Shown here one piece after another: positions 1 through 64,000 of a stretch of 64,000 nt of DNA (positions within the stretch are counted from its first letter, which is position 1; each line of letters opens with the position of its first letter). The stretch comes from a virus (taxonomy: Duplodnaviria; Caudoviricetes). The DNA lies in IMG/VR virus record IMGVR_UViG_3300012344_000011, positions 1-64,000 of that record; one strand, 5' to 3'. The position numbers and the translations under genes are program-made. The notes beneath the pieces are model-generated. The model was not told where the DNA came from, ran no database searches, and worked only from the letters and a program-made list of their open reading frames with translations.

Positions 1-1645
1 AAGTAACCCCAGCAGCAGAACCACTAACAGAACCAGCACCAGCCGTTCTTGAAGTAGTTGCAATAGGAATATAAGTAGAGTCAGATGCGGCAGCACCAAC
101 AGTTACACTACCTGCGGTAATACCATGATGTACACTATCGCCATAACCAGCTTGACTAATAGCTACGCTAGCACTAGCACTTCTAGTAACTTCTCCAGTC
201 TTAACTGCAACATATACACCAGAAGTTGGAGCTGTTGTAGTAGCATTACCACTCGCCGCATTCGTTACGCCTGTTGGAACATTTTGTCTTGTAATGGTAG
301 GTGTTACCTTGTCAGTATTGGCAAAATTGATAGAACCAATAATTTTATTTAGCTCTCTTGTAGCAGATGCTTTTTCAGAAGCTTGTCTAGTACCTTCTGT
401 ATTAGAAATATAACCTACATGACTATCAACAACGGTAGGGGCATCAGCCTGAGCAGTAATAGGAATAGAGAATTTACCATTTTCATTGTAGGCAATTGCT
501 CCATTAGCACTAATTGATACAGTACCACTCTTTACAGTTGCATTGTCCATTGTACCTGTAACAGCAACACCATCTTTGTCAAGTAATGTATTACCTTTAC
601 GTAAAGCCGCTGTGCCAGCACCAATTGCAACATCACCAATATTATCAGGAACTAATCTCGCAAGGCTAATCTTATAATCTTCACCAACATAGCCTTTGTT
701 GACATATAAATAATCACCAGAAATTAGGATAGGAGCTAAATCAAGAGCATCCTCTTCAGGCTTACTAAGATCGCGATAAGTTCTTGAGGCTAAAGCATGG
801 TTCGTAAGAGTAGCACCCGCACTTAGAGGATTACTTGCGGTTGTTGCATCTGTGAAACCAGCTGTGTTTGTGATAAGACCAAGACTCTCGCCAACACCAT
901 CGGCATTTCGTTGAAGCCCTGATTTTGTAAATACGGCTTTAGCACCAGCATTAGCAGCTTTTACCTTTACTGTACGTGCGCTAGGATAATAACCAGCACC
1001 AATAGTGACAGTTTGCTCTGAGCCAGGGGTAATTTCTGTAGCAGAAAGAGAAGATGCGTTTAGGCTAACATAACTCTTTGCACTCTTGGAACTCTGTGTG
1101 CCAGTGGCAGAAACCTTTTCTTTGGCGTAACCAGCTGAAACTGATGCGGTTGCAGGTGTAGCAGAAGCATCAGCACTAACACCGATATAATAACCAGAAG
1201 CAGGCTTTGTAGTTGATGTTGTATAAGTACTTGCCACAACAGTAGAAGCAATATCAGTAGAAGTTGTTGCTGATACTGTACTATTGGTAGACGTAGGAGT
1301 AGCCTTTGCAACCCAATAATCCTTAGTAGTACTTGCGATCGGTAGTGAGCCAGGATTTAGATAACCAGCAGAAGTAACTTTTGAATTACCACTACCACTT
1401 GTTGTAATTTTATAACCGCCACTAATTTCTGATGCAGAAAGAGCTACATCATCAGAAGCAGCAGAAGCAGATGCGGCATCAGCACTCGCGGCACCAGCTT
1501 TGATTTTCTCAACAGTAACTTTAATATCTTTATCTACGTATTTGTCTTTTGTGCTGAGAGTAAGAGTTTGTGATTTCTCAGGAGAAGGAGTAATTGCAGG
1601 AACCTCCCAATTAGTTTCTCCTCTAGTAGCTAAATTTTCAGCCAT
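1..1645 (-). CDS. Ala/Thr/Ser/Gly-rich virion (fibre/decoration-like) protein, >548 aa, runs off window; paralogue of 1662-3158 and 52578-54218
   Basis: Hand translation from ATG 1645 (MAENLATRGETNWEVP...) is open to base 1; GGAGG RBS; shares T-x-x-K-Y-V-D-K-x-I, APILISGDYLYVNKGY, DKDG...GTMDN and IGAGYYP motifs with the paralogues. Missing from ORF track because no stop in window. Confidence 0.8.
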   Translation of the reverse strand, partial: MAENLATRGETNWEVPAITPSPEKSQTLTLSTKDKYVDKDIKVTVEKIKAGAASADAASASAASDDVALSASEISGGYKITTSGSGNSKVTSAGYLNPGSLPIASTTKDYWVAKATPTSTNSTVSATTSTDIASTVVASTYTTSTTKPASGYYIGVSADASATPATASVSAGYAKEKVSATGTQSSKSAKSYVSLNASSLSATEITPGSEQTVTIGAGYYPSARTVKVKAANAGAKAVFTKSGLQRNADGVGESLGLITNTAGFTDATTASNPLSAGATLTNHALASRTYRDLSKPEEDALDLAPILISGDYLYVNKGYVGEDYKISLARLVPDNIGDVAIGAGTAALRKGNTLLDKDGVAVTGTMDNATVKSGTVSISANGAIAYNENGKFSIPITAQADAPTVVDSHVGYISNTEGTRQASEKASATRELNKIIGSINFANTDKVTPTITRQNVPTGVTNAASGNATTTAPTSGVYVAVKTGEVTRSASASVAISQAGYGDSVHHGITAGSVTVGAAASDSTYIPIATTSRTAGAGSVSGSAAGVT

Positions 1646-1661
1646 ATAATAAGCCTCCTAT

Positions 1662-3158
1662 TTATTTGATTGTAACTGTTCCAGTATAAACTTCAAGGTA
1701 CTTGATCGCTGGTTGAGTAATACTCTCAAGGACTTTACCTGTTTCACCAGCAGCCGTACCTTTGAATTCTACATAGACTTTAGATTCTTCTTTTGCGGTA
1801 ACCAATGCAGGATTCGTATAAGTATCAGGTGCCGCACCTAATTCAAGACCAGCTGTTACTACTGTATTACCAACACTGGTAGAAGCAGAGGGTACAGTGA
1901 ATGTTCTTTCTGTTGGATAATAACCAGCACCAATTGACAATGTTGAGCCACCAACTAAAGTTGAGCCAGATGCTACACTACTTGAAGATTGAGCAATCTC
2001 ACCAACAACAACATTATCGGCAGTTCCCGTAAAGTTATCTTTGTTTCTAACTGCGCCATCTTCTGTGGGTAAGAAATCAAGATCAAGAGTCTTCGCAGAA
2101 ACACTATAGGTTTTTTGAATACCGTCTTTATTAACAGTAGAACTAATAGTCAAGTTACTGTCTGGAATTGTAACAGAAGCACTAAAACCATATTTTGTAA
2201 GTGCGGGAATCTCTGTCGTAATCGTTCCACCGCTAGTATAGCCAGCAGGAATAGTTTGTGTAAAATCTAAACTATTGACTTTGATTTCACCTAAACCACC
2301 ATTGTCAGGCATCGTACCAACAAGTTTTTTACCATCTACATCATAAGCAATTTTACTTGCTAAAATATTAGCTTCACCGATAGTAGCTTGATCTGCACTA
2401 CCCTCTAACATTTGATCTAAAGTAATTTTAGTTGCGGGCAAATAACCCTCTTCAATATAAAGAGCACCTTCACTAGGGATTACAACAGAAGTGTTTTCTG
2501 TATAAGCTACACCAGCTTTTGCCGCATTACCTAAAGAACTTGACGCAATTGGAATCGTATAAACGGTACTCTTGCCACCTTTGATATTGTTGCTTACAGA
2601 AATCTCTTCTGCGTTGCCATAATAACCAGGCGTGCCAGCCGCATTGATATAATCTGCCAAAGCAAAATCCGCAACAGAAGCTTCCGCATTGATGTAATAA
2701 GCATTATCTTCACCAGTAGCAACCTTTGCAGTACCACTAATACCAATAATAGAATTTGGAACTACTGTCTTACCTTCTTTTGGACTGACAGAAATAACAG
2801 TTGCAGGAATATTTCCACTTGTAGAGACATTTACTGTAATGTTATAACTACCTTGACCTGGATAAACCACACTGTCAGTAAAACCTTTTTTAATAATTGA
2901 AGCTTCAATAGGGAAAGCATCAGTTTCATTGAAGTGCTCTGTCTTTACTCCTGAAACAGGATATGTATTTGTAATTTTATTTTTTTCCCCAACGGTTGCT
3001 GCCGCTGCTACATCAAAAGTTTTACTAAAATCACCTTGAGCAGTAGCTTCTGCCGCAGGAATAATAAGATTGATATTTCTATCTACAAATTTACCAGCTG
3101 TAGCAAACTCATAAGTACCAGACTTACTTGCTTCTGCTTGAAAAAATTTTTCAGCCAT
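1662..3158 (-). CDS. Virion fibre/decoration-like protein (498 aa), paralogue family
   Basis: ORF with GGAGG RBS; motifs TAGKFVDRNI, GALYIEEGY, YDVDGKKLVGTM, IGAGYYP; C-terminal EVYTG. Confidence 0.7.
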   Translation of the reverse strand: MAEKFFQAEASKSGTYEFATAGKFVDRNINLIIPAAEATAQGDFSKTFDVAAAATVGEKNKITNTYPVSGVKTEHFNETDAFPIEASIIKKGFTDSVVYPGQGSYNITVNVSTSGNIPATVISVSPKEGKTVVPNSIIGISGTAKVATGEDNAYYINAEASVADFALADYINAAGTPGYYGNAEEISVSNNIKGGKSTVYTIPIASSSLGNAAKAGVAYTENTSVVIPSEGALYIEEGYLPATKITLDQMLEGSADQATIGEANILASKIAYDVDGKKLVGTMPDNGGLGEIKVNSLDFTQTIPAGYTSGGTITTEIPALTKYGFSASVTIPDSNLTISSTVNKDGIQKTYSVSAKTLDLDFLPTEDGAVRNKDNFTGTADNVVVGEIAQSSSSVASGSTLVGGSTLSIGAGYYPTERTFTVPSASTSVGNTVVTAGLELGAAPDTYTNPALVTAKEESKVYVEFKGTAAGETGKVLESITQPAIKYLEVYTGTVTIK

Positions 3159-3168
3159 TCTACCTCCT

Positions 3169-3501
3169 TTATGTTATATTTTTTTCACCATCATATACTT
3201 CTATAATAACATCTTTAGTTCCATCATAGACAGTATCTCCAATAGTAAGGGTATGAGATAGTTTGCCATCTTCAAAAAACTTTCCAATTTCCTCTTGGTT
3301 TGCTTTACATTGCTGAATTGCTTCATATACAGCTTTATTTGCAATAGGATTTTCTGATTCTCCATTGAGTTCTGTATCAACAATAATCTTAGACATAACA
3401 AAGCTATTTCCAAGAGAGCCTGATAACTTTATCGGTGTTACCAATGTGCCAGAAATTGTTTTTGTTCCTAAACTTGTTTCGAGCTTACTAACTTGGGACA
3501 T
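3169..3501 (-). CDS. Small virion-associated protein
   Basis: VDTELNGESENPIANKAV motif typical of phage structural proteins; C-terminus LTIGDTVYDGTKDVIIEVYDGE similar to 54249-54509. Confidence 0.6.
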   Translation of the reverse strand: MSQVSKLETSLGTKTISGTLVTPIKLSGSLGNSFVMSKIIVDTELNGESENPIANKAVYEAIQQCKANQEEIGKFFEDGKLSHTLTIGDTVYDGTKDVIIEVYDGEKNIT

Positions 3502-3817
3502 TGGTTGTCACCTCTTCTGTTACTACAAAAGTACTTGGCTTTATAATAGTAAACACTCTACCATTTGATTGAGACAACTGAACATCATACTTATATTTAC
3601 CATATGGAAGTTTTGTATCTTGCGGCGTTAGCTCACAATAAAGACCAGTATTCTTATCCATTTGTTTTTGAATCAACACCGCGTCATTTATATCGGTCGT
3701 TTTCTTAACTGTAAACGTGATAATGTCGCCTTCTTCTAACTCATACGGTTCACCATTGCTATCAATGTTAACTATGATAGGAAGAGTATCGCCTCTTGTT
3801 ACACTTAATGACGCCAC
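3488..3817 (-). CDS. BppU N-terminal-like (baseplate upper/fibre adaptor) protein
   Basis: GTG 3817 after GGAGG; TRGDT...FTVKK...LTPQDT...GKYKYDVQL...F.V.EEVT pattern. Confidence 0.6.
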   Translation of the reverse strand: MASLSVTRGDTLPIIVNIDSNGEPYELEEGDIITFTVKKTTDINDAVLIQKQMDKNTGLYCELTPQDTKLPYGKYKYDVQLSQSNGRVFTIIKPSTFVVTEEVTTNVPS

Positions 3818-3855
3818 TCTATACCTCCTTCCAATTTTTAAAACACTATCATAAG

Positions 3856-3896
3856 TATTTGAAAAACAATAAATACAAATTACTGTTTTTTGTCCA
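3856..3896 (-). promoter_or_regulatory. Phage-specific (putative late) promoter motif TKGRCAWA-N6-TAA-N18-YAWATA
   Basis: TGGACAAA-aaacag-TAA-N18-CAAATA; same spacing at 9090-9130(-), 43513-43553(+), 57986-58026(-). Confidence 0.55.
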
Positions 3897-3902
3897 AGCA
3901 AT

Positions 3903-3940
3903 AAAAAAACCTCTGGTATTTTACCAGAGGTTACTTTTTC
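3903..3940 (-). terminator. Intrinsic terminator
   Basis: aacctctggta-ttt-taccagaggtt hairpin followed by T-run on minus strand. Confidence 0.7.
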
Positions 3941-4482
3941 TTCTTCAAATCTTCTATAATTTGATCGAGCAAAACTGGAGTATTGTTATGTGCGTCAAGT
4001 TCAACATGATAACAAATCATTTCATCATTGAAATCATAAAATTTATTTGCGGTGTGAGTATGTCCGCAAATATTTATGACTCGTTTGCCTCTTATAAAAT
4101 CATCATAATTAGATGTTCTTGAGGGGTAATGAGAAAGATAAAAACTCCATTTCTTATATTTCAATATAGTTGCATATCCGCAAATTTCATCTACATTCCA
4201 AAGGTCATTATAGATTTCTTTGCGAACATCAGTATCATGATTTCCAAAGATAATGTGAAGATGCCCTTTTAGTTGAGAAAGACACTTTTTACCATGCTCA
4301 TTATCGCCAAGCATTAAATCTCCAAGGATATAAACATGATCCTCTGGATTGACAAGAGAGTTCCAATTTTTTATAATAGCTTCATCATGCTCCCAGATAT
4401 TTTTGAAACTTCTAGGAGCATAAAGAAAGGGCTTATCATGTCCAAAGTGAAGATCGCTTGTCATATAGATTTTTTCTACCAT
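3931..4482 (-). CDS. Calcineurin-like metallophosphoesterase
   Basis: SDLHFGH, LGD, GNHD, SHYP, GHTH motifs. Confidence 0.9.
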   Translation of the reverse strand: MVEKIYMTSDLHFGHDKPFLYAPRSFKNIWEHDEAIIKNWNSLVNPEDHVYILGDLMLGDNEHGKKCLSQLKGHLHIIFGNHDTDVRKEIYNDLWNVDEICGYATILKYKKWSFYLSHYPSRTSNYDDFIRGKRVINICGHTHTANKFYDFNDEMICYHVELDAHNNTPVLLDQIIEDLKKKK

Positions 4483-4500
4483 TTGCTCACATCAACCTTC

Positions 4501-5742
4501 TTACTGTGAGTGCTTTAGTAAATACTTTCGACTAACATTTTTGAAACTAAAATTAGGGTCAGTGGTTTTATAATATACATATCCTTCTTGAGTACATTTC
4601 TTGTTTCCCTCGCACTCTTCAGGAGGATAATAACCATCAGCAGAAAGTTTGAATTCTTCAAAATCATCTGGCATGACATACGCAGGATCAAGTATTGCTA
4701 CAGATTCCATATCATACTCGTTCCAAATTTCTTTTGCTTTCAAAATATCATACTTTCCAACAGAAGAATCAATGAAATGGAATAAGAATAAATGAATATC
4801 CTTTAGCTTATGCGGGTTTCCTTGAATACTAGGTCCGCACAATTCACCTTGCCAGCAAACATACTTAAGGTTAGGGTGCTTTTTCAGATAATCCTTTAGC
4901 TTATTTTCAATGTCATACTTCTTAGCAGCTTTCCAGTAATAGTTTTCTTTATGGAAACAATCCTGGTCAGGAGTTAGCTGCCGCACCTTGCGGCTACATA
5001 CATAAAACTCAAACCCTTTACGCTTACGCTCAAGAATATAAGTAGCACTACTTCCATCACACTTAGAAGTCTTGATATAAGGAGTCTTGTCCTCAAGAAC
5101 CCAAGGCATATTTTCACAACGCTCTTGGTCTGTTGGAACAATATAAGGCATATGATTTGGAAAACGCTTTTTATTTTCGCTCTTGTTCTTACCAAAAAAC
5201 AAAAATAAAAATTTCTTTCCCCATTCATGCTGCATCAAGAAACGATAAGGCTGCTTCTTGAATAACTTAGCATTGCGGCTAACCATACTTCTATACTTAT
5301 CTACGCCCTTACCTTTTCGATCGTTGTCAGCTGGATCCGCATATACAACTCCAAGAGCATCAGTAAGAAAAATATGATTTACATTTTCTCCTTTTGCCAT
5401 ACGCTTTTCTAGCTTGACCAACCAATCTGGCTTTTCTCCATTTACACAAAAATCTTGAAAAGACATTAGCAATCCTTGGCTAATGACAGTTCCCTTGAAA
5501 TATTTCTGCGTCTTTACTTTGAAATGCTTTGACTCAAGAAATAAGAATGGTTCTCGTGCGGGAACTCTAGAATCAATTTCAAAATAGACTGCATAATCGC
5601 CAGGAAGAAAAACATTCTTACGTACCATGATACGCCAGCCACCGACAACAGCAATTTCAACATTATCTGCTCCGTCAATAGGCTTGATATCATCTACTGT
5701 AACAACATAGCACAACTCTCGAATAGACTTCTCGTTAAGCAT
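4501..5742 (-). CDS. RNA ligase, DRB0094/Rnl5-like
   Basis: N-terminal OB-like IKPIDGAD...AVYFEIDS...SQGLL; nucleotidyltransferase motifs KCDGSSAT, QGELCG, EGYVY, SFK..S..YLLK. Confidence 0.85.
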   Translation of the reverse strand: MLNEKSIRELCYVVTVDDIKPIDGADNVEIAVVGGWRIMVRKNVFLPGDYAVYFEIDSRVPAREPFLFLESKHFKVKTQKYFKGTVISQGLLMSFQDFCVNGEKPDWLVKLEKRMAKGENVNHIFLTDALGVVYADPADNDRKGKGVDKYRSMVSRNAKLFKKQPYRFLMQHEWGKKFLFLFFGKNKSENKKRFPNHMPYIVPTDQERCENMPWVLEDKTPYIKTSKCDGSSATYILERKRKGFEFYVCSRKVRQLTPDQDCFHKENYYWKAAKKYDIENKLKDYLKKHPNLKYVCWQGELCGPSIQGNPHKLKDIHLFLFHFIDSSVGKYDILKAKEIWNEYDMESVAILDPAYVMPDDFEEFKLSADGYYPPEECEGNKKCTQEGYVYYKTTDPNFSFKNVSRKYLLKHSQ

Positions 5743-5932
5743 TTTTCCTCCTTCTAATCTGCGTCAGGGTTTATCCACTCTTCTATCAATTCATCATTTT
5801 TATATAGTTTCCAACAACGCCAATCGTTTTGATAAAGGCTTGTCCAATTCTTTGCTCCGTCAAATTCAAAAAAATAAGATTCGTACCAAGCGCACAAATC
5901 ATCTTCATACTTGAGAACAAAAAATTCTTCCA

Positions 5933-6205
5933 TTAGTCAAAATATCCTTCCGCAATTTTAATAGAACCATCGTGATTATAAAGAACAGTAACAGCTCCAT
6001 TATAATATAGATATTCTACACCAGTTTCAGCATCAACAAAAGTTTTCATTAAATATTCTTCTTGAAGAATAGAGAATCTTGGTGAACCTGAATAAGTTCT
6101 AATCATCTCTTCCTCACTACAGCCATGTAAACATTGTAGACCAAAAGAAACAACTAATGATAATGTAACTATGAGAATAACATTTCTTTTATTCCCAATA
6201 GTCAT
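5933..6205 (-). CDS. Small secreted/lipoprotein-like hypothetical protein
   Basis: Hydrophobic N-terminus, GC lipobox-like, VDAETGVEY motif. Confidence 0.55.
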   Translation of the reverse strand: MTIGNKRNVILIVTLSLVVSFGLQCLHGCSEEEMIRTYSGSPRFSILQEEYLMKTFVDAETGVEYLYYNGAVTVLYNHDGSIKIAEGYFD

Positions 6206-6949
6206 AGTCATCATACCCATCTTCTTGCCAACCTTCATCTTGGTAAGCAAGATACTGATCCTCTGTTAGACCAAAATTATCTCCAAGAGACTCAATGAAA
6301 TCATATTCATACTCTTCATATACATAATCACTAAGCATAATATCCTTTCTCTTAACTATAAATAGTTATAACATAATTACATATCTGCCGTCAACTAGTT
6401 TTAGAACCAATCAATTTCTGGTTTTTGTCTCGCAGCGTGATATTCTCCAAGAGTCAGAATAGCAACAATTTTCCGTCCGGTAGAAGCATATCTTCAAGCT
6501 CCTTCGCGGCAATGTTCACTGAACTTAGTCCTTGTCCACTAGTAGTCAAAATATTATCGCCATTCTCTGAATGGTATGAATGCTGCACATCAACACGACT
6601 TAGTAATTCATTGCGGCGATAAAGTGTTCTGCAAGCTTATCATTTAGAAGTTCAGGATTTTTATCATTCAAAAAACTCTTAATATCTTTACATACTACTT
6701 GCAATAAATCTGACAAATTCATATTACGATAAAAGTTTTCTACAGAAGATTTATTCATCTTCATTCACCTTTAAATGTTCTCGCTTAAACTTACCCTCTT
6801 TGCGGAAGTCGTTTTTGTATTCTTTTTTATAGTTTTTTTGTTTTGGACTTTTAGATTTGCGGCTAATTTTTTGAACTACTTCATACGTTTCATCCTCATC
6901 ATAGTCCATATAATCAAACATATCAGACCTTTCACTATAATATTACGCT

Positions 6950-7035
6950 TGGTCCACGGAGCAAGGATCGAACTTACTTGTCATTTTCATGAAACAGATT
7001 ATGAGTCTGCTGCCACCCCATTTGGCATTCCGTGG
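6950..7035 (-). tRNA. tRNA with CAU anticodon (Met or Ile2), long variable arm, encoded CCA
   Basis: ccacgga/tccgtgg acceptor, gcc/ggc D stem, gcaga-ctCATaa-tctgt, extra arm tcat-gaaa-atga, gtaag-ttcgatc-cttgc, A73-CCA. Confidence 0.8.
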
Positions 7036-7285
7036 ATTGAAGGTTTCCTGTCTCTTGGCTCCGTTCACCTACAACCCTGAGTCCTTGATCCAACGCGACA
7101 ATGAAGCGCTTCTCGTTTTTCCAGTTAATGCCAACTGTGCCAGCCCGCCGATCAAGTTCCACGTAACACGCTCTCCAAATGCTATTTTTCTAAGATAAGT
7201 CTCGGCATTGATTCTTACCTATACCTTCGGTCAAAAGGTGATCCATCGACTTTTGTCTCAAGCGGATCTTAACGACCATTGTTCA
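7036..7285 (-). ncRNA. Candidate structured ncRNA upstream of tRNA(CAU)
   Basis: GC-richer non-coding 250 nt with nested stems (gatcc/ggatc, cttgatc/gatcaag, cagtt/aactg, aatgc/gcatt). Confidence 0.4.
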
Positions 7286-7732
7286 CTAAAAGATTTTTTC
7301 GTTTGCATATCCATCTTCTGTAGTATAATATATATCTTTGATGCCCATGTCCCGCAAAGCATTCATACAAGCTTTGCAAGGACGAGACAATCCTTGCCCT
7401 AAACTCTTACCAGGACAAATTCTATAGATATAAACATTAACCTTTTTCCAATCTACTGTGTTTGCTATTGGATAAGGTATAGATTTCAATGCCGCAATTT
7501 CTGCATGAATTGAATGTTTGATTGGCTTTTCAGTATGATTGAAATGACGATAAGAATTATATTTTTTCTGTACTGTATCAGATTTATCTCTATTGGAACC
7601 TTGTCCAATGACATGCCCTTTATAAACAATCACACAGCCAACATGGACATTTCTGTAATCTGAAGTTGTTGCTTCTTTTCTTGCCATTTCAAAAAACTTG
7701 TAATTCTTTTTACTCAAAGTCATTTCATTCAT
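7286..7732 (-). CDS. Zn-dependent nucleoside/tRNA deaminase (CDA/TadA/dCMP deaminase fold)
   Basis: HVGCVIV, HAE, PCKAC motifs; own sigma70-type promoter at 7753-7782. Confidence 0.85.
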   Translation of the reverse strand: MNEMTLSKKNYKFFEMARKEATTSDYRNVHVGCVIVYKGHVIGQGSNRDKSDTVQKKYNSYRHFNHTEKPIKHSIHAEIAALKSIPYPIANTVDWKKVNVYIYRICPGKSLGQGLSRPCKACMNALRDMGIKDIYYTTEDGYANEKIF

Positions 7733-7793
7733 TCCCTTTCCCTTATTAAAATATTATAACATATTTTTTATAAGGGTGTCAATAAATTTATTT

Positions 7794-7867
7794 TGGTGCT
7801 GCATGAAGGTAACGCTCCCTCGTATGCTGCTTACAAAACAGCTATTCTACTTTTGAACTAAGGTAGC
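7794..7867 (-). tRNA. tRNA-Thr(UGU), possibly degenerate
   Basis: gctgt-ttTGTaa-gcagc anticodon arm, D arm, CCA end; two acceptor mismatches and non-canonical T loop (agcgtta). Confidence 0.65.
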
Positions 7868-7868
7868 A

Positions 7869-7938
7869 TTCTTAGAGAAGTTTCTTAGTAAGAAAAAAAT
7901 AAAAAGAGAAAGGAAAGACTAAGAAACTTCTCTAAGAA
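7869..7938. repeat. Perfect 21-bp inverted repeat with 28-nt purine/pyrimidine-skewed loop
   Basis: ttcttagagaagtttcttagt (7869-7889) / actaagaaacttctctaagaa (7918-7938). Confidence 0.9.
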
Positions 7939-7939
7939 G

Positions 7940-8270
7940 GGTGTTTTTGTTTTCGCAGAACTCACCAATCTGCGGCGTTTCTTTTCTCAAGTGCGCATCT
8001 TGGGTCAATTATCTTGAGCGACCATCTCATTGGTTGATATTATAGTGCAACTCCATCAAAGCACTTTTAAGTATTCCCCCACTCCTGGTCTGGGGACATT
8101 CCCCAAGTACACTTCTTTTCAAAGCGTGGAGGACCGTACAGATTTGCGCAATGCATATCATGCGGAGTCCAAGCATTGTGATCATCAATGCCCACCACAG
8201 GCTTCCCTTGCGATGTTGCCTAGTACTATTAATACTCGACCAACAAAGTTATTTGATATATCTCTCAACC
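7940..8270 (-). ncRNA. Candidate structured ncRNA under its own promoter
   Basis: TTGACA-18-TATAAT at 8310-8281; multiple hairpins (gcattg/caatgc, tgggga/tcccca, agtgc/gcact, cgcaga/tctgcg) and possible pseudoknot; no credible ORF. Confidence 0.45.
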
Positions 8271-8328
8271 TTGTAAATATATTATAACATATTTTTAATT
8301 TGGTTGTCAAAAAGTTTTTTATACAAAA

Positions 8329-9042
8329 TTAGTACCAACCATTATTCTGCCAGAAATTATGCGCATTTTCCCAAGAGCCATATCTACCTTCAACATATTC
8401 GTTAGCTTTTTCTTCTTGGATAGCATGTCCCTCTTCTGTATTTAGAATAAAATCTTTATCATAACCATCAAACCAACCATTGCTTAGTTGATAACGTCCC
8501 CAATATTGACCGTTGGTTGCGTCATAGCTTCCTCTACTTTCATACCAAGCAATTTGTTCTTTCGCATCACCACTTGATAATTCACTGCTATAATCATAAT
8601 TATAATTATTATTATAAGTATAATAAGATTGTTTTTGCGCCTCTTCTGCGGCGATCTTTGCGGCTTCAGCGTTTGCCGTAAGTTCTTCAATCTCAATTAC
8701 AAAACCGTTTAGATTTTCTTCTATAGTCGCACTCATAATTCTTTCACGTAGTTCTTTTATATAGACTAAATCTTCTTCTGTAAACCAATCTTGCCAAGTT
8801 TCAGTTTGTTCGTCCAAGAGAAGAACAACTTCTGTTTTTGTTGTATTGAACTCATTTATTTTTATTTGCTCAAGAACTTTTTCTTCTTCTGCAATTCTAA
8901 CTTTTTCTTCTTGCTCAAGCTGTGCTTGTAATTGTTCCTGTTGGTGATTGCTCCAAAGAGTATAGCTGCAACCGCACACAACTAAGCAACATAAAACAAC
9001 AATACAAATTATTTTCACTTTTCCTGTAAGTAATTCTTTCAA
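8329..9042 (-). CDS. Membrane-anchored coiled-coil protein with C-terminal lysozyme-like (Apf/Rpf-like transglycosylase) domain
   Basis: N-terminal TM; AKEQIAWYESRGSYDATNGQYWGRYQL...YVEGRYGSWENAHNFWQNNGWY. Confidence 0.8.
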   Translation of the reverse strand: MKELLTGKVKIICIVVLCCLVVCGCSYTLWSNHQQEQLQAQLEQEEKVRIAEEEKVLEQIKINEFNTTKTEVVLLLDEQTETWQDWFTEEDLVYIKELRERIMSATIEENLNGFVIEIEELTANAEAAKIAAEEAQKQSYYTYNNNYNYDYSSELSSGDAKEQIAWYESRGSYDATNGQYWGRYQLSNGWFDGYDKDFILNTEEGHAIQEEKANEYVEGRYGSWENAHNFWQNNGWY

Positions 9043-9171
9043 AAGAATCTCCTTCCATTCAAATGCATAATTATTTATGCGTTATATTTTATATAAGATT
9101 AGGCTAACATTCTTTATAAGTTTATGTCAAAAAAATAAGCCTCAACCTTATAAAAATTGAGGCTATTATTT

Positions 9172-9477
9172 TTATTTATACATATTCAAATACATCTGCG
9201 CTTCTTCAGCTTTCTCTATAAACTTTCTATGCTGTGACTCCCATTTATCCAACATCTTTTGCGGGTAATTTTTTCCTTGTTGTTTGATTTCTTCTACTAA
9301 TTTGACAACTGATTCGTGAAGTAATTGATAATGTCCATATTCAGCTTGTGCCATTTGGTAAAAATTCTTTGATAAAGCAGCTCTGGTATATTGATATTCA
9401 AGTGCGTCTTTGGCATATTCAATACAACCATCTAATTCATCTTCCATATAATCAGCCATCTTCTTAATAATTCTCAT
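9172..9477 (-). CDS. Ferritin-like four-helix hypothetical protein
   Basis: EDELDG...Y...MAQAEYGHY pattern; part of a recurrent gut phage/plasmid gene cluster. Confidence 0.55.
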   Translation of the reverse strand: MRIIKKMADYMEDELDGCIEYAKDALEYQYTRAALSKNFYQMAQAEYGHYQLLHESVVKLVEEIKQQGKNYPQKMLDKWESQHRKFIEKAEEAQMYLNMYK

Positions 9478-9887
9478 TATTCTATCTTTTCTATAATAAC
9501 AGTAGCATTGCTAAAAGATGTTGCTTCGTTTGATTGAAAAGTGATTGTAGCATATGTATTTTTATTACAAGTCTGTTTCACTGTTGTTAGTCCAACTAAA
9601 GAAAGTGGCATTAGATTGCCAGAGGCAGTAGGCGTCGCGCCAGATGCGGCGCCAGGTACGGCTGTACCATTTTCATACATTGTTACTGTTACTGGATTCG
9701 TTCCAGTAGCAACGCCCAAGAGGCTAGCATAAATTGCATAAGTACCAGGTTTTTTGGTTTGTATACCACCTAAATTATCATATCCAAGAGCACAGTTACT
9801 AAAAGTATTGTTAGCAAACAATATATTAGCGTTTGCGGCAACTGTTTGAGTACCATTGTTTACATATCTCGCTATAGTCGTTTTCAT
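9477..9887 (-). CDS. Beta-sandwich (BclA C-terminal-like) hypothetical protein
   Basis: QTVAANANILF...GIQTKKPGTYAI...YENGTAVPGA pattern. Confidence 0.55.
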   Translation of the reverse strand: MKTTIARYVNNGTQTVAANANILFANNTFSNCALGYDNLGGIQTKKPGTYAIYASLLGVATGTNPVTVTMYENGTAVPGAASGATPTASGNLMPLSLVGLTTVKQTCNKNTYATITFQSNEATSFSNATVIIEKIE

Positions 9888-9901
9888 TGGTGTCCACCTT
9901 T

Positions 9902-10326
9902 CTAGAAGGTTGTTCCACCACAGCACTGATTACCGTAGATCGGACCAACACCAGCAGTATAAGTTGTAGCAACTGAATAACGGATTACGCCGCACATAGC
10001 TGCATTGAGTTGTAGCTGTTGGATTTGAGCTGCCTGGTTAGCAATTTGCTGTTGAAGTTGAGCTTTTTCAAAAGCTGCAAACTTTGAATCAATATTAGAA
10101 TTGATAGCTGCTGTGTTGATAGCACCTTCATACTTGATACCATCAATTGCACGCTGTGTGCCGCAGAAATTTTTGCCATTCCAGAAGCATCAGTTTCTTT
10201 TATATAAAATCTGTCGCAATTACTATCCATAAGCAATACTCTAGAATTAGGATACATAAAATATTGTTCAGCGGAAGAGCGTCCATTTACAATTTTTAGA
10301 TCGTCTCTTTGAAATGGGATATACAT
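9902..10326 (-). pseudogene. Out-of-frame chimera of two cluster genes (probable internal deletion near 10170)
   Basis: 5' part encodes VNGRSSAEQYFMYPNSRVLLMDS...YIKETDASG; a different frame 10168-9902 encodes FCGTQRAIDGIKYEG...QLQLNAAMCGVIRY...QCCGGTTF with no start of its own. Confidence 0.55.
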
Positions 10327-10474
10327 CTTTCCTCCTTTCATCTTTCATTTATATATCATTTTTAGCAGCTGATGTTTTTAGCTAAAAATTTCAATATAAC
10401 AATTTTATGAGGTTTCTGTTTTGGCATAAAAAAAGAGACCTCTACTAGAGAGATCTCTGTAAGAAAGAGTTTTT

Positions 10475-11065
10475 TTACTTAGTTACGTCTGTTACACCGA
10501 CTTTTACAACTTCAAAAGTAGCGTCTTTGAATACATCACACTTCTCTTGGGTAAAAGCCATGAAATTGCGGTCATCAACAGCCGTCTTGTCAGGACCAAG
10601 GTCATTGACATAGACATAGCTTTGCTCAATTCGATTGCCGTCTTTACCAATAGCATCAACTGTAATACTATAAGATTGAACCTTATTAGAAATATTCGTT
10701 ACTACAACTGGTAAATAGCCTTCTTGATGATAGTCCTTCTCTTCAATTACATAATCTTCAAATGTAACATTCACATCATTTTGAAGAACTTGTTCTGTTT
10801 GCTTGCCAGTAGTCCTATCTAACGATTCAGATGCGGCATCTAACACAGCGCCAACATAAGCTTGAACCGCAAGAGTAACAATAACGCTTGCCACACAAAG
10901 AACAATACCAGCAATAGCTGCTCCACGGTTACCGATACCCTTTTTGATTGCAACAATACCAAGAACAAAGCCAACAACCGCAAGAATAGGAACAATATTA
11001 TTCACAACTAAAATAAAAGAAAGCACACAACCAACAATACCTAAAACTAAACTAGCTACGCTCAT
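10475..11065 (-). CDS. Membrane protein (DUF4190-like TM region plus extracellular FxLYD-like domain)
   Basis: VASLVLGIVG...GAAIAGIVL TM pattern then beta-rich domain. Confidence 0.65.
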   Translation of the reverse strand: MSVASLVLGIVGCVLSFILVVNNIVPILAVVGFVLGIVAIKKGIGNRGAAIAGIVLCVASVIVTLAVQAYVGAVLDAASESLDRTTGKQTEQVLQNDVNVTFEDYVIEEKDYHQEGYLPVVVTNISNKVQSYSITVDAIGKDGNRIEQSYVYVNDLGPDKTAVDDRNFMAFTQEKCDVFKDATFEVVKVGVTDVTK

Positions 11066-11082
11066 ATAGTCCTCTTTCTACT

Positions 11083-11751
11083 TTACATAATTTCATATCT
11101 ATATCCTCTACCTTTGACGGTAGTAATTTTCTCTTTACCGATCTTTTGCCGCAAACGATTCATGTTTGTAGAAACAATTGCGGTGCTACCATCATCCCAG
11201 CCCCAAATAGATTCTAACAATTCTCTTGTGCTAATTTCTTCACCAGCCTTTGTCATTAAGACTTTTAGAAGTTTTAGTTCTGTTGGAGTCAAAGATAATA
11301 AATTGCCCGCATCATCAAAAGCTTGATTTTTTCTTCTGTCAAATAAAATTCCATTGATCTTAACAACTTTGCTTGGAACTTGCGTTTGATATTTCTTTAT
11401 AAGACAAACACATCTTATAACAAATTCTCTTAGACGTAAAGGAATTTTTAACATTTCGTCTGTACCAGCAGTTAGACCTCTAATAACATCAGCTTCTTCA
11501 TATTCTTTAGAGATCATGATAATCGGAGTGTTTACACGTTGCCGCAAATATTCTGTAAAAATATAACCATTATACCCTTCCAAGAGAGTGTCAATAACAA
11601 ACAGTGTATAGTCAGCATATTTATTATTGTTCTCACACTCTGCGGAAGAAGTATAAACATCGACTATCAAGCCTTCTTCTTCAAGAGCTTCTTTGATAGT
11701 CTTTTGATGAGCTTCGTCTATAGTCAATAAAGCGACTTTAATCACTTTCAT
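11083..11751 (-). CDS. OmpR/PhoB-family response regulator (orphan)
   Basis: Receiver (VID..L.G.NG, PIIMIS, GL.AG.D) plus winged helix (LTPTELKLL, RELLESIWG, RLRQKI, TVKGRGY). Confidence 0.9.
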   Translation of the reverse strand: MKVIKVALLTIDEAHQKTIKEALEEEGLIVDVYTSSAECENNNKYADYTLFVIDTLLEGYNGYIFTEYLRQRVNTPIIMISKEYEEADVIRGLTAGTDEMLKIPLRLREFVIRCVCLIKKYQTQVPSKVVKINGILFDRRKNQAFDDAGNLLSLTPTELKLLKVLMTKAGEEISTRELLESIWGWDDGSTAIVSTNMNRLRQKIGKEKITTVKGRGYRYEIM

Positions 11752-11944
11752 TTGACTCATCGTTATCATTAATATCAGGTTGCGGCGCAGCCAGTTCGGT
11801 TAGAAAACATCCCTGAAAAATGGCGATAGGACGTCCTAGTTTTTCAGCTTCATTATATGCTTCAACAAAGTCTGGTTTTACACCAATAATCTGCATGGAG
11901 GATCGATCAACAATATAATAATTATAAACCATATTACTTACCAT
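11738..11944 (-). CDS. Hypothetical protein
   Basis: ORF overlapping neighbours in operon. Confidence 0.6.
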   Translation of the reverse strand: MVSNMVYNYYIVDRSSMQIIGVKPDFVEAYNEAEKLGRPIAIFQGCFLTELAAPQPDINDNDESNESD

Positions 11945-12464
11945 ACCATTCTAGAATTTTATCTACACCAAGATCTGCTTCGTGTTCACTTAGTTGTTTA
12001 TAAAAAGCAGTCCAATCAACCTTTTTCTTTCCATCTAACCATATTTGAAGAATCGCTTCTGCAACGCGATCAGAGTGGTCACGTAATTCAGGCATGTCCA
12101 GTAGTTCTGCAGCCAAATAACTTACACCAGGATATTTCTTTGGCTCTTCAACTTTTTTCAATACATCTTGATATACTTTTTCCCAGGTGTCTTGAGGATT
12201 AAGCTTTGTCTTCTCTTTGTTTTTATTTACCTTGAACTTTTCTGTAACAATGAAATCCTTCTGAATATCATTAACAGCTTTTTGCATATAAATTTGCTTT
12301 ACGCAATCCATAAAATTAGATAGTAAATCTGCTCCGTGAGTGTAACCAGTACTCTCTTTACCATCTTTGAAAGCTGTCAACTGGACATCATATGTTGAGT
12401 CTTGCATTGGAACAATTGTGCAATTGATTTTATCAAATTCACTAAACAACATCTTTGTTCTCAC
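11934..12464 (-). CDS. Hypothetical protein
   Basis: 176-aa ORF in operon. Confidence 0.65.
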   Translation of the reverse strand: MRTKMLFSEFDKINCTIVPMQDSTYDVQLTAFKDGKESTGYTHGADLLSNFMDCVKQIYMQKAVNDIQKDFIVTEKFKVNKNKEKTKLNPQDTWEKVYQDVLKKVEEPKKYPGVSYLAAELLDMPELRDHSDRVAEAILQIWLDGKKKVDWTAFYKQLSEHEADLGVDKILEWYGK

Positions 12465-13338
12465 TTTCTTCTAATAATTTCATCAAATCTTCTTTTAGGG
12501 GTAAGCCAGTCTTAGCTTCTCTCTTATAAGCAATTCCATTCTGAAAATTATATTCAGAAAATTCATATAGTCTTTCGCATTTATGACAACTGGACATAGC
12601 TCTTGCGCGACAAGCTAAGCCGCAAGAAGAACGATAATCTGCTAGTTCGGGAGGAACACACGGTGACATAATCGGGAAAGAAACATCTCTATTAATGAAC
12701 TTTAGATCGCCTCTCCAGTACTGTTCTATAAACCAGCTTTTGTATTGTTGTTTATTGATTTCCCAGTCATAAGAAATATCTTCGTTTTTACAATCAAATT
12801 CTCCAACAGAGAAGAATTGCTTTAGAATCCACATGTCTTGCGGTCGATAGATAGGCGCTCTCTTATTTTTATAGACAAAAGGTGTTGAAGTTGGAATTCT
12901 ATTTAGAACAATTCGCAGTTCAACCTTATTCTTCTTGCAAATCGCATCTATATTAGGTAAATTATAATGAAGATCGTCATAAATATACAGACCTTCTGCA
13001 CCTTGTTTGATAGCCCAATCCAAGAGAAGATAAGAGTTGATACAAAACGAAGAATCAAAAATAAAGGGAATCTCATTTGCTCTTAGCTCAGGCAAATTAT
13101 ATAATTCCCATGTTCCAACTCTGACTCTCAAATTAGGATTGATAACTGAGGCGATCTTTAGCTTATCAATATTCATAATACTCTCGCCCGCAAATTTGAC
13201 ATTAATTTTCTTCTCTCTTGGAACATCTGCCAAGAAAGCATTGAGCCTATCATAGTCATCATGCTTCATCACGATATTGTATTCATCTGGATCAATATCG
13301 TCTTCATATTTGTTTTTATATGGACACGCGAACTGCAT
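12442..13338 (-). CDS. Hypothetical protein, weakly peptidase-U32/TIM-barrel-like with C-terminal Cys cluster
   Basis: IYRPQDM, R.SCGLAC...CHKC. Confidence 0.5.
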   Translation of the reverse strand: MQFACPYKNKYEDDIDPDEYNIVMKHDDYDRLNAFLADVPREKKINVKFAGESIMNIDKLKIASVINPNLRVRVGTWELYNLPELRANEIPFIFDSSFCINSYLLLDWAIKQGAEGLYIYDDLHYNLPNIDAICKKNKVELRIVLNRIPTSTPFVYKNKRAPIYRPQDMWILKQFFSVGEFDCKNEDISYDWEINKQQYKSWFIEQYWRGDLKFINRDVSFPIMSPCVPPELADYRSSCGLACRARAMSSCHKCERLYEFSEYNFQNGIAYKREAKTGLPLKEDLMKLLEESENKDVV

Positions 13339-14821
13339 ATTTATTTAGCACCTCTCTTGTAATGGGAATATTCTTTCTAACCAAATTTTCAGGAGACATA
13401 TATTTCTCGCTGTAAACAAAACACTCTTCTTCTTTATTGAAAAGGAAGAAGTTTGTCAAACAATTCAAACAAACTTTCTTTTCAATTGGACGAGAGTAAT
13501 ACTTGTTGCGAACAGAAATTTTATATAAAACTTGAGAATGATCAACGTGTTTACAACTAGTGCAGCCATATTTTTGATAGCAATCATAGCAGTACTTGAC
13601 AGAAGATTCAATTTCATCTTCATATCCTGGTTCTGTGCAAATACGCTTGCCACAAGACATACACGTTGCTTGGCCCGACAGATTCAAGTAAAGACTTTTC
13701 TTTACATAGTTGCGGCAACACCAGTAAGGGGTATCATGATCATAAATCATATCATTATACATGACATTCATATAACAGAAAATCTTATGATAGCGTTCTC
13801 TGCCCCATCTGTTCAGGTCATGTTTTACATAGCTATTCTCTCTAGAACGAATCAAGTCTTTATATAGCTGCATCTTATATTGATACTTCCAACTAATGTT
13901 CGCTCTAATAATTGGCTGAATGTTAGATAGAGCCAACTTAGCCAAATTGGCATTTTGATAAGGGTAATGTTTACCAACAAGAAGAATGTCTTTATGAATA
14001 AACATTAGTGTACGCCAATTCTTGTTTGGAATATAGTGTCCATTGAATGTAAATTTAGTTCTTGAGCTTTCAGTGTAAACAACAACTGCTACATTACTAT
14101 TCATCATTTCAATAGTACCAGTTGAATATCCACCATTTTTGCGCCAATTCATACAAGACCGCCAATGACATTCATTGTCACTCATTGTCATAAAATCAAT
14201 GGGATGAATACTAAAAGTCAAATTTGTCTTTACTTTTTTGCTCGTTAGAATAACACTAACTTCATCTCTCCAGTCGATAAACAAATCAAAACTAGAATAA
14301 CCATAATATTCAAGAACTTTTCTTACTGCTTTCATTATCTTAGTACCTTTTGGAATAGTAAGAGAAGGTCTTTTTTCATTATTTAGATTCGTGAAAGTAT
14401 AACTTTCATAAACTGAGCCTGAAGCGACTTGTTTTTTATACAAAAGATGCAAGAAATTTCTGCTATCTTCAAAGGAGATATTATCTTTGATATACTCTCC
14501 TCGAAGCCATCTTGTCACGCTGTCAATGAAAATGTTTCCATAGCTAGGAACAGATTCATTTAAGTAACTTAGGACGCAATGAATAGAAGGATCTTGATAG
14601 CTTTTATCAAGCTTTGCGGTGAGGGTTCTTTGTCCCACAGTATATTCAACTGGAACTGAAACTCTCAGTTGATTACCAAAAATTTTTAGGAGTCGTTTTT
14701 TATTTTTATTCCATTCAGCAAGAATAGCTTCTATAGACATTGGATTTGCTCCGCTATAGCTGCGAACATATTGACAAATCAAATCTTTATCTTCTTCTGT
14801 AAGCAAATCAAATGGTTTCAA
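13316..14821 (-). CDS. Conserved-looking phage hypothetical protein with C-terminal Zn-finger motifs
   Basis: SIHPIDFMTMSDN..WRSCM motif; several CxxC. Confidence 0.7.
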   Translation of the reverse strand: MKPFDLLTEEDKDLICQYVRSYSGANPMSIEAILAEWNKNKKRLLKIFGNQLRVSVPVEYTVGQRTLTAKLDKSYQDPSIHCVLSYLNESVPSYGNIFIDSVTRWLRGEYIKDNISFEDSRNFLHLLYKKQVASGSVYESYTFTNLNNEKRPSLTIPKGTKIMKAVRKVLEYYGYSSFDLFIDWRDEVSVILTSKKVKTNLTFSIHPIDFMTMSDNECHWRSCMNWRKNGGYSTGTIEMMNSNVAVVVYTESSRTKFTFNGHYIPNKNWRTLMFIHKDILLVGKHYPYQNANLAKLALSNIQPIIRANISWKYQYKMQLYKDLIRSRENSYVKHDLNRWGRERYHKIFCYMNVMYNDMIYDHDTPYWCCRNYVKKSLYLNLSGQATCMSCGKRICTEPGYEDEIESSVKYCYDCYQKYGCTSCKHVDHSQVLYKISVRNKYYSRPIEKKVCLNCLTNFFLFNKEEECFVYSEKYMSPENLVRKNIPITREVLNKYAVRVSI

Positions 14822-14830
14822 GATAATCTC

Positions 14831-15052
14831 CTAATAAATATCAATTTCGTCTAATGTATCTTTCAAATAGTTGGGTAAACTTGAATAATCAATATAATTG
14901 TCTCTCAAGAAACGATCAACTTCATATCGAGGAATAGAATCATATTTATGACTATCTACAAAATTATTGATAACTGAAGCGTGATCATTTTCTTTCCAAC
15001 TTAGATAGCTAAAAACATCGTCAATCATTTCGTTTTCCTTTGATAAAATCAT
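14831..15052 (-). CDS. Hypothetical protein
   Basis: 73-aa ORF. Confidence 0.55.
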   Translation of the reverse strand: MILSKENEMIDDVFSYLSWKENDHASVINNFVDSHKYDSIPRYEVDRFLRDNYIDYSSLPNYLKDTLDEIDIY

Positions 15053-15354
15053 TATATCATATTTTTTTCACTATTGTCAATCAATTGTTTTGGCACAAAG
15101 CCATCACCATTTTTTTTTACTATCTTACTTTTATATACTTTATCTAATACTTGCATTACTTGTTCATAATATTTATCTCTTTTACAAAAATCTCATACTT
15201 CATTTATAAAATGATAATATTGTATATATAAATCTTCTGAGACTTCTCTAACACACCCTTGTTTTTTTGATGAAAGGATAAATTCTCCAATGCGGCATTG
15301 TATATTATCGCATTTAGAACATTCAAGGGTTATCTTATAAGAATTATTACTCAT
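15052..15354 (-). CDS. Hypothetical protein (100 aa) with in-frame TGA (15193-15195)
   Basis: MSNNSYKITLECSKC...NEV(TGA)DFCKR...; fills the gap exactly, TAATG overlap with next gene. Confidence 0.55.
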
Positions 15355-15584
15355 GCTTTTCTAATCTCCAACAGTACACAATCACCATGATCATTACGCC
15401 GCAAGTTTTCATTTGCTCGATCAATAACTGCTTGAGCTTCTTCCTTTGTATTATAACAAAAAGCATTAGTCAGTCGTGTTACTTGACTACCATACTTATT
15501 CAATGCTCTAAAATTCTTTTGCGGAGTATGCTTAACACCTGAAAAACTATACTCTTTGATGACTTTACCATAGATTCTATACAT
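15351..15584 (-). CDS. Hypothetical protein
   Basis: RBS, promoter TTGACA-18-TATAAT at 15640-15611; ends at TGA (7 more codons if read through). Confidence 0.65.
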   Translation of the reverse strand: MYRIYGKVIKEYSFSGVKHTPQKNFRALNKYGSQVTRLTNAFCYNTKEEAQAVIDRANENLRRNDHGDCVLLEIRKA

Positions 15585-15650
15585 TCTTATCCTTTCTCTT
15601 GGACAATTATATTATATCATAAAGTTTATGCTTCTGTCAAATAAAATATA

Positions 15651-15720
15651 AGGTTATAATTATGCTTAAGCATAATTATAACCTAAGCTAAAATAATATG
15701 CTTAAGCATATTATTTTAGC
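15651..15720. repeat. Two adjacent perfect 34-bp palindromes sharing core TATGCTTAAGCATA
   Basis: aggttataattatgcttaagcataattataacct (15651-15684) and gctaaaataatatgcttaagcatattattttagc (15687-15720). Confidence 0.95.
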
Positions 15721-15877
15721 AAGTCTCTATTTATAGTATAATTTTATTATTACTCTTTTATATACTAATTTATATTTTCAAAAATAAAAACCTCATAATA
15801 AATATATATTGGAGTGTATTATATCACAATCTGAAAATTTTGTCAAATTGAATTATTTCTCTACTGAAAAAATTTCT

Positions 15878-15907
15878 TTGACAATAATAATAAAGAAAGT
15901 GTATAAT
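15878..15907 (+). promoter_or_regulatory. sigma70/sigmaA-type promoter starting the plus-strand block
   Basis: TTGACA-18-TATAAT. Confidence 0.75.
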
Positions 15908-15938
15908 ATAATCAAATGAAAATGATGAAAGGATTTTT

Positions 15939-16139
15939 ATGGCAAACAAGTTTAGGGTATCTCAAAAGGGCAAAGTGTATGGTCACTATGCCGCGCATTC
16001 TTTTGATGAAGCAGTTCAAAAAGCAATTGAGCATTATAAGCCCTATGGTGGTGTTATTGAAGGTGAACCCTTTGAAGTAGAATGCGGTAATCTAAAGACA
16101 AAAATGTGTATTATTAAGGAGAATGTAAATGCGTTATAA
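15939..16139 (+). CDS. Hypothetical protein
   Basis: RBS GAAAGGA, ORF. Confidence 0.65.
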   Translation: MANKFRVSQKGKVYGHYAAHSFDEAVQKAIEHYKPYGGVIEGEPFEVECGNLKTKMCIIKENVNAL

Positions 16140-16668
16140 GGTAATTGATTCTACATGTGAATATCGACAGAGTGATGGTCGTCCTGTATATACTGTTACT
16201 ATTGCTTGCAAATATGGAACTTTTACTTCTACTTGTTGTGCTTGTGATGAAGATTTAGTTTATGGTAATGATGATTGTCCTATCAATCTTGAGCTGTCAA
16301 GTTACTATATTGCAGAATATAAGTGTGTTACGAAAGCACTGCAACGAAAAGCAAGGTATCTAGAGCAACGAGTTATTGGCATCAAAATGGCATATGATGC
16401 TTTAGCAGAATCATTCTCTATGCATCAACAGAATGATGATTATGTTCATTATGGTAAAACTAAATTTGACAATTTATTTGAACGCTCTTGCTATGCAGAT
16501 GGTTATGACACTGCTTTGTGTGATTTGTTGCGGCAATATGAATCAGCTTATAAGAACTATGATGATGCGCAAGACGAGTATATTCGTCATAAAGATGGAT
16601 TATATACTTTCGTGAATAAGATTCGCCTCAGAAATAAATTATTCTTAGAATATCTAAATAAAGAATAA
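16129..16668 (+). CDS. Hypothetical protein
   Basis: RBS AAGGAG, ORF. Confidence 0.65.
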   Translation: MRYKVIDSTCEYRQSDGRPVYTVTIACKYGTFTSTCCACDEDLVYGNDDCPINLELSSYYIAEYKCVTKALQRKARYLEQRVIGIKMAYDALAESFSMHQQNDDYVHYGKTKFDNLFERSCYADGYDTALCDLLRQYESAYKNYDDAQDEYIRHKDGLYTFVNKIRLRNKLFLEYLNKE

Positions 16669-16750
16669 ATGAAGTCACTGTTCCTTTATTATGAGAATCC
16701 GATAAGTTTTTTGCTTGTCGGATTCCTTTTTTATGTTATAATTATTTATA

Positions 16751-18676
16751 ATGAAGAAAGGAGAGTATGTAGTGGACAAAAATTTATACACAGATGATAG
16801 TATTCAGTCTCTTACTCCATTAGAGCATGTGCGATTACGTCCTGGTGTTTATGCTGGTGATACAAGTGATGCAACTCAATTGGCGACAGAGATTCTTGGT
16901 AATGCTGTCGATGAATATAATATTGGACATGGTAATAAGATTGTTATTGACATTAGAGATAATGGTGTTGTTACTATCCAAGACTATGGACAAGGTTTTC
17001 CTATCAATGTCATTAGAGAAGATGGGGAGACGGTTCTTCAAGCCTCTTTTGATGTAATGAACACTTCTGGTAAGTATACAGATGATGGTGTATATCAAGG
17101 TGTATCAATTGGTACTAATGGTATGGGCGGAAAACTTACTAACTTCCTTAGCAATTGGTTAGAAGTATTTTCTTGTAACGCGACCGGTAAGTATGAACAT
17201 ATTTTGTTTGAAGAAGGTGTCTTTTCTAAGCGTGAAACAGGCATTACTTCTGCTATGCCATCTGGCACAAAAGTAAGTTTCAAGCCAAGTAAAGACTTTT
17301 TTGATAATCCAAAAGTAAACGAAAGTAAGCTTCGCAATTTCTGTGAAGATATTACTTGTCTATGTCCTAATTTGGAAATTGTTTTTAATGGTGTTTCAAT
17401 CAAACATGAAAATGGTATTGAAGATTTACTTTCAAAGCATGTGGGAAAAAACGTTGAGATTGTTGATAATCCTTTTCTTTTACATAAAGTAGAGAATAAA
17501 CAAATAATTGATCTTGCAATGACCTATGTTTCTAAAGCAACATCTTCCATTATATCTTATGTCAATTGCGGCTTGACGCAAGCTGGACCACATTTGGTAA
17601 GTCTAAAAAGTGGACTAACTCGCACTTTGAATAAATGGGCAAAAGAGCAAGGTATCTTGAAAGAGAAAGATAAAAATCTTGACGGTAGCTCTTTACAAGA
17701 AGGACTTATTCTTGTTTGTAATATTACTGCTGAAAATGTAGCATATGATGCACAAGTAAAAAGTACTGTTACAAAAATTGATACAGCTTTTATCAATTCA
17801 AATTTCACTTCTGCTCTAGAAGTTTGGCTTGACAACAATCCAATAGATGCAAAGAATATTATTGAGAAGGCGCTCATTGCTAGAAAAGCTTCTGAAGCTG
17901 CAAAGAAAGCTAGAGAACGTGTAAAAGCTAGTGCAGATACAAAGAAAACAAATAAAATTCAAATTATGCCGTCTAAGCTTGCGGACTGTAGCAGTAAAAA
18001 GCGAGAAGAATGTGAACTATATGTTACAGAAGGTGACTCTGCATCTGGTGGTGCTAAAACAATTCGTAATGCTATGACTCAAGCTGTTATGGGTCTGCGC
18101 GGCAAGTGCTTGAATTGCTTGACCGCAAAACCAGAGTCTATCTTGAAGAATGCAGAAGTTGTAGATATTCTAAAAGCACTTGGTGTTGGATATGAGATTA
18201 CACCTGATGGAAAGAGTCTAAAAGTTTCTTATGATAAAAAGAAGCTTCGATATGGCAAATTTATTATCGCAGCTGATCGCGATAGTGACGGTAGTCACAT
18301 TCAGTCTTTGGTTTTGACAATGTTATGGACACTTGTTCCAGACTTGATCATTGATGGCTATGTATACATTGCACAACCTCCTCTGTATAAGGCTGAATGG
18401 GGAACAAATTACAAATACCTGTCTGATAAGAAAGAATTGGAAGTTTTTAAGAAAGAACATTCTGGCAACTTTACTCTAACGTATTTTAAAGGTCTTGGTG
18501 AAGCGAGTCCTGAAGAATTAGGGTGGATGATCATGGATCCTGCTACACGCCAAATTAGAAAAGTAGAAGTTGCAGACATTGGAATGGCTGAAACGACTTT
18601 TCAAAATTTAATGGGAGCAGACTCTAGTCCTAAAAAAGAGTTTGTCTTTGGAAATGAAATAAAAGAAATTATGTAA
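16751..18676 (+). CDS. Type IIA topoisomerase subunit B (GyrB/ParE-like)
   Basis: LEHVRLRPG, GNAVDE, DYGQG, TEGDSASG, GLRGK.LN, DRDSDGSHI, PPLY, FKGLGE. Confidence 0.95.
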   Translation: MKKGEYVVDKNLYTDDSIQSLTPLEHVRLRPGVYAGDTSDATQLATEILGNAVDEYNIGHGNKIVIDIRDNGVVTIQDYGQGFPINVIREDGETVLQASFDVMNTSGKYTDDGVYQGVSIGTNGMGGKLTNFLSNWLEVFSCNATGKYEHILFEEGVFSKRETGITSAMPSGTKVSFKPSKDFFDNPKVNESKLRNFCEDITCLCPNLEIVFNGVSIKHENGIEDLLSKHVGKNVEIVDNPFLLHKVENKQIIDLAMTYVSKATSSIISYVNCGLTQAGPHLVSLKSGLTRTLNKWAKEQGILKEKDKNLDGSSLQEGLILVCNITAENVAYDAQVKSTVTKIDTAFINSNFTSALEVWLDNNPIDAKNIIEKALIARKASEAAKKARERVKASADTKKTNKIQIMPSKLADCSSKKREECELYVTEGDSASGGAKTIRNAMTQAVMGLRGKCLNCLTAKPESILKNAEVVDILKALGVGYEITPDGKSLKVSYDKKKLRYGKFIIAADRDSDGSHIQSLVLTMLWTLVPDLIIDGYVYIAQPPLYKAEWGTNYKYLSDKKELEVFKKEHSGNFTLTYFKGLGEASPEELGWMIMDPATRQIRKVEVADIGMAETTFQNLMGADSSPKKEFVFGNEIKEIM

Positions 18677-18684
18677 GGAGTAGT

Positions 18685-20976
18685 ATGTTAGAGATTAGCA
18701 ATTTATTGAAAGACAATATGCTTGACTATAGCGCAGCAGTCAATCAGTCACGTGCTATTCCTGATGCGCGAACAGGTATGAAGCCTATTCATAGAAAAAT
18801 CTTATATGAAATGTATGCAGATAAAATCAAGAGTACAGGAAAATATAAGAAATGTGCTTATATGGTCGGACAGATTATTGCGCGCTTTAGTGAGCATGGT
18901 GATGCTGCAACTTATGATGCCCTTGTTCGTTTAGCGCAACCTTGGATTCAGCGTTATCCATTACTAGACTTTCATGGTAACTATGGCTCACTCTTTGGTG
19001 ACTCTCAAGCTGCAATGCGTTATACAGAAGCAAAGCTTTCTCCTCTAGTAGAAGAAGGTATGCTATATGGACTAAATAAAGAAAATGTAGACTGGATTCC
19101 AAACTTCACTAATGAAGAAATGGAACCATCTACTTTGCCTGCGGTTTTTCCAGGTTTATTTTGTTTGCCAAATCAAGGTATTGGGTATGCAATTGCGTGT
19201 AACTTCTTAACATATAATCTTGATGAAGTTGGCGAAGCTATCAAAGCATATATCCGCACAAGCGAACCACCGCAATTGCAATATGATCTAGCGTCCGGAG
19301 GAACAATCATTAACCCTCAGATTATGGAACAGATTCATAAGACTGGAAAGGGAACTGTTATTGTTGAAAGCAAATATGAAATTGAAGATAATACTATTAC
19401 AATTTCTGAATTGCCTTTCAATGTAATGTTTGATGATGTGTTTGATGAAATTGTCAAATTATATAATAATGATGAAGTCAATGGTATTTTAAACATTATT
19501 AATAACAGCGGCAATAACAAGATGGAACTTATTATTGAATGTGTCAATGGCACTGATCCGCAAAATGTAATGAATGTTTTGATGGAAAAAACTAAGTTAC
19601 GCAATAGCTATGGTATCAATCAGATTGCTCTTGTTGACAATAAACCAAAGCTATTGTCAACAGAAGATATGATTAAGATTTATATCAAGCATAACTGTGA
19701 ATGCATCAAAAGAGAACATATGTTCGATCTTGAACGCGCGAGAAAGAGAATCCATATTCTTGATGGTTTACTTGTTGCTATTGGAAACATTGATGATGTA
19801 ATCAAAATTATCCGCTTTGACAAGACTCCTTCACAAACTTTAAAAGACCAATATTCTCTTGATGATGAGCAGGTCAAGGCAATTCTTGATATGAAATTGG
19901 CTAGGTTATCAAAACTTGAAGTTGATAAAATTCAAAATGAACTCCAAGAGAAGAAAGAAGTTGTAAATTATTGCAGCAATGTCGTTATGTCTGAAGTTGA
20001 ACAGAAGAAAATTTTGATTGACAGATTGACTTCTTTATGTAAAAAATATTTCTCTCCTCGCCGCACAGAAATTATGCAAAGAGAAATTGTAAAAAGTACT
20101 TCTAAAATTTCAAAAGAAAAGAAAGAACAGACTCCAATAGAAGTGTTAGTTGTTGTGAACAAAGATGCTTATCTAAAAGTTATTCCTGTATCTAATTTTA
20201 GGGCAACAAAAGATGTTATTATCAATTGCTTTAAGAGCGACACTATGAGTTTCATCAATATCTTTACAAATCAAGGGAGAATGTTTAGAATCAAGCTTTC
20301 TTCTATCAATCTTTGCGGACCAGCAGATAAAGGAACTGCTATTGGTAGTTTAGTTCAATTACAAAAGGGAGAAAAGATTCTTAGTGTTCAGCCGCAACAA
20401 AATGATGATAAAGATTATTTTATCTTTACAACTAAGAATGGTTTAGTCAAGAAAACTAAAACAAGTGAGTATAATGGCAATACCCAGAATTTGAAGGGAC
20501 TAAAAGCAATGGGTGTAAAAGAAAATGATGAGATTGTTTCTATCTCTCTTGGAACAGATATAGAAAATATTGTCATTACAACAAAAGATGGCTATTGTAT
20601 TCGTGTCGCCAGTGATGATTTCAATTATCAAGGTAAGACCGCAGGTGGCGTAAAGGGAATTACACTTCGTGACGGTGATTGCGTTGTTAGTTCAATTTGC
20701 TGCAATGAAGATGATATGTTTGCGGTCATTGGTTATCATGGCAACTGCAAGCTTGTCAATCAAGCAGAGTTCAACATTCAAGGGCGTGGAGGAAAAGGTT
20801 CTAAGGTTTCTGGTGAACCGATTGCTAAGTTACTGCAAGTGAAAACAAATGACACTTTGCATTTAGTAACCTCTTCAGGAACTATGTCTTTGTCTGTTAC
20901 GAAGATCCCTGTTATGCATCGTTATGATCACGGAGAGATACTTTGTAAAAAAGAAATCCTTGACGTAATTTTATAA
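18685..20976 (+). CDS. Type IIA topoisomerase subunit A (GyrA/ParC-like)
   Basis: SRAIPD..G.KP.HR, HGD, AAMRYTE catalytic Tyr, beta-pinwheel CTD repeats. Confidence 0.95.
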   Translation: MLEISNLLKDNMLDYSAAVNQSRAIPDARTGMKPIHRKILYEMYADKIKSTGKYKKCAYMVGQIIARFSEHGDAATYDALVRLAQPWIQRYPLLDFHGNYGSLFGDSQAAMRYTEAKLSPLVEEGMLYGLNKENVDWIPNFTNEEMEPSTLPAVFPGLFCLPNQGIGYAIACNFLTYNLDEVGEAIKAYIRTSEPPQLQYDLASGGTIINPQIMEQIHKTGKGTVIVESKYEIEDNTITISELPFNVMFDDVFDEIVKLYNNDEVNGILNIINNSGNNKMELIIECVNGTDPQNVMNVLMEKTKLRNSYGINQIALVDNKPKLLSTEDMIKIYIKHNCECIKREHMFDLERARKRIHILDGLLVAIGNIDDVIKIIRFDKTPSQTLKDQYSLDDEQVKAILDMKLARLSKLEVDKIQNELQEKKEVVNYCSNVVMSEVEQKKILIDRLTSLCKKYFSPRRTEIMQREIVKSTSKISKEKKEQTPIEVLVVVNKDAYLKVIPVSNFRATKDVIINCFKSDTMSFINIFTNQGRMFRIKLSSINLCGPADKGTAIGSLVQLQKGEKILSVQPQQNDDKDYFIFTTKNGLVKKTKTSEYNGNTQNLKGLKAMGVKENDEIVSISLGTDIENIVITTKDGYCIRVASDDFNYQGKTAGGVKGITLRDGDCVVSSICCNEDDMFAVIGYHGNCKLVNQAEFNIQGRGGKGSKVSGEPIAKLLQVKTNDTLHLVTSSGTMSLSVTKIPVMHRYDHGEILCKKEILDVIL

Positions 20977-21039
20977 AAATGCTATACTATAAGAGTAAGT
21001 TGAAAACTTACTCTTATTTTTTTTATAGAAAGAAGTAAT

Positions 21040-21321
21040 ATGGGGAAAAAAAAGAAACTACCTCCAAAGATGGAGCAAATAAAGGAGAGAGAAAAAGAAT
21101 GCCCGTATAATTTTATCTGTGAAGAACTCAAAGAATCTATTGCAAAAATAAAAACAATGTATGAAAATTTTGGATTGCAAATTATTTCAGAGAAAGATCA
21201 ATTAGGCAAATATTATGACAGTATAGCTCACGAGAGTAAAGAGTCTCATAAAGATTATGTTATACTTGATAATATAGCAACTGTTATGGAAGAATTATTC
21301 CAAGAGGCAGATAAACTATAG
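21040..21321 (+). CDS. Hypothetical protein
   Basis: 93-aa ORF. Confidence 0.6.
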   Translation: MGKKKKLPPKMEQIKEREKECPYNFICEELKESIAKIKTMYENFGLQIISEKDQLGKYYDSIAHESKESHKDYVILDNIATVMEELFQEADKL

Positions 21322-21332
21322 GAGAAAATTAT

Positions 21333-22412
21333 ATGAATAAATATCTTCAGTGCGGAGATTTTAAGGTTGTTCACCCGATGAAATATTGCGGGACAATAAA
21401 AGAAAAAGATGTTGAGAGGGTGATGAAGTCCGATCAATGGTATATGCAAGAAAAATACGATGGTGCTTTTTTTCAACTAATGAAAAATGACGAGGGCAAA
21501 ATCGGTCTTTTTTCAAGAACGATCTCTAGAAAAAATGGAGAGTATGTAAACAAGATTGACAATGTTCCTTGGCTAGAAGTTTGGATGCAGGACTCTCGCA
21601 TTCCAAACAATACAACTATCGTTGGAGAAATTTATATTCCTGGCGGGCATAGCAATGATGTAACAAAAATTATGGGATGCTTGCCGCAAAAAGCTATTCA
21701 GCGTCAAATAGAAACTAAAGTTCAATATATGGTTTTTGATTGCATTCTTTATGATGGATTAGATTTATGCAATATTCCTTTTAGTCATCGTTTTGAAGAT
21801 TATATTGAAGGAAAAATGAAAGATGTATTCTTCAACGACGGAGAAGCCCACCCGCAAGTAAAGATTGTTAATACTAAACACATTGCTCTTGGACAGGGTG
21901 GAGATTATTCTAATGCTCTAAAAGAAATCTTTGGACACGGTGGAGAAGGTGTCGTTTTTAAGCATAAAGACAGTCTATATCGTCCAGGTAAACGAACAAC
22001 TTCTACTCAAATGTTCAAATATAAAGAGCACATTGACAGTATTGACTTGATCATTATGGACACGCTTGATCCTGAGAAAGTCTATACTGGAAAAGAATTA
22101 GATACTTGGCAATATTGGGAAGGCGATGTTCCTGTAACTAAACCTTGGTACTATAAATGGAAAAATGCCTTAAGATTAGGAGCATATAATGATGAAGAAA
22201 AAATTGTTGAAGTTTGTAGGGTCGCTTCTGGACTCACCGACAATATTAGAGCTGAGCTGGCAATTAATCCTAACGATTATGTTGGGATTGTCTGTCAAAT
22301 TTCTTGTATGTCAGTAAATAAAGAAGATTTGACAGTGCGGCATCCTGTCTTTGAATGCTTTAGGGCAGACAAAAATCCTGAAGATTGCAAAATAAATGAG
22401 ATTTTTGTCTAA
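21333..22412 (+). CDS. ATP-dependent DNA ligase
   Basis: EKYDG, VGEI, VFD, GEGVVFK, Y.PGKR, VASGL, RHPVF..FR.DK. Confidence 0.9.
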   Translation: MNKYLQCGDFKVVHPMKYCGTIKEKDVERVMKSDQWYMQEKYDGAFFQLMKNDEGKIGLFSRTISRKNGEYVNKIDNVPWLEVWMQDSRIPNNTTIVGEIYIPGGHSNDVTKIMGCLPQKAIQRQIETKVQYMVFDCILYDGLDLCNIPFSHRFEDYIEGKMKDVFFNDGEAHPQVKIVNTKHIALGQGGDYSNALKEIFGHGGEGVVFKHKDSLYRPGKRTTSTQMFKYKEHIDSIDLIIMDTLDPEKVYTGKELDTWQYWEGDVPVTKPWYYKWKNALRLGAYNDEEKIVEVCRVASGLTDNIRAELAINPNDYVGIVCQISCMSVNKEDLTVRHPVFECFRADKNPEDCKINEIFV

Positions 22413-22550
22413 AAAACTTGTAGACAGCCAATTCAAAAAAGTATATAATATATACATTCAATAAGTAAGCAATAAATAAATAAAAAGTTTTTGCTGAAAA
22501 AACTTATAGACGGCAAAAACAAAATAATGTATAATATATTTATTCAATAA
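22411..22550 (+). promoter_or_regulatory. Tandemly duplicated promoter
   Basis: aaaaactt.TAGAC.-17-TATAATatat..attcaataa occurs twice, 86 bp apart (22421, 22507). Confidence 0.65.
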
Positions 22551-22615
22551 AGAGAAATCTTGTTGGTAAAAATAAAGTTAAGAAAAAAAATATTCAAGAA
22601 AAAGGAGAAAAGCAT

Positions 22616-22870
22616 ATGAAGATGTTTTCAGAAAATTCTCAGGCAGTACTAAAGTTTCTACAGTCTCACGATGGTCAGTACACTGCAAACGATATTGCGG
22701 AAGCGTTAGGCATTCGTCCTCAGAGCGTTAATGGCGTTGTTACTTCTCTTCAGCGCAAGCACCTCGCTGAGCGTCTAACTGTTGAGGGTTTTGAAAAGAA
22801 GGTTATTGCTTTAACGACTGCTGGTGCTACCGTTGATCCTGATATGGAGAAGGTAGAGGGCGCTGAGTAA
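22616..22870 (+). CDS. Small winged-helix DNA-binding protein
   Basis: TANDIAEALGI.PQSVNGVVTSLQRK HTH. Confidence 0.75.
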   Translation: MKMFSENSQAVLKFLQSHDGQYTANDIAEALGIRPQSVNGVVTSLQRKHLAERLTVEGFEKKVIALTTAGATVDPDMEKVEGAE

Positions 22871-22937
22871 TCAGCTTCCTTATATAAGGAGTTACAAGGA
22901 GGGGAGAGTTACTTGCTAAGTAGCTCTCCATTTTATT

Positions 22938-25202
22938 ATGGAAAATGTTATTATTACTCTTATTGTACTTCTTGCTTTCGCTTTATTAGTTATACACTTA
23001 TATAAAACAGCAAAGAAAAAGCAAAAAGTTACTAGTCTAAAAGAAGAAATAGATAATCTGAACGCTAATATAGTTGACTTGAAATGAGAATGTGAATCAG
23101 TTAACCGCGATCTAAAAGAAAAAGAACAACAGCGGCAATTGATGAAAAGCGAGCTAGAGAAACTTCAATATCAGAAGAGCAATGCAAAAGAAACATTAGA
23201 AACAATTCAAAGTGAAGTTGATTCTGCCACACAATCTGCCAATAATATTTTCTTATTGACAGAAGAAACAATCACTAAACAAAAAGAAAAGATTGAAGCA
23301 GAACTCAATACTTATATAAAAGATATTGAAGAGCAGAAGAAGCAAAAAAATTATGAATTAGAAAAGATTTGTTCTTCAATAGTTTCTTTGAATCATCAGT
23401 ATATCCAAGAGACACAAGAAAAAGAAAAACTAAATCAAAATAGATTGAATGTTTCTGAGGATAATATTAGTGATATAGAATTGTTAAATAGTATCAAGTT
23501 GAAATTTTCTAATCCTCGTATCATCAATAAACTAATTTGGCAAACTTATTATCAACCATTAGCAAAAACAAAGTTCGCAGCAATTCTTGATAATAAAACA
23601 AAAACTGGAATTTATAAAATTACTAATATAAACGATAATAAAATTTATATTGGTCAAGCGGTCAACTATAATCGGCCGATGAAAAACTTTTCCTACTAGC
23701 TGGTAGGGGTTACTAATTAAAATAGTAGCTAACGAGGAAGGGGAAATGTTAAAATTTTCTTAATCTCGTGGGAAAATTTGATTAATTCATCTTTTATAAA
23801 AATAATATATATATATGTAAGAAAGATTAAACTTACAAATAATAATTTTATAAAAGGAGATATAATAATGAAATATGTCAGTATTAAAGATACCACAGTT
23901 ATGTGTGGAATATATTTAATAGAATATCCTAATGGAAAAATTTATATAGGACAATCTCAAAATATTCATTTAAGAATATTAGAACATAATAGTAGAGCTA
24001 GAGTAGGACATAGAGGAGATAAAAAAAGAACTTCAATTATGTGATAAAAAAATTAGACAATATTTTGAAAATGGCATAACTGAATATATAATTCTAGAAA
24101 AATGTTCTATCGATGAATTAGATTCAAAAGAAGATTATTGAATTTCATATTATGATGCATTAAATAAAGAAAAAGGATATAACTTCTTAGATAAAGGAGA
24201 TGTTTCTGGAAGAAGAGGCGTTGATAATAGTAATGCATCTATAAATGAAAGTAAGTTAAAAATAATAATTGATTTATTATGCAATAATTATGAATTATCT
24301 TATCAGGATATTGCAGATAAAGTTTGCACTTCTTTATGTATAGTCCAAAGAATTAATTGGGGAAAAGCATATGTAAATCCTAATTTTCAATATCCATTAA
24401 GAAAACCGAATACTCACTTTTCTACAAGAAAAACTATTGAAGATTATTTTGTAGATAATGATAAACTCATTGAATTAAAAAAAGATTTAAAGTGGAGTTG
24501 GTGGCTTTCTATAGAAAAAGATTTGGTAAATAAATATAATATTCCTTTAAAAATAATGCATAATATAAATACTGGCAAAAATTTAAAGATATTGGAAATT
24601 ATAGTTATCCTATTAGGAATAAAAATATTAAAAATAAAAATAATTTATCTAAAGAAGATATTGAAGAATTGCTATTTTTATTAAGAACAACAAATATCTC
24701 AATGACTGAATTAGGTAAAAAATTTAATTTTGGTAGAGCAACTATTTCTAATATTAATCGTGGAATAGCATATCCTATAAAAGACTATAATTATCCAGCA
24801 AGGGTATAATCAAATAACCTGTATCGACTATTCCCTATGTCTTCTGGGCGGGGAAGTAGGGGTACTATTAGCACGTACTAGAGTTTTAGGAAACGAATCT
24901 CTTTAAATGCCGAAAAGGTTTCCTTGATTTAATCAAGTAAGAAATAGTCAGTTAATTTAATTTAAAATAAGTTAAGCGATATATATAAAAGATGGTGCGA
25001 TCATTGCAAGGCTGGATGCGGCATAGACACTCCCGCAAACAATAAATTGTATAAAGCTATGAGTCAAGATGGTTTATACAATTTTAAATTTGAATTATTA
25101 GAAGAATGTCAAAAAGAAGATCTAAACGAAAAAGAAAAATTTTATATTGATTTATATGAATCTGTAACTTATGGATATAATTCAATGGCTGGTCAAAATT
25201 AG
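22938..25202 (+). CDS. TM + coiled-coil + C-terminal GIY-YIG nuclease (316 aa); join(22938..23662,24977..25202), TGA at 23085
   Basis: Spliced product reads GIYKITNINDNKIYIGQAV|DIYKRWCDH...FELLEEC...LNEKEKFYI...GYN; N-terminal hydrophobic helix. Confidence 0.8.
23663..24976 (+). mobile_element. Group I intron with GIY-YIG HEG (23868-24809, frameshifted twice, TGA at 24139)
   Basis: Exon ends in U paired to IGS gccg, terminal G, core gctaacgaggaa/aatctcgtg, P7 gactat/atagtc. Confidence 0.9.
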
Positions 25203-25210
25203 GAGTTAGA

Positions 25211-25903
25211 ATGAGTACCGGAACAGTGAAAATTTTAGATGAAACTTGTAAAACACCAATTGCTCTAATGGGCGCTATGGCTGGTCATTGTTATGGCTCT
25301 GATACAACAGACTCTTTCAAAAATTATAAGAGAGGACTAAATTGCATCAAAAGTGGACATGGGCGTGTTTTAGAATTTGCTGATGTATACATGTTTATAG
25401 ATGGTTATTCCGCAAGGGTGATCAGAGAATTATATACACATATCGCTGGCGCGCCTACGAGAGTCCAAGAGTCAACAAGATATATAGATTATACAGATGG
25501 TTTTGGTTATGTTACTCCTCCGAGTATTAGTAAAAGACCAGACACTAAAGGTACGTATGATGAAGTAATGACTGTTATTGAACATGGTGCAGAATTACTA
25601 AAAAATAATGGTATCCCGCAAGAAGATATTGCAATGTTGCTTCCTCTTGGAATGAAAACTGGTATTAGTGTGCGGTACAATGCTCGTACTCTAAGTACAA
25701 TAGCAGAGCAACGTCTTTGTACTAGAGCCTATTGGGAATTTAGACAGCTAATGAAAGATATAATCAAAGCTTTATGTGAGTATTCGCCGCAATGGGGAAC
25801 ACTTTGTCATCTGATTATGAGTTGTAAATGCGATAAAAGTGGATATTGTATTGAGGCTGATAGCTGCGGCCGCAAGCCTAAAAAAAATATTGACAGCTTC
25901 TAA
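25211..25903 (+). CDS. thyX: Flavin-dependent thymidylate synthase
   Basis: SGHGRVLEF, QESTRY, GIPQED...LLP, QRLCTRAYWEFR. Confidence 0.9.
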   Translation: MSTGTVKILDETCKTPIALMGAMAGHCYGSDTTDSFKNYKRGLNCIKSGHGRVLEFADVYMFIDGYSARVIRELYTHIAGAPTRVQESTRYIDYTDGFGYVTPPSISKRPDTKGTYDEVMTVIEHGAELLKNNGIPQEDIAMLLPLGMKTGISVRYNARTLSTIAEQRLCTRAYWEFRQLMKDIIKALCEYSPQWGTLCHLIMSCKCDKSGYCIEADSCGRKPKKNIDSF

Positions 25904-25962
25904 AAAAAATAATATAATATCATTATTGAAAAAGTTAATAAAAGAAAGTGAGAGAAAAGCAT

Positions 25963-26892
25963 ATGCGTGAGAATTTTGAAAATAAGGTGTCAATCAAGGG
26001 ATATGTTTTTAATCATGATTTAAAGAAGAGGGTTACTGGTCCTAACTCAAAGAATCCTGGTACTTCTTTTATCAGTGGTGAATTACGTGTCGCAACAGAT
26101 GCCCAAGCAATGAATGTTGTTCCAGTAAGTTTTACTTATGTAACCGAGACATATAAGAATGGCAATCCAAATGCAACATATACTCTGTTAGAGCAGATTA
26201 TTGATGGAGCAAAAACTTTTGAAACTGATGGTATGAATGGTATGAAGATTCGTATTGACGGTGACATTGAGACGAATGATTTTGTCACTCGTGATGGTGA
26301 TATGGCTTCTCCAAAGCGTGTACGAGGAAGTTTTGCTCACCCTGAAACTGGCGATATTGCAAAGATTGGTGAAGCAAGTTTTAGGGCAGACATGCTAATT
26401 GAGAAGTATATAGAAGTTGAATCTGAGGGAAATCCATCTTATGGTTGTCTAAGTGGTTTCGTCTTCAATTTCCGCAAGGATTTTGTTCCAGTAGACTTGT
26501 GCATTCGTAATGTAGATGGTATGCGTTATTTTGATAGTCTTGATATTAGTATTAATACTCCTGTTCTTACAACGGTATGGGGTAATATTGTTTCTACAAC
26601 TATTGAGGATCGTCATGAAGTTGAAAGTGCATTTGGTGCTCCAACTGTAACAGTTACTACTCGTAGTTTACGTTCTTGGGATATTGTTGGTGCGGCGATG
26701 GAGCCAGCTGAGATTGGTGAAGATGGTGCAATGTCCAAGGAAGATATTACTAAGGGTAAGGCAATGCGAGCAGCTTATCTTGATGATGTTCGTAAACGTC
26801 ACGAGGAATATCAGAACTCTAAAGAAAATGCTATTGCTCAGCAGAGTGCAAGTAATGCAAGTCCGACGATCACTTCTGATTACCGTTTCTAA
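25963..26892 (+). CDS. Putative single-stranded DNA-binding protein
   Basis: Two OB-fold-like beta regions, aromatic C-terminus (DYRF), adjacent to Sak4-like ATPase. Confidence 0.5.
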   Translation: MRENFENKVSIKGYVFNHDLKKRVTGPNSKNPGTSFISGELRVATDAQAMNVVPVSFTYVTETYKNGNPNATYTLLEQIIDGAKTFETDGMNGMKIRIDGDIETNDFVTRDGDMASPKRVRGSFAHPETGDIAKIGEASFRADMLIEKYIEVESEGNPSYGCLSGFVFNFRKDFVPVDLCIRNVDGMRYFDSLDISINTPVLTTVWGNIVSTTIEDRHEVESAFGAPTVTVTTRSLRSWDIVGAAMEPAEIGEDGAMSKEDITKGKAMRAAYLDDVRKRHEEYQNSKENAIAQQSASNASPTITSDYRF

Positions 26893-26906
26893 GTTAGGGG
26901 ATAGCA

Positions 26907-27887
26907 ATGGGTATTGATATTTTTAGTATTGAAGAGCATAAGGTCAGTCGTGATCTAAGTGGATATATGACTTATGTTTATGCTCCCGGTGGCTTTGGTA
27001 AAACCACTTTAGCATCTGAAATGCCAAAGCCCTTGCTCCTCGCATGTGAACGTGGTTATAACGCATTGGCAGGAGTCAAAGCTCAAGACATTACTTCTTG
27101 GTCAGAAATTCGGCAAGTTATCAAGCAGCTTGCCGATCCAAGAGCAAAGGATTTATATTCTACTATTATTGTAGATACTGTAGACAAGGCTTCTCAGCTT
27201 TGCGAAAAGTATATGTGCGGCAAGCTCGGTATTGAGAACATTGGAGATGGTGGCTGGTCTGTTAATGGCTGGGCAAAAGTTAAGCGTGAGTGGGAAACAA
27301 CTTTTAACACATTGGCTATGATGGGTTATGCAATTGTTTTTATTTCTCATGATAAAGATAAGACCTTTACCCGCAAAGACGGAACATCTTATAATCAGAT
27401 TGTTCCTAGCTGTTCAAATGCATACAATGAAATTATTCGTGATATGGTAGACCTTCAAGCATATGGATTGATTGAAGATGGACAGCGTTACTTAGTTTTC
27501 CGTTCGCCTGATGATAGTATTCAGTGTAAGTCTCGTTTCAAGCATATGGCTGCACGTATTCCTTTAGGATACCAAGAACTTGTGAATGCATTGAACGATG
27601 CAATTGATCAAGAAGATGGTCAGTATGTTACCGAAGAGAAAAATGAAATCAAAGTTCCTGAAACTCTTGACTTTGTTGAGCTAGTAAATAAGTTCAACAC
27701 AATGGTTGATAAACTTCAAGAAGTTACTGGTGCGGCATTTGGTACTAACTGGGCGCCCCGCATCGTTGCTATTACTGATAAATGGCTTGGTAATGGTAAG
27801 AGAGTTGCAGACTTGACTCCTTCTCAGGTTGAGCAACTTGCAATGGTTGTTGAAGAGCTAGAAGAACAAATTGGCAACGGCATTTAG
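26907..27887 (+). CDS. AAA_24/Sak4-like ATPase
   Basis: APGGFGKTT, IIVDT, FISH, CKSR. Confidence 0.8.
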   Translation: MGIDIFSIEEHKVSRDLSGYMTYVYAPGGFGKTTLASEMPKPLLLACERGYNALAGVKAQDITSWSEIRQVIKQLADPRAKDLYSTIIVDTVDKASQLCEKYMCGKLGIENIGDGGWSVNGWAKVKREWETTFNTLAMMGYAIVFISHDKDKTFTRKDGTSYNQIVPSCSNAYNEIIRDMVDLQAYGLIEDGQRYLVFRSPDDSIQCKSRFKHMAARIPLGYQELVNALNDAIDQEDGQYVTEEKNEIKVPETLDFVELVNKFNTMVDKLQEVTGAAFGTNWAPRIVAITDKWLGNGKRVADLTPSQVEQLAMVVEELEEQIGNGI

Positions 27888-27973
27888 TCGTTAGATAAAT
27901 TTAGTAGTCGTCAGATTTTTTATTTGACGGCTACTTTTTTTTATGCTATAATTATTATGATATAGTATAGGGG

Positions 27974-28471
27974 GTGTTGTATAAGATGGAAAAATGTCCT
28001 GGTTGCGGCAAAGAGTTCTCTAAAAAAGATGAAGAATTTGAACATGTCGGAAACAGATACTATCACCTATCATGTTATAAGAAAAAATTAAAAGACGAAG
28101 AATATAAAGAAAGAATACATGAATATTGTAAGAAAATATATGGTGACATGTATGTCAAATCAAGAATTGAAAAACAAATAAAAGAACTTTTAAATGATGG
28201 AACTGGCAAAACTATCTCTGGAATATATAGGAGTTTAGTTTGGCATTATGAAAAGAACAATGGTGATGTTGAAAAATCTCATGGTAGTATTAGAATTGTA
28301 GATTATGTTTATAAAGATGCAGAGGATTATTATATAAAACAATATGAATTACAAAAAAGAAATGCGGAAATAATGAATAATATATCACAAAATGCTGAGA
28401 AAGAAATTTTTCACATCCGACCGCAAGCAATAAAGAAGCCAAAAAGAATCAATCTTTTTGAATTAAAGTAG
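27974..28471 (+). CDS. Hypothetical protein with N-terminal Zn finger
   Basis: CPGC...H..C; upstream of helicase. Confidence 0.65.
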   Translation: MLYKMEKCPGCGKEFSKKDEEFEHVGNRYYHLSCYKKKLKDEEYKERIHEYCKKIYGDMYVKSRIEKQIKELLNDGTGKTISGIYRSLVWHYEKNNGDVEKSHGSIRIVDYVYKDAEDYYIKQYELQKRNAEIMNNISQNAEKEIFHIRPQAIKKPKRINLFELK

Positions 28472-28480
28472 GAGGTGAAA

Positions 28481-31400
28481 ATGGCGAGTTCTAAATATGT
28501 TGACTCTTCCGCAATTGTTCAAGTCATAGGCTGCACTATGAAAGATCCAAGTCTATTGGAAGATGACAGATATTTTTATAATGAAGCAGATTTTGCGAAT
28601 AATTTTCACCGAGTTGTCTTTGGCGCAATAAATAATCTTTATACGATGGGTGCAAAAAAAGTTTCTTGCGCTGACATTGAAGCATATTTTGAAAATAGAC
28701 CTGAAAGTAAAGCTGTTTATTCTGCGGGAAAAGGTAGCGCCTGGCTAACAGAAGCAACATCAAATGCAGACTTGAATAATTTTGATTATTATTATAGTCG
28801 AATGAAAAAGATGACACTTCTAAGAGAGTATGAGTCTTGTGGATTAGATATGTCATTTTTATATAATCCTGATGAACTTTATGATTCTAAAAAGAAGAAA
28901 AGACAAGAAGATTATCTTGATAGTTTGTCATTGAATGAAATTGCAGATCTAATTGATAACAAAATTTTTGATATTAGAGCAAAATGCATAGACAATGCAA
29001 CCGATGAAGCAGCTAATGCTGGTGAAGGAATTTTTGATCTATTACAAAGATTAGAAGAAAATCCAGATGTTGGTACTGGATTATATGATAAATTGACAAA
29101 TACTGTTACCAGAGGAGCAAGATTAGGAAAATTCTATATTAGAAGCGCGCCTACAGGAGTCGGTATTTTGGGTATTTTTGTATAAATATTATATTATTAT
29201 TTTTATAGCTTCTTAGAGAACAAAATAAAGGAGGTTATAAAATAAATGGGAAAATCAAAAGAATATAAAGAAAAATATGAGATAGCAAAAAAAGAGTATC
29301 TAAAAGGTTGTGAAAGTCTTACTTCAATTTGCAAAAAATTTAAAATTGATAGAGGAACTTTTTCTTCAAACTTAAAATCTGATGGAATAGAAATTGTAAA
29401 TAAACAAAATATTGCCAAATTTAATGAAGAAATTTTTGAGGTTATAGACACTGAAGAAAAAGCTTATTGATTAGGATTTTTATATGCAGATGGATATGTT
29501 GAGTCTGGCAATCGGAATGCTATTGAGCTATCACTTAAATCTTCCGACATAGAACATTTAAGAAAATTTTCATCTTTTTTGGGTTTTGATGATAACAAAC
29601 ATATTTTTCAAGATGAAGTAAGATGTAGATTTTATTTTAGAAATAAAAAAGTTAAAAACAGACTAATTAGTCTTGGATGCGTTCCACAAAAAAGTTTAAT
29701 TTTAAAATTCCCGTCGGAAGAACAGGTTCCAAGAGAATTGATTAGACACTTTATTAGAGGATACGTAGATGGAGATGGAAGTCTAATGCTAGGAAAAAAT
29801 CATCTTGGAGAATATGTAAAACCAAGATTCAATATTCTTGGAACAGAAAATTTTTTAGAGGGAATTTTAGATGTAACTGGATGAAGAAAGCTTAAAATAC
29901 AGCATCCATCAAATGCATATTGCATAGAATGAAGTGGATTTTATGTTAAAGATTATCTTGATTTTCTTTATAAAGATTCAACTATTTACTTAGATAGAAA
30001 ATATAATAAATATTTAAAAATAACGAATATATTTGCCGACTATAAATCGCGGAACTAAGCGGGAAAACTAAGTCTATTTTTATAGATATGTCAATCCGAA
30101 CCGAAGGCTTGCAGTAATATACAAGTCAGGGGCAGAGCATAGGTGATGAAACTATTTTATAGAACATAATTCACCCAAGAGGCCGCGACTCCTATTGCTT
30201 TATAGGAAGAAAAGATATGCCGAGCTTATAAGAAATTATAAGAAATAAAAGATAAAAAACTTTTATGATAACAAAACTGAAAAGTAGAACAATGATTGCA
30301 GATGCAGCTACAATTGCATATAATAAAATATATGTGAATGGACAATGGCAAGATAATGGTATTTCACAACCAGTTCTTCTTATTAGTACAGAAATGGAAT
30401 TAGAAGAAGTACAAACAATGTTGTTAGCTTTCGTAGCAAATGTTGATGAAGATCATATAAAGAAGAATAGGTATGATTTTAATGAAAAAGAACGTGTTAT
30501 GGAAGCCGCACAAATTATTTCTAGTCAACCTCTTTATGTAGAAGTAATTCCAGATTTTAGTCTAAAAGATATTGAGAATACTATTAAAAGAAGTATTAGA
30601 ATTCATGGAGTAAAGTATGTGTTCAACAAAAAGGACTGTGGAACACTTTTCCTGCTCATCACAGGGGTATATATAAATAATAACACATATTATATATGCT
30701 AACGGGGAAGCCTAAACTTTATAATAAGCATGGTAATCCCGTGGGAAACTATTTAGCTATATACTAAATAGAACCTGTAACGACTATCTCCGAATCGGGA
30801 GAGTAGGGCTACTATTGATACGTAACTCGAAAAGGTGTCCTTTCTATTTTTAATAGAAAGTAAGATATAGTCTTGCATTATAGAAATATAATGATAACAG
30901 CTTCGATTATATTCATACATCTATGAAAATTCTTGAAGAGATAACAAGACGCTCAGGTGGTATCAAGTTAAGAGAAGATAATATTTTATTCTTGTTGTCT
31001 GTCAAACTAAAAGATATATGCACTCAATTTAATATATTTATTCTCACTTCAACACAATTAAATGGTAAGAAAAAGTAATTGCCAATAACTCCTTATCCTG
31101 TGTCTCGCAGGGGTAAATTATTTGGATAAAACTGAATAGTTTGCTAACGGGGAATTCTAAGTTATATTGAATATAGAATGGAAATATAATATGAAAATCC
31201 CGTGCGATGCAATTCATTGGAGGCTGGCTATGATAGGAATTTATAAAATTGAAAACTTGGTTAATCATAAAGTGTATATTGGGCAAAGTGTCGATATAAA
31301 AAAAAGATATAAAGAACATCTCAGAAGGGGGCAACCAAAGAAATATTCTTTAAAATCTGAGAGAGATAGAAAATGCCCTATACATTTAGCTATGCAAAAA

Positions 31401-32445
31401 GTATGGCGTTGAAAATTTTGAGCTAACCGTTTTACAAGAATGTAAAAAAGAAGAAATGGACAATCTAGAGAGATATTATATAAAAAAATATAAAAGTCTA
31501 GATAGAAATTTTGGATATAATGTTTCTCCTGGTGGACAAAATTATATTGGCGGCGTAGGAGAAAAACATTCTCAAGCAAAACTAACTCAAAAAGATGTTT
31601 GAGATATAAAGAAAAAATTAAAAATGGAATGACCACCAAAGAAATATCTGAAGATTATCCTTTTATTAGTAAAAGTACTATTAGTATGATTAATAATGGG
31701 CATATCTGAAAAGAAGATGGTGAATTATATCCAATTTTTGTTCAGAAGTCTGGTGCTTTTGGTCAAAATAATGGCAATTCAAAAGTTAATGACCAAGAAG
31801 TTATGGAAATCAGACAAGATTATGTTAATAAAAGTTTTTCAGATGTTTTAAGAGATTATCCTCAATATAGTAAAAGTTTAATTAGAAGCATTGTATATGG
31901 AGAATCTTGGAAACATCTTCCTATCTATAAGAAGTCATCAAAACAATGGATTGAGCCGTGTATCGACTATTCCCAAAGTCTGGAACAAGCTGGGAAGTAG
32001 GGGTGCTAGTGAGAAGCACCAGCATTTTAGGAAACGAAGTGCTATAAACCGAAACAGGAGTTCTCGTTCATATAACGAGTAAGATATAGTCAGTTCTTAT
32101 AAGAAATTATAAGAGTAAACGGATTGGAAAATGGATTCTATTCCAGATCAAAATTTACTTAGAGGTGCAAAAAGTATTGCAGATAAATGTGACTGGGGTT
32201 CAATTCTTCTAAACGCAACAAGTGAAGATATTGAGAATGTCAGTCCAATAGCAAGTCAATTGAATTGTAAAGTGCCAAATATGAAATTATCAATTTATAA
32301 AAATCGTGGTGGTAAATATACAAATATGTATCTTTGGATGTATGCAGATAAGAGTACGTGTAGGTATGACTCGATTTTTGCAACAGATTATCAATATAAT
32401 TGGATAAATATCAAACAAACTGAGATTATAACGGAGGTGGATTAA
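28481..32445 (+). CDS. dnaB: Replicative DnaB-like helicase, 505 aa; join(28481..29164,30280..30623,30901..31066,32122..32445)
   Basis: Splicing restores SAPTGVG|KSR (Walker A), ISTEM, YVF|FDYI (Walker B), STQLNG|DW, LRGAKSIADK, YKNRGG. Confidence 0.9.
29165..30279 (+). mobile_element. Group I intron dnaB-I1 with LAGLIDADG HEG (29246-30058) in the P1 loop
   Basis: IGS gccgact (~30035) pairs with exon agtcggt; EKAY(TGA)LGFLYADG and FIRGYVDGDG motifs; terminal G. Confidence 0.9.
30624..30900 (+). mobile_element. Group I intron dnaB-I2, ORF-less (277 nt)
   Basis: gctaacggggaa, aatcccgtg, gactat/atagtc, terminal G; removal restores frame. Confidence 0.9.
31067..32121 (+). mobile_element. Group I intron dnaB-I3 with GIY-YIG HEG (31230-32000, frameshifted)
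   Basis: IGS gcca; core motifs; GIYKIENLVNHKVYIGQS. Confidence 0.9.
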
Positions 32446-33519
32446 TTGTCTTTTGATAAAGATTTAGTCAAGCAACAACTTGATATTGAAGATATTAGTG
32501 CGCTTCTTGAAGAACTTGGTGGTGAACCAGAAATATATGATGATAAAATTGTTTCTAAAACAATCTGTCATGATGGTAACAGCCGCAAGCTATATTATTA
32601 TGATAATACTCAGTTGTTTCACTGCTGGACTCATTGCGGCGATTCATTTGATATTTTTGATTTAGTAAGTAAAGTCAAAGATATAGACCTAAATACTTCT
32701 GTTTATTTTGTAGTAAATTTCTTCAATCTTCAACATAAAATAGATGAAGTAGAAGATGAAAATTTGACAGAAGATTGGAAGCTATTCAAGAAATATCAAA
32801 ATATAAAAGATATAGCTATTGTAAATAATAAAATTGAATTGCCAGAGATTGATCCTTCTCTAATTGAGAATTATCCTCAACCAAGATATTCTAATTGGGA
32901 AGAAGAATATATCTCAAAAGAAATTTGTGATTATATGAACATTAGATATAATCCTATCTCTGGTGGTATTCTGATTCCTCACTATGATGAAAATAATAGA
33001 ATAGTTGGTATCAGAGAAAGAACATTGGTCCAAGAGAATGAGAAGTATGGTAAATATAGACCTATAAAAATCGCGGGCAAGCTCCGCAATCATCCTTTAG
33101 GCTTCAATCTTTATGGATTGAATAAAGCTAAAGAAAGAATTAGTGAACTTGGTGTTGCTATGGTTTTTGAAAGTGAAAAAGCAGTACTTCAAACTATGTC
33201 ATATTTAGGAACTAAAAACAATATTGCGGTCGGTATGTGCGGCAGCTCGTTATCTAACTATCAATTCCATCTTCTCTTGGATGCTGGCGCAAAAGAAATT
33301 TGCATTGGCGTTGATAGAGACTTCAAAGAACTGTATGACGATGAATATTTCAAGGTACTAAAGAAAATGGAAAAAATGTATCAAAAATATTCTCCTTCGT
33401 GCAATATAAGTTTTATGTTTGATACTAAAGGATTGACTGGGTATAAAATGTCTCCAACTGACTGCGGAAAAAATATCTTTATGGACTTATGGCGAGAGAG
33501 GTTGATTCCAAATGGCTAA
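32446..33519 (+). CDS. DNA primase (Zn-binding + Toprim)
   Basis: CH...FHCWTHCG; IPHYD...GIRER; NLYGLN; FESEK; GVDRD. Confidence 0.85.
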   Translation: MSFDKDLVKQQLDIEDISALLEELGGEPEIYDDKIVSKTICHDGNSRKLYYYDNTQLFHCWTHCGDSFDIFDLVSKVKDIDLNTSVYFVVNFFNLQHKIDEVEDENLTEDWKLFKKYQNIKDIAIVNNKIELPEIDPSLIENYPQPRYSNWEEEYISKEICDYMNIRYNPISGGILIPHYDENNRIVGIRERTLVQENEKYGKYRPIKIAGKLRNHPLGFNLYGLNKAKERISELGVAMVFESEKAVLQTMSYLGTKNNIAVGMCGSSLSNYQFHLLLDAGAKEICIGVDRDFKELYDDEYFKVLKKMEKMYQKYSPSCNISFMFDTKGLTGYKMSPTDCGKNIFMDLWRERLIPNG

Positions 33520-33862
33520 CGTTTTATCTGCGCAAGAAGCAGTAAATATCTTATGTAATTATTTCTTAGGAGAAGATTGGTATATAGTTGATCCAGTGCG
33601 TAATGATCAAGCAAATGCAATTATTGTTGAAGAAATTAAGAATACTGTTCCGTCAAAATATAATAAAGATAAATTTTTATTATATAGAAAAAGCACCCTC
33701 GGTGCAAATATTGTAAATATTATAAGATAATTGAGGCTCCTAATAAAACTATTCTAAGATGTAGTTTAAAAGATATTTTTATTTCTAAAGTATGGTTTGA
33801 AGGAAGATTTTGTAAATGGTACGTGCCAAAGAATAGAGAGAAAAACAGCAATGAAATATAAA
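33512..33862 (+). CDS. Hypothetical protein, probably one gene with a 1-nt A-run indel near 33690
   Basis: Alternate frame continues KKHPRCKYCKYYK...RFCKWYVPK. Confidence 0.45.
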
Positions 33863-35587
33863 TTATATACTACTGAATCATATAAATCTCCAATAGAGCA
33901 AGTATTAAAAGGTAGAAAAATTGATAATATTGAAAAATGGCTAAACGCAAATGAAGAAGATATTGAATCTTGGAGAGCATTAAAGAATATCGAAAAAGGT
34001 GTTTACAAAATGAAAGAGGTGATTGACAATGGAGATGATGCAACAGTTATTGTCGATTGTGATGTTGATGGATTCACTTCAGCGGCAATACTCTTCAATT
34101 ATTTGTATAGTTTGTATCCTTCTTGGTGCTGCGATCACCTTGGTTACCTACTTCACAAAGGGAAAGAACACGGACTTTCTGACTTGATTGAAGAGATTCC
34201 TGGAGGGACAAGACTAATTATTTGTCCAGACAGTGCTAGCAATGATTATGAGCAGCACGAATTTTTTGCTGGCAAGGCAGACATACTAATTCTTGATCAT
34301 CACGAAGCACCGCACGAATCAGAATCAAAGAATACTATTACAATCAATAATCAACTTTGTGATTATAAGAATAAAATGTTAAGTGGCGGTGGTGTTACTT
34401 GGCAATTCTGTAGAGCTTATAATGAAATTTTTGATTTACAAGGTGAAATAGATAATGATCTTTGTGCCCTCTCGTTAAGTGGTGATATGATGAGTTATCG
34501 CTCTATAGAAACAAAAGCTCTAGTTGATATTGGTTTTTCAAATATTACAAACCCTTTTTTCCATCAAATGACTTTAGATAATGAATATACCTTGAATAAG
34601 TATGGCGGTATAGGTTATAAGGCAGTAGCTTTCGCAGTAGTTCCTTTCATCAATGCAACAATTCGTTCTGGCACACAAGAAGAAAAAGAGTTGGTTTTCA
34701 AAGCAATGTGTAAACAATATTGTTTTGAAAATGTTCCTAATACCAAGAGAGGACATAAAGGAGAAGAGTGGTCACTTTATAAGCAAGCCGCATATGTAAC
34801 TGCAAGTGCTAAACGTAGACAAACAAATCTTGAAACGCAAGGTATAGAGCTATTAGAGAAGAAAATTGTTTCTGACAACCTATTGGACAATGCAGTTTTG
34901 ATCTTTAAATGTGAACCAGGAGAAGTTGAACCAAATATTCGAGGATTAGTAGCAAATAAATTTGCTTCTAAATATCAGCGTCCTTGTTTAGTGCTTACCA
35001 AGAGTAAGAGTAAAGATAATCAAGAATATTCTTATAGAGGTAGTTTGCGGAACTATGGTCAATCTGAAATTGAAAATCTAAAACAAATTTTTGAGGATAC
35101 TGGTTTGACAGAGTATGTTCAAGGACATGAGTCTGCGGCTGGTATTGGTATTGCAGAAAGTAATTTACAAAATTTTATCAATGTTACAAATGATTTACTA
35201 AAAGATAAGGTTGGAGAAGTTGTCTTTTGGGTTGATTATATTTGGAAGATGAATCAAGCAGATCCAAATAAACTTTTACAATTGGCAGAAATGAGTTCAT
35301 TTTGGGGACAAGATGTTCCCGCAAGCCAAGTTGCAATTACAGATATAGATTTATCTCAATGTAGATTGTCATTATGCGGGCAGAAGAACAATACTTTGAG
35401 AATGGTTCTTCCTAATGGACTCGTGTTAGTAAAATTTGGAATTGATGAAGAGATCTTTGATAGTCTGACTGGTCCAAATCTTTTTATGTCGTGTATTGTT
35501 ACGCCAACCCGCAATGAATGAATGGGAAAAGTTTCAGGAGAAGGTCTAATTGATGATTTTGAAATAAAAACTAAGTGGATATTCTAA
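33851..35587 (+). CDS. recJ: RecJ-like DHH ssDNA exonuclease (TGA at 35519 read as Trp)
   Basis: DCDVDG, HGL, ILDHH, GS.R, GHESAAG; C-terminus RNE(TGA)MGKVS matches RecJ NEW.G. Confidence 0.9.
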
Positions 35588-35597
35588 GGAGAATAAT

Positions 35598-36125
35598 ATG
35601 CCTCTAAATATAGGTTATCTAAAAGCTAAGACCGATAAAGCTAGTGACGAAGTATTTACTCCTAAGTATGCAGTGTTGCCATTAGTGAAGTATATTCCTA
35701 ATGGTAGCACTATTTGGTGTCCTTTTGATACATTAGAAAGTGAATATGTAAAAGTTTTTATTAAAAATGGGCATAAAGTAATTCATAGTCATATTGATGA
35801 AGGGAAGAATTTCTTTGAATATGAACCTGAAGAATATGACGTAATTATTTCTAATCCTCCTTTTAGTATAAAAGATGATGTAATCAAACATTTGTACGAA
35901 TTAGACAAACCTTATGCAATGCTTTTACCAATTCCAACTTTACAAGGCCAAAAAAGATTTGAATATATGAAAGATGGTTTACAAATTTTATCTTTCAATA
36001 AAAGAATAAATTTTTATACGGATTCTTCTAGGAAAGAAGTACAAAAAGGCGTTTCTTTTGGATGTGCTTATTTTTGTAAAAATTTTCTTCCTAAAGATTT
36101 AATTTTAGAAGAATTAGAAGATTAA
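35598..36125 (+). CDS. Small amino (N6-adenine-type) DNA methyltransferase
   Basis: DE.FTP, IWCPFD, SNPPF, RINF. Confidence 0.8.
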   Translation: MPLNIGYLKAKTDKASDEVFTPKYAVLPLVKYIPNGSTIWCPFDTLESEYVKVFIKNGHKVIHSHIDEGKNFFEYEPEEYDVIISNPPFSIKDDVIKHLYELDKPYAMLLPIPTLQGQKRFEYMKDGLQILSFNKRINFYTDSSRKEVQKGVSFGCAYFCKNFLPKDLILEELED

Positions 36126-36137
36126 AAGGTTATAAAT

Positions 36138-36839
36138 ATGATATATAGAAACGAATCTTGCTTTACTTTTTTACCAACAATTAAAAGTAAAACAATAGAT
36201 TTGATTATTACAGACCCTCCTTATGAAATTTCAAAAATAACTAATTTTCAAAATGGAGAAGAGACTGGAAAAGATACAGACAGGTTTAGAATCTCTATGG
36301 ACTTTGGCGATTGAGATAATAATTTTAGTGGATTTGATATTGTTATCAAAGAATGTTATAGAATTTTGAAAGACGGAGGAACTCTAATTTGTTTTTATGA
36401 TTTGTGAAAAATTACTGTCCTAAAAGAATATTTTGAAAATGCTAAATTCAAACAAATTCGTTTTATTGAATGGCTAAAAACAAATCCTGTTCCTATCAAT
36501 TCAAAAATCAATTATCTAACCAATGCTAGAGAAGTTGCTGTTCTTGGAATAAAAAAATCTAAGCCAACATTTAACAGTAGTTATGATAAAGGGATCTATG
36601 AGTCTCCAATTTGTCACGACAAAGGAAGGTTTCACCCTACCCAAAAGCCAGTTGAATTGATTGAAGCCTTAATCGTTAAGCATTCAAATGAAAAAGATGT
36701 TGTGTTAGATTGTTTTAGTGGAAGTGAAACTACTGGTGTTGCCGCTCTAAAACAAAACAGAGATTTCATTGGGTGTGAAATTTCTAAGAAATACTATAAT
36801 AAATCATTAGAGAGATTGAATGAACAACTGTCAATGTAA
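36138..36839 (+). CDS. N4/N6 DNA methyltransferase, beta class (TGA at 36312, 36405)
   Basis: IITDPPY, DFGD(TGA)D, HPTQKP, VLDCFSGSETT (motif I variant), GCEI. Confidence 0.85.
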
Positions 36840-36923
36840 TATATTTTATATTGACAGTTTTATTTTTTTATATTATAATATTATTATAAAATGAGAAACT
36901 AGTAAATGAAAGGATAGATTTTA

Positions 36924-39900
36924 ATGAAGAGTTACTCCCGCTTCGAGTGCCATCTGCACACAATGTATAGTAATCTTCGTTTGCTCGACAGTATTAATCG
37001 TCCAAAAGAACTAGTAGAAAGGGCAATTGAACTTGGTCTTGCGGGAATCGCTATTACAGATCATGAATCATTATCATCGCATGTTGAGATAGATCGATTG
37101 ATGAGTCAATACGCAGAGTCTAATCCAGATTTTAAGATTGCAAGAGGTAATGAAATTTATCTGACTGATACAAGAGAAGTCGGTCAAAAATATTGGCACT
37201 TTATTCTAATTGCAAAAGATGCAATTGGTCATAAGATGTTAAGAGAATTATCATCAAATTCTTGGATTAATAGTTATTATGACAGAGGTATGGAAAGAGT
37301 TCCAACTTTAAAAACTGAACTTGCGGCAATTGTAGAAAAATATGGACAAGGACATCTTATTGGATCTACTGCTTGTTTAGGGTCGGAGATTGACAATTAT
37401 ATTTTAGAGCTAAACAATGCACGAATTGTTGGTGATAAACGGACAGAGCAAATTGCTTATCAAAATATTCTAGATTTTGTTCAATTTGGAAAAAGAATTT
37501 TCAAAGATGATTTTTATCTTGAGGTTCAACCAGCTAGATCAAAAGATCAATTAATTGTAAACAATATGATGGGTGGAATTGGAAAAGCAACTAATACTAA
37601 ACTTATTGTTACAACAGATGCGCATTATTTAAAAAAAGAAGATCGATGGGTTCATAAAGCTTTCCTAAATTCTAAATCTGGTGATAGAGAAGTTGATAGT
37701 TTTTATGAATATACATATTTACAATCAACAGAAGAGGTTATTGAGAATCTAAAAGGAACGAATCTTGATTATTATGAACTTGAAGCAAACACTATAGAAA
37801 TTTATAATAAAATTGAAAATTATAGTTTGTTAAGAAATCAGCACGTCCCGCAAATTCCTGTAAAAGAATATCCAAAAGTTGATTATAATAGTAAGTATGA
37901 AACTTTGAACTATTTGTATAATAGTGATAATGTCCAAGAAAGATATTGGGTTAATCAATGTATAGATAGAATGAAAGAACTTGATATTTATAATGATGAA
38001 TATCTTGAAAGATTAGAGTATGAAGCAGATATTAAGAAGCATGTCGGCGAAAGACTTGGAAGCTGTATTTTTTCTTATCCTATCTTCCTTCAACACTACA
38101 TTGATTTATTCTGGGAGTGCGGCAGTCCTACTGGGTGTGGTCGTGGTTCGAGCGGAGCTGGTCTTAATCATTATTTGTTGGGTGTTTCGCAAACAAATCC
38201 TGTAGAGTCTAGATCGCCTTTTTGGAGATACATGAATAAAGAACGTGTTGAATTGCCTAAACGATAAATATTGGGCAATTAAAAGCAGGTGAACCATTTC
38301 TCGTGGGTGTCGCAATTATGCGGCTAACGGGGGAAGCTAAAGCCAATTAGGTATGCCAATCCCGTGCTAAGTCTATTCTATATAAATATAAAAATAATTA
38401 TAAAATTAGATGTAAGAAAAGAGTATTCTAATGGAAAAAAGAATCAAAGATTTTTCTGATTATGCAATTACAGACAGTGGCAAAGTTATTAGTTATAAAT
38501 ATAAAACCCCAAAAGTTTTATCTACGTGATGTCAAAAAGCTGGATATGAAAATATTAAGCTGTCAAAAAATAATGAAACATATCATTTTTTAGTGCATAG
38601 ACTTGTTGCAGAAGCTTTTATTCCAAACCCAGAAAATCTTCCAGAGGTAAATCATAAAGATAATAACCCTAAAAATAATTGCATAGAAAATTTAGAGTGG
38701 TGTACTAGAAAATATAACTTAGATTTAAGTTATAAAACAATGTCTCCAACAAGAAATTACGTGGAAGTTTATCTGATAAGAGAAGATACAGAAGAGATAA
38801 TCAAAAGATTCAAAACAATTAAAAGTGCAGCAGAATATGCCAATAAAAATTTTAACTGTAGTGTTAGTGGAATGATAAGAAATTATCGTTCTAATGGATA
38901 TAGAATAGAAAAGTGTAACGACTAAATAAAGAACAGATGTTTTTTGAGAGAAGTAGAGATGAGAACTACTTCGTAGTGCCTGCCGCTATAAGCGATGATA
39001 TAGTCTAATCCCCTAAGAAATATCGGAAAACCGAGGGTGTAAATGGATATCGACCTTGATCTAGCTCCATCTAAGCGAGAGCTAATTTTTGAAAAGATTA
39101 GGGAAGAGCGTGGTGAGCTTGGTTGTATTCAAGTTTGTACTTTTGGAACAGCTTCAACAAAAAGTGCAATTCAAATTGCGTGTAGAGGATATAGAACAGA
39201 AGAATATAAAGATGGAATTGATAATGATACAAGTTTATACATTAGTTCACTTGTTCCATCTGAGCGTGGTTTTTTGTGGTCAATAAATGATGTAGTACAC
39301 GGAAACGAAGAAAAAGGGCGTAAACCAAATAAGACATTTATCAATGCTGTGAACCAATATCCAGGTTTGTTGGAAATCATCATTGGTATTGAAGGATTGG
39401 TTGTTTCTCGTGGTATTCATGCATCTGGTGTTGTTTTTTATGACGAAGATCCATTTGAAACGGCTTGTTTTATGAAAGCTACAAATGGTTCTATCATAAC
39501 GCAGTATTCGTTGCATGATGCAGAAGCTTGTGGTAAATAGTATTGCCACTAAACATCTAATCGTTTATCAGCGATGTGTTGTAGGCATCTCGATATTATA
39601 AACGAGAGTAAGTAAAAAATACCTACAATGCACCAGGGAAGCCTAAACCTTTATAAGGCACGGTAATCCTGGGCTAAAGTAAGTAATTTATATCTTTTCT
39701 AAACATTAAGAATAAAAAGGATAAAATAATGTATGTATATCTAATAACTAACAAGGTCAATAACAAAAAGTATGTAGGAATAACAAATAACTATAAGAAA
39801 AGATGAGCAAATCATAAAAGCAATAATAATCCTAGTATGGCTATAGCCAAAGCAATAAAAAAATATGGAGTAAAAAATTTTACGTTTGAAATTGTTGAAG

Positions 39901-42760
39901 AAAATGTTCCTCTTGATGATATAGATGCCAAAGAGCAATATTATATTGAATATTATAATACACACGTATCAACTAATAAAGGATATAATATTTCTAAAGG
40001 TGGGAGATATAATATTGCAAATAGCACTCATATAGGAGTAAAAAATGGCAGGGCGTTATTATCTAAAGAACAGGTAGAATATATAAAATCACATCGAAAC
40101 ATTCCTGAATATGTATTATATGATGAATTTTCTGAAATTCTTACATACACAGCATTTAGAGATATATATTTAGATAAAACGTATAAAGATATAACTCCAA
40201 CAGTAGATATATGTCCAAATAATTTTGAATTTTCTTGTCAATTTAATAGATCTAAAATTACATATGATGAAGTGGTAGAGCTAAGACAGAAATATAAAAA
40301 TAATATATTTTGAAAAGATGCATATACTGATTACTATAAAACGCTTTATGATGAAATGACTTTTTGAAACATATATGTTGGGAATAGATTCAAATTAGTT
40401 AATCCTGAAGTTTTTACGCCAGAAAGAAAACATTATCAATCAATGTTATCACATTCTGGAGAGAACAATGGAAGAGCCAAACTAAAAAAAGAAGATGTTC
40501 TTAGTATAAGATATTTATTTAAATCTAATCAAAAAACTAGAGCAGAACTTCAAGAAAAATATTCTTATGTTTCAAAAACGACTATTAAATAATGTTATAA
40601 ACTATAAAACTTGAAAAAACATATAAATTACTTATAAATGCCAATCGACTATCCCTCGGAAGGGGAGTACAACTACTATTGATACGTAGTTGGAAAAGGT
40701 GTTCTCAATATTGATTGAGTAAGATATAGTCAGGACTTGTGGAAACACAAGAATAACTGGATACAAAGTACGATTTCTTGGTTACAGAACAAATGGATAT
40801 TATGGCACAATGTATTCAACTTCTCCAAGAGAACGGATATATGGAAAAAAATTTGACGTTGCGGCAAGCATATGATAAATATGTTCATCCAGATAAATTA
40901 CCTCTAAATGATAGTAAATTGTGGGATGCAATAGATTCTGCGAATTTATTAGCTCTCTTTCAGTTTAATACCGCTGTAGGAGGCAACATTGTGCGACAAT
41001 TGAAGCCAAGGAACGTAGAAGAATTAACAGCTTGTAATGCATTGACAAGATTAGCAGGAGAACCTGGAAAAGAAAGACCTGCTGATAAGTATTATAGATT
41101 TAAGAATAATTTGTCTTTATGGTATGAAGAAATGAACGAATATGGATTGACGCAACACGAACAAAAAGTTCTTGAAAAATATATGTTGACAGATTATGGT
41201 GTACCATCTTCGCAAGAAATTCTTATGACAATCTTGATGGATAAAGAAACATGCGGTTTTAGTCTTGCAGAAGCAAATACTGCAAGAAAGATTGTTGCAA
41301 AGAAGCAGATGGATAAAGTTCAGGGATTGAAAGAAAAAATTCTTGAAAAAGCAAAAAGAAAAATTTTGGGACAGTATATATGGGATAATGTTATTATGCC
41401 GCAAGCATCTTATTCGTTCTCCAGGATTCACGGATATAGCTATTCGCTTATTGCATGTCAAGCCGCATATTTAGCAACTTATTTTCCTTCTATCTATTGG
41501 AATACTGCATATCTAAGGGTAATTAGTGGTCTTGATGCAGATGCAAGCTCTAATTATAGTAAGATTGCAAAAGGTGTTGGAGATATAATTGAACACGGTG
41601 TAAATGTTTCATTGATTGATATTAATGAGTCTGATTATATGTTTAAGCCTGATGAAAAGAATCACGCCATTCGTTATGGACTAAAAGCTTTGAATGGTGT
41701 TGGTGGAGAGATCATCGAAGAGATTGTTAATAATAGACCATATGAAGATATATATGATTTTATGGAGAAAGTCAAATGCAATAAAACAGTAATGATAGCA
41801 TTGATAAAATCTGGCGCATTTGATAGTTTTGATACTCGTGAAAACATTATGAAAGAATACATTGGAATTACATCTGAACCAAAAAGACGTATTACAATGC
41901 AAAATTTTAATGGTTTATTGGAAAAAGGACTTTTACCGCAAGAGTTAGATTTTCAAAAGAGACTTTTTGTTTTCAATAAAGCACTAAAAAAGAATTGTAA
42001 ATTAGATGGTTATTTGATCTTTGAAAATAATTATTATAATTTTTACGAAGAGTTCTTTGATATTGATTTATTAGAACCTAAAGGAAATGTATTAGTAATG
42101 TCTGAGGGTCAATGGAAGAAACTATATGATAAAAATATGCTTCCCGCAAAAGAATATATTACTAAACACAAAGAAGAACTTTTAAAACAACTCAATGATA
42201 AATTGTTCCAAGAGGAATGGAATAAATACGCGGCTGGATCATTAAGTTCTTGGGAAATGACAAGTCTTGGTTTTTATTATCACGAGCACGAACTAAAGAA
42301 TCTTGATAATGAATACTACAATATTTACAATTTTAATGACTTGCCAGAAGAGCCTATTATAGATTATATTTTTAGTAGAGGCGGTCACGATATTCCAATT
42401 TATAAAACTTGTCGATTAGCAGGTACAGTAATTGCGAAAGATGATCTGAAGAGTAGTATAAGTATTTTGACTGTAAATAGCGGTGTTGTAAATGTAAAGT
42501 TTACAAGAGACTATTATGCAAAATATAATGCTCAATTATCTGAAATTGGTGTTGATGGAAAGAAACATGTCCAAGAAAAATCTTGGTTCAAACGTGGAAC
42601 TTTAGTTATTGTAAACGGTTTCCGCAGAGGAAATATGTTTGTAACGAAGTCTTACAAAAAATCAAAGTCACATCAGTTATATAAGATAACAGAAGTTTTT
42701 GATTCAGGTTTAGTCAATATGACAAATGCAAGATATGGAGAAGAAGAAGTCTTACTATAG
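36924..42760 (+). CDS. dnaE: DNA polymerase III alpha subunit, 1274 aa; join(36924..38258,39046..39534,40760..42760)
   Basis: PHP domain (HLHT, AITDHE, DAHY), GRGS, ELP|DIDLD, HASGV, G|DTKYDFL, YSFSRIH. Confidence 0.95.
38259..39045 (+). mobile_element. Group I intron dnaE-I1 with NUMOD4-HNH HEG (38431-38925, TGA at 38527)
   Basis: IGS gggcaatt pairs with exon aattgcct; HRLVAEAFIPN..VNHKD...NN...NLEWCT. Confidence 0.9.
39535..40759 (+). mobile_element. Group I intron dnaE-I2 with GIY-YIG HEG (39729-40592, TGAs at 39804, 40311, 40365)
   Basis: IGS gccac pairs gtggt; YVYLITNKVNNKKYVG...KR(TGA)ANH; P7 gactat/atagtc. Confidence 0.9.
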
Positions 42761-42829
42761 GCTTCTTCTTTTTTCTTGACACTTTGATATAAAAATGTTA
42801 TAATATATATATTGAAATAAGGTGATATA

Positions 42830-43507
42830 ATGACTAAAGTAATTTTTTCTCCTGCTATCGATCCATTCTCTGATGGGTCTTGGGGCGAAGGAGATTGCGG
42901 GCATAGCATCCGCATTGATTGGAATTATTGTCCTATTTGCGGTAGTCCAATAGAAGAAAGAATTAGAACAGAAAATAAACGACCAACTCTAATTGCGGTG
43001 TGCGGCAAATCGGCTAGCGGAAAAGATTATTTCGTAAAAAAAATATGCAAACGCTATGGAGATAAAATTCATAGAATGATTCCAGACACAACAAGACCTA
43101 TGCGCATCAATGAAACAAATTCTGTTGATTATAATTTTATTACAATACCAATTTTTGTGAAGAAGCATAGTCAAGGAAAATATCTAGAGTCATCTTGCTA
43201 TAACGGATGGCATTATGGAATGTCTGTTGATCAGATTATCTATGATAAAATCAATATTGGTGTTTTTGATAAACAAGGCTTAGAAGCTTTGACTAAATAT
43301 AAAGATAATTATAGTCTCGTTTTAATTTATTTGAAATGTGGTTTCTTCAAAAGACTCTTTAGGTATATCAAGAGAGAAAAGAAAATCAGCAGAGAAATGT
43401 TTAGACGATTCGCCGCAGATCGGAAAGACTTCTTCAATATGGAAAAAGAGATTTCTTATTATTATAAAAATAGTTTCAAGGAAGTCAGTATTCTTGAAAC
43501 TGACTAA
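42830..43507 (+). CDS. Guanylate-kinase-like nucleotide kinase with N-terminal Zn ribbon
   Basis: GKSASGKD, TTRPMR.NE...DYNF, W.YG; CGH...CPICG. Confidence 0.8.
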   Translation: MTKVIFSPAIDPFSDGSWGEGDCGHSIRIDWNYCPICGSPIEERIRTENKRPTLIAVCGKSASGKDYFVKKICKRYGDKIHRMIPDTTRPMRINETNSVDYNFITIPIFVKKHSQGKYLESSCYNGWHYGMSVDQIIYDKINIGVFDKQGLEALTKYKDNYSLVLIYLKCGFFKRLFRYIKREKKISREMFRRFAADRKDFFNMEKEISYYYKNSFKEVSILETD

Positions 43508-43602
43508 AAAGTTGGGCAAAAATGAATAAAAACCAAATTCTTATTTTCATATATCTAAATAAGAAAATAAAATAGGTTATTTTGTTATTTTTATAATGAA
43601 AA

Positions 43603-43617
43603 ACACTATATATTGTG
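43603..43617 (+). promoter_or_regulatory. NrdR box
   Basis: ACACTATATATTGTG matches NrdR consensus acaCwAtATaTwGtg, directly before nrdD RBS. Confidence 0.7.
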
Positions 43618-43632
43618 AAAAGGTGATAGTTT

Positions 43633-46600
43633 ATGAAAGTAATCAAACGAAACGGCGATTTAGTTGATTATGACTTAGAAAAAATTTCAATTGCTATTAG
43701 TGGTGCTTTTGAAGAACTGGGGTCGGTTTTTGAAGATGCTAAGATGCTAGATGAAATCAATTCTAAAATTGAATCAACAAAATCAAAACAAATTTCAGTA
43801 GAAGATATTCAAGATATAGTTGAAGAAGCGCTCTGTAAAAACGAATATGTCAATGAAGCAAGAGCCTATATCAGATATAGGTATAAAAGAGAATTAGTTA
43901 GAAAATCTAATACAACAGATCAGTCTATCAAAGAATTGCTTGATGGCAATAATGAATACTGGAACAAGGAAAATAGTAACAAGAATGCTAAATGGGTTAC
44001 AACACAAAGAGACTATATCGCAGGCATTACTTCCAAAGATATTGCTCGGAGATTTATTTTTCCAGAAGACGTTGTAAAAGCACACGATGAAGGTGTTATT
44101 CATATTCACGATATGGATTATGCTGCACAAAATACTCTTACCAATTGTTGCTTGATCAATCTAGATGATATGCTACAAAACGGAACAGTTGTTAATGGTA
44201 TTACTATTGATCGTCCACATAAACTTTTAACGGCGATGACAATTGCTACTCAAATTATTGCTGCTGTAGCATCTAGTCAATACGGTGGGACAACTATTAC
44301 ACTAACACATCTAGCTCCATTTGTTAGAGACAGCTATAATAGATATTTTGAAAAATATCAAGAATGGGGAATGGATAAAGAAAAAAGTATTGAGTATGCT
44401 GAAAAAGATGTAAAAAAAGAAATTACAGACGCAATTCAAACTCTTAATTATCAACTCAATTCACTTACAACAACTAACGGTTAATATATTGGCTGCTATA
44501 AACAGTAATGTTTATTAGAAAAGATGGTGAACTTACAAATGTAGGGTGTGCGAGAAATCGTGCTAACGGTGAAAGCTAAAATATAATGCTAATTTATAAA
44601 ATTACTAACAATATAAATAATAAAATTTATATTGGTCAAACTTCACAAACTTTTGAAAAAAGAATAAAACAATATAAAGATGATGTTCGTTCCAGACCAG
44701 AGTCAAGACCTATAATAATGGCAATAAAAAAATATGGCTTTGATAATTTTTCATTTGAAATTATTGAAGATAATATTCCAGACAGAGAAACTTTAGATAA
44801 TAAAGAAAAATACTATATAAAAATTTTTCAAAGTTTGGTTTCTCAACATGGTTATAATGTTGAGCTTGGAGGTAACGGTCCTGGAAAACATTCTGAAGAA
44901 ACAAAAAGAAAAATTGGAGAAGCTCAAAAAGGCTCTTTGAATCATATGTATGGTAAAAAAGGATTCGACAATTTCTCTTCAAAAGCTGTAATTGAAATTA
45001 CTACTAATAAAATATTTGGTTCTGCTTCTGTTGCAGCTGAAAAACTAGGCGTAAATTTTTCTCACGTTTGCGCTGTTGCAAGAGGAGACAGAGGGAGTAC
45101 AGGTGGATACGTATTTCGTTATTTAGACGAAAACAATAATCCAATTAGACCAGAGCGTCCAGCACATATAAAGTTTATGAAAGTTAGAGATAGCATTTTA
45201 GACGAATATAAATATTTATTATAAAAATTATACTATGCTAATACCGTGCTAAGTCTTGTAAAACAAGAAAAGTGTAACGACTATTCCGAGAGGAAGTAGC
45301 TTCAAGGTGAAAGTCCTTGTTGCGAAGCGCCATCCTCCTGTTTAACGCAGGATGAAGAGATAGTCTGGCTTCTACAGAAATATAGAAGGAGGCGCCGCAA
45401 GCGCCATTCGTAAGTGTAATGATGTATCTTGGAGAAACAGAAGAGTATAAGAAAGAACTATCAATGTTAATAGCAGAAATGCTTCATCAACGAATAAAAG
45501 GAATGAAAAATAAAGTTGGTGTTTATGTTGCTCCAGCTTTTCCAAAACTTCTTTATGTTCTTGAAGAAGATAATATTTCCCCTGGCACTAAATATTGGTG
45601 GTTAACAGAACTTGCAGCTGAATGTACTGCAAAAAGAATGGTGCCGGATTATATTTCAGAAAAGAAAATGAAAGAATTAAAAGTTTCTAAAGGTAAAATT
45701 TCTGGTGATGGAGATTGTTATCCTTGTATGGGTTGTAGAAGTTTTTTGACACCAGATCGTTCTGGAAATGGTTTCAATAATATTGCAAATGCAAAAAACT
45801 GGGATGGAAAACCAAAATACTATGGGCGGTTGACAGCCTAATTGTTAAGCCGCCGTTAAACTGTGTGAACGTAAGAAAAAACGGTGTGGGAAATATTCCT
45901 GCTAACGGTGAAAAACTTAATGTCAACACCGTGCCAAGTCTTATTATAACTAACTAATTGATTAATTGGAGTTGATTATAATGCAAAATATAATATATAT
46001 CAAAGATAAACAATTTAAACAATTTCGTAATACAAAATATTATTGTAGTCAGGATGGAGAAATTTATTCTGACTGGTCACAAAAAATATTAAAACACCTC
46101 TACCGTGAGAGCGGCAACAAAAAATATGCCTATGTAGATATTAATTTTGGGCAAGGACAAAAGCACGTACCCGTTCATAGGATTGTATATGAAACTTGGA
46201 TTAGACCTCTAAAAGAAAATGAACAAGTTAACCATTTAGACGACAATTCTTTGAATAACAATATTAATAATCTTTATGTTGGAGATCAAAAAGAAAATAT
46301 TCGTGATTGTTTCAAAAACGGGCATAGAATTGGTAATTGCTGGATACTAACAGTTTTTGATAAAAAAGAACAAAAAACAATTACTTTTTTTCCTGCGAAA
46401 GATTTTATTGAATATAGTGGTCACTCGTGTCAAAATGGTGGGGTGTCAAGAATGTTTACTCGAAATTGGTTCAAAAAAAGATATAATATTATAAGTTATT
46501 ATCTATGTAAAGATATTAACGAAAAGAAAGGTGTAACGACTATTCCTGATGAATGTAAGGAAGTAGGCTAGATTTTATCACTAGTCGAAGCGCACAGCTA

Positions 46601-48808
46601 CTATTTGAGATAGTAGAAGAGATAGTCTAAATTAAAATTTTAATTTGTTAACATTGGCGTATCAACAGTTAATTTAGCCTATATTGGCTTGAAAGTTTAT
46701 AATGATTTTCATAACAACACAAGAACCCAAAATATTGAAAATATGTTTTTCAAAGAACTTGATGCCGCTTGTGAACTTTGTCATAAGGCACAACAAGTTC
46801 GAGCAGATAGACTCTCGCATACAAAAGCAGAAGTTGCTCCAATTCTTTGGTGTGATGGAGCTTTAGCTAGACTCAAGCCAAATGACTCATTGGAGGTATT
46901 AATCCATAACGGTTATTGTACTTCTTCTCTTGGGTTAAAATAGCGGCCCAAGTAAAAATCTTTAAATTGCGGGGACACCCTTAGAGCTTTAGCAACCAAA
47001 CCAGTATAGGGATATGCTGGTGGCGAGGTCAGCGACCAAGGTAAGGTAATATCGCTAAGGATTGGGCAACCAGACGCAGCGAAGTCTCTAGAACAGAGAA
47101 ACGTTCAACGACTATAATAAGATTCTAAGCATCGTATTTTTTATTTTATAAAAAGGGAGGTGAAAAAATGGGACTGATTTATAAAATTACAAATCCTTTA
47201 GATAACAATCGAAGTTATATAGGTCAAACCAGAGGAACTCTTGAAAAAAGATGGTATAAGCATACTACAACTCATATAAATTATGATGATTATTTTCATA
47301 GAGCTATTAGAAAATATGGGTCTGAGAATTTCATTGTTGAAGTTTTAGAAGAGAATATTCCTGAAGAGTTATTAAATGAAAAAGAAGCTTATTATATTGA
47401 AAAATATAATACTTATATTAAAAATCTTAATAGTAATGGATATAACCTAACTAGAGGTGGAGACTTTCATTTTCAAGATATTCATTGTTCTCTATCTCCT
47501 CAACAAGTAAAAGAAATTAAAGAGTTATTGAAAAATACAGATTTAGCAGAAAAAGAAATTGGTGAGATGTATGACGTTACTATTTATGCGATATCAGATA
47601 TAAACAGAGGAAAAAGCTGGCATGATGATAATATAGAGTATCCTATTCAGTTATATCAAACTAGAGAAATCACATATCAAGAATTTTGTAGTGTAATAGA
47701 ACTTTTACAAACAAATATGTTTTCTAGTCAGTGGATTGCTCAGAAATTAGATATAGGAAGCAACATTGTTTCTAAAATAAATACAGGTAAATATAAAAAA
47801 TTTTCCTATCCTTCAAATATTGCTTTTCCTATTCAAAGATATAAAAATGTTAGCAATAAAACAAAAATTACGGTAAAACAAAAAATACAGCTGCTAATAT
47901 ATTTTTTAGAAAATAATTTATCTATTGATAAACAAAAAGTAAGTCAAGAGCTTTCTATTTCTAAATCTTATATAAATAATATTATTAGAAACCAAAACCA
48001 CCCTCATTATTTAGATGATATAGCTTTTCCATTAACATTACACAATAAAGACCAAAATTTACAACTATTATATAAAAAGATAGACATTCTAAATAAATAC
48101 GATGCTTAGAATGGTATAGTCTACTCCCTTAATAAATACTAGGAAACTAGGGGTATAAAGGATGCGGGATTGTATGAATGTGTCAAAGTTATGACGGGTG
48201 AAAGCCATACTCAATCATATGGAAAACAATTTGGCTTGAAGATTATGCAATTTCTAAATGATAAATGCGCAGAGTGGAAAGCGGCTGAAAATATTGATTA
48301 TTCAGTATACGGTTCTCCGATAGAATCAACAACTTATAAATTTGCTAAAGCACTAAAAAATCGTTTTGGCATTATCAAAGGAATAACTGATAGAGATTAT
48401 ATTTCAAATAGTTATCATATTCCTGTTTTTGAAAAAATAAATGCTTTTGACAAACTCCTTATTGAGAGCGAATTTCAGCAGCTAAGCCCAGGCGGCGCAA
48501 TAAGTTATGTTGAATTACCAGATATGAAAAAGAATATTCCTGCTGTAATTGAATTGATCAAATTCATTTATGATAATATTATGTATGCGGAATTAAATTT
48601 ACATATTGATTATTGTATGGTTTGTGGTTATGATGGAGACATTCAGATTGATGATAATTTAGATTGGTATTGTCCTAATTGCGGCAATAGGGATCAAGAC
48701 AAAATGAATGTTACAAGAAGGACCTGCGGCTACTTGGGAACTAATTTTTGGAACAAGGGTAGAACGCAAGAGATCAAAGAACGTGTATATCATTTAGGAT
48801 ATGAATAA
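43633..48808 (+). CDS. nrdD: Anaerobic (class III) ribonucleotide reductase, 738 aa; join(43633..44481,45398..45830,46648..46935,48162..48808)
   Basis: ATP cone, NCCL, TTNG|QAPF, MGCRSF, YYGR-F|NIG, SLG-Y|AGLYE, glycyl radical RTCGYLG. Confidence 0.95.
44482..45397 (+). mobile_element. Group I intron nrdD-I1 with GIY-YIG/NUMOD HEG (44586-45224)
   Basis: Core tgctaacggtgaa/aataccgtg, gactat/atagtc; IYKITN..YIGQT, HSEETKRKI. Confidence 0.9.
45831..46647 (+). mobile_element. Group I intron nrdD-I2 with HNH HEG (45981-46571)
   Basis: IGS gccgcc pairs ggcggt; VHRIV...VNHLDD...NN...NL. Confidence 0.9.
46936..48161 (+). mobile_element. Group I intron nrdD-I3 with GIY-YIG HEG (47168-48109) inside a long P8-like stem
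   Basis: IGS gcccaag pairs cttgggt; aaattgcgggga, gttcaacgacta; attctaagcatcgta/tacgatgcttagaat inverted repeat brackets the ORF. Confidence 0.9.
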
Positions 48809-48811
48809 AAA

Positions 48812-49285
48812 ATGAATTATATGAAAATTAAAAATTATGATATAGCAAATGGTGATGGAGTAAGAACATCTTTGTTTGTGAGTGGATGTGATTTACATTG
48901 TCGAGGATGTTTCAATAAAGAAAGTTGGGAACTAAATGCAGGGCAATTCTTTAGCAGAAAAGTAAAGAAAGAATTACTCAAAAATTTAGAACCAGATTAT
49001 ATAAAAGGATTGTCTCTCTTGGGGGGCGATCCTTTTAACCCCAACAATGTAAAGGATATAGCATTCTTAGTAGAAGATACAAAAAGGTTATTTCCAGACA
49101 AAACAATTTGGGCGTGGAGTGGATATACTTTAGATGAATTGCTTGAACGAAAAGATCAATATACAAAAAAGATTCTTGATAATATTGATGTTTTAGTAGA
49201 TGGTCAATTTATCGAAGAAGAGAAAGACTTGTCTTTAAGATTTAGAGGTAGTAGAAATCAACGACTTATTTATTTTGCAAAATAA
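48812..49285 (+). CDS. nrdG: Anaerobic RNR activating enzyme (radical SAM)
   Basis: NGDGVR.SLFVSGC..HC.GCFN, LGGDP, LVDGQF, RGSRNQR. Confidence 0.95.
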   Translation: MNYMKIKNYDIANGDGVRTSLFVSGCDLHCRGCFNKESWELNAGQFFSRKVKKELLKNLEPDYIKGLSLLGGDPFNPNNVKDIAFLVEDTKRLFPDKTIWAWSGYTLDELLERKDQYTKKILDNIDVLVDGQFIEEEKDLSLRFRGSRNQRLIYFAK

Positions 49286-49364
49286 TTTTGTTTGACAGAG
49301 AAAAAAATATATTATATAATATAAATATAAAGAAAATGATAATGTTACTAGAAGGGAATAGCTT

Positions 49365-49778
49365 ATGAGTACAATTTCAAATGAAACTGAAATTTCTGAA
49401 AATGGCGATTTCTCAATGGGTACTTTGTATGATTTGAATAAAGAAGCATATAATAAAGTTATGCCATATACAAAGGAACAACAAAAAGAAAATCTAGGCT
49501 ATATTTATGACTGGATTGTCAATAAAGATTGTAAATATTTGATGCTCTTGTGCAAAGAACGTAGCGATTATACTATTTTCAATTTCCAAGAGCAAACAAA
49601 TGAAAAGTATAAACGTGGAATTATGACAGACTTAAAAGAATGCCTTAGCAATAGAGGTGTATTATTGGATATTCGATATGTCCAAGAGTCAGATGCTTGG
49701 GAAATTTGGTTGCGGGCACATAGTGAAAGTTTTATGTTTATGTTATTTGAATGTAATGATTTTGTAATTGAGGTATAA
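49365..49778 (+). CDS. Hypothetical protein
   Basis: 137-aa ORF after TTGACA..TATAAT promoter. Confidence 0.65.
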   Translation: MSTISNETEISENGDFSMGTLYDLNKEAYNKVMPYTKEQQKENLGYIYDWIVNKDCKYLMLLCKERSDYTIFNFQEQTNEKYKRGIMTDLKECLSNRGVLLDIRYVQESDAWEIWLRAHSESFMFMLFECNDFVIEV

Positions 49779-49779
49779 A

Positions 49780-50019
49780 ATGATTGTTTTGTGTGTATTA
49801 GCAGATCCAGTGCGGCAAACAGAGTTCAAAATTTTTGATGAAGGCACATTGATTTTTAAAGATAAGTGCTGGGCAAGAGACGTTGAACAAGTTGCTCAAA
49901 AAATTTATCTAAAATATGTAGTTGATAATGTTGTAGTCACTGGTGCGACTATTTTTTCTCGGAAAATTGAAAATACTCTCAAAGATATTTTTGGAACAAC
50001 TAAGGTAAGGCGAGCATAA
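49780..50019 (+). CDS. Hypothetical protein
   Basis: ORF with GAGG RBS. Confidence 0.55.
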   Translation: MIVLCVLADPVRQTEFKIFDEGTLIFKDKCWARDVEQVAQKIYLKYVVDNVVVTGATIFSRKIENTLKDIFGTTKVRRA

Positions 50020-50021
50020 GA

Positions 50022-50312
50022 ATGATTAAAGTTTTGATCAAATCTGTAAATGAAATCAGGGTAGAGACAAAAGCAGACTGCGATGAGCTGCGAAAAGAAG
50101 TATATGCTGCGGCAAATTCAAACCAGTATAAAGTGACTGGTTGGACAGAAACTCCTAAAAACCGCAAGGAAAAGGGAGAAATTGTTGAAGAGTGGTATGT
50201 ATGTAAATATACTTTAACCTTCAATGATCAAAAAGACCCTGAGACTTATCTTAGTTCAATTGAATATAAGATGATTGGACAGGACAATGTAGAGGAGGCT
50301 TTGCCTTGGTAG
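50022..50312 (+). CDS. Hypothetical protein
   Basis: 96-aa ORF in operon. Confidence 0.6.
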   Translation: MIKVLIKSVNEIRVETKADCDELRKEVYAAANSNQYKVTGWTETPKNRKEKGEIVEEWYVCKYTLTFNDQKDPETYLSSIEYKMIGQDNVEEALPW

Positions 50313-50740
50313 AAGATTTAGATATTTTTATTCATTATTTGCCTGGTTCTCCTGCTTTAGAAGTGACCGATTATGGCGACTGGGTAGATTTATATTGCTA
50401 TGAAGATATTGATTTACGCAAAGGTGAATCTTGTTATATTTCGCAAGGTATCTCAATGGCTCTTCCAGAAGGATATGAAGCAATTATGGCATCACGTAGT
50501 TCTACTTTTAAGAGATATGGTATTCTTCAACAAAATGGAATCGGTGTGATTGACAATATGTATCGCGGGACTGATGATATTTGGATGTTCCCTGCGTATG
50601 CTACAAGAGATATTCATATCAATAAAGGAACGCGAATTTGCCAGTTTCGTGTTCAGAAAAAGCAGCCTAAACTAAATTTTATTTCTATGCAGTCTCTTGG
50701 AGAAACTAACAGAAATGGTTTCGGAAGCAGTGGTGTCTAA
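50306..50740 (+). CDS. dut: Trimeric dUTPase
   Basis: GDWVDL, SRSS, GVIDN.YRG, RICQF, R.GFGSSG. Confidence 0.9.
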   Translation: MVEDLDIFIHYLPGSPALEVTDYGDWVDLYCYEDIDLRKGESCYISQGISMALPEGYEAIMASRSSTFKRYGILQQNGIGVIDNMYRGTDDIWMFPAYATRDIHINKGTRICQFRVQKKQPKLNFISMQSLGETNRNGFGSSGV

Positions 50741-51219
50741 TGATTTTGCTTAGTTTAGATCAGGCATTAAATACTACAGGCTGAGCTATTTTTGATAATA
50801 ACAAACTAATTGAAAATGATTCTTTCAATATAAAAGCAACTGCTCCAATAGAAGTAAGACTTGGTAGTTTTTGAAAGACGCTAAATTCTTTATATGAAAA
50901 ATATAATTTTGATTATTTAGTCTTTGAAGATATTCAGAATCAGAATAATAATGAAACATATAAAAAGTTAGCTTACTGCCAAGCAACAATATATCTTTGG
51001 TGTTATTTTAAAGAAATAAAATGTTCTATTATGGCACCCAGTCATTGGCGATCAATTTTAGATTATAGTTTTGGTCGCAAAAGAGAAGAACAAAAAAAAG
51101 CCGCAATGAATCTTGTGAAAGAAAAATGCGGCTTGAGCGTTTCTTCAGATGAAGCAGATGCTATTTGTATAGGTCTTGCTTATTTGCAAGAAACATCTAA
51201 AAATAAAAGTGCTTTCTAA
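50740..51219 (+). CDS. RuvC-like Holliday junction resolvase (TGA at 50782, 50872)
   Basis: MILLSLDQALNTTG(TGA)AIFD, VFED, PSHWR, K, DEADAICIG. Confidence 0.85.
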
Positions 51220-51417
51220 CAATAAAATATAGGAAGGAGGAATTGATGGAGTGCTTTAGTTTATCTGCTCTAAAACAGATTGAGCAAATTCTCTTTTCAT
51301 ATGAATCCTCTTATGATCCAAAGATTCCTCCTTTTTGTATTAAGTATGGAAAAGATTATTACTTTTATGAAATAAAAGAAATATTTGGTAAGTATAGAGT
51401 TATTACTAGATAAAAAT

Positions 51418-51514
51418 GTACCGCTCGCCTATTGGTATGGCCCTGGTCTTCAAAACCAAGAGTTGGTGGGGTCCAAACTCACCAAGCAGAGTTCGATTCT
51501 TTGGCGGTACGCCA
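51418..51514 (+). tRNA. UCA-anticodon (opal-decoding) tRNA, 97 nt, long variable arm
   Basis: gtaccgc/gcggtac acceptor, G73-CCA, tggt-ctTCAaa-acca, extra arm ttggtggg/ctcaccaa, cagag-ttcgatt-ctttg. Confidence 0.9.
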
Positions 51515-51570
51515 AGCTAATATTTGGATAATAACGTAGGTTTGATGCTTTTTTTAGAAAGAATAGAAGA

Positions 51571-52524
51571 ATGAACATAAAAGATAGATTATTACTAACT
51601 TCGATTTTTGAAGATAATGAATGGTTAGATAAATATTGTGAATTAGTTGATAAGAAAGAAAAAAAGAGAAAAAATTTAGATGAAAGAATACAAATACACC
51701 ATATTCTTCCACGATATTATTATAAACAACTTGGTATTCCTATAGACAATTCTTTAGAAAATACCGTTGAGTTATCATTCAATCAACATATATTGGCGCA
51801 TTATTTTTTATATAATTGTTCTTTAGGAGGTATGAAGCAAGCAAATTTAGGTGCTTTTGCTCTTCTAACAGGTGGCAAGCGAATCAAAAATTTTGATGCA
51901 ATAGACCTGAAAGAACAAAAAGAAACTTATCAAAAATGGGTTGATAGTCTATCTAAAAGTGTAATTTGCTTAGAGACTAAAGAATTTTATTCAAGTGCAA
52001 AAGAAGCTTGTAGAAGAACAGGCATTGATTATTCTTCTATTTCAAAATGTTGTAAAGGAAGAAAACTTACCGCTGGTGGTTATCATTGGAAATTTTTTGA
52101 AGACTATAATAATAATATCGAAATAGAATATATAGGTGGATATAAAAAACGTAAAAAAACAAAAAGACAAGAACCAGCACTACCAATCAAAGTAATAAAT
52201 TTAGACACTAATAGAGTATATGATAATGTTCGCCAAGCTGGGAGAGAAACTAACACTAATGAGTCTTGCATAAGAGATGTTCTAAAGGGGAAATGTTGTA
52301 CTGCTGGTGGATACAGATGGCAAAGATATGAAGATTATCTTGCAGGAAAAACTGTTGATACATCACGTAAAAAAACCAAGCCAGTAAAAAATGTAGAAAC
52401 GAATGCCGCTTATCCTTCTATTGCAGAAGCGTCTAGACAAACGAAAATTGACAAAAGTCAAATAGCAAGATGCTGTAGAGGAGAAAGCAAAACAGCTGGT
52501 GATTATCATTGGGAATATGCTTAG
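51571..52524 (+). CDS. Free-standing HNH homing endonuclease with three NUMOD1-like repeats
   Basis: HHILP...N.VEL...H..AH; repeats S..EA.R.TGI..S.IS.CC.G...TAGGY.W. Confidence 0.85.
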   Translation: MNIKDRLLLTSIFEDNEWLDKYCELVDKKEKKRKNLDERIQIHHILPRYYYKQLGIPIDNSLENTVELSFNQHILAHYFLYNCSLGGMKQANLGAFALLTGGKRIKNFDAIDLKEQKETYQKWVDSLSKSVICLETKEFYSSAKEACRRTGIDYSSISKCCKGRKLTAGGYHWKFFEDYNNNIEIEYIGGYKKRKKTKRQEPALPIKVINLDTNRVYDNVRQAGRETNTNESCIRDVLKGKCCTAGGYRWQRYEDYLAGKTVDTSRKKTKPVKNVETNAAYPSIAEASRQTKIDKSQIARCCRGESKTAGDYHWEYA

Positions 52525-52528
52525 ACAT

Positions 52529-52572
52529 AAAAAAATGGGGGAGTACACTTCAAAAGTGTACTCCCTTTTTTT
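52529..52572. terminator. Bidirectional intrinsic terminator between convergent blocks
   Basis: gggagtacactt-ca-aaagtgtactccc hairpin flanked by A and T runs. Confidence 0.85.
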
Positions 52573-52577
52573 ATATT

Positions 52578-54218
52578 TTACTCAGTAATTTCACCCTCAT
52601 AAACTTTGATGAATTGAGCGGTAGCAGCTGCCGGTGCAACACTAACTGCTTCTGTGATAGTAATATCTTTTGAAATAGCAGTAATGTAACCTTCAGTCGC
52701 AGTGCATTTTGCTTTCGCTACAACAGAACCATCTGCTGTTGTTGCATTAGCATCAATCTTGATGAACTTACCAGTCGTTGCCTGTGCTTCTGTATATACG
52801 GCTGGTGTAACAAAGTTTTCACCTTTAGCGAAAGAAGTTGTTACTGTTGTTGAAGGAGCTGTAACAGCAGAAGGTTGCTTAGCAATGGTATGATCAGCAT
52901 CTTTGATCTTTACATAGTAAGAACCAGAAGCCTCAGAACCACCAGTAACAGTAGCAGCAGTACCAGTTGTACCTTCTAATGCATAACCAGTCTTACCAAT
53001 AGAAGGAGTTACAGTAGCAGTACTCTCAATCGCAGCAGCACTAACAACTACATAGTGACCATCAGCAGGTGCTTCTGTAGTAATAGCATCAGATAAAGCA
53101 GTGCTTGTATCTTCTTTCGCGATAACAGGCTTAACAGTAATGTTAGCTTTGTCCGCTGTGGCCTTAGCAGTAGCAGCGTCAACCTTCGCGGCAACAGTTG
53201 CAGTACCAGAGATAGCACCTGTACCAGTTAGTTCCTTCTTTGCATAACCAACTGTCTCAACACCAACATTGGCAGTACCAGAGATTGCGCCAGTACCAGC
53301 AACCACAAATTTACCATCTTCACCAAGAGTAAACGTTACAGCATCAACAGTAGCAGCAGCATCGTTAGCAACGATAGTACTAAGAGTTGCATCATCCATA
53401 GTACCAGCAACTAGCTTACCATCTTTGTCATAAACAGAAACGGTTTTGTAAATTAGATTACTATTACCACTTTCACCAGCAACAACAGTAGCTTCATCAG
53501 GAACTAAGTCTGCTAATGGAATGTAAGTATTCTTAATATAACCTTCATTGATATATAAACCACTACCAGAGATAAGAACAGGAGCATTCTTTTCTGTATA
53601 ATTCTTCTGTGCTTCCTCTGTTACCTTGTTGAGTAATGTTGCTTCAGCGATTGGATAGAAAGCATCGCCACTAATATTTACTGTCGCAGTGTTCTTTGGA
53701 TCAACCCAACCAGCAGTAGCTACACTGGCACTACCTGCGGCGCTAGCCTTAACATAGAAGCCAGCAGTTGGCGCAGCATCTACCTTCTCGCCAAGAACTA
53801 CTCCATGACCTTCTGCAGAAGCAGTACCGCTACTTGCTAGAGCACCTTCCTTGACGTAAATCTTCTTTGATGCTTGCTCTGCATCTGCCTTTGCAACTGT
53901 AACAACGTCAGTCTCAGCCGCAAAACCAGCTTTACCAGCCTTAATACCAACTTTTACTTCTGGCGCAGTTGCATCGGCTGTAATTGTAATAGGATATTTT
54001 GTTACAGTCTCACTAGCAAAGTCATTCTCTGCCATTGCGACTGTTGCGATTACTGAGTTAGCAGACTTGACTTCATACTCTGCTTTTGGAGTAGTAATAT
54101 CAAGTTTAATGTTTTTGTCAACGTAAGTACCCGCTGTGTTTAAGGTTTTAGTTACTGTGCCGGCCTTGGTAATATCAACAGGTAGCACAAATTGATTCTC
54201 TACAACCTCAAGTGACAT
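52578..54218 (-). CDS. Ala/Thr-rich virion fibre/decoration-like protein, paralogue family
   Basis: TAGTYVDKNI, APVLISGSGLYINEGY, YDKDGKLVAGTMD; C-terminal KVYEG. Confidence 0.7.
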   Translation of the reverse strand: MSLEVVENQFVLPVDITKAGTVTKTLNTAGTYVDKNIKLDITTPKAEYEVKSANSVIATVAMAENDFASETVTKYPITITADATAPEVKVGIKAGKAGFAAETDVVTVAKADAEQASKKIYVKEGALASSGTASAEGHGVVLGEKVDAAPTAGFYVKASAAGSASVATAGWVDPKNTATVNISGDAFYPIAEATLLNKVTEEAQKNYTEKNAPVLISGSGLYINEGYIKNTYIPLADLVPDEATVVAGESGNSNLIYKTVSVYDKDGKLVAGTMDDATLSTIVANDAAATVDAVTFTLGEDGKFVVAGTGAISGTANVGVETVGYAKKELTGTGAISGTATVAAKVDAATAKATADKANITVKPVIAKEDTSTALSDAITTEAPADGHYVVVSAAAIESTATVTPSIGKTGYALEGTTGTAATVTGGSEASGSYYVKIKDADHTIAKQPSAVTAPSTTVTTSFAKGENFVTPAVYTEAQATTGKFIKIDANATTADGSVVAKAKCTATEGYITAISKDITITEAVSVAPAAATAQFIKVYEGEITE

Positions 54219-54248
54219 ATAGTCCTCCTTTATTTTTGCTTTGTTCTT

Positions 54249-54476
54249 TTATTCTCCATTATACACTTTGACGGTCACATCTTGTGAGCCGTCAAAGACA
54301 TAAGGACCAAGAGTTAGTTTTCCAGAATAAAAAGTTTTTCTTTGTAACTCATTATTCTCGTCATAATAATCAAGATGAATTTTTCCATCGTCCATAGTAA
54401 AAGAAAGTAGTCCATCTTGTTTTGGTGTATTTTTTAGTTTAGAGGAAGTTCCTCTTTTAAAAAAGACCTCTGCCAT
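54249..54476 (-). CDS. Small virion-associated protein
   Basis: FKRGT...DG...F..D.GKIHLD motif; C-terminal VKVYNGE. Confidence 0.6.
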   Translation of the reverse strand: MAEVFFKRGTSSKLKNTPKQDGLLSFTMDDGKIHLDYYDENNELQRKTFYSGKLTLGPYVFDGSQDVTVKVYNGE

Positions 54477-54490
54477 ACTACTCCTTTCTT

Positions 54491-54748
54491 TTACCCTAAT
54501 CTGCCCCATTCTAATTTAGCCGTTTGACCAGAAGTAGATGCGGCATATAAACGATATTTTCCAGTTTTTTCATCTATAGAATTAGATTTATTATAAACAT
54601 ATAACTGTCCATCATCAAGACAAATTGTAAAATAAACTTGCGGCATTAGCGTATCTTTTGTAGCAATCATTTGCTCTTTTGTTAAGACTAATCGCGCATC
54701 AATAGGGTCTTTACTAGTAATCTTAAAACCCTGCGGTAAAGTAATCAT
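54491..54748 (-). CDS. Small virion-associated protein
   Basis: GFKI....PIDAR motif. Confidence 0.55.
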   Translation of the reverse strand: MITLPQGFKITSKDPIDARLVLTKEQMIATKDTLMPQVYFTICLDDGQLYVYNKSNSIDEKTGKYRLYAASTSGQTAKLEWGRLG

Positions 54749-54750
54749 TA

Positions 54751-55596
54751 TTATGCCTCCTCAAATTTATAAGTATATCTTTGTGGAGTTTCAAATGTAC
54801 TTGGAGTATCATCATAATAATAATAATAATCTGCATCTTCATTATAAGCAAAACCAATGCCAAATCCATTTACTATAATTGTATAACACGTAACGCCAAA
54901 AGCTTTTGGTAAAGCTAAAACAACGTACTCGTCATTAGTGAGAATATTTTTATATACATAACCCGCATCACTAAGCAAAGTCTGCTTTGTTACACCTGAA
55001 ACAGGTTTTAGACCAGCTAAACTTGTTGGCTTTACTTTTGATACACCTACATAGAGAGGTTTAGTTTCATCAACAGATACATTGAGTATTTTCTTTATAA
55101 TATCTGCTACAGAAGTATCAGCAGGAAATGTTGTTCCAGCTGGTACGCCACCAACTGCTGCGCCGCTAACAATTTGTTCTCCAATAGTAGTGTCAATATC
55201 ACCCAAGGAAATATCAGCTACGCCATTTTGTAAAATAGATTTTCCATTTACTTTTACATCACTAACTGCATTTTCTGTCAAAAAATTAGAGTCGTTTACA
55301 AGTTCAGATGTTTTTTTAGGCACATCAACTTGCTTGGCGATCTCAGAATAATCTTTTGACGTAATTACATAATCATTGCCTTGCGGACCGCGTAGTTCTT
55401 CTTTTTCATCTTGCGTCAAATCGTTGAATGTTAATGCATCGCCTTTAGGACCTTTTAGCGCGGCAAGCTGCTCAGGAGTAAAGTCATCATAAGTAAAGGC
55501 TTTACCAGGATCGCCTTTTTCTCCCTTTAATGCTCCTGCGCCTTTAAGAGATTCATTAACATATTTTTTTGCCAAGGCATAAGTTGCAATATCCAT
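54751..55596 (-). CDS. Collagen-like-repeat structural protein
   Basis: KGEKGDPG, FTYDDFTPEQLAALKGPKGD, KTSELVNDSNF, DVKVNGKSI. Confidence 0.75.
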   Translation of the reverse strand: MDIATYALAKKYVNESLKGAGALKGEKGDPGKAFTYDDFTPEQLAALKGPKGDALTFNDLTQDEKEELRGPQGNDYVITSKDYSEIAKQVDVPKKTSELVNDSNFLTENAVSDVKVNGKSILQNGVADISLGDIDTTIGEQIVSGAAVGGVPAGTTFPADTSVADIIKKILNVSVDETKPLYVGVSKVKPTSLAGLKPVSGVTKQTLLSDAGYVYKNILTNDEYVVLALPKAFGVTCYTIIVNGFGIGFAYNEDADYYYYYDDTPSTFETPQRYTYKFEEA

Positions 55597-55599
55597 ATG

Positions 55600-55776
55600 T
55601 TAGACCTCTTTTCATTCACCTTGGCTGTTCATCATATAGACAGAACCAGTACTGATGCAGATTGCTATTGATCCCATAGTGGCAGTTTGAGGAAGATTTT
55701 TGAAATCTTCCTCACTATCAAAAGCAAACTCTGCAACATCATAGTTTCTGTCGTATTGAGTTTGTTTAATTGCCAT
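55600..55776 (-). CDS. Small hypothetical structural protein (TGA at 55612-55614)
   Basis: MAIKQ...GSIAICISTGSVYMMNSQGE(TGA)KEV. Confidence 0.6.
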
Positions 55777-55779
55777 TGA

Positions 55780-56748
55780 TTACCTCCAAATTCTAATTGC
55801 ATCAATTGGCTCTCCATTGCCAGCATAATCATCACTTGATCCGCCTGTATCATAAGAACCAATCATTTCAGGTAACCATTCACCAGTAGTTCTAGTATGT
55901 ACTTGATAATGAACGTCAGAGTCGGGAATCCAAAGTTTTGTAATTGGACTATCGCCTACACCAGCTGCTCCATTTACAAAATCATCAGGATTATACTCGT
56001 AAACCCAATCAGGCTCTTCCCCTGATTCAACACCAACTCTATATTGACTTACATTACCAATAGAAATGTAGTAAATATCATTACCATAGATACCAGCGTA
56101 ATCATCATCAGTTGCGGTGCAGCTAGTACCAATTACTTTGTCTCGCCATTCTGTATCGTAGGTTTTATAATATGGTTGTGAAACCTCTTCTTCTTCCTCG
56201 TCGCTATCATCAGAGCCATCTGACTCTTCTGTTGGACCAATATAATGAAGGATTCCATCCCAGGGATAGTCATAATACCAGTGAATATAAGACTCATAGC
56301 TAGTTTGATCACCTGTTTGACCATAGATAGTTCCGTTCTCAGAAATGCAGAACTCACCAAGAATATCATTGCTAGGAGAACCATCAAGACACATTGCAGT
56401 ATGATTTACTTCGTTGAGGTAAACGTCTCCTCTAGAAGCACTAAAACTCATATCGTGCCATTCAAATAATCCTGAATCAACAAAGACAGAACGCATATTG
56501 CCTGTGTAAGTAGCTCCATCTAACAAGCCTTCGTACGAACTACCTTTTAATGCTTCTTGCCAACAATCAATTACAGCAGAAGAGCAATCTCTATCACCAA
56601 TATAGAACTCACTTGTATGCCCTTCACATTCGACATAAATAGAACCTAGTGAAGCGTCTCCCCATCTACTACCCTGCGAATAGCCAAACCTTTCATCGTT
56701 ACAAAGAGCTTCCATATTTGTAGCAGCAATATTTGCATAATTTGCCAT
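55780..56748 (-). CDS. Endolysin (NlpC/P60-CHAP-like Cys peptidase + C-terminal wall-binding region)
   Basis: GYSQ..RW, DCSS, YTGNM, GDVYLN...HTAM, YPWDGILHY; YQVH...GEWLP; next to holin. Confidence 0.85.
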   Translation of the reverse strand: MANYANIAATNMEALCNDERFGYSQGSRWGDASLGSIYVECEGHTSEFYIGDRDCSSAVIDCWQEALKGSSYEGLLDGATYTGNMRSVFVDSGLFEWHDMSFSASRGDVYLNEVNHTAMCLDGSPSNDILGEFCISENGTIYGQTGDQTSYESYIHWYYDYPWDGILHYIGPTEESDGSDDSDEEEEEVSQPYYKTYDTEWRDKVIGTSCTATDDDYAGIYGNDIYYISIGNVSQYRVGVESGEEPDWVYEYNPDDFVNGAAGVGDSPITKLWIPDSDVHYQVHTRTTGEWLPEMIGSYDTGGSSDDYAGNGEPIDAIRIWR

Positions 56749-56760
56749 TTTCTTTGCCTC

Positions 56761-57003
56761 CTATTTTTCTTGTGGTTTTTTATTTCTCGCTTTTGGATTG
56801 ATAGTTTGTTTTTCTTTTTCGTCATCTTTCTCTTCAAGATAATTATCTAAAGCAGTAGCTACAGAATCAATAGAGTTACCACTACCTTTATTAGCCACTG
56901 CATTAGCAACAGCAGTAATTAACTTTACGCCATCAATAGATTTATCGTGGCTGTTTTGATAATTCCATTTTGCGGCAGGGCTTATAGGGCAATCTTTGAT
57001 CAT
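56761..57003 (-). CDS. Hypothetical protein
   Basis: ORF in lysis cluster. Confidence 0.5.
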   Translation of the reverse strand: MIKDCPISPAAKWNYQNSHDKSIDGVKLITAVANAVANKGSGNSIDSVATALDNYLEEKDDEKEKQTINPKARNKKPQEK

Positions 57004-57009
57004 TAAGCA

Positions 57010-57297
57010 TCATAGCAAAATTATTACAAAGATTGTTCCTACAACATATCCAATAGCAACAAGATCTTTGAAGAAGGCGGAGAGTCCTGCTGGTGTAGAT
57101 ACGTCTGGGTTAAAGGCTATTGTTGCTGTAGATAACATAAAGATACAACCAAAAATTAAAAGAAAAGTTCCTATTAGAGCCATAGAAATTCTAAATTTAG
57201 CTTTTGGGTGTAAGTTAGAAGGTTTAAAATCTGACAGTTTTATTTTTCCACGCATAGCATCGTGCGTATGTTTCGCTTCTTCTGTCATTACATTCAC
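57010..57297 (-). CDS. Two-TM membrane protein
   Basis: Hydrophobic segments; lysis cluster. Confidence 0.55.
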   Translation of the reverse strand: MNVMTEEAKHTHDAMRGKIKLSDFKPSNLHPKAKFRISMALIGTFLLIFGCIFMLSTATIAFNPDVSTPAGLSAFFKDLVAIGYVVGTIFVIILL

Positions 57298-57300
57298 CTT

Positions 57301-57600
57301 CTATTCTGATTGAGAATTACTAGATGGTAATAATTTTTCTACTGTTTCCTTTGAAGTGGTGCTTGCGGTGATTGTTGTTGCAGTAGAATTAGTATTGCTA
57401 CCTTCTCTTGCGGCATCTACATAAGCTTCGGCCGCAGCATAAATTGCAGTAGAAAGTGCGGTACAAATGATACCCGCTACCATTACTGTCTCATTACCAG
57501 TTGCAAAACCAGCGCAAGTTCCTCCAATAGAAGCTAGAAAAGCGGCGATTGCCATCCAGAATTTACGACTACCAAATTTTTGTAAAAAATTAGTGTTCAT
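57301..57600 (-). CDS. Holin
   Basis: FLQKFGSRKFWMA, two TMs, Y..AE..VDAAR. Confidence 0.8.
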   Translation of the reverse strand: MNTNFLQKFGSRKFWMAIAAFLASIGGTCAGFATGNETVMVAGIICTALSTAIYAAAEAYVDAAREGSNTNSTATTITASTTSKETVEKLLPSSNSQSE

Positions 57601-57628
57601 AAGTTTCTTCTCCTTTCTAAACAAAAAG

Positions 57629-57659
57629 AAAGACCGCACTCGGTGTAAAGTGCGGTCTT
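57629..57659 (-). terminator. Hairpin/attenuator upstream of holin
   Basis: aagaccgcact/agtgcggtctt followed by T-rich tract on minus strand. Confidence 0.6.
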
Positions 57660-57670
57660 AGCCTGACCTC

Positions 57671-57946
57671 TTATAAATTAAGACGGTCGATTCTATCATT
57701 AGCACGTTTGGCTTCGTTCTCCGCAGAAATTGCAATTGTTCTAACGTCTTGAAGATCTCTATTAAATGCTCTAACATCAACCTTTAAATCTTTAATGTCA
57801 TTAGAAATAAAGTCAAGACTTGTTTTTATCTCTGACGTTTCGCCTTTTTTTTCTTCTACATCAGACCGCATATTTCTGATCCAACCAGAGACACCAACAA
57901 GACAACCAATGATAGCAATTATAATAGAAATTGTTGCAATATCCAC
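57671..57946 (-). CDS. TM + coiled-coil (XhlA/holin-accessory-like) protein
   Basis: N-terminal TM, C-terminal AKRANDRIDRL. Confidence 0.6.
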   Translation of the reverse strand: MDIATISIIIAIIGCLVGVSGWIRNMRSDVEEKKGETSEIKTSLDFISNDIKDLKVDVRAFNRDLQDVRTIAISAENEAKRANDRIDRLNL

Positions 57947-58009
57947 GTTCTTTCCTTTCTATGGTTATGCTATCTATTCTATTATTATATATTTTTTTGA
58001 AGGCGATAA

Positions 58010-58321
58010 TTATTCTAATTTGTCCATTTCTTTTGGGCAGTTTTCGCCGCATCTAATCAAATCTAATCTATCGTGTGCGGCATCTGCTTTTGCTTTGGTT
58101 TTTAGAGTTATTTCAAAACCTTCTTTGATATTTCCACGTATATCTTCTATTTGGCATTTCATGTCTTCAACATCAATAATCAAATGATTAATTCTTGCTT
58201 CTAGTGTTTGTAATTTATATGAAAGATTGCTTGCATTATTTTTTCTACTTTGTTTTAGACCAAAAAGACCAGCCACACAACCGATTAAGGCAACTGCTAT
58301 ATATATTATATCAAAATTCAT
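58010..58321 (-). CDS. Paralogue of 57671-57946
   Basis: TM then ADAAHDRLDL. Confidence 0.6.
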   Translation of the reverse strand: MNFDIIYIAVALIGCVAGLFGLKQSRKNNASNLSYKLQTLEARINHLIIDVEDMKCQIEDIRGNIKEGFEITLKTKAKADAAHDRLDLIRCGENCPKEMDKLE

Positions 58322-58322
58322 A

Positions 58323-61300
58323 TTATGAAGTCACCTTCCAAGTTCCAAGCGCGCGATATGAATATTTACCAGTAACATCACCAGATGTAGCTCGAAGCAA
58401 AAACACTTGTGGTGTTTGTAGATTACTCAAACCACTTCCAGTTTCAACTATAAATGCATTGTCTGAGGATATAAAATTACAATCGCAATGTTTAATCGAA
58501 GTAAATAGTTTAGTATATTTTGTTCCTCTAATTGTTACACTAAATTTTAATGAAGACGACAATGAAGTATTACCAGGAAATCCGTTAGTATGTCCAGTAC
58601 CGCTATCATATAACGATCCCCATGAAGATGATACTGAAACTGTTGTTGAAGAAGTCTGTCCCCAACATTCAGCCACTCCGCTTGCTCACATTCTATATGT
58701 CCAAAAATCACATTTGCCTTGAGCAACAATATAGTCTGCTATTGGAGTAGTCCAAGCAACTGGTGTTCCGTTACTAAAATAAACTGGCTGTTTATTATTA
58801 ACACCAACAGTGGAAATACTCAATTTATTAGCAGTTTTAGCATTTGTTGCGCTCTCAGCAGTTTTAGCATTTGTTGCGCTCTTAGCGGTCTCAGCACTTA
58901 CAGCACTCGTTGCAATAATTTGTGCCCCAGAATTTTCTTTAATTTTTAAAACACCGCTAGCCAATGTAACATCACCATTTAGCGTAGCTCCCATATTACA
59001 ATTCAAAGAAATAGAATTTTTATAATTTAATGCAATTTCTTTGTGATAATCTAATGCAACAATATTATTGTCTTTTCTTATAACAATATCACTATTCAAT
59101 AGATTGATTTGATCTTTATCTACAAAGAATGTTGCACCATCTCCTGGCGCAGGCGTATAAGCAGAACAAGATGGTCCTTTCTCTACCTTTAAGGTATCTT
59201 TAAAATTTTGTTCATCTGCGCTTGATGCAGAAGATATTGTAATTGTTCCCTCAAGAGATAAAAAAGTATATTTCGTAGTATCTTTTCCTATATCTGGTGT
59301 CAAAGGAATTTCATCTTTTTTAACGATAAATTCTACATCACTTGAAATAGAATACGTTCCAGTCTCAGGTATCTCTACTGTTGCAACATAGCCCACAAAA
59401 TCTTTTTGTTTGACGAGATTTCTTCCTCCTGTTACAACAATATCCCTACCATCATTTTTCTTCTGCGGAGGATAGATTGCAAATCCTTGTGTGCAGCTTG
59501 TTTCCATATTGTTTATAAAACCAGAAGATGAACTTGGTGCACCAATAGAAAGACCAGTTCCTCCTGCAAGGAAGTCAATAGTAAAAAATGATTGAGTCAA
59601 GTAATCTGTCGCAGAAACAGACCAAATATTGTCACTACCACTAAGTACAAGCTCAACCTTATATTGTGAATCAACTAAAAAACCTCCTTTTGGAAGCTCT
59701 AGGCAATAACTAAAAGATTGCGATTTTTCCCCATAATCAAATAATGGAGGGGTGTTATTTGAAAGACGGTAAAAGGTAACACCGCTCTTTTCACTATCTT
59801 CGTCATTGATTTTTACTTTTAGGGTAACCACTTTTGGTTTTATAGAGCTATCTGCATAAGGCTGTGTCTGAACCAATGCTCCTGTAATTTTTGCATACAC
59901 ACCGTCATCATCTAAAGAACCATCTTTCTTACATCTCATCAAAGTAAAATTTAGTATTTGCGGTTGAAAGATAACGGGTGTCAATTTTACTGTTAATTTA
60001 GGACTTTCTTTACTTCCAAGGATATAAGAATTTTCTGTATTTGAATCTTTAGTCATTTCAGAAGTAGACAAATAATATTCAGTACCAGATTCAATTAGTT
60101 TTCCACTATAAATCCAGCCACTAAACTTATTTGTTTTTGTGCTTTCACCTTGAGGTGTCAAGTAAATTCCTAAAAGTTCTTCTGAATTATCCTTGTATAT
60201 TGGCGTTTCTGGCTCTTCAATGCGAATATTTATCTCAACAGGTTTTGTAAAGACTTTCTCTGACTGTCTTACGTAAAAAGTTTTATTGCTTTCATTGTCT
60301 ACTTTACAAATTGTTTTAGGCGATAAATACTTAATAATCGAAGAAAAATCTTCATTTTCAGAAACTTCCCATTTACGTTCTTTTGCTTCTTTATATATTT
60401 TCGTAAAATTTGTTATAGTAATTTTTCTTTTTATTTTTGTCAAAGTGTATGGAGTTGCTTCTTGTTCTCCTTTAAACCAAAGAGAAAGCGTATATTTGTT
60501 AGACTCATTGTTATGTGTTTCTTCAACCTCTTCTAAGAAAGAAGTCTTTATGTCATCAGACGTTATTATTTGTGTTTCTGGCAATGTAATTGATTCATCT
60601 ACAATAGCAGTTTTAAGGTTTGTTCAAATTGGCTTAGTGAATGTTATGTCTTTTGTTACTATATATGCACCATTCTTTGTTTGCTCTTTTTCATCTTTGG
60701 TTTTCCAGTCAATAAAATTTTTGGTAGTAGTTATTGTTCTTGTTGCTATTTTAGTCTCTGTTAGAGAAGAATTGTTTGGATCTGTCTGTGTTATATATGT
60801 ATGCTTTATTATTTCTGACGTTATTTTAGATTGAACACCAAACTCTTTGTTAAGATCAATTTTATTGCCAGCAGTAAGATGAAAAGTCTTATTAATATTA
60901 ATTTTATCTTTATCATCATAAACAAAAGTAATGTCATAGATTTTGTCCCATTGAGCATAAATACTAATAACATTATCTGGATTTGTTACAGAAAAATATT
61001 TATCTTTAGCATAAATTGTATTTCCTATTTTTCATCCTGCAAATTTATATCCATCTTTTGTTGGTTTTATTTCTGGAAAATATACATTAGTTGTTACATT
61101 AGAAAGAATTTTTTTTGATTCTGTTTTCCAAAGTTTATCTCCATTATAATATTTTAGCGTGATAGTTTTCTTTTCTTTGGCTGGAATTGTGATCCAAAAG
61201 TCTAAAGAATCCGCTGAGATACTATGAAAACTTCCATTATAAGCAGTGCCAGTTGAACTGTCCCAACTTATTGTAAGATATATAGCATAACTAGAATCTT

Positions 61301-61568
61301 TTCTAGTATAAGTATAAGTAGCAAAAGTATCTATAGAACGTTCACCAGATCCAGACCCCCAAGAATAAGGCCCTCACTCATTCGTTGTACCATCATTCTT
61401 GTATAATGTCTCTCAATAATTACCACCAAAATTGTCAGTATAATAATAATCATAACGATAAATCTCTGGGGAAATAAAGTAATTATCATCATTTTGACTC
61501 TCATGCCAGTCTACACCAATTCGTAAATTGTCATTTGTACCAGGCACAACTTTCCAATCAATACCCAT
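58323..61568 (-). CDS. Tail fibre/receptor-binding-like protein, 1081 aa with five in-frame TGAs
   Basis: Single frame with TGA at 61413, 61374, 61032, 60624, 58686; PTKDGYKFAG(TGA)...YAQW (Listeria-Bacteroides repeat) and WTYRM(TGA)ASGVAECWG. Confidence 0.85.
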
Positions 61569-61569
61569 C

Positions 61570-64000
61570 TTATCCCTCCTTCTTATTGACTAGCCATTTT
61601 AGACCAATATTTTTTTCGCCAGTTCTTAAATAATCAGACCCTTCTCTTTTTTGCCATATGAAAGAACTTATTTGTTGTCTATCTAAGATCTGAGTTCTTT
61701 TGACATATAGTTTATCTTTTGTAAAATAAGCAATAGGTATTTGCGGCGATCCATCAGAAAAAAATCCAAGACCTTTATCTGTCGCAATTAGATTAACATT
61801 TTTTTGATCAGATGTATCGTCTTGTGTGATCCATCCTAGATATGTACTTATATCTTGATTGCCCTTATTTTCAATAATATCGTCTAAAGTTTTCTTCCCG
61901 CTAGCAGAGGTAAGAAGAAAACCAATTTTACTATTATAAACAAATTTATCATTTAGACTAAAACAAGCGGGAGTTCCAGTTGTTTCCTTTGTGTTTACAG
62001 AAAAGTCAGTTCCACTCAAAGTCATTTTTCCATTTCCAGGAGTTTCAATATCAACTTGAGAGGATGAAATACTAATATGACTACCTTCAATTGAATTTCC
62101 TATAATAATATTTGGAATATTACCTTCTGTAGATAGCTTTATTAATTCAAGCTCTTTACTATCAACGGTTTCAGACATTATAATACCAGAACTATTCATT
62201 TTTAAGTTATTACCATTTGAAGTTAATTGAATTGGAAAATCACCATTGTTAATTTCTACTGCTTTATTTTTAGTAGCCAAAGAAGATATAACTGTTTCTG
62301 AATTAATAGATAACTTTTGATCCTTATAAACAATAGCATCTTTACCAAGAGAAAAAGTTCCGTTATTGTTAAAATAAAAACTAGGAGTTGAGCCGCCTTC
62401 CACGGAAGAAGAAAGACCAGTTTCAGTTATTATAAGTCCACCAATAATTCCTTTTGTAGCAGAAACAGACCCGCTTTTACTTATTGAAAAAATAGGTTCA
62501 CCATTAACATTTTGTTTACAAGTTAGAAAATCTTCTTCAGATGAAATTGTAACCATAGACCCATCTGCTCCAATAGAAGAAAGACTATTAGTATTGATAG
62601 CAAAACCACCAATTTTTCCGCTAAAGGCTTCAATATTTCCCTTTACTGATAATAAAGATGTCGTTTTTTTCGTCTCTTCATTTTTTTCATTGATTAAAAA
62701 TAAAGTAGGTGACTTTATATTGCCAGAATTTAAATCAATAGAAAGTCCGTTAGTAGAAAAAAGTTCATCTTTGTCTTCTTCATAATTAAGAGATTTCAGT
62801 ACACCAGCTTTGATGATATTAGCACTTAAAAAATTTGTTACCAATGAATAATTATTATTACTATCTTTTTCAACACCCCAGCAGCCACTATATTTTTCCC
62901 AGTTTACTTTAGAGATTTCTTCCTCGTTAAAACCTAGCAAGTACTTTGTGACAGCTAATTGATCTTTTAATGTCTGAGAAGAATCTATTGCTTTATTTGT
63001 TGAATCTATTGGAAAACACCAATCTGTCGATGCATCTCCTTCTTCTAATTTTAAAGTTTTTGCCTCTATTCTTACACTAGTAAAAGTGGTAGCAGATGTA
63101 TCTTCACTTTCTGTAAATGAAAAACAAACAGCTCAAACATACTCATTTGTTTTTAAATCTTCTATTTGAAGGCATTTTTTAAAAATAACACTTTCTGTTT
63201 TTATATTTATGTTTTCTACAGAAATTCTTCTCTCTTCTTTTGTCTGTCTAGATCCGATTATTATAGAGACATTTAATACAACCGTTCTATTTGCAGTTGC
63301 CCTGAAAGATAATGTATAAAACCCTTTATTCATAATTTTTTCAACATTTGTAACAAGAATAGATCTGGTAATAACATTATTATTTTTTTCACATTCTTTT
63401 TCTTCTTCATTAATAATTATATCTTTTTCAGTATCTTTCAATAAATTTTCATTAGATCCATTCATTGTAGATTTAGAAATAGAGAGATCGTCGTTGAGCA
63501 ATCCTAGCCTTCCTGCTTTTGAAATACCAAACCAACTATTATCATTAGTTTTAAAAGCGAGGGCGTTGCGATTAACTCTAAAATATTCTGATATATTTTC
63601 ATCTTCATTAGATACCATATCATCGTGCATCGAAAGAAAGTCTTTACCAGCCTCTAAACGTGAACTTTTTGCATAACCAAGCGTTGTTGTAGTTCCAAAT
63701 TGTGCATAAGGTTCATTCGTTTTATCATTCGCTGCACTATATAAAGAAACACCATTAACACCATACTGTGCTATTACTTTGTCATTAGTATCACCTTTAT
63801 TTTTATACTTAAAAGCTAAAGAAGTATTTCCAAGACTAGCTTTAAAACCACTTTTTTTACTATTGTATATATCTAATGTAGCACCCTCTCCATCTTTAGA
63901 AGAGAACTCCATAATATCTGCGGAGCTAATAGAAGTCATATACCATTTTTCGTGAGAACACATAAAGTTCACTGTTTGATTATCTGCCCAGCCATTTACA
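61570..64000 (-). CDS. Large tail (host-specificity/minor structural) protein, 5' end outside window; TGA at 63133
   Basis: ORFs 63133-63972 and 61570-62940 are one frame joined via KLEEGDASTDW; A.SGKIGGF.I repeats. Confidence 0.8.

Follow-up and report, generated by a model that had tools for sequence, protein, structure and literature searches.

Chi sites, AGCGG in B. subtilis, GAAGCGG in S. aureus and GCTGGTGG in E. coli, and HIP1 of cyanobacteria are both genomic words; HIP1 is a frame-independent excess built from rare codons, and recently acquired genes are without it. DnaG-type primases start at pyrimidine-pyrimidine-N sites, namely CTG in E. coli, CTA or TTA in S. aureus and Geobacillus, and CCC in Aquifex and C. 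difficile; 5' pyrimidines favour priming, a single zinc-domain residue can switch specificity, and the primases of phages T4, T7 and SP6 use GTT, GTC and GCA, respectively (PMC2532735, PMC5204125).

We analysed a phage genome (G000; 139,824 bp, 96% complete) with a focus on a stretch of 64,000 nt, the window. TGA is read as Trp, which a tRNA fits (51418-51514, + strand, anticodon TCA; context, outside the signal described here). The phage resembles the Agate clade (recoded gut phages; Borges et al., 10.1101/2021.08.26.457843) in that it is about 140 kb long, comes from the gut, carries a TGA suppressor tRNA, uses TGA mostly in virion genes and has relatives with codes 11, 4 and 15. This likeness is one of size, codes and habitat; the word that concerns us, TGCGG/CCGCA, is independent of the code used.

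Like Chi, TGCGG/CCGCA is short, non-palindromic and dispersed through genes on both strands, with GCGG in common; unlike Chi, it starts with T (or G), is coupled to a second word and was not seen in sampled Bacillota chromosomes, and the phage carries its own recombination genes. It shares with HIP1 frame independence, construction from rare codons and absence from recently acquired genes, but it is non-palindromic, private to a phage family and without a conserved cognate methyltransferase. The parallel with primase sites is that the phage encodes a DnaG-type primase, and that the second word, a heptamer, reads 5'-CT-N at the start of its template form after a pyrimidine-rich 5' flank, lies about 1 kb apart per strand and tends to vary with one zinc-domain residue. 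Known DnaG sites, however, have three bases, whereas the phage words have seven and five, form a long-range polar pair and are strongly over-represented with little strand polarity.

Selection of TGCGG/CCGCA across the genome

The two words are distributed in the window as follows.

86-63923, both strands: TGCGG/CCGCA, 167 dispersed copies (96 TGCGG and 71 CCGCA on the + strand), preferred context TTGCGG(C/G)
96-63012, both strands: partner heptamer CCAANAG/CTNTTGG, 105 dispersed copies (59 on +, 46 on -)

The whole record of about 140 kb holds 412 copies of TGCGG/CCGCA (200 CCGCA and 212 TGCGG), which makes it the top 5-mer against an order-2 Markov model (412 versus 120). It is also the top pentamer after within-gene shuffling of synonymous codons, at about three times chance (315 versus 105, z about 25; 339 versus 104 with code-4 genes). 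All six frame/strand classes are raised (TGCGG 40/37/99 versus 24/5/46; CCGCA 48/71/38 versus 14/16/6), non-coding DNA has 2.6 copies per kb against 0.54 expected, and the word is conserved at silent sites. A codon or amino-acid artefact was thus ruled out by the shuffle, the frame classes and the non-coding excess. The similar words AGCGG, CGCGG, TGCGA, TGCGT and TGCGC are not raised, which rules out a general effect on GC-rich words and, together with the non-coding excess, compensation for an avoided restriction site. Both TGCGG/CCGCA and CCAANAG are selected genome-wide, on both strands.

The first-pass annotation, which had drawn attention to the word, gave local counts that proved exact (10 copies in 10567-11785, each at its listed position, 9 in 18685-20976 and 10 in 57300-58100). 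It had described a signal in both orientations and all frames that uses rare codons, as the frame classes bear out; indeed, 48 of 96 CCG and 37 of 59 CGG codons fall within the word. Its remark that intron HEG ORFs are poor in the word also held, with 2 copies in the 8.7 kb of 12 HEG-like ORFs against a background of 2.4-3.9. The range it had proposed (10567-58080) was too narrow, the signal being genome-wide. The excess neither vanished under codon shuffling nor was matched by other GC-rich pentamers.

The same annotation had offered a HIP1-like, methylation-linked motif as an explanation, and three amino-methyltransferase genes are present, among them the following.

35598-36839, + strand: two amino-methyltransferases (35598-36125; 36138-36839, with two TGA=Trp), non-core, without the word

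The first of these was not found in 14 word-carrying relatives, and the second is missing at that locus in the close relative L057, which keeps the word. N6_N4 methyltransferases occur in 3 of 11 relatives, C5 methyltransferases in 1 of 5 and none in G000. The pair at 35598-36839 holds zero copies of the word, which is itself non-palindromic; repair towards C:G is ruled out as its source because the favoured first base is T. A word tied to a phage methyltransferase is, then, scarcely credible to us. The idea of a decoy for host defence gained no support either.

Polar coupling to the heptamer CCAANAG

In the heptamer N is G>T>A,C; a T precedes the heptamer, and the 10 nt after it are purine-rich (54-68% purine at +7 to +16, versus about 50% in controls). 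On each strand it recurs every 0.8-1.4 kb, about one per 1.1 kb, and its spacing is slightly more even than random (CV 0.86-0.96 in five genomes).

TGCGG and CCAANAG are coupled in direction. Of the 105 heptamers in the window, 44 are followed on the same strand by TGCGG at a distance of 15-205 nt, for example:

40825-40864, + strand: CCAAGAG at 40825 and TGCGG at 40860, inside Pol III alpha
49682-49715, + strand: CCAAGAG at 49682 and TGCGG at 49711
25616-25650, - strand: seen on the + strand as CCGCA at 25616 and CTCTTGG at 25644, inside thyX

In five genomes TGCGG was the top 5-mer enriched at +16 to +206 of CCAANAG on the same strand relative to the upstream mirror window (819 versus 422), a coupling that was found post hoc and in related genomes. 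In G000, 70 of 163 heptamers have TGCGG downstream and 36 upstream (p 9e-5); the corresponding counts are 114 versus 54 in G161, 74 versus 42 in G162, 135 versus 70 in G159 and 54 versus 32 in G160. Coupling was repeated in separate sets of loci from clade A (55 versus 19) and clade B (185 versus 89). Downstream TGCGG stands at 1.8, 1.6 and 1.3 times expectation in successive 100-nt bins and returns to 1 by about 900 nt. Single-mismatch versions of the heptamer showed no coupling (39 versus 40; 38 versus 55), nor did chromosomes (71 versus 75) or other phages. Outside the heptamer windows TGCGG still occurs at 1.2 per kb per strand, versus a shuffle level of about 0.5, so coupling accounts for only part of the excess.

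The partner word and the coupling are absent from the first-pass annotation. Open-access papers and preprints yielded no description of either word, and we met no earlier description of a polar two-word arrangement there; the TGCGG-CCAANAG coupling is new here.

Candidate readers of the two words

The replisome of the phage is of the SPbeta type. The genes that bear on a reader, all on the + strand, are:

22421-22929: a core gene and rival reader, the stand-alone winged-helix gene of 84 aa (22616-22870), which has its own terminator and, in tandem, two sigma-A-type promoters
25948-28471: YorF-like, Sak4-like AAA_24 and YorH-like genes of the SPbeta-type replication module
28475-32445: DnaB-like helicase in three pieces (28475-29185, 30265-30702 and 32131-32445) with HEG-like ORFs between
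32446-33519: DnaG-type primase, SPbeta YorJ-like, candidate reader (phrog_47, E 3e-34; PDB 2au3, Aquifex primase, E 9e-5)
33797-35587: RecJ-like ssDNA exonuclease with one in-frame TGA
36924-42760: DNA polymerase III alpha in pieces (36924-38267, 39043-39540 and 40778-42760) with HEG-like ORFs between

We give an about even chance to the reading that TGCGG/CCGCA is half of a polar signal read by the phage replication machinery, most likely by the DnaG-type primase with the DnaB-like helicase, as a two-part priming signal. The primase is present in 6 of 6 genomes carrying the word. On the template strand the order would be 5'-CCGCA, a gap of 15 to about 500 nt, a pyrimidine-rich stretch and CT-N-TTGG-3'. 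The heptamer has the pyrimidine-pyrimidine-N form, with a complement that is purine-rich for 10 nt. It would be the priming site, its 5'-CTN-3' resembling E. coli CTG or Firmicute CTA, and would give a purine-rich primer of about 12 nt starting with pppAG. CCGCA, which a 5'-to-3' helicase would meet first, might arm or pause the primosome. It is also possible that CCGCA, readable as a CC-G-CA template, is a second site, occupied by a further primase on that helicase, or that it acts after priming, as a hand-over or a limit of primer displacement.

CCGCA is slightly more enriched over expectation on the G-rich strand in 6 of 6 genomes with equal excess counts, and the heptamer is nearly even. 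The words have no clear polarity relative to GC skew, such as simple theta replication would predict, and this is a point against the priming reading. Since both strands are used equally, every region would be copied in both directions, as in recombination-dependent replication.

A fuller proposal, which we regard as possible but doubtful, is that the primosome needs two template words in order, an arming CCGCA and then, 15-500 nt on, a priming CTNTTGG; that both are written into genes on both strands and so program fragment starts about every kb; and that, in phages of gut anaerobes and of Enterococcus alike, words and primase evolve together. Where and how often a replisome primes is a long-standing question, usually answered by three-base sites and timing. 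Longer words in fixed order, selected within coding sequence, offer exact templates and single-residue variants for testing.

Differences in both words among relatives go along with differences in the primase. Its His63 sits between the last two zinc-finger cysteines (C60 and C64), and phages with H or G between these cysteines have a median heptamer enrichment of 2.6x (29 phages), versus 1.2x for D, E or Q (9 phages; Mann-Whitney p 2e-5, uncorrected for kinship and with few independent contrasts). Two sister contrasts agree (L163 versus G157; L181 versus L186/L187), and L232 (Gly, 1.3x) and G160 (Asp, 2.1x) are exceptions. Loss of the first C of the heptamer tracks an acidic residue in the zinc finger; a clade whose primase is missing zinc ligands still keeps the heptamer. 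Phages with the CCGCC dialect group in a single clade on the primase tree and on the DnaB-N tree and fall into two on the Sak4-like tree, and the YorF and RecJ trees fit as well as the primase tree, this clade being essentially one event. The dialect clades have their own word downstream of the heptamer (GGCGG 51 versus 22). Four primase columns separate the dialects perfectly; the null for such columns is too lenient, as all the positives belong to a single clade of the primase tree, and we use only the tree result. In partial Mantel tests on whole proteins the primase gave r=0.00.

A partial Mantel signal for the CCGCC dialect came from one gene only, the winged-helix gene (r 0.21, p 0.014, one of 15 uncorrected tests). 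In the reading built on it, TGCGG is the site of an abundant winged-helix protein that coats the phage genome and, just past heptamer priming or nick sites, would either stop strand displacement in a polar manner or shield the DNA. This gene was found in every family locus reaching its position, and it is monocistronic, with two near-consensus promoters and a terminator. The confidently predicted fold (pLDDT 90) is a MarR-type winged helix that matches about 70 residues of MarR proteins of 124-147 aa, and the reading is compatible with the heptamer as primase site. However, no winged-helix column separates the dialects perfectly, as four primase columns do; L201 has a clade-A-like winged helix, yet the CCGCC dialect; and the TGCGG sites show no dyad pairing or periodicity. 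We consider it unlikely that this protein is the reader.

We see little probability, too, in another polar phage enzyme as reader of the pair, with a factor for nicking, recombination or packaging starting at the heptamer and a helicase or nuclease (RecJ-like, Sak4-like or gyrase) acting at downstream TGCGG. In its favour, the coupling has a direction and does not depend on the host, the RecJ and YorF trees account for the dialect in as few steps as the primase tree does, and equal strand use needs no extra assumption. This leaves unexplained, however, the primer-length purine flank, the 1-kb spacing and the link to the primase zinc-finger residue, and no conserved site-specific nuclease was identified among the core genes. 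Even with a reader other than the primase, the polar pair would indicate a phage DNA transaction not yet described.

Distribution among relatives and hosts

In most relatives TGCGG is the top-ranking word irrespective of genetic code or GC, with dialects TGCGS and KGCGG. A link to TGA recoding was ruled out by carriers among code-11, code-4 and code-15 relatives. The words are a family signature that can help to bin these gut phages and to pick out genes of recent acquisition, from which they are missing. Family-wide presence, silent-site conservation and absence from host-type chromosomes favour what the first-pass annotation had called a DNA-level signal and a possible binding site for a phage factor.

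TGCGG is one base off the B. subtilis Chi AGCGG, and might mimic the Chi of host AddAB, protecting or recombining phage DNA ends. Chi sites abound in phage P1 and in lambdoid phages that have no recombination genes of their own (10.1101/2021.07.08.451572; PMC12315714), and one sampled Bacillota chromosome has GGCGG on its G-rich strand 75 versus 36 times. Against this, AGCGG is not raised in the phage (99 versus 110 expected), and TGCGG does not rank high in any of the host-type samples, about 30 from Bacillota or gut chromosomes. Chi is mostly missing from phages with recombination modules (PMC12315714), and this phage encodes a Sak4-like annealase, RecJ and RuvC; nor would Chi lead one to expect coupling to a word that an Enterococcus phage shares. 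Mimicry of Chi is thus very unlikely.

MAGs holding these phage contigs are not enriched in the word, except for one contig resembling another such phage. An apparent restriction of TTGCGG to the plus strand in four chromosomes disappeared on counting in the DNA itself. Neither word is found in phages of the SPbeta type whose primases are homologous (phi3T, C30-3, staphylococcal and C. difficile phages), which counts against the primase as reader, and a 5'-YYGCN-3' word seemingly shared by all SPbeta-type phages fell after codon shuffling.

The heptamer occurs in a cultured phage with a different host, Enterococcus phage VRE9_4, which shares it (20 versus 5) with its purine flank; its partner word is weak (GGCG 30 versus 9 downstream; CCGCC 8 versus 7 after codon shuffle). 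In Enterocloster phage PMBT24, GCGGC is explained by compensation for an avoided site (GCWGC 0 versus 40). The NrdD of the phage is nearest to those of gut contigs and Enterocloster phages (65-71%), a similarity that hints at Clostridia as the host group.

The excess of TGCGG/CCGCA and its maintenance

The pentamer excess is real, family-wide, selected, not linked to methylation, and one half of a coupled pair of words. The three regional counts of the first-pass annotation (10, 9 and 10) were exact on recount; the window holds 71 CCGCA and 96 TGCGG, and the 139,824-bp virus record (G000) 200 and 212, respectively. Against a Markov expectation the pentamer ranks top of the 5-mers (412 versus 120 expected in the whole record), and in the codon-shuffle check which that annotation had proposed, with synonymous codons shuffled within genes, it remained the top 5-mer (315 versus 105, z about 25). 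As had been claimed, the signal is independent of frame, with an excess in all six frame/strand classes, and draws on rare codons, taking in half of all CCG and 37 of 59 CGG codons. In non-coding DNA its density is 2.6 per kb, where 0.54 is expected. The excess is seen in every gene class (replication, 77 versus 27; virion, 119 versus 35) except the methyltransferase (MTase) genes and the ORFs resembling homing endonuclease genes (HEGs), whose scarcity of copies had been noted correctly (2 versus 2.4–3.9). AGCGG, CGCGG, TGCGA, TGCGT and TGCGC, tested likewise, were not raised, and neighbouring pentamer sites showed neither orientation preference nor periodicity.

Judged by comparison with L057, a relative of 92% nucleotide identity used as the silent-site reference, purifying selection maintains the pentamer: 14 of 74 silent third positions within it differ, where 26.9 are expected from the same bases elsewhere, and 68 of 90 copies are kept, against a retention of 54% among other pentamers containing four G/C.

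The earlier proposal of a HIP1-like, methylation-linked motif was not supported. No conserved MTase was found among the core genes; 14 relatives showed no counterpart of the MTase at window position 35598, 3 of 11 relatives had N6_N4 MTases, and 1 of 5 had a C5 MTase, a type that G000 lacks. As for a Chi-like role, the B. subtilis Chi word is at background in the phage genome, and TGCGG does not rank high on either strand in some 30 samples of Bacillota or gut chromosomes, which may not include the host. Phages with their own recombination genes mostly lack Chi (PMC12315714), and G000 carries such genes. Separately, in a Bacillota chromosome of 36% GC (G108; L059, L060, L259–L262), GGCGG occurs 75 versus 36 times on the G-rich strand, possibly as a Chi variant.

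Polar coupling to a heptamer

The partner word, CCAANAG (CTNTTGG on the other strand), is also in excess in G000 (CCAAGAG, 71 versus 13; CCAATAG, 59 versus 21), and L057 keeps it in 24 of 30 cases. It occurs once per 0.8–1.4 kb per strand, is preceded by T and followed by 10 purine-rich nucleotides, and is rare within 300 nt of another same-strand copy (O/E 0.67–0.87; spacing CV 0.86–0.96).

With the heptamer at 0 and TGCGG counted on the same strand, TGCGG is depleted at +7 to +15, about twice as frequent from +16, declining across some hundreds of bases, and at or below background upstream. An unbiased 5-mer scan, downstream versus upstream, puts TGCGG at the top of the list (819 versus 422). 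The coupling is significant separately in each of five genomes (G000, 70 versus 36 of 163, p = 9e-5) and was repeated in two further locus sets; in G000 it is seen from sense (43 versus 21), antisense (44 versus 34) and non-coding anchors (23 versus 7). No coupling was found around single-mismatch heptamers, in chromosomes or in other phages. A repeat family was rejected, as all of the 18 pairs listed differ. TGCGG density is 2.4 per kb within heptamer windows and 1.2 outside, so part of the pentamer excess is independent of the heptamer. Pooled clade A phages also show bumps of opposite-orientation CCGCA at +30 to +45 and +105 to +120 (the latter 47 versus 24 expected; 10 versus 3.6 in G000), which may stem from non-independence.

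Family range and dialects

CCGCA is the top-ranked word in 18 of 19 gyrB-linked viral loci (second in the other) and in all 7 MAG-binned loci. It also comes first in 25 of 28 capsid-linked loci, which span 31–52% GC, and in 4 of 5 further near-complete genomes. After codon shuffling, clade A raises CCGCA alone (1.8–3.4-fold), clade B CCGCA plus GCGCA, and in genome G157 and clade C CCGCC equals or exceeds CCGCA. The heptamer is raised 3–6-fold in clades A and B and is loosened to NCAAKAG in G157 and clade C. In the dialect clades their own word occupies the position downstream of the heptamer; in G157 alone, with the strict heptamer, the coupling was not significant (17 versus 13). No pentamer excess was found in phi3T, C30-3, staphylococcal or C. 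difficile phages, and no heptamer excess in phi3T or PMBT24; the heptamer is raised in Enterococcus phage VRE9_4 (20 versus 5).

MAG contig L055 (72 pentamer copies in 20 kb, plus a winged-helix paralogue) probably belongs to a further member of the family that was placed in a bacterial bin. Staphylococcus phage PG-2021_4 does the opposite of the family and avoids CCGC (1 versus 18 in 50 kb). Enterocloster phage PMBT24 lacks GCWGC (0 versus 40), and its rise in GCSGC (60 versus 17) is compensation for this.

Candidate readers and the phage

A phage-encoded polar reader of the word pair is very probable; that it is the primosome we hold at about even chances. The candidate genes, with a paralogue of the second, are:

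Window 32446–33519: DnaG-type primase, His63 lying between the last two zinc-finger cysteines (C60, C64)
Window 22421–22929: stand-alone winged-helix gene (84 aa), core, a monocistron with two tandem promoters and strong expression signals
Genome 119919–120428: winged-helix paralogue

Bacterial primases initiate opposite the middle base of pyrimidine-pyrimidine-N, preferring 5' pyrimidines, and one zinc-domain residue can alter their specificity (PMC2532735, PMC5204125). Where the residue between the last two cysteines is H or G the heptamer is strict CCAANAG (median 2.6-fold), and where it is D, E or Q the median is 1.2-fold; two sister contrasts fit and two phages are exceptions. A primase clade (L199, L203, L205, L214, L215, L218, L171) has lost the N-terminal zinc-ligand cysteines (TIDH ... 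SYTGG), and most of its phages retain the heptamer at 2.3–3.1-fold. On the primase and DnaB-N trees the CCGCC-dialect phages group together in a single clade, and on the Sak4-like tree they fall into two; the YorF and RecJ trees match as well as the primase tree. Columns separating the dialect perfectly (four in primase, two in DnaB-N, one in RecJ) follow from that single clade. In partial Mantel tests the winged-helix gene alone gave a signal (r = 0.21, p = 0.014, one of 15 tests). Together these sequence comparisons are suggestive, pointing to candidates without deciding between them. Relatives have a second winged-helix type, and L175/L178 carry two domains within one frame.

In its working the two-word signal most resembles the initiation sites of primases, and it is a candidate member of that class; known sites are three bases, whereas this signal comprises two longer words. 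On the template strand the order is 5'-CCGCA, gap, pyrimidine-rich run, CT-N-TTGG-3'. The heptamer would be the priming site, and CCGCA, reached first by a 5'-to-3' helicase, may arm the primosome or be held by a second primase. Alternatively, CCGCA may act after priming, which the geometry fits equally. Since both strands are used, priming would require copying in both directions. We found no description of the coupled pair in open-access papers.

The phage carries an SPbeta-type replication module (YorF-like, Sak4-like, YorH-like, DnaB, DnaG-type primase, RecJ, Pol III alpha) plus gyrase, ligase and RuvC. TGA encodes Trp: read in this way, tail genes merge into open frames as long as 3001 codons, an MTase has in-frame TGA where Trp is expected, and window 51418–51514 holds a tRNA whose anticodon is TCA. 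Of the 67 TGA codons in the whole record (versus 387 TGG), most lie in genes of the virion and in HEG-like ORFs. The phage resembles the Agate clade (Borges et al.) in size, habitat and mixed codes, the traits on which alone they were compared. G000 strongly avoids TTAA, CATG, GGCC, CCGG, GATATC, GAATTC, GAAGAC and GGATG, a hint of host restriction systems; in genome G161, GATC and GCGC are almost wholly absent. Locus L004 also has an amino-MTase-like gene, the third in this phage, at genome 127862–128656, and a conserved gene for a Ro60-like RNA-binding protein at genome 125708–127177.

Follow-up and report, generated by a model that had tools for sequence, protein, structure and literature searches.

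An opal suppressor tRNA with a second, tryptophan-type anticodon-like arm in a probable two-code gut phage

Recoded phages described to date

In its available part, the study of Borges et al. (bioRxiv 10.1101/2021.08.26.457843) describes the Agate phages as TGA-recoded, with replication genes spared and structural genes recoded, and reports a recoded intron endonuclease, a recoded tail gene beside the lysis cassette and a recoded transmembrane lysis-cassette gene. For suppressor tRNAs, that part of the study gives presence calls alone (35% of code-4 genomes have one), and no second anticodon arm is described. The phage analyzed here has a genome of 139,824 bp (96% complete), part of which is the 64,000-nt stretch referred to below as the window (Table 1). 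As far as the available text allows comparison, it resembles the Agate phages in size (about 127-154 kb), TGA=Trp, sparing of replication genes, a suppressor tRNA and close standard-code relatives, and it shares the recoded structural genes, the recoded intron endonuclease, the tail gene upstream of the lysis cassette and the transmembrane lysis-cassette gene; its tRNA carries a second arm, a feature absent from that text. The features by which code-4 phages are recognized, namely TGA at conserved Trp positions, concentration in late genes and a UCA tRNA of the phage's own, are all found. TGA=Trp recoding with a late-gene bias is already published phage behavior rather than an exception, and the original prediction that this genome departs from the pattern described for recoded gut phages is not borne out, given its fit to the available account of Borges et al.

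Phage UCA tRNAs have also been characterized biochemically. The part of the work by Seki et al. (PMC12636597) available to us covers the phage TrpRS:tRNA(UCA) pairs AP1 and HF2 and a screen of 31 phage UCA tRNAs: E. coli enzymes failed to charge those accompanied by their own TrpRS but did charge others, which inserted Trp (nine of the 31 were host-charged), and the main text makes no mention of an extra tRNA arm. The tRNA studied here is comparable to that set, in which UGA codons receive Trp and some of the tRNAs are host-charged, but AP1 and HF2 depend on a TrpRS from the phage, as described in that part of the work, and in the Jade code-change module RF1 and TrpRS genes of the phage stand next to the tRNA. 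A genome search for release factor and TrpRS genes, suggested as a check on the original prediction, found neither in the 96% complete genome, although divergent factors may escape searches made under code 11. By portal protein, phAss-1 (OQ749652) is the closest named phage (37%), and it likewise combines a similar size, recoded late genes, a predicted Clostridia host and no phage synthetase (PMC10607447); it differs in reading TAG as Gln with three CUA tRNAs, where this phage would read TGA as Trp with a UCA tRNA.

Table 1. Features of the window.
Feature	Position	Strand	Details
In-frame TGAs, part 1	15195, 23085, 29468, 29882, 29930, 35519, 36312, 36405, 38527, 39804, 40311		
In-frame TGAs, part 2	40365, 50782, 50872, 57012, 58688, 60626, 61034, 61376, 61415, 63135		
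100-aa ORF	15052..15354	-	TGA 15195: W in relative G005, L in standard-code relatives
77-aa promoter-proximal ORF	15351..15584	-	True TGA stop (ATGA overlap); TTGACA-17-TATAAT just upstream
Coiled-coil ORF	22938..23699	+	TGA 23085; homologues leave residue identity undecided
LAGLIDADG endonuclease	29246..30058	+	Between dnaB pieces; 3 TGA / 0 TGG
RecJ	33851..35587	+	TGA 35519 close to C-terminus; W (TGG) in five relatives
N6/N4 DNA methyltransferase	36138..36839	+	Pfam; TGA 36312 and 36405
HNH endonuclease	38431..38925	+	Between dnaE pieces; TGA 38527
GIY-YIG endonuclease	39729..40592	+	Between dnaE pieces; 3 TGA / 0 TGG
sigma-70/sigma-A-type promoter	49292..49320	+	Perfect 12/12; consensus match only
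RuvC resolvase	50740..51219	+	Two TGAs: 50782, where standard-code orthologues have W, and 50872
Opal suppressor tRNA	51418..51514	+	97 nt; 7-bp acceptor, 5-bp T stem, G73, encoded CCA
Second anticodon-like arm	51463..51485	+	8-bp stem; 7-nt loop 51471-51477, U-CCA-AA
Bidirectional terminator-like hairpin	52537..52567	.	Separates tRNA operon from late operon
Endolysin-like gene	55780..56748	-	0 TGA / 10 TGG
175-aa hydrophobic protein	56761..57288	-	Between holin and endolysin; TGA 57012
Putative holin	57301..57600	-	Called from position and hydrophobicity; matches no profile; one Trp codon, no TGA
Gene	58323..61568	-	Function inferred from position
Probable tail protein	61570..64000	-	Continues to genome position 64260; TGA 63135

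UGA as tryptophan and as stop

Real genes of the window contain 21 in-frame TGAs, which agrees with the figure of about 20 given originally; a broken GIY-YIG gene at 31191-32000 holds a few more outside this count, and the remainder of the genome about 35. The contexts quoted for individual sites (29468, 35519, 36312, 39804, 50782 and two on the minus strand) are all in frame, except that the minus-strand codons start at 61034 and 58688, the positions 61032 and 58686 being their low coordinates. TGG outnumbers TGA as the Trp codon overall, and the gyrase, DnaB, DnaE and NrdD pieces, the endolysin and the holin are free of TGA, both as previously stated. Coding density was uninformative as a test of the code, with TGA and TAG giving about the same gain, and on loci that carry the tRNA it showed a mere lean towards code 4 (23 versus 7, of 39). 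It is because of homologue columns, not coding-density gain, that TGA is singled out as the recoded codon. Where alignments with three standard-code syntenic relatives are locally conserved, the columns at TGA hold W in 9/11 cases, much as TGG columns do (103/134), and in none of them S, G, C or R; at TGAs 36312 and 36405 of the methyltransferase, the aligned homologue residues are W in 79/80 and 80/81. These columns bear out the assignment of TGA to Trp, and a Ser-derived tRNA reading UGA as Ser was rejected on account of them.

The 77-aa ORF, for which a TGA end had been considered possible, does stop at TGA 15353, where the orthologues in G001 and G003 also end; judged from sequence, UGA still works as a stop at this position in this phage-host system. 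Because of this stop, the avoidance of TGA by core replication genes and the lack of any RF or TrpRS gene found, the host probably uses the standard code. It is probably a Bacillota bacterium; the portal protein matches Bacillota phages.

TGA makes up 34 of 178 Trp codons in late genes and 6 of 93 in replication genes (p=0.006), and this late bias recurs in two relatives (p=9e-8 and p=5e-7); an A/G third-base bias as the source of the excess was ruled out, since it is 0.73-0.79 in both gene classes. Comparison shows that tail, terminase, sigma-factor, RuvC and intron-endonuclease genes, as well as one lysis-cassette gene, need UGA to be read as Trp. Code change and tRNA go together across relatives: the three standard-code relatives have no suppressor tRNA and 405 TGG but 0 TGA under this phage's Trp, recoded relatives G004 and G005 have both the suppressor tRNA and TGA recoding, and a further recoded genome, L505, carries the tRNA in the corresponding position, where an intron interrupts it within the UCA anticodon.

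The original proposal that the phage tRNA gates nuclease and tail genes seems likely, with ruvC containing TGA in each of the four recoded genomes studied (here, G004, G005 and L505) and 11/31 TGA in homing endonucleases. Early replication genes avoid TGA, and one early gene or more stops at it; early-made tRNA would accumulate and compete with host RF2, such that full-length late products rise. It is possible, if rather doubtful, that there is no regulatory gate, and that TGA drifts in where it is tolerated and is purged from genes needed before the tRNA, or that the host itself uses code 4, as do certain gut bacteria (PMC13462651). Drift is favored by the low share of TGA among late Trp codons (19%), by its absence from the capsid module (0/13) and by the 7 of 12 homing endonuclease genes without TGA, but some TGA sites in the terminase, the sigma factor and a lysis-cassette gene are common to recoded relatives, and ruvC is recoded in four genomes, in part at different sites. 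An RF2-less, code-4 host fits poorly with the true TGA stop and with replication genes that contain no TGA. Even with a gate as our preferred reading, the late bias could stem from purifying selection acting on early genes instead of a selected timer.

Within the lysis cassette, a TGA-free endolysin (0/10) is expected by chance with a probability of about 0.12, its orthologues in G004, G005 and L505 are recoded, so the TGA-free state is not clade-wide, and TGA use in lysis genes is no different from that in the remaining late genes (p=0.47). The 175-aa hydrophobic protein, which has no match in Pfam or PHROG and for which its position suggests a lysis role, contains a TGA that had been overlooked and that is TGA in both recoded relatives too.

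A second anticodon-like arm

The decoding anticodon UCA lies at 51450-51452, on a stem with a C27:A43 mismatch, and the minimum free energy fold of the tRNA shows two 7-nt loops. Its variable region measures 27 nt with an 8-bp stem, compared with 4-5 nt in canonical bacterial tRNA-Trp(UCA). In length (about 95 nt), long arm and, in some cases, UCA anticodon, it recalls tRNA-Sec, allo-tRNAs and SelC* (Mukai et al., PMC5389517), which have 8/5, 8/4 or 9/3 acceptor branches and are charged with Ser, Ala or Cys, unlike the phage tRNA with its 7/5 fold and 7-nt CCA loop. It is very improbable that the phage tRNA is a Ser- or Sec-type suppressor with TGA read as Ser, or that TGA is read by a near-cognate host tRNA-Trp. 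ARAGORN does label the tRNA 'SeC', and its Ser-like features, the long arm and G73, are SerRS elements (PMC5389517), but its Rfam tRNA-Sec (RF01852) score of 44.8 bits falls below the cut-off of 47, the acceptor branch is neither the 8-bp acceptor plus 5-bp T stem of tRNA-Sec nor 8/4 or 9/3, and the D stem has 3 bp rather than being long with a tetraloop. Moreover, TGA columns hold W and never S, the presence of the tRNA follows recoding across relatives, and the TCCA loop described below occurs in 0/8 Sec-type UCA tRNA matches. Two-arm tRNA genes are mislabelled 'SeC', or missed if split by an intron, which helps to explain the apparent 35% suppressor rate in code-4 phages.

The loop of the second arm, with CCA at 51473-51475, copies the anticodon loop of tRNA-Trp. 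Loose DNA patterns gave mostly chance matches, and only those parsing as full cloverleafs were retained. Of 38 long-arm non-Sec UCA tRNAs from phages, 37 have a TCCA loop (37/38; after shuffling, mean 2.8 and maximum 9), which is the sole unbiased loop count because our sets of 48 and 54 sequences were chosen on TCCA. The three inner pairs of the second-arm stem are formed in 48/48 distinct sequences with both sides varying, indicating covariation, and stem cells are paired in 227/240 cases, versus 127 when shuffled and 70-114 when slid. All members of the two-arm family examined have G73, and the arm stands 13-15 nt from the T stem, the same spacing as in real tRNA-Trp. The acceptor of the window tRNA is atypical (G1-C72, U2-A71, A3-U70), while the Trp-type pairs A1-U72, G2-C71 and G3-C70 occur in 36, 29 and 39 of 48 family members. 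BLASTN of the tRNA against 50,697 GenBank phages gave no match. In the literature searched, chiefly open-access papers, no tRNA with two anticodon arms is described, and this layout appears to be the novel element here.

The identity elements of TrpRS include G73 and the CCA anticodon (PMC9976931). We consider it probable that this is a two-code, tailed 140-kb gut phage whose tRNA reads UGA with the second arm as a handle for TrpRS. Most likely, the second arm lets host TrpRS charge the tRNA: the UCA arm would decode UGA on the ribosome while the CCA loop is shown to the host enzyme, and if host TrpRS recognizes this loop, the phage would therefore need no synthetase of its own. Spacing is canonical both between the CCA arm and the T arm and between the UCA arm and the D arm, and because of this either could take the anticodon position, with a switch between two folds as the likely route of exchange. 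An anticodon-like hairpin also acts as a synthetase handle in the E. coli thrS operator and in viral tRNA-like structures, which, unlike the phage tRNA, are mRNA elements and not decoding tRNAs (PMC9976931). Such a handle would answer how recoded phages charge a suppressor tRNA without their own synthetase and, if true, would suggest a design rule for suppressor tRNAs, namely to retain the identity loop and alter the decoding loop freely. Phage TrpRS is found in 0/30 dual-arm and 3/17 simple-UCA records (p=0.04; a small contrast, from non-independent records). Simple short-arm UCA tRNAs are about equally common in viruses (37 loci), mostly without a phage TrpRS, so the second arm is not obligatory.

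That many phages without TrpRS use simple UCA tRNAs successfully also fits a different role, in which the second arm is a decoy for anticodon nucleases or tRNA-Trp-directed defenses and TrpRS uses G73 and the UCA loop alone. Phage tRNAs can counter anticodon nucleases, but cleavage of a loop within the same molecule would destroy the tRNA, bacterial chromosomes (L335, L345 and L515, see below) keep the arm with compensatory changes, and in the amber counterpart, seen once, the second loop is Gln-type, matching the amino acid inserted; we think this role unlikely. Equally hard to favor is a tRNA whose arms alternate in the ribosome, UCA reading UGA and CCA reading UGG, one gene thereby serving as suppressor and tRNA-Trp. 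The canonical spacing of the CCA arm, the 3' half of one relative's tRNA that parses as a normal tRNA-Trp and the lack of a tRNA-Trp(CCA) gene in this phage genome speak for it. Against it, position 32 of the second arm is G in 24/48 sequences, this tRNA included, which is not usual in decoding anticodon loops, the 31-39 pair is weak (Watson-Crick in 26/48), many carriers retain a separate tRNA-Trp(CCA), and a UCA anticodon is expected to wobble on UGG already.

Returning to the gate, the promoter upstream heads a gene run ending in ruvC, a small ORF, the tRNA and a homing endonuclease, which suggests that the tRNA is transcribed early by the host polymerase.

The same tRNA in code-4 Eggerthellaceae

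The two-arm tRNA also lies in the chromosome of code-4 Eggerthellaceae that lack RF2 (Equivita; Parks et al. 2026, PMC13462651). Parks et al. regarded the Equivita/Gorillivita tRNA as an ordinary tRNA-Trp(UCA), perhaps a duplicated tRNA-Trp(CCA), and left the order of events open, and the words 'phage' and 'variable' are absent from their text (PMC13462651); the two-arm form seen in the phage is carried by contig JAUNQF010000023.1 (L345) and by two further chromosomal loci, L335 and L515. In two RF2-less code-4 bacteria, it is the only UCA tRNA found. Since these tRNAs are nearer to phage tRNAs (0.86 resemblance) than to the host's own tRNA-Trp (0.61), our data suggest a phage donor for the cellular code change, although the tRNA-core tree (68 columns) is poorly resolved and a host origin survived an AU test (p=0.10). 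We tentatively propose, as a possibility short of an even chance, that the phage tRNA recodes UGA with host enzymes alone and was captured by Eggerthellaceae, making RF2 dispensable and leading to a whole-cell code change. If phage-derived, the tRNA would provide a concrete route by which a bacterium gains a stop-reassigning tRNA. A second lineage without RF2 has a related UCA tRNA of the one-arm type immediately after secA, the place of prfB in relatives.

In-frame TGA in the phage genome

All TGA contexts quoted in the original prediction are in frame, two minus-strand sites having been given by their low coordinate, and real genes contain 21 such codons within the window and about 35 more over the remaining genome, there mostly in tail genes. 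Because coding density did not single out TGA as a reassigned codon, we tested its meaning by homology. The two methyltransferase TGA sites align with W in 79/80 and 80/81 homologue residues. Among five syntenic relatives (G001-G005), the codons under phage Trp residues in the standard-code G001-G003 include 405 TGG and 0 TGA, and no UCA tRNA is present; the recoded G004 and G005 have 22 TGAs under such residues and carry a tRNA(UCA), so that tRNA and recoding occur together. In locally conserved columns of G001-G003, W is found at 9/11 TGA sites, much as at 103/134 TGG sites, and S, G, C or R at no TGA site. As had been suspected, the TGA at 15353 is a true stop, with orthologues ending at the same codon. 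Since TGA sites align to W while 15353 terminates, the phage uses UGA both as Trp and as stop. TGA recoding itself is of an already known type.

TGA is unevenly distributed. Over the whole genome, with functional classes assigned by us from Pfam, PHROGs and position, the replication operon contains 6 TGA : 87 TGG vs 34 : 144 in late genes (Fisher p=0.006), and homing endonucleases contain 11 : 20 (p=2e-4 vs replication). AT bias is ruled out as the source of the late excess, because replication and tail genes are alike in how often Lys, Glu and Gln codons end in A (share 0.73-0.79 for both). The late bias is repeated in G004 (late 27:23, replication 4:52) and G005 (7:2 and 3:80), where RuvC holds nearly all replication-region TGAs. 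The predicted absence of TGA from the endolysin holds here (0/10, chance about 0.12) but fails in recoded relatives, which have two (G004), five (G005) and five (L505, pig gut); a TGA in the gene between holin and endolysin is shared with G004 and G005. The distribution had been called unlike that of recoded gut phages, yet it agrees with the TGA-recoded Agate phages of Borges et al. (bioRxiv 10.1101/2021.08.26.457843), where the gating idea, invoked in the prediction for nuclease and tail production, had also already been proposed. Late transcription could be linked with the code switch through the phage sigma factor. The methyltransferase-like pair has counterparts of 72-78% identity in unrelated TAG-recoded phages (L006, L007, L035); sequence comparison suggests a mobile pair that would have gained TGA after arrival.

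Features of the phage genome and of related loci
Feature	Position	Remark
RNA ligase gene	window 4501-5742	
tRNA-like gene	window 7797-7867 (-)	Rfam 38.7 bits; missed by ARAGORN; UGU-centred loop, degenerate T loop
dnaB, dnaE, nrdD	window 28481-48808	3-4 pieces each, homing endonuclease genes in between
GIY-YIG gene	window 31191-32000	frameshifted
Methyltransferase-like pair	window 35598-36839	adjacent genes
Putative promoter	window 49292-49320	12/12 consensus match; heads gene run with tRNA(UCA) near its end
tRNA(UCA)	window 51418-51514	97 nt
Terminator-like hairpin	window 52537-52567	closes this run; includes CTTCAAAA, its letters match those of the UCA loop in a different register, a likely coincidence
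Probable terminase piece	genome 103958-104896 (L003:7258-8196)	two TGAs common with G004
Sigma factor	genome 108463-109539 (L003:11763-12839)	two TGAs common with G004
TROVE/vWA (Ro60-like) gene	genome 125708-127573 (L004:9708-11573)	0 TGA; structured RNA upstream, read by ARAGORN as intron-containing tRNA-Arg
tRNA of recoded relative	L505:11718-12029 (-)	same position after ruvC
Two-arm tRNA, Bacteroides neonati MS4	L341:2948-3043 (NZ_HG726020.1)	adjoins terminase-like genes
One-arm tRNA, G212	L444:563-650 (G212:C125)	head-to-head directly after secA
tRNA(CUA), TAG-recoded phage	L006:2305-2394	90 nt; TTG (Gln anticodon) in extra-arm loop

The tRNA(UCA) and its second arm

In the 139,824-bp virus record (96% complete; the window is the 64 kb at its start) we found no release factor, TrpRS or tRNA-Trp(CCA), and from its sequence the tRNA(UCA) is the sole candidate UGA decoder. 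Its ARAGORN label, SeC, is at odds with a 7/5 fold and a score under the Sec cut-off. The extra arm holds a U-CCA-AA loop like the tRNA-Trp anticodon, hence "two-arm". A scan for long-arm tRNAs that fixed the UCA arm and T loop and nothing else returned 46 distinct tRNAs, of which 38 belong to the 7/5 type and 8 to the Sec type; TCCA lies in the extra arm of 37/38 of the former (shuffle mean 2.8, maximum 9) and of 0/8 Sec-type tRNAs. Throughout 48 distinct tRNAs anchored on the TCCA loop, the extra-arm loop is 7 nt, G73 is present, and the three inner pairs of the stem form in 48/48, with base changes on either side; stem cells are paired in 227/240 cases vs 127 shuffled and 70-114 slid. Between second loop and T stem the distance is 13-15 nt, like the 14-15 nt for the anticodon loop in true tRNA-Trp. 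Because loop, stem pairing and T-stem spacing are all kept, the second arm is a copy of the Trp anticodon arm that has been maintained. ARAGORN misses the two-arm tRNA of L505, whose UCA anticodon is interrupted after U34 by a 214-nt intron, the ends of which are group I-like. The body of this tRNA is unlike that of the window tRNA, its counterpart at this locus, a difference suggestive of replacement.

Two-arm tRNAs in bacterial genomes

The phage host likely belongs to Bacillota, since portal matches are to phAss-1 and phages of Enterococcus, Bacillus and Clostridioides. Scanning 185,579 genomes for two-arm tRNAs gave eight true matches, and three matching genomes that were checked retain RF2. 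B. neonati MS4, a cultured isolate that retains RF2, is a possible source of the tRNA for bench work. In the chromosomal loci L345 (contig JAUNQF010000023.1) and L335, the tRNA lies amid TGA-containing housekeeping genes, and both genomes are without RF2 and have TGA inside their RF1. A third chromosomal copy, on metagenome contig L515, adjoins a TGA-bearing SpoU methylase. JAUNQF01 is the genus Equivita, described as code 4 by Parks et al. 2026 (PMC13462651), who mention neither phages nor a second arm; by accession prefix, size and RF2 loss, G006 probably corresponds to their 1.09-Mb code-4 MAG. Among 339 genomes of the family (Eggerthellaceae), two-arm tRNAs were found solely in those of L345 and L335, and a one-arm UCA tRNA, without such a second arm, solely in G212, likewise RF2-less and probably Gorillivita. 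These RF2-less genomes, which are incomplete, yielded no further UCA tRNA and so lend the two-arm tRNA indirect functional support. After secA, where the tRNA of G212 lies, the spot is occupied by prfB in two relatives and in 175/178 code-11 species.

The Equivita tRNA core is 0.86 similar to phage tRNA L175 and to that of phage-like contig L511 and 0.61 to its own tRNA-Trp(CCA); for the G212 core, similarity is 0.86 (L175) and 0.68 (own tRNA-Trp). Sequence similarity suggests that a phage was the donor of the Eggerthellaceae tRNA. On a weak tRNA tree, host origin was not rejected by an AU test (p=0.10), and the phage-to-bacterium direction is suggested by far greater two-arm diversity in phages. 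Within the searchable literature, a two-anticodon suppressor tRNA and its occurrence in code-4 bacteria are undescribed, and both are open to direct testing.

Proposed charging and decoding

TrpRS recognises G73 and the CCA anticodon as identity elements (PMC9976931). Genetic code, TGA distribution, arm conservation and the joint occurrence of tRNA and recoding are shown; we infer a scheme of charging, arm switching and timing in which the UCA arm would decode UGA and the CCA arm would be recognised by host TrpRS, the tRNA probably switching between arms over which one stacks under the D stem. In the work of Seki et al. (PMC12636597), all 13 phage UCA tRNAs analysed insert Trp and 9/31 are active with host enzymes, and those having their own TrpRS partner are uncharged in E. 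coli. TrpRS occurs in 0/30 records of two-arm tRNAs and in 3/17 of one-arm tRNAs, namely L460, L463 and L484 (p=0.04), the records not being independent of one another. In half of the two-arm family, window tRNA included, the second loop has G at position 32, which we take to suit protein binding better than decoding. Against two-arm charging count the atypical acceptor stem of the window tRNA and the similar abundance of one-arm UCA tRNAs (37 loci). Among one-arm viral UCA tRNAs (L458-L504), 21 have G as discriminator, 7 have A and 3 have U. The tRNA(CUA) of L006 is possibly, on its sequence, an amber analogue of the two-arm tRNA.

Follow-up and report, generated by a model that had tools for sequence, protein, structure and literature searches.

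How phages that reassign a stop codon charge their suppressor tRNAs is, according to Borges et al. (10.1101/2021.08.26.457843), an open question, and almost none of these phages encodes a synthetase. The locus described here poses that question for a single RNA. The window analyzed in this work is a 64,000-nt stretch of DNA at the start of a virus record that totals 139,824 nt and is 96% complete, and within it ARAGORN places a tRNA with a UCA anticodon at positions 51418–51514 (+ strand), which the program labels SeC. An initial annotation of the window saw in this RNA an opal-decoding tRNA with a Ser/Sec-like body in a genome whose TGA codons mean Trp, and it entertained a phage synthetase as the charging enzyme. 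Which amino acid this tRNA delivers, which enzyme charges it and what its long extra arm contributes are the questions that we address below.

The meaning of UGA in the phage genome

The phage carries genes for gyrase, ligase, Pol III alpha, RecJ, dUTPase and RuvC, and its coding density rises from 0.80 to 0.85 when TGA is read through. With respect to the residue inserted, 32 TGA sites could be aligned with homologues in the fetched loci, and Trp is the best fit, ahead of Tyr by 13 ln units and of Ser or Cys by 30. Moreover, TGA and TGG interchange at three Trp columns of RuvC between close relatives. On the evidence of these alignments UGA is a Trp codon in this genome, as the initial annotation had proposed. 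The base following an in-frame TGA is a purine in 55/65 cases versus 204/324 after TGG (genome G000, all in-frame TGA codons of an ORF set that was not curated), an excess that would be expected if contexts favoring suppression over RF2 are selected.

The same genome, at 96% completeness, contains no TrpRS, release factor, SelB or class II SerRS-type synthetase core, and ARAGORN finds no separate tRNA-Trp(CCA) in it. The phage synthetase of the initial annotation is thus left without a candidate gene, and with UGA read as Trp and no synthetase encoded, the host must charge the tRNA. SelB-dependent insertion of selenocysteine, which the initial annotation had set against its own assignment, finds no counterpart here either: the genome has no SelB domain, and hairpins 3′ of TGA are no stronger than those 3′ of TGG (p = 0.39).

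Fold of the UCA tRNA

The RNA encoded at 51418–51514 is 97 nt long, and ARAGORN, Rfam and the predicted fold together describe a putative opal-suppressor tRNA-Trp(UCA) with two anticodon-like arms and a 7/5 acceptor/T branch. It scores 36.2 bits against Rfam RF00005, above the gathering threshold, and 82 bits against a family model (R1) that was built including it; its folding z-score (−1.7) is unremarkable taken alone, and its sequence is identical across 10 near-identical assemblies. The acceptor is a 7-bp stem opening with G1–C72, and it is followed by G73 (position 51511) and an encoded CCA end. The D arm (51427–51441) has 3 bp plus U·U, with G18G19 in its loop. The first, decoding anticodon arm (51443–51459) has 4 bp plus C27·A43, and its UCA anticodon (51450–51452) sits in a canonical 7-nt loop of sequence C-U-UCA-A-A. 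The variable-arm position is occupied by a second anticodon-like arm (51463–51485), recognized from the fold and the family alignment, with an 8-bp stem and a 7-nt loop (51471–51477, G-U-CCA-A-A), and a 5-bp T arm (51487–51503) follows; all of these elements lie on the + strand. The fold confirms the structural features listed in the initial annotation, namely the UCA anticodon, G73, the 8-bp extra arm, the 4-bp anticodon stem with C27·A43, the 7/5 branch and the short D stem. The 8/4 fold that it gave as an alternative fares worse. Specifically, this fold is less stable by 2.1 kcal/mol, its pair probability is 0.30 as against 0.58 for 7/5, and it is not kept in the family described below, in which 49–65 is a Watson–Crick pair in 47/48 members and 8–65 pairing is possible in only 8/48.

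The loop of the extra arm has the form of a U-turn-type anticodon loop reading CCA, the Trp type, and this triplet (51473–51475) lies 14 nt 5′ of the T stem. The anticodon stem and the T stem are separated by 27 nt, in place of the canonical 4–5-nt variable loop and single CCA arm. The acceptor of the window allele retains G73 but has G1–C72, U2–A71 and A3–U70 where the Trp set would have A1–U72/G2–C71/G3–C70.

Conservation and geometry of the second arm

Exact-sequence scans and BLAST searches with the window tRNA gave no matches, and its family surfaced only with a relaxed pattern. For viral sequences this pattern specified a UCA arm and then a distant T loop, with the interval between them left unspecified and CCA not asked for. 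The scan yielded two kinds of molecule: true tRNA-Sec, and tRNAs with a tRNA-Trp acceptor and a variable-region hairpin whose loop reads N-U-C-C-A-A-A. With the matches sorted blind to the arm, U-CCA was found in the arm loop of 44 of the 45 non-Sec long-arm UCA tRNAs and in 0/16 tRNA-Sec (Fisher p = 8e-14, the members being related and the samples not independent), and in several members the second arm is an exact tRNA-Trp anticodon stem-loop. A looser scan added further members with other UCA stems. When bacterial genomes were scanned with a pattern that did ask for TCCA, almost only true tRNA-Sec were returned, with at least three family members among the matches listed, which gives a rough indication that the family occurs mainly in viruses. 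The sole long-arm non-Sec UCA tRNA without the CCA loop (L151, 2905–3002) has a Trp-type acceptor and a poorly paired 28-nt variable region.

In the alignment of 48 sequences, three of which came from a pattern requiring TCCA, the second-arm pairs are formed at 30–40 in 48/48, at 29–41 in 46/48, at 28–42 in 48/48 and at 27–43 in 43/48, with many compensatory types and two-sided changes at 5/5 pairs; slid controls gave 6–71%. The members are 51–77% identical to the window tRNA and 93–100 nt long, compared with ~75 nt in tRNA-Trp(CCA), and their acceptors carry G73 in 48/48, A1–U72 in 40/48, G2–C71 in 31 and G3–C70 in 37. Within the first arm, whose positions 29–41 were fixed by the initial pattern, 27–43 is paired in 41/48. 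The 4-bp anticodon stem had been put forward as a device for promoting UGA readthrough, an idea that loses its force here: a cognate UCA anticodon needs no near-cognate trick, and most of the family pairs 27–43. Taken together, and as judged from the alignment, the second arm is a conserved Trp-type anticodon hairpin rather than a Ser/Sec-like variable arm. Its 7-nt U-CCA loop, the variable linker before it and the tRNA-Trp acceptor consensus are all unlike class II tRNAs, so the Ser/Sec-like body of the initial annotation has to be given up. The other view taken there, of a Trp-type tRNA that decodes opal codons, bears a novel long arm and is neither tRNA-Sec nor canonical tRNA-Trp, is supported by both fold and alignment.

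The second arm is also held at a regular distance from the T stem. Its C34 lies 14 nt from that stem in 39/48 members and 13–15 nt in all 48, and in ordinary tRNA-Trp(CCA) the corresponding spacing is 14 nt in 19/27. The UCA arm occupies its normal place after the D stem, with a linker of 0 to 7 nt between the arms. Among Ser/Leu/Tyr long-arm tRNAs from the same loci most arm loops have 4 nt (76 cases), a single one has 7 nt, and the U-CCA loop never occurs. Second loops carry G32 in 25/48 cases, the window tRNA included, whereas a purine at position 32 is present in only 4/790 ordinary anticodon loops. Because G32 is almost absent from ordinary anticodon loops, the second loop looks protein-binding rather than decoding, which suggests that it would be read at 34–36 by a protein and not by the ribosome. 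The reverse order, with the CCA arm first, was not found. A tRNA-Trp(CCA) at L369:4031–4115 has a 14-nt variable region containing a small hairpin with U-U-C-A, a single case that is possibly a reversed or early form.

Amber counterparts and synthetases in carrier contigs

A parallel design is seen in 39 amber tRNAs (L478–L584), in which a hairpin with a U-CUG or U-UUG (Gln) loop comes after a CUA arm and the second triplet is spaced 14 nt from the T stem in 31/39; the scan pattern contained the Gln triplet, so that this set is not an unbiased one. Coding density is gained under code 4 at 42/60 dual-UCA loci and under code 15 at 21/32 dual-CUA loci, and a search of terminase families for the code of the carrier genomes was uninformative. 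Across these sequences the second triplet appears to match the amino acid to which the stop is reassigned (Trp for UGA, Gln for UAG). Ordinary tRNA finders mislabel the dual-arm genes, calling the UCA family SeC and the amber family Pyl, and they miss some altogether; the two-arm architecture would explain both outcomes.

The initial annotation had suggested a survey of homologous tRNAs together with linked aminoacyl-tRNA synthetase genes. In addition to the family with its U-CCA loop, such a survey gave TrpRS in 0/50 dual-arm carrier contigs versus 3/25 contigs with a single-arm UCA tRNA, a weak difference (p = 0.03) in a sample that includes fragments and kin.

Proposed mechanism and alternatives

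We propose that the molecule is a tRNA-Trp derivative whose UCA arm decodes UGA and whose CCA arm confers Trp identity toward the host TrpRS, a reading to which, on comparative sequence evidence, we give a probability of roughly 0.7. It would have arisen when the anticodon arm was duplicated in tandem. Of the two copies, the D-proximal UCA arm would decode UGA on the host ribosome, competing with RF2, and the T-proximal arm, with U33-C34-C35-A36-A37 in a 7-nt loop, would supply the Trp anticodon that host TrpRS needs, and the phage would thereby install UGA = Trp without a synthetase of its own. For bacterial TrpRS, G73 and the anticodon rank among the major identity elements (PMC9976931), and a change of C34 to U should consequently cost charging. 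We infer that the host enzyme charges the tRNA via the second loop.

The least certain step is how one RNA would present two anticodons. A helix swap, in which the triplet stacked at the anticodon position is CCA on TrpRS and UCA on the ribosome, is given slightly less than even odds within the proposed mechanism. We favor it over a fixed side arm because each arm is in canonical register with one neighbor, the CCA arm with the T stem and the UCA arm with the D stem. In the alternative geometry the fold would stay fixed, and the side arm would engage the TrpRS dimer by docking on its anticodon-binding domain. More tentatively, the UCA and amber tRNAs may form a two-headed class, widespread in stop-recoding phages, in which a shape switch shows the cognate anticodon (CCA, CUG/UUG) to the host synthetase and the stop-reading one (UCA, CUA) to the ribosome.

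Several observations weigh against the proposal that the CCA arm supplies Trp identity. Single-arm UCA tRNAs are also found in phages without TrpRS (22/25 contigs, many of them fragmentary), one long-arm member, L151, lacks the loop, and the G1–C72 and U2–A71 pairs of the window tRNA, like the A73 of its closest homologue (L694), fall outside the usual bacterial Trp set. Phage UCA suppressors have moreover inserted Trp in an E. coli extract (10.1101/2025.10.30.685624), and the second loop may therefore boost charging without being needed for it.

The CCA loop could also serve some other reader of the Trp anticodon, with charging left to the UCA arm and the acceptor stem. Such a reader might be a modifying enzyme, or a T-box riboswitch that controls trpS or the trp operon in the host, through which the phage would raise TrpRS or the supply of Trp. 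T-boxes read the anticodon plus N33, and U33-CCA is invariant in the family. The charging of some phage UCA tRNAs with Trp by E. coli extract (10.1101/2025.10.30.685624) fits this scheme as well. Nonetheless, T-box recognition wants the anticodon at the canonical elbow distance and would require the same arm swap, and the parallel Gln loops of the amber suppressors are explained less simply; we consider this explanation unlikely. We think it quite unlikely that the molecule is a bifunctional decoder, either arm of which enters the ribosome so that one tRNA reads UGA and UGG. Each arm does have one canonical neighbor and ARAGORN finds no separate tRNA-Trp(CCA), but the host already provides that tRNA, and G32, which half of the second loops carry, hardly ever occurs in loops that decode. 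Bifunctional decoding is in any case compatible with an identity role for the second loop. Defenses that cleave tRNAs are a common answer to phage infection, and tRNAs encoded by phages can offset them. Along with the fast turnover of alleles at this locus, this would suit a second loop that acts as a decoy, absorbing or blocking host anticodon nucleases and so shielding the decoding arm. A decoy would not require the second triplet to track the amino acid of the recoded stop, however, and cleavage within the arm would still nick the tRNA, which leaves this role decidedly improbable.

The remaining explanations take the second arm either for a synthetase determinant of another kind or for a remnant. 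The long arm and G73 are SerRS determinants (PMC9976931) and the ARAGORN label is SeC, features that would suit UGA being read as Ser, ambiguously, or as Sec via SelB. Weighing against this are the 30 ln units by which Trp outscores Ser or Cys, the TGA/TGG exchange in RuvC, the 7/5 fold with its short D stem, a loop size and linkers unlike those of class II tRNAs, and the lack of SelB and of stronger hairpins after TGA in the phage genome, and we hold such decoding to be very improbable. Tandem duplication is the likely origin of the suppressor, and L151 shows that the loop can be lost, so the second arm might be a neutral relic of that event. We judge this the least probable of the explanations considered, as the loop is invariant and the stem covaries across members that are only 51–77% identical to the window tRNA, and the parallel amber family points to selection.

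If the proposed division of labor between the two arms is correct, it would give a concrete answer to the charging question, one testable by a three-base mutation. This would be a natural tRNA with codon reading and amino-acid identity on different anticodon loops, and one RNA would reassign a codon without any new protein. It would also suggest a general design for suppressor tRNAs, in which the cognate anticodon is kept as a side arm for synthetases that depend on it.

Relation to known systems

The phage resembles the Agate clade in size, code and gene layout, a likeness drawn from published description. The code-4 gut phages Agate and Jade (10.1101/2021.08.26.457843) share with it the UCA anticodon, TGA = Trp, the usual lack of a phage synthetase, and TGA enrichment in structural genes and homing endonucleases; Jade and AP1 have their own TrpRS, whereas the window phage has none. 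No second anticodon arm is described by Borges et al. or in a screen of phage tRNA-UCA (10.1101/2025.10.30.685624). A literature search, largely of openly available papers, likewise turned up no description of a tRNA in nature that carries two anticodon arms. Phage opal suppressors are already known, and the mechanism of the second arm is probably new.

Among bacterial tRNAs, the class I tRNA-Trp(CCA) agrees with the dual-arm family in acceptor consensus, in G73, in the sequence type of the anticodon arm and in the 34-to-49 distance of the CCA arm, and the family differs from it by an additional UCA arm that follows the D arm and precedes the CCA arm. Bacterial tRNA-Sec (RF01852) shares the UCA anticodon, long arm and G73, but it has an 8/5 branch versus 7/5 in the window family, and a 6-bp D stem with a 4-nt loop versus a 3–4-bp stem and long loop (3 bp plus U·U in the window tRNA). 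That identity was rejected: the TGA sites fit Trp, with Cys 30 ln units below, the CCA loop is found in 0/16 tRNA-Sec, and SelB is lacking. Allo-tRNAs (8/4, 9/3) and selC* tRNA-Cys(UCA) (Mukai et al., PMC5389517) are also non-canonical long-arm tRNAs, some of them opal suppressors and some in phages, and the present family is set apart from them by its 7/5 branch, a short D stem of canonical form, G73 in place of U73, and its Trp identity. An allo-tRNA or selC* identity was likewise rejected, given the 49–65 and 8–65 pairing described above. An engineered His-system tRNA works on the same principle, with decoding and synthetase-binding anticodons on separate arms. There, a further anticodon-binding domain had to be fused to the synthetase and the effect was modest, which counts against the proposed mechanism; the phage molecule occurs in nature and would rely on the unmodified host enzyme. 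Finally, a Blastocrithidia tRNA-Trp(CCA) with a 4-bp anticodon stem reportedly reads UGA near-cognately. It has an unpaired 27–43 in common with the window allele; here the anticodon is a cognate UCA, and 41/48 members pair 27–43.

The locus and its alleles

Upstream of the tRNA lie a RuvC-like resolvase (PF02075; 50740–51219, + strand), which has in-frame TGA at codons 15 and 45, and a small ORF (51243–51413, +) of 55–56 aa that has no Pfam match and is kept in relatives, directly 5′ of the tRNA in all those with a dual-arm allele at this locus. Directly 3′ is a free-standing HNH/NUMOD homing endonuclease, identified by domain match (51571–52524, +), and a consensus scan places a bidirectional terminator-like hairpin at 52537–52567, closing the replication block. 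The initial annotation had put the tRNA at the end of this block, just after the TGA-containing RuvC gene; the RuvC gene is indeed upstream, but the homing endonuclease intervenes before the strand switch. The place 3′ of the tRNA is taken by a GIY-YIG gene in one relative (L689) and by no gene in another (L687). A promoter scan was at chance level (21 versus 15 ± 5). No UCA tRNA is present in G001, G002 and G004, the nearest standard-looking relatives as judged by RuvC.

Between the 55-aa ORF and the strand switch the alleles differ among relatives, with unrelated dual-arm alleles substituting for one another at this site (window 51413–51570) in phages up to about 96% identical, and in several of these a homing endonuclease gene sits immediately 3′ of the tRNA. 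Five divergent alleles are found at the locus (that of the window and four others), all with a U-CCA-A-A second loop. The closest homologue of the window tRNA (L694:5678–5773) has A73 for G73 and many compensatory stem changes, with the same second loop and C27·A43. L690 (1014–1106) and L691 carry an AGGGG-type allele unrelated to that of the window, in a strain ~96% identical around the locus, and a further unrelated AGGGG-type dual-arm allele is present at L687:5711–5807. An alternative allele was missed by the pattern scans and found via protein look-up. Among the differences listed between two related strains, none falls inside the tRNA. The downstream homing endonuclease may possibly drive the exchange of tRNA alleles. 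In L689 (5681–5894) a 214-nt group I-like intron follows U34 and splits the UCA anticodon of an orthologous dual-arm tRNA. The intron matches RF00028 at 25.8 bits (E = 1e-4), below the gathering threshold, and ARAGORN misses the gene; its splicing would gate the code switch.

Timing of TGA use

Late genes use TGA more heavily, with TGA:TGG at 40:134 (40/174 late Trp codons) versus 19:179 elsewhere (19/198; p = 0.0006); compared with the replication block alone, the enrichment has p = 0.057. The core replication enzymes are TGA-free, and 7/13 TGA codons of the replication block are in homing endonucleases (window 29246–30058, 38431–38925 and 39729–40592). This late enrichment fits the model of late-gene gating by recoding of Borges et al. 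(10.1101/2021.08.26.457843), an idea already known, and from codon usage a timing switch by the tRNA is plausible. The adjacency of tRNA and RuvC is specific to this lineage.

Unusual long arms are not confined to the UCA tRNA. The window also holds a CAU-anticodon tRNA of 86 nt with an unusual long variable arm (6950–7035, − strand), and long-arm tRNA-Ile(UAU) genes are present in relatives G001 and G002.
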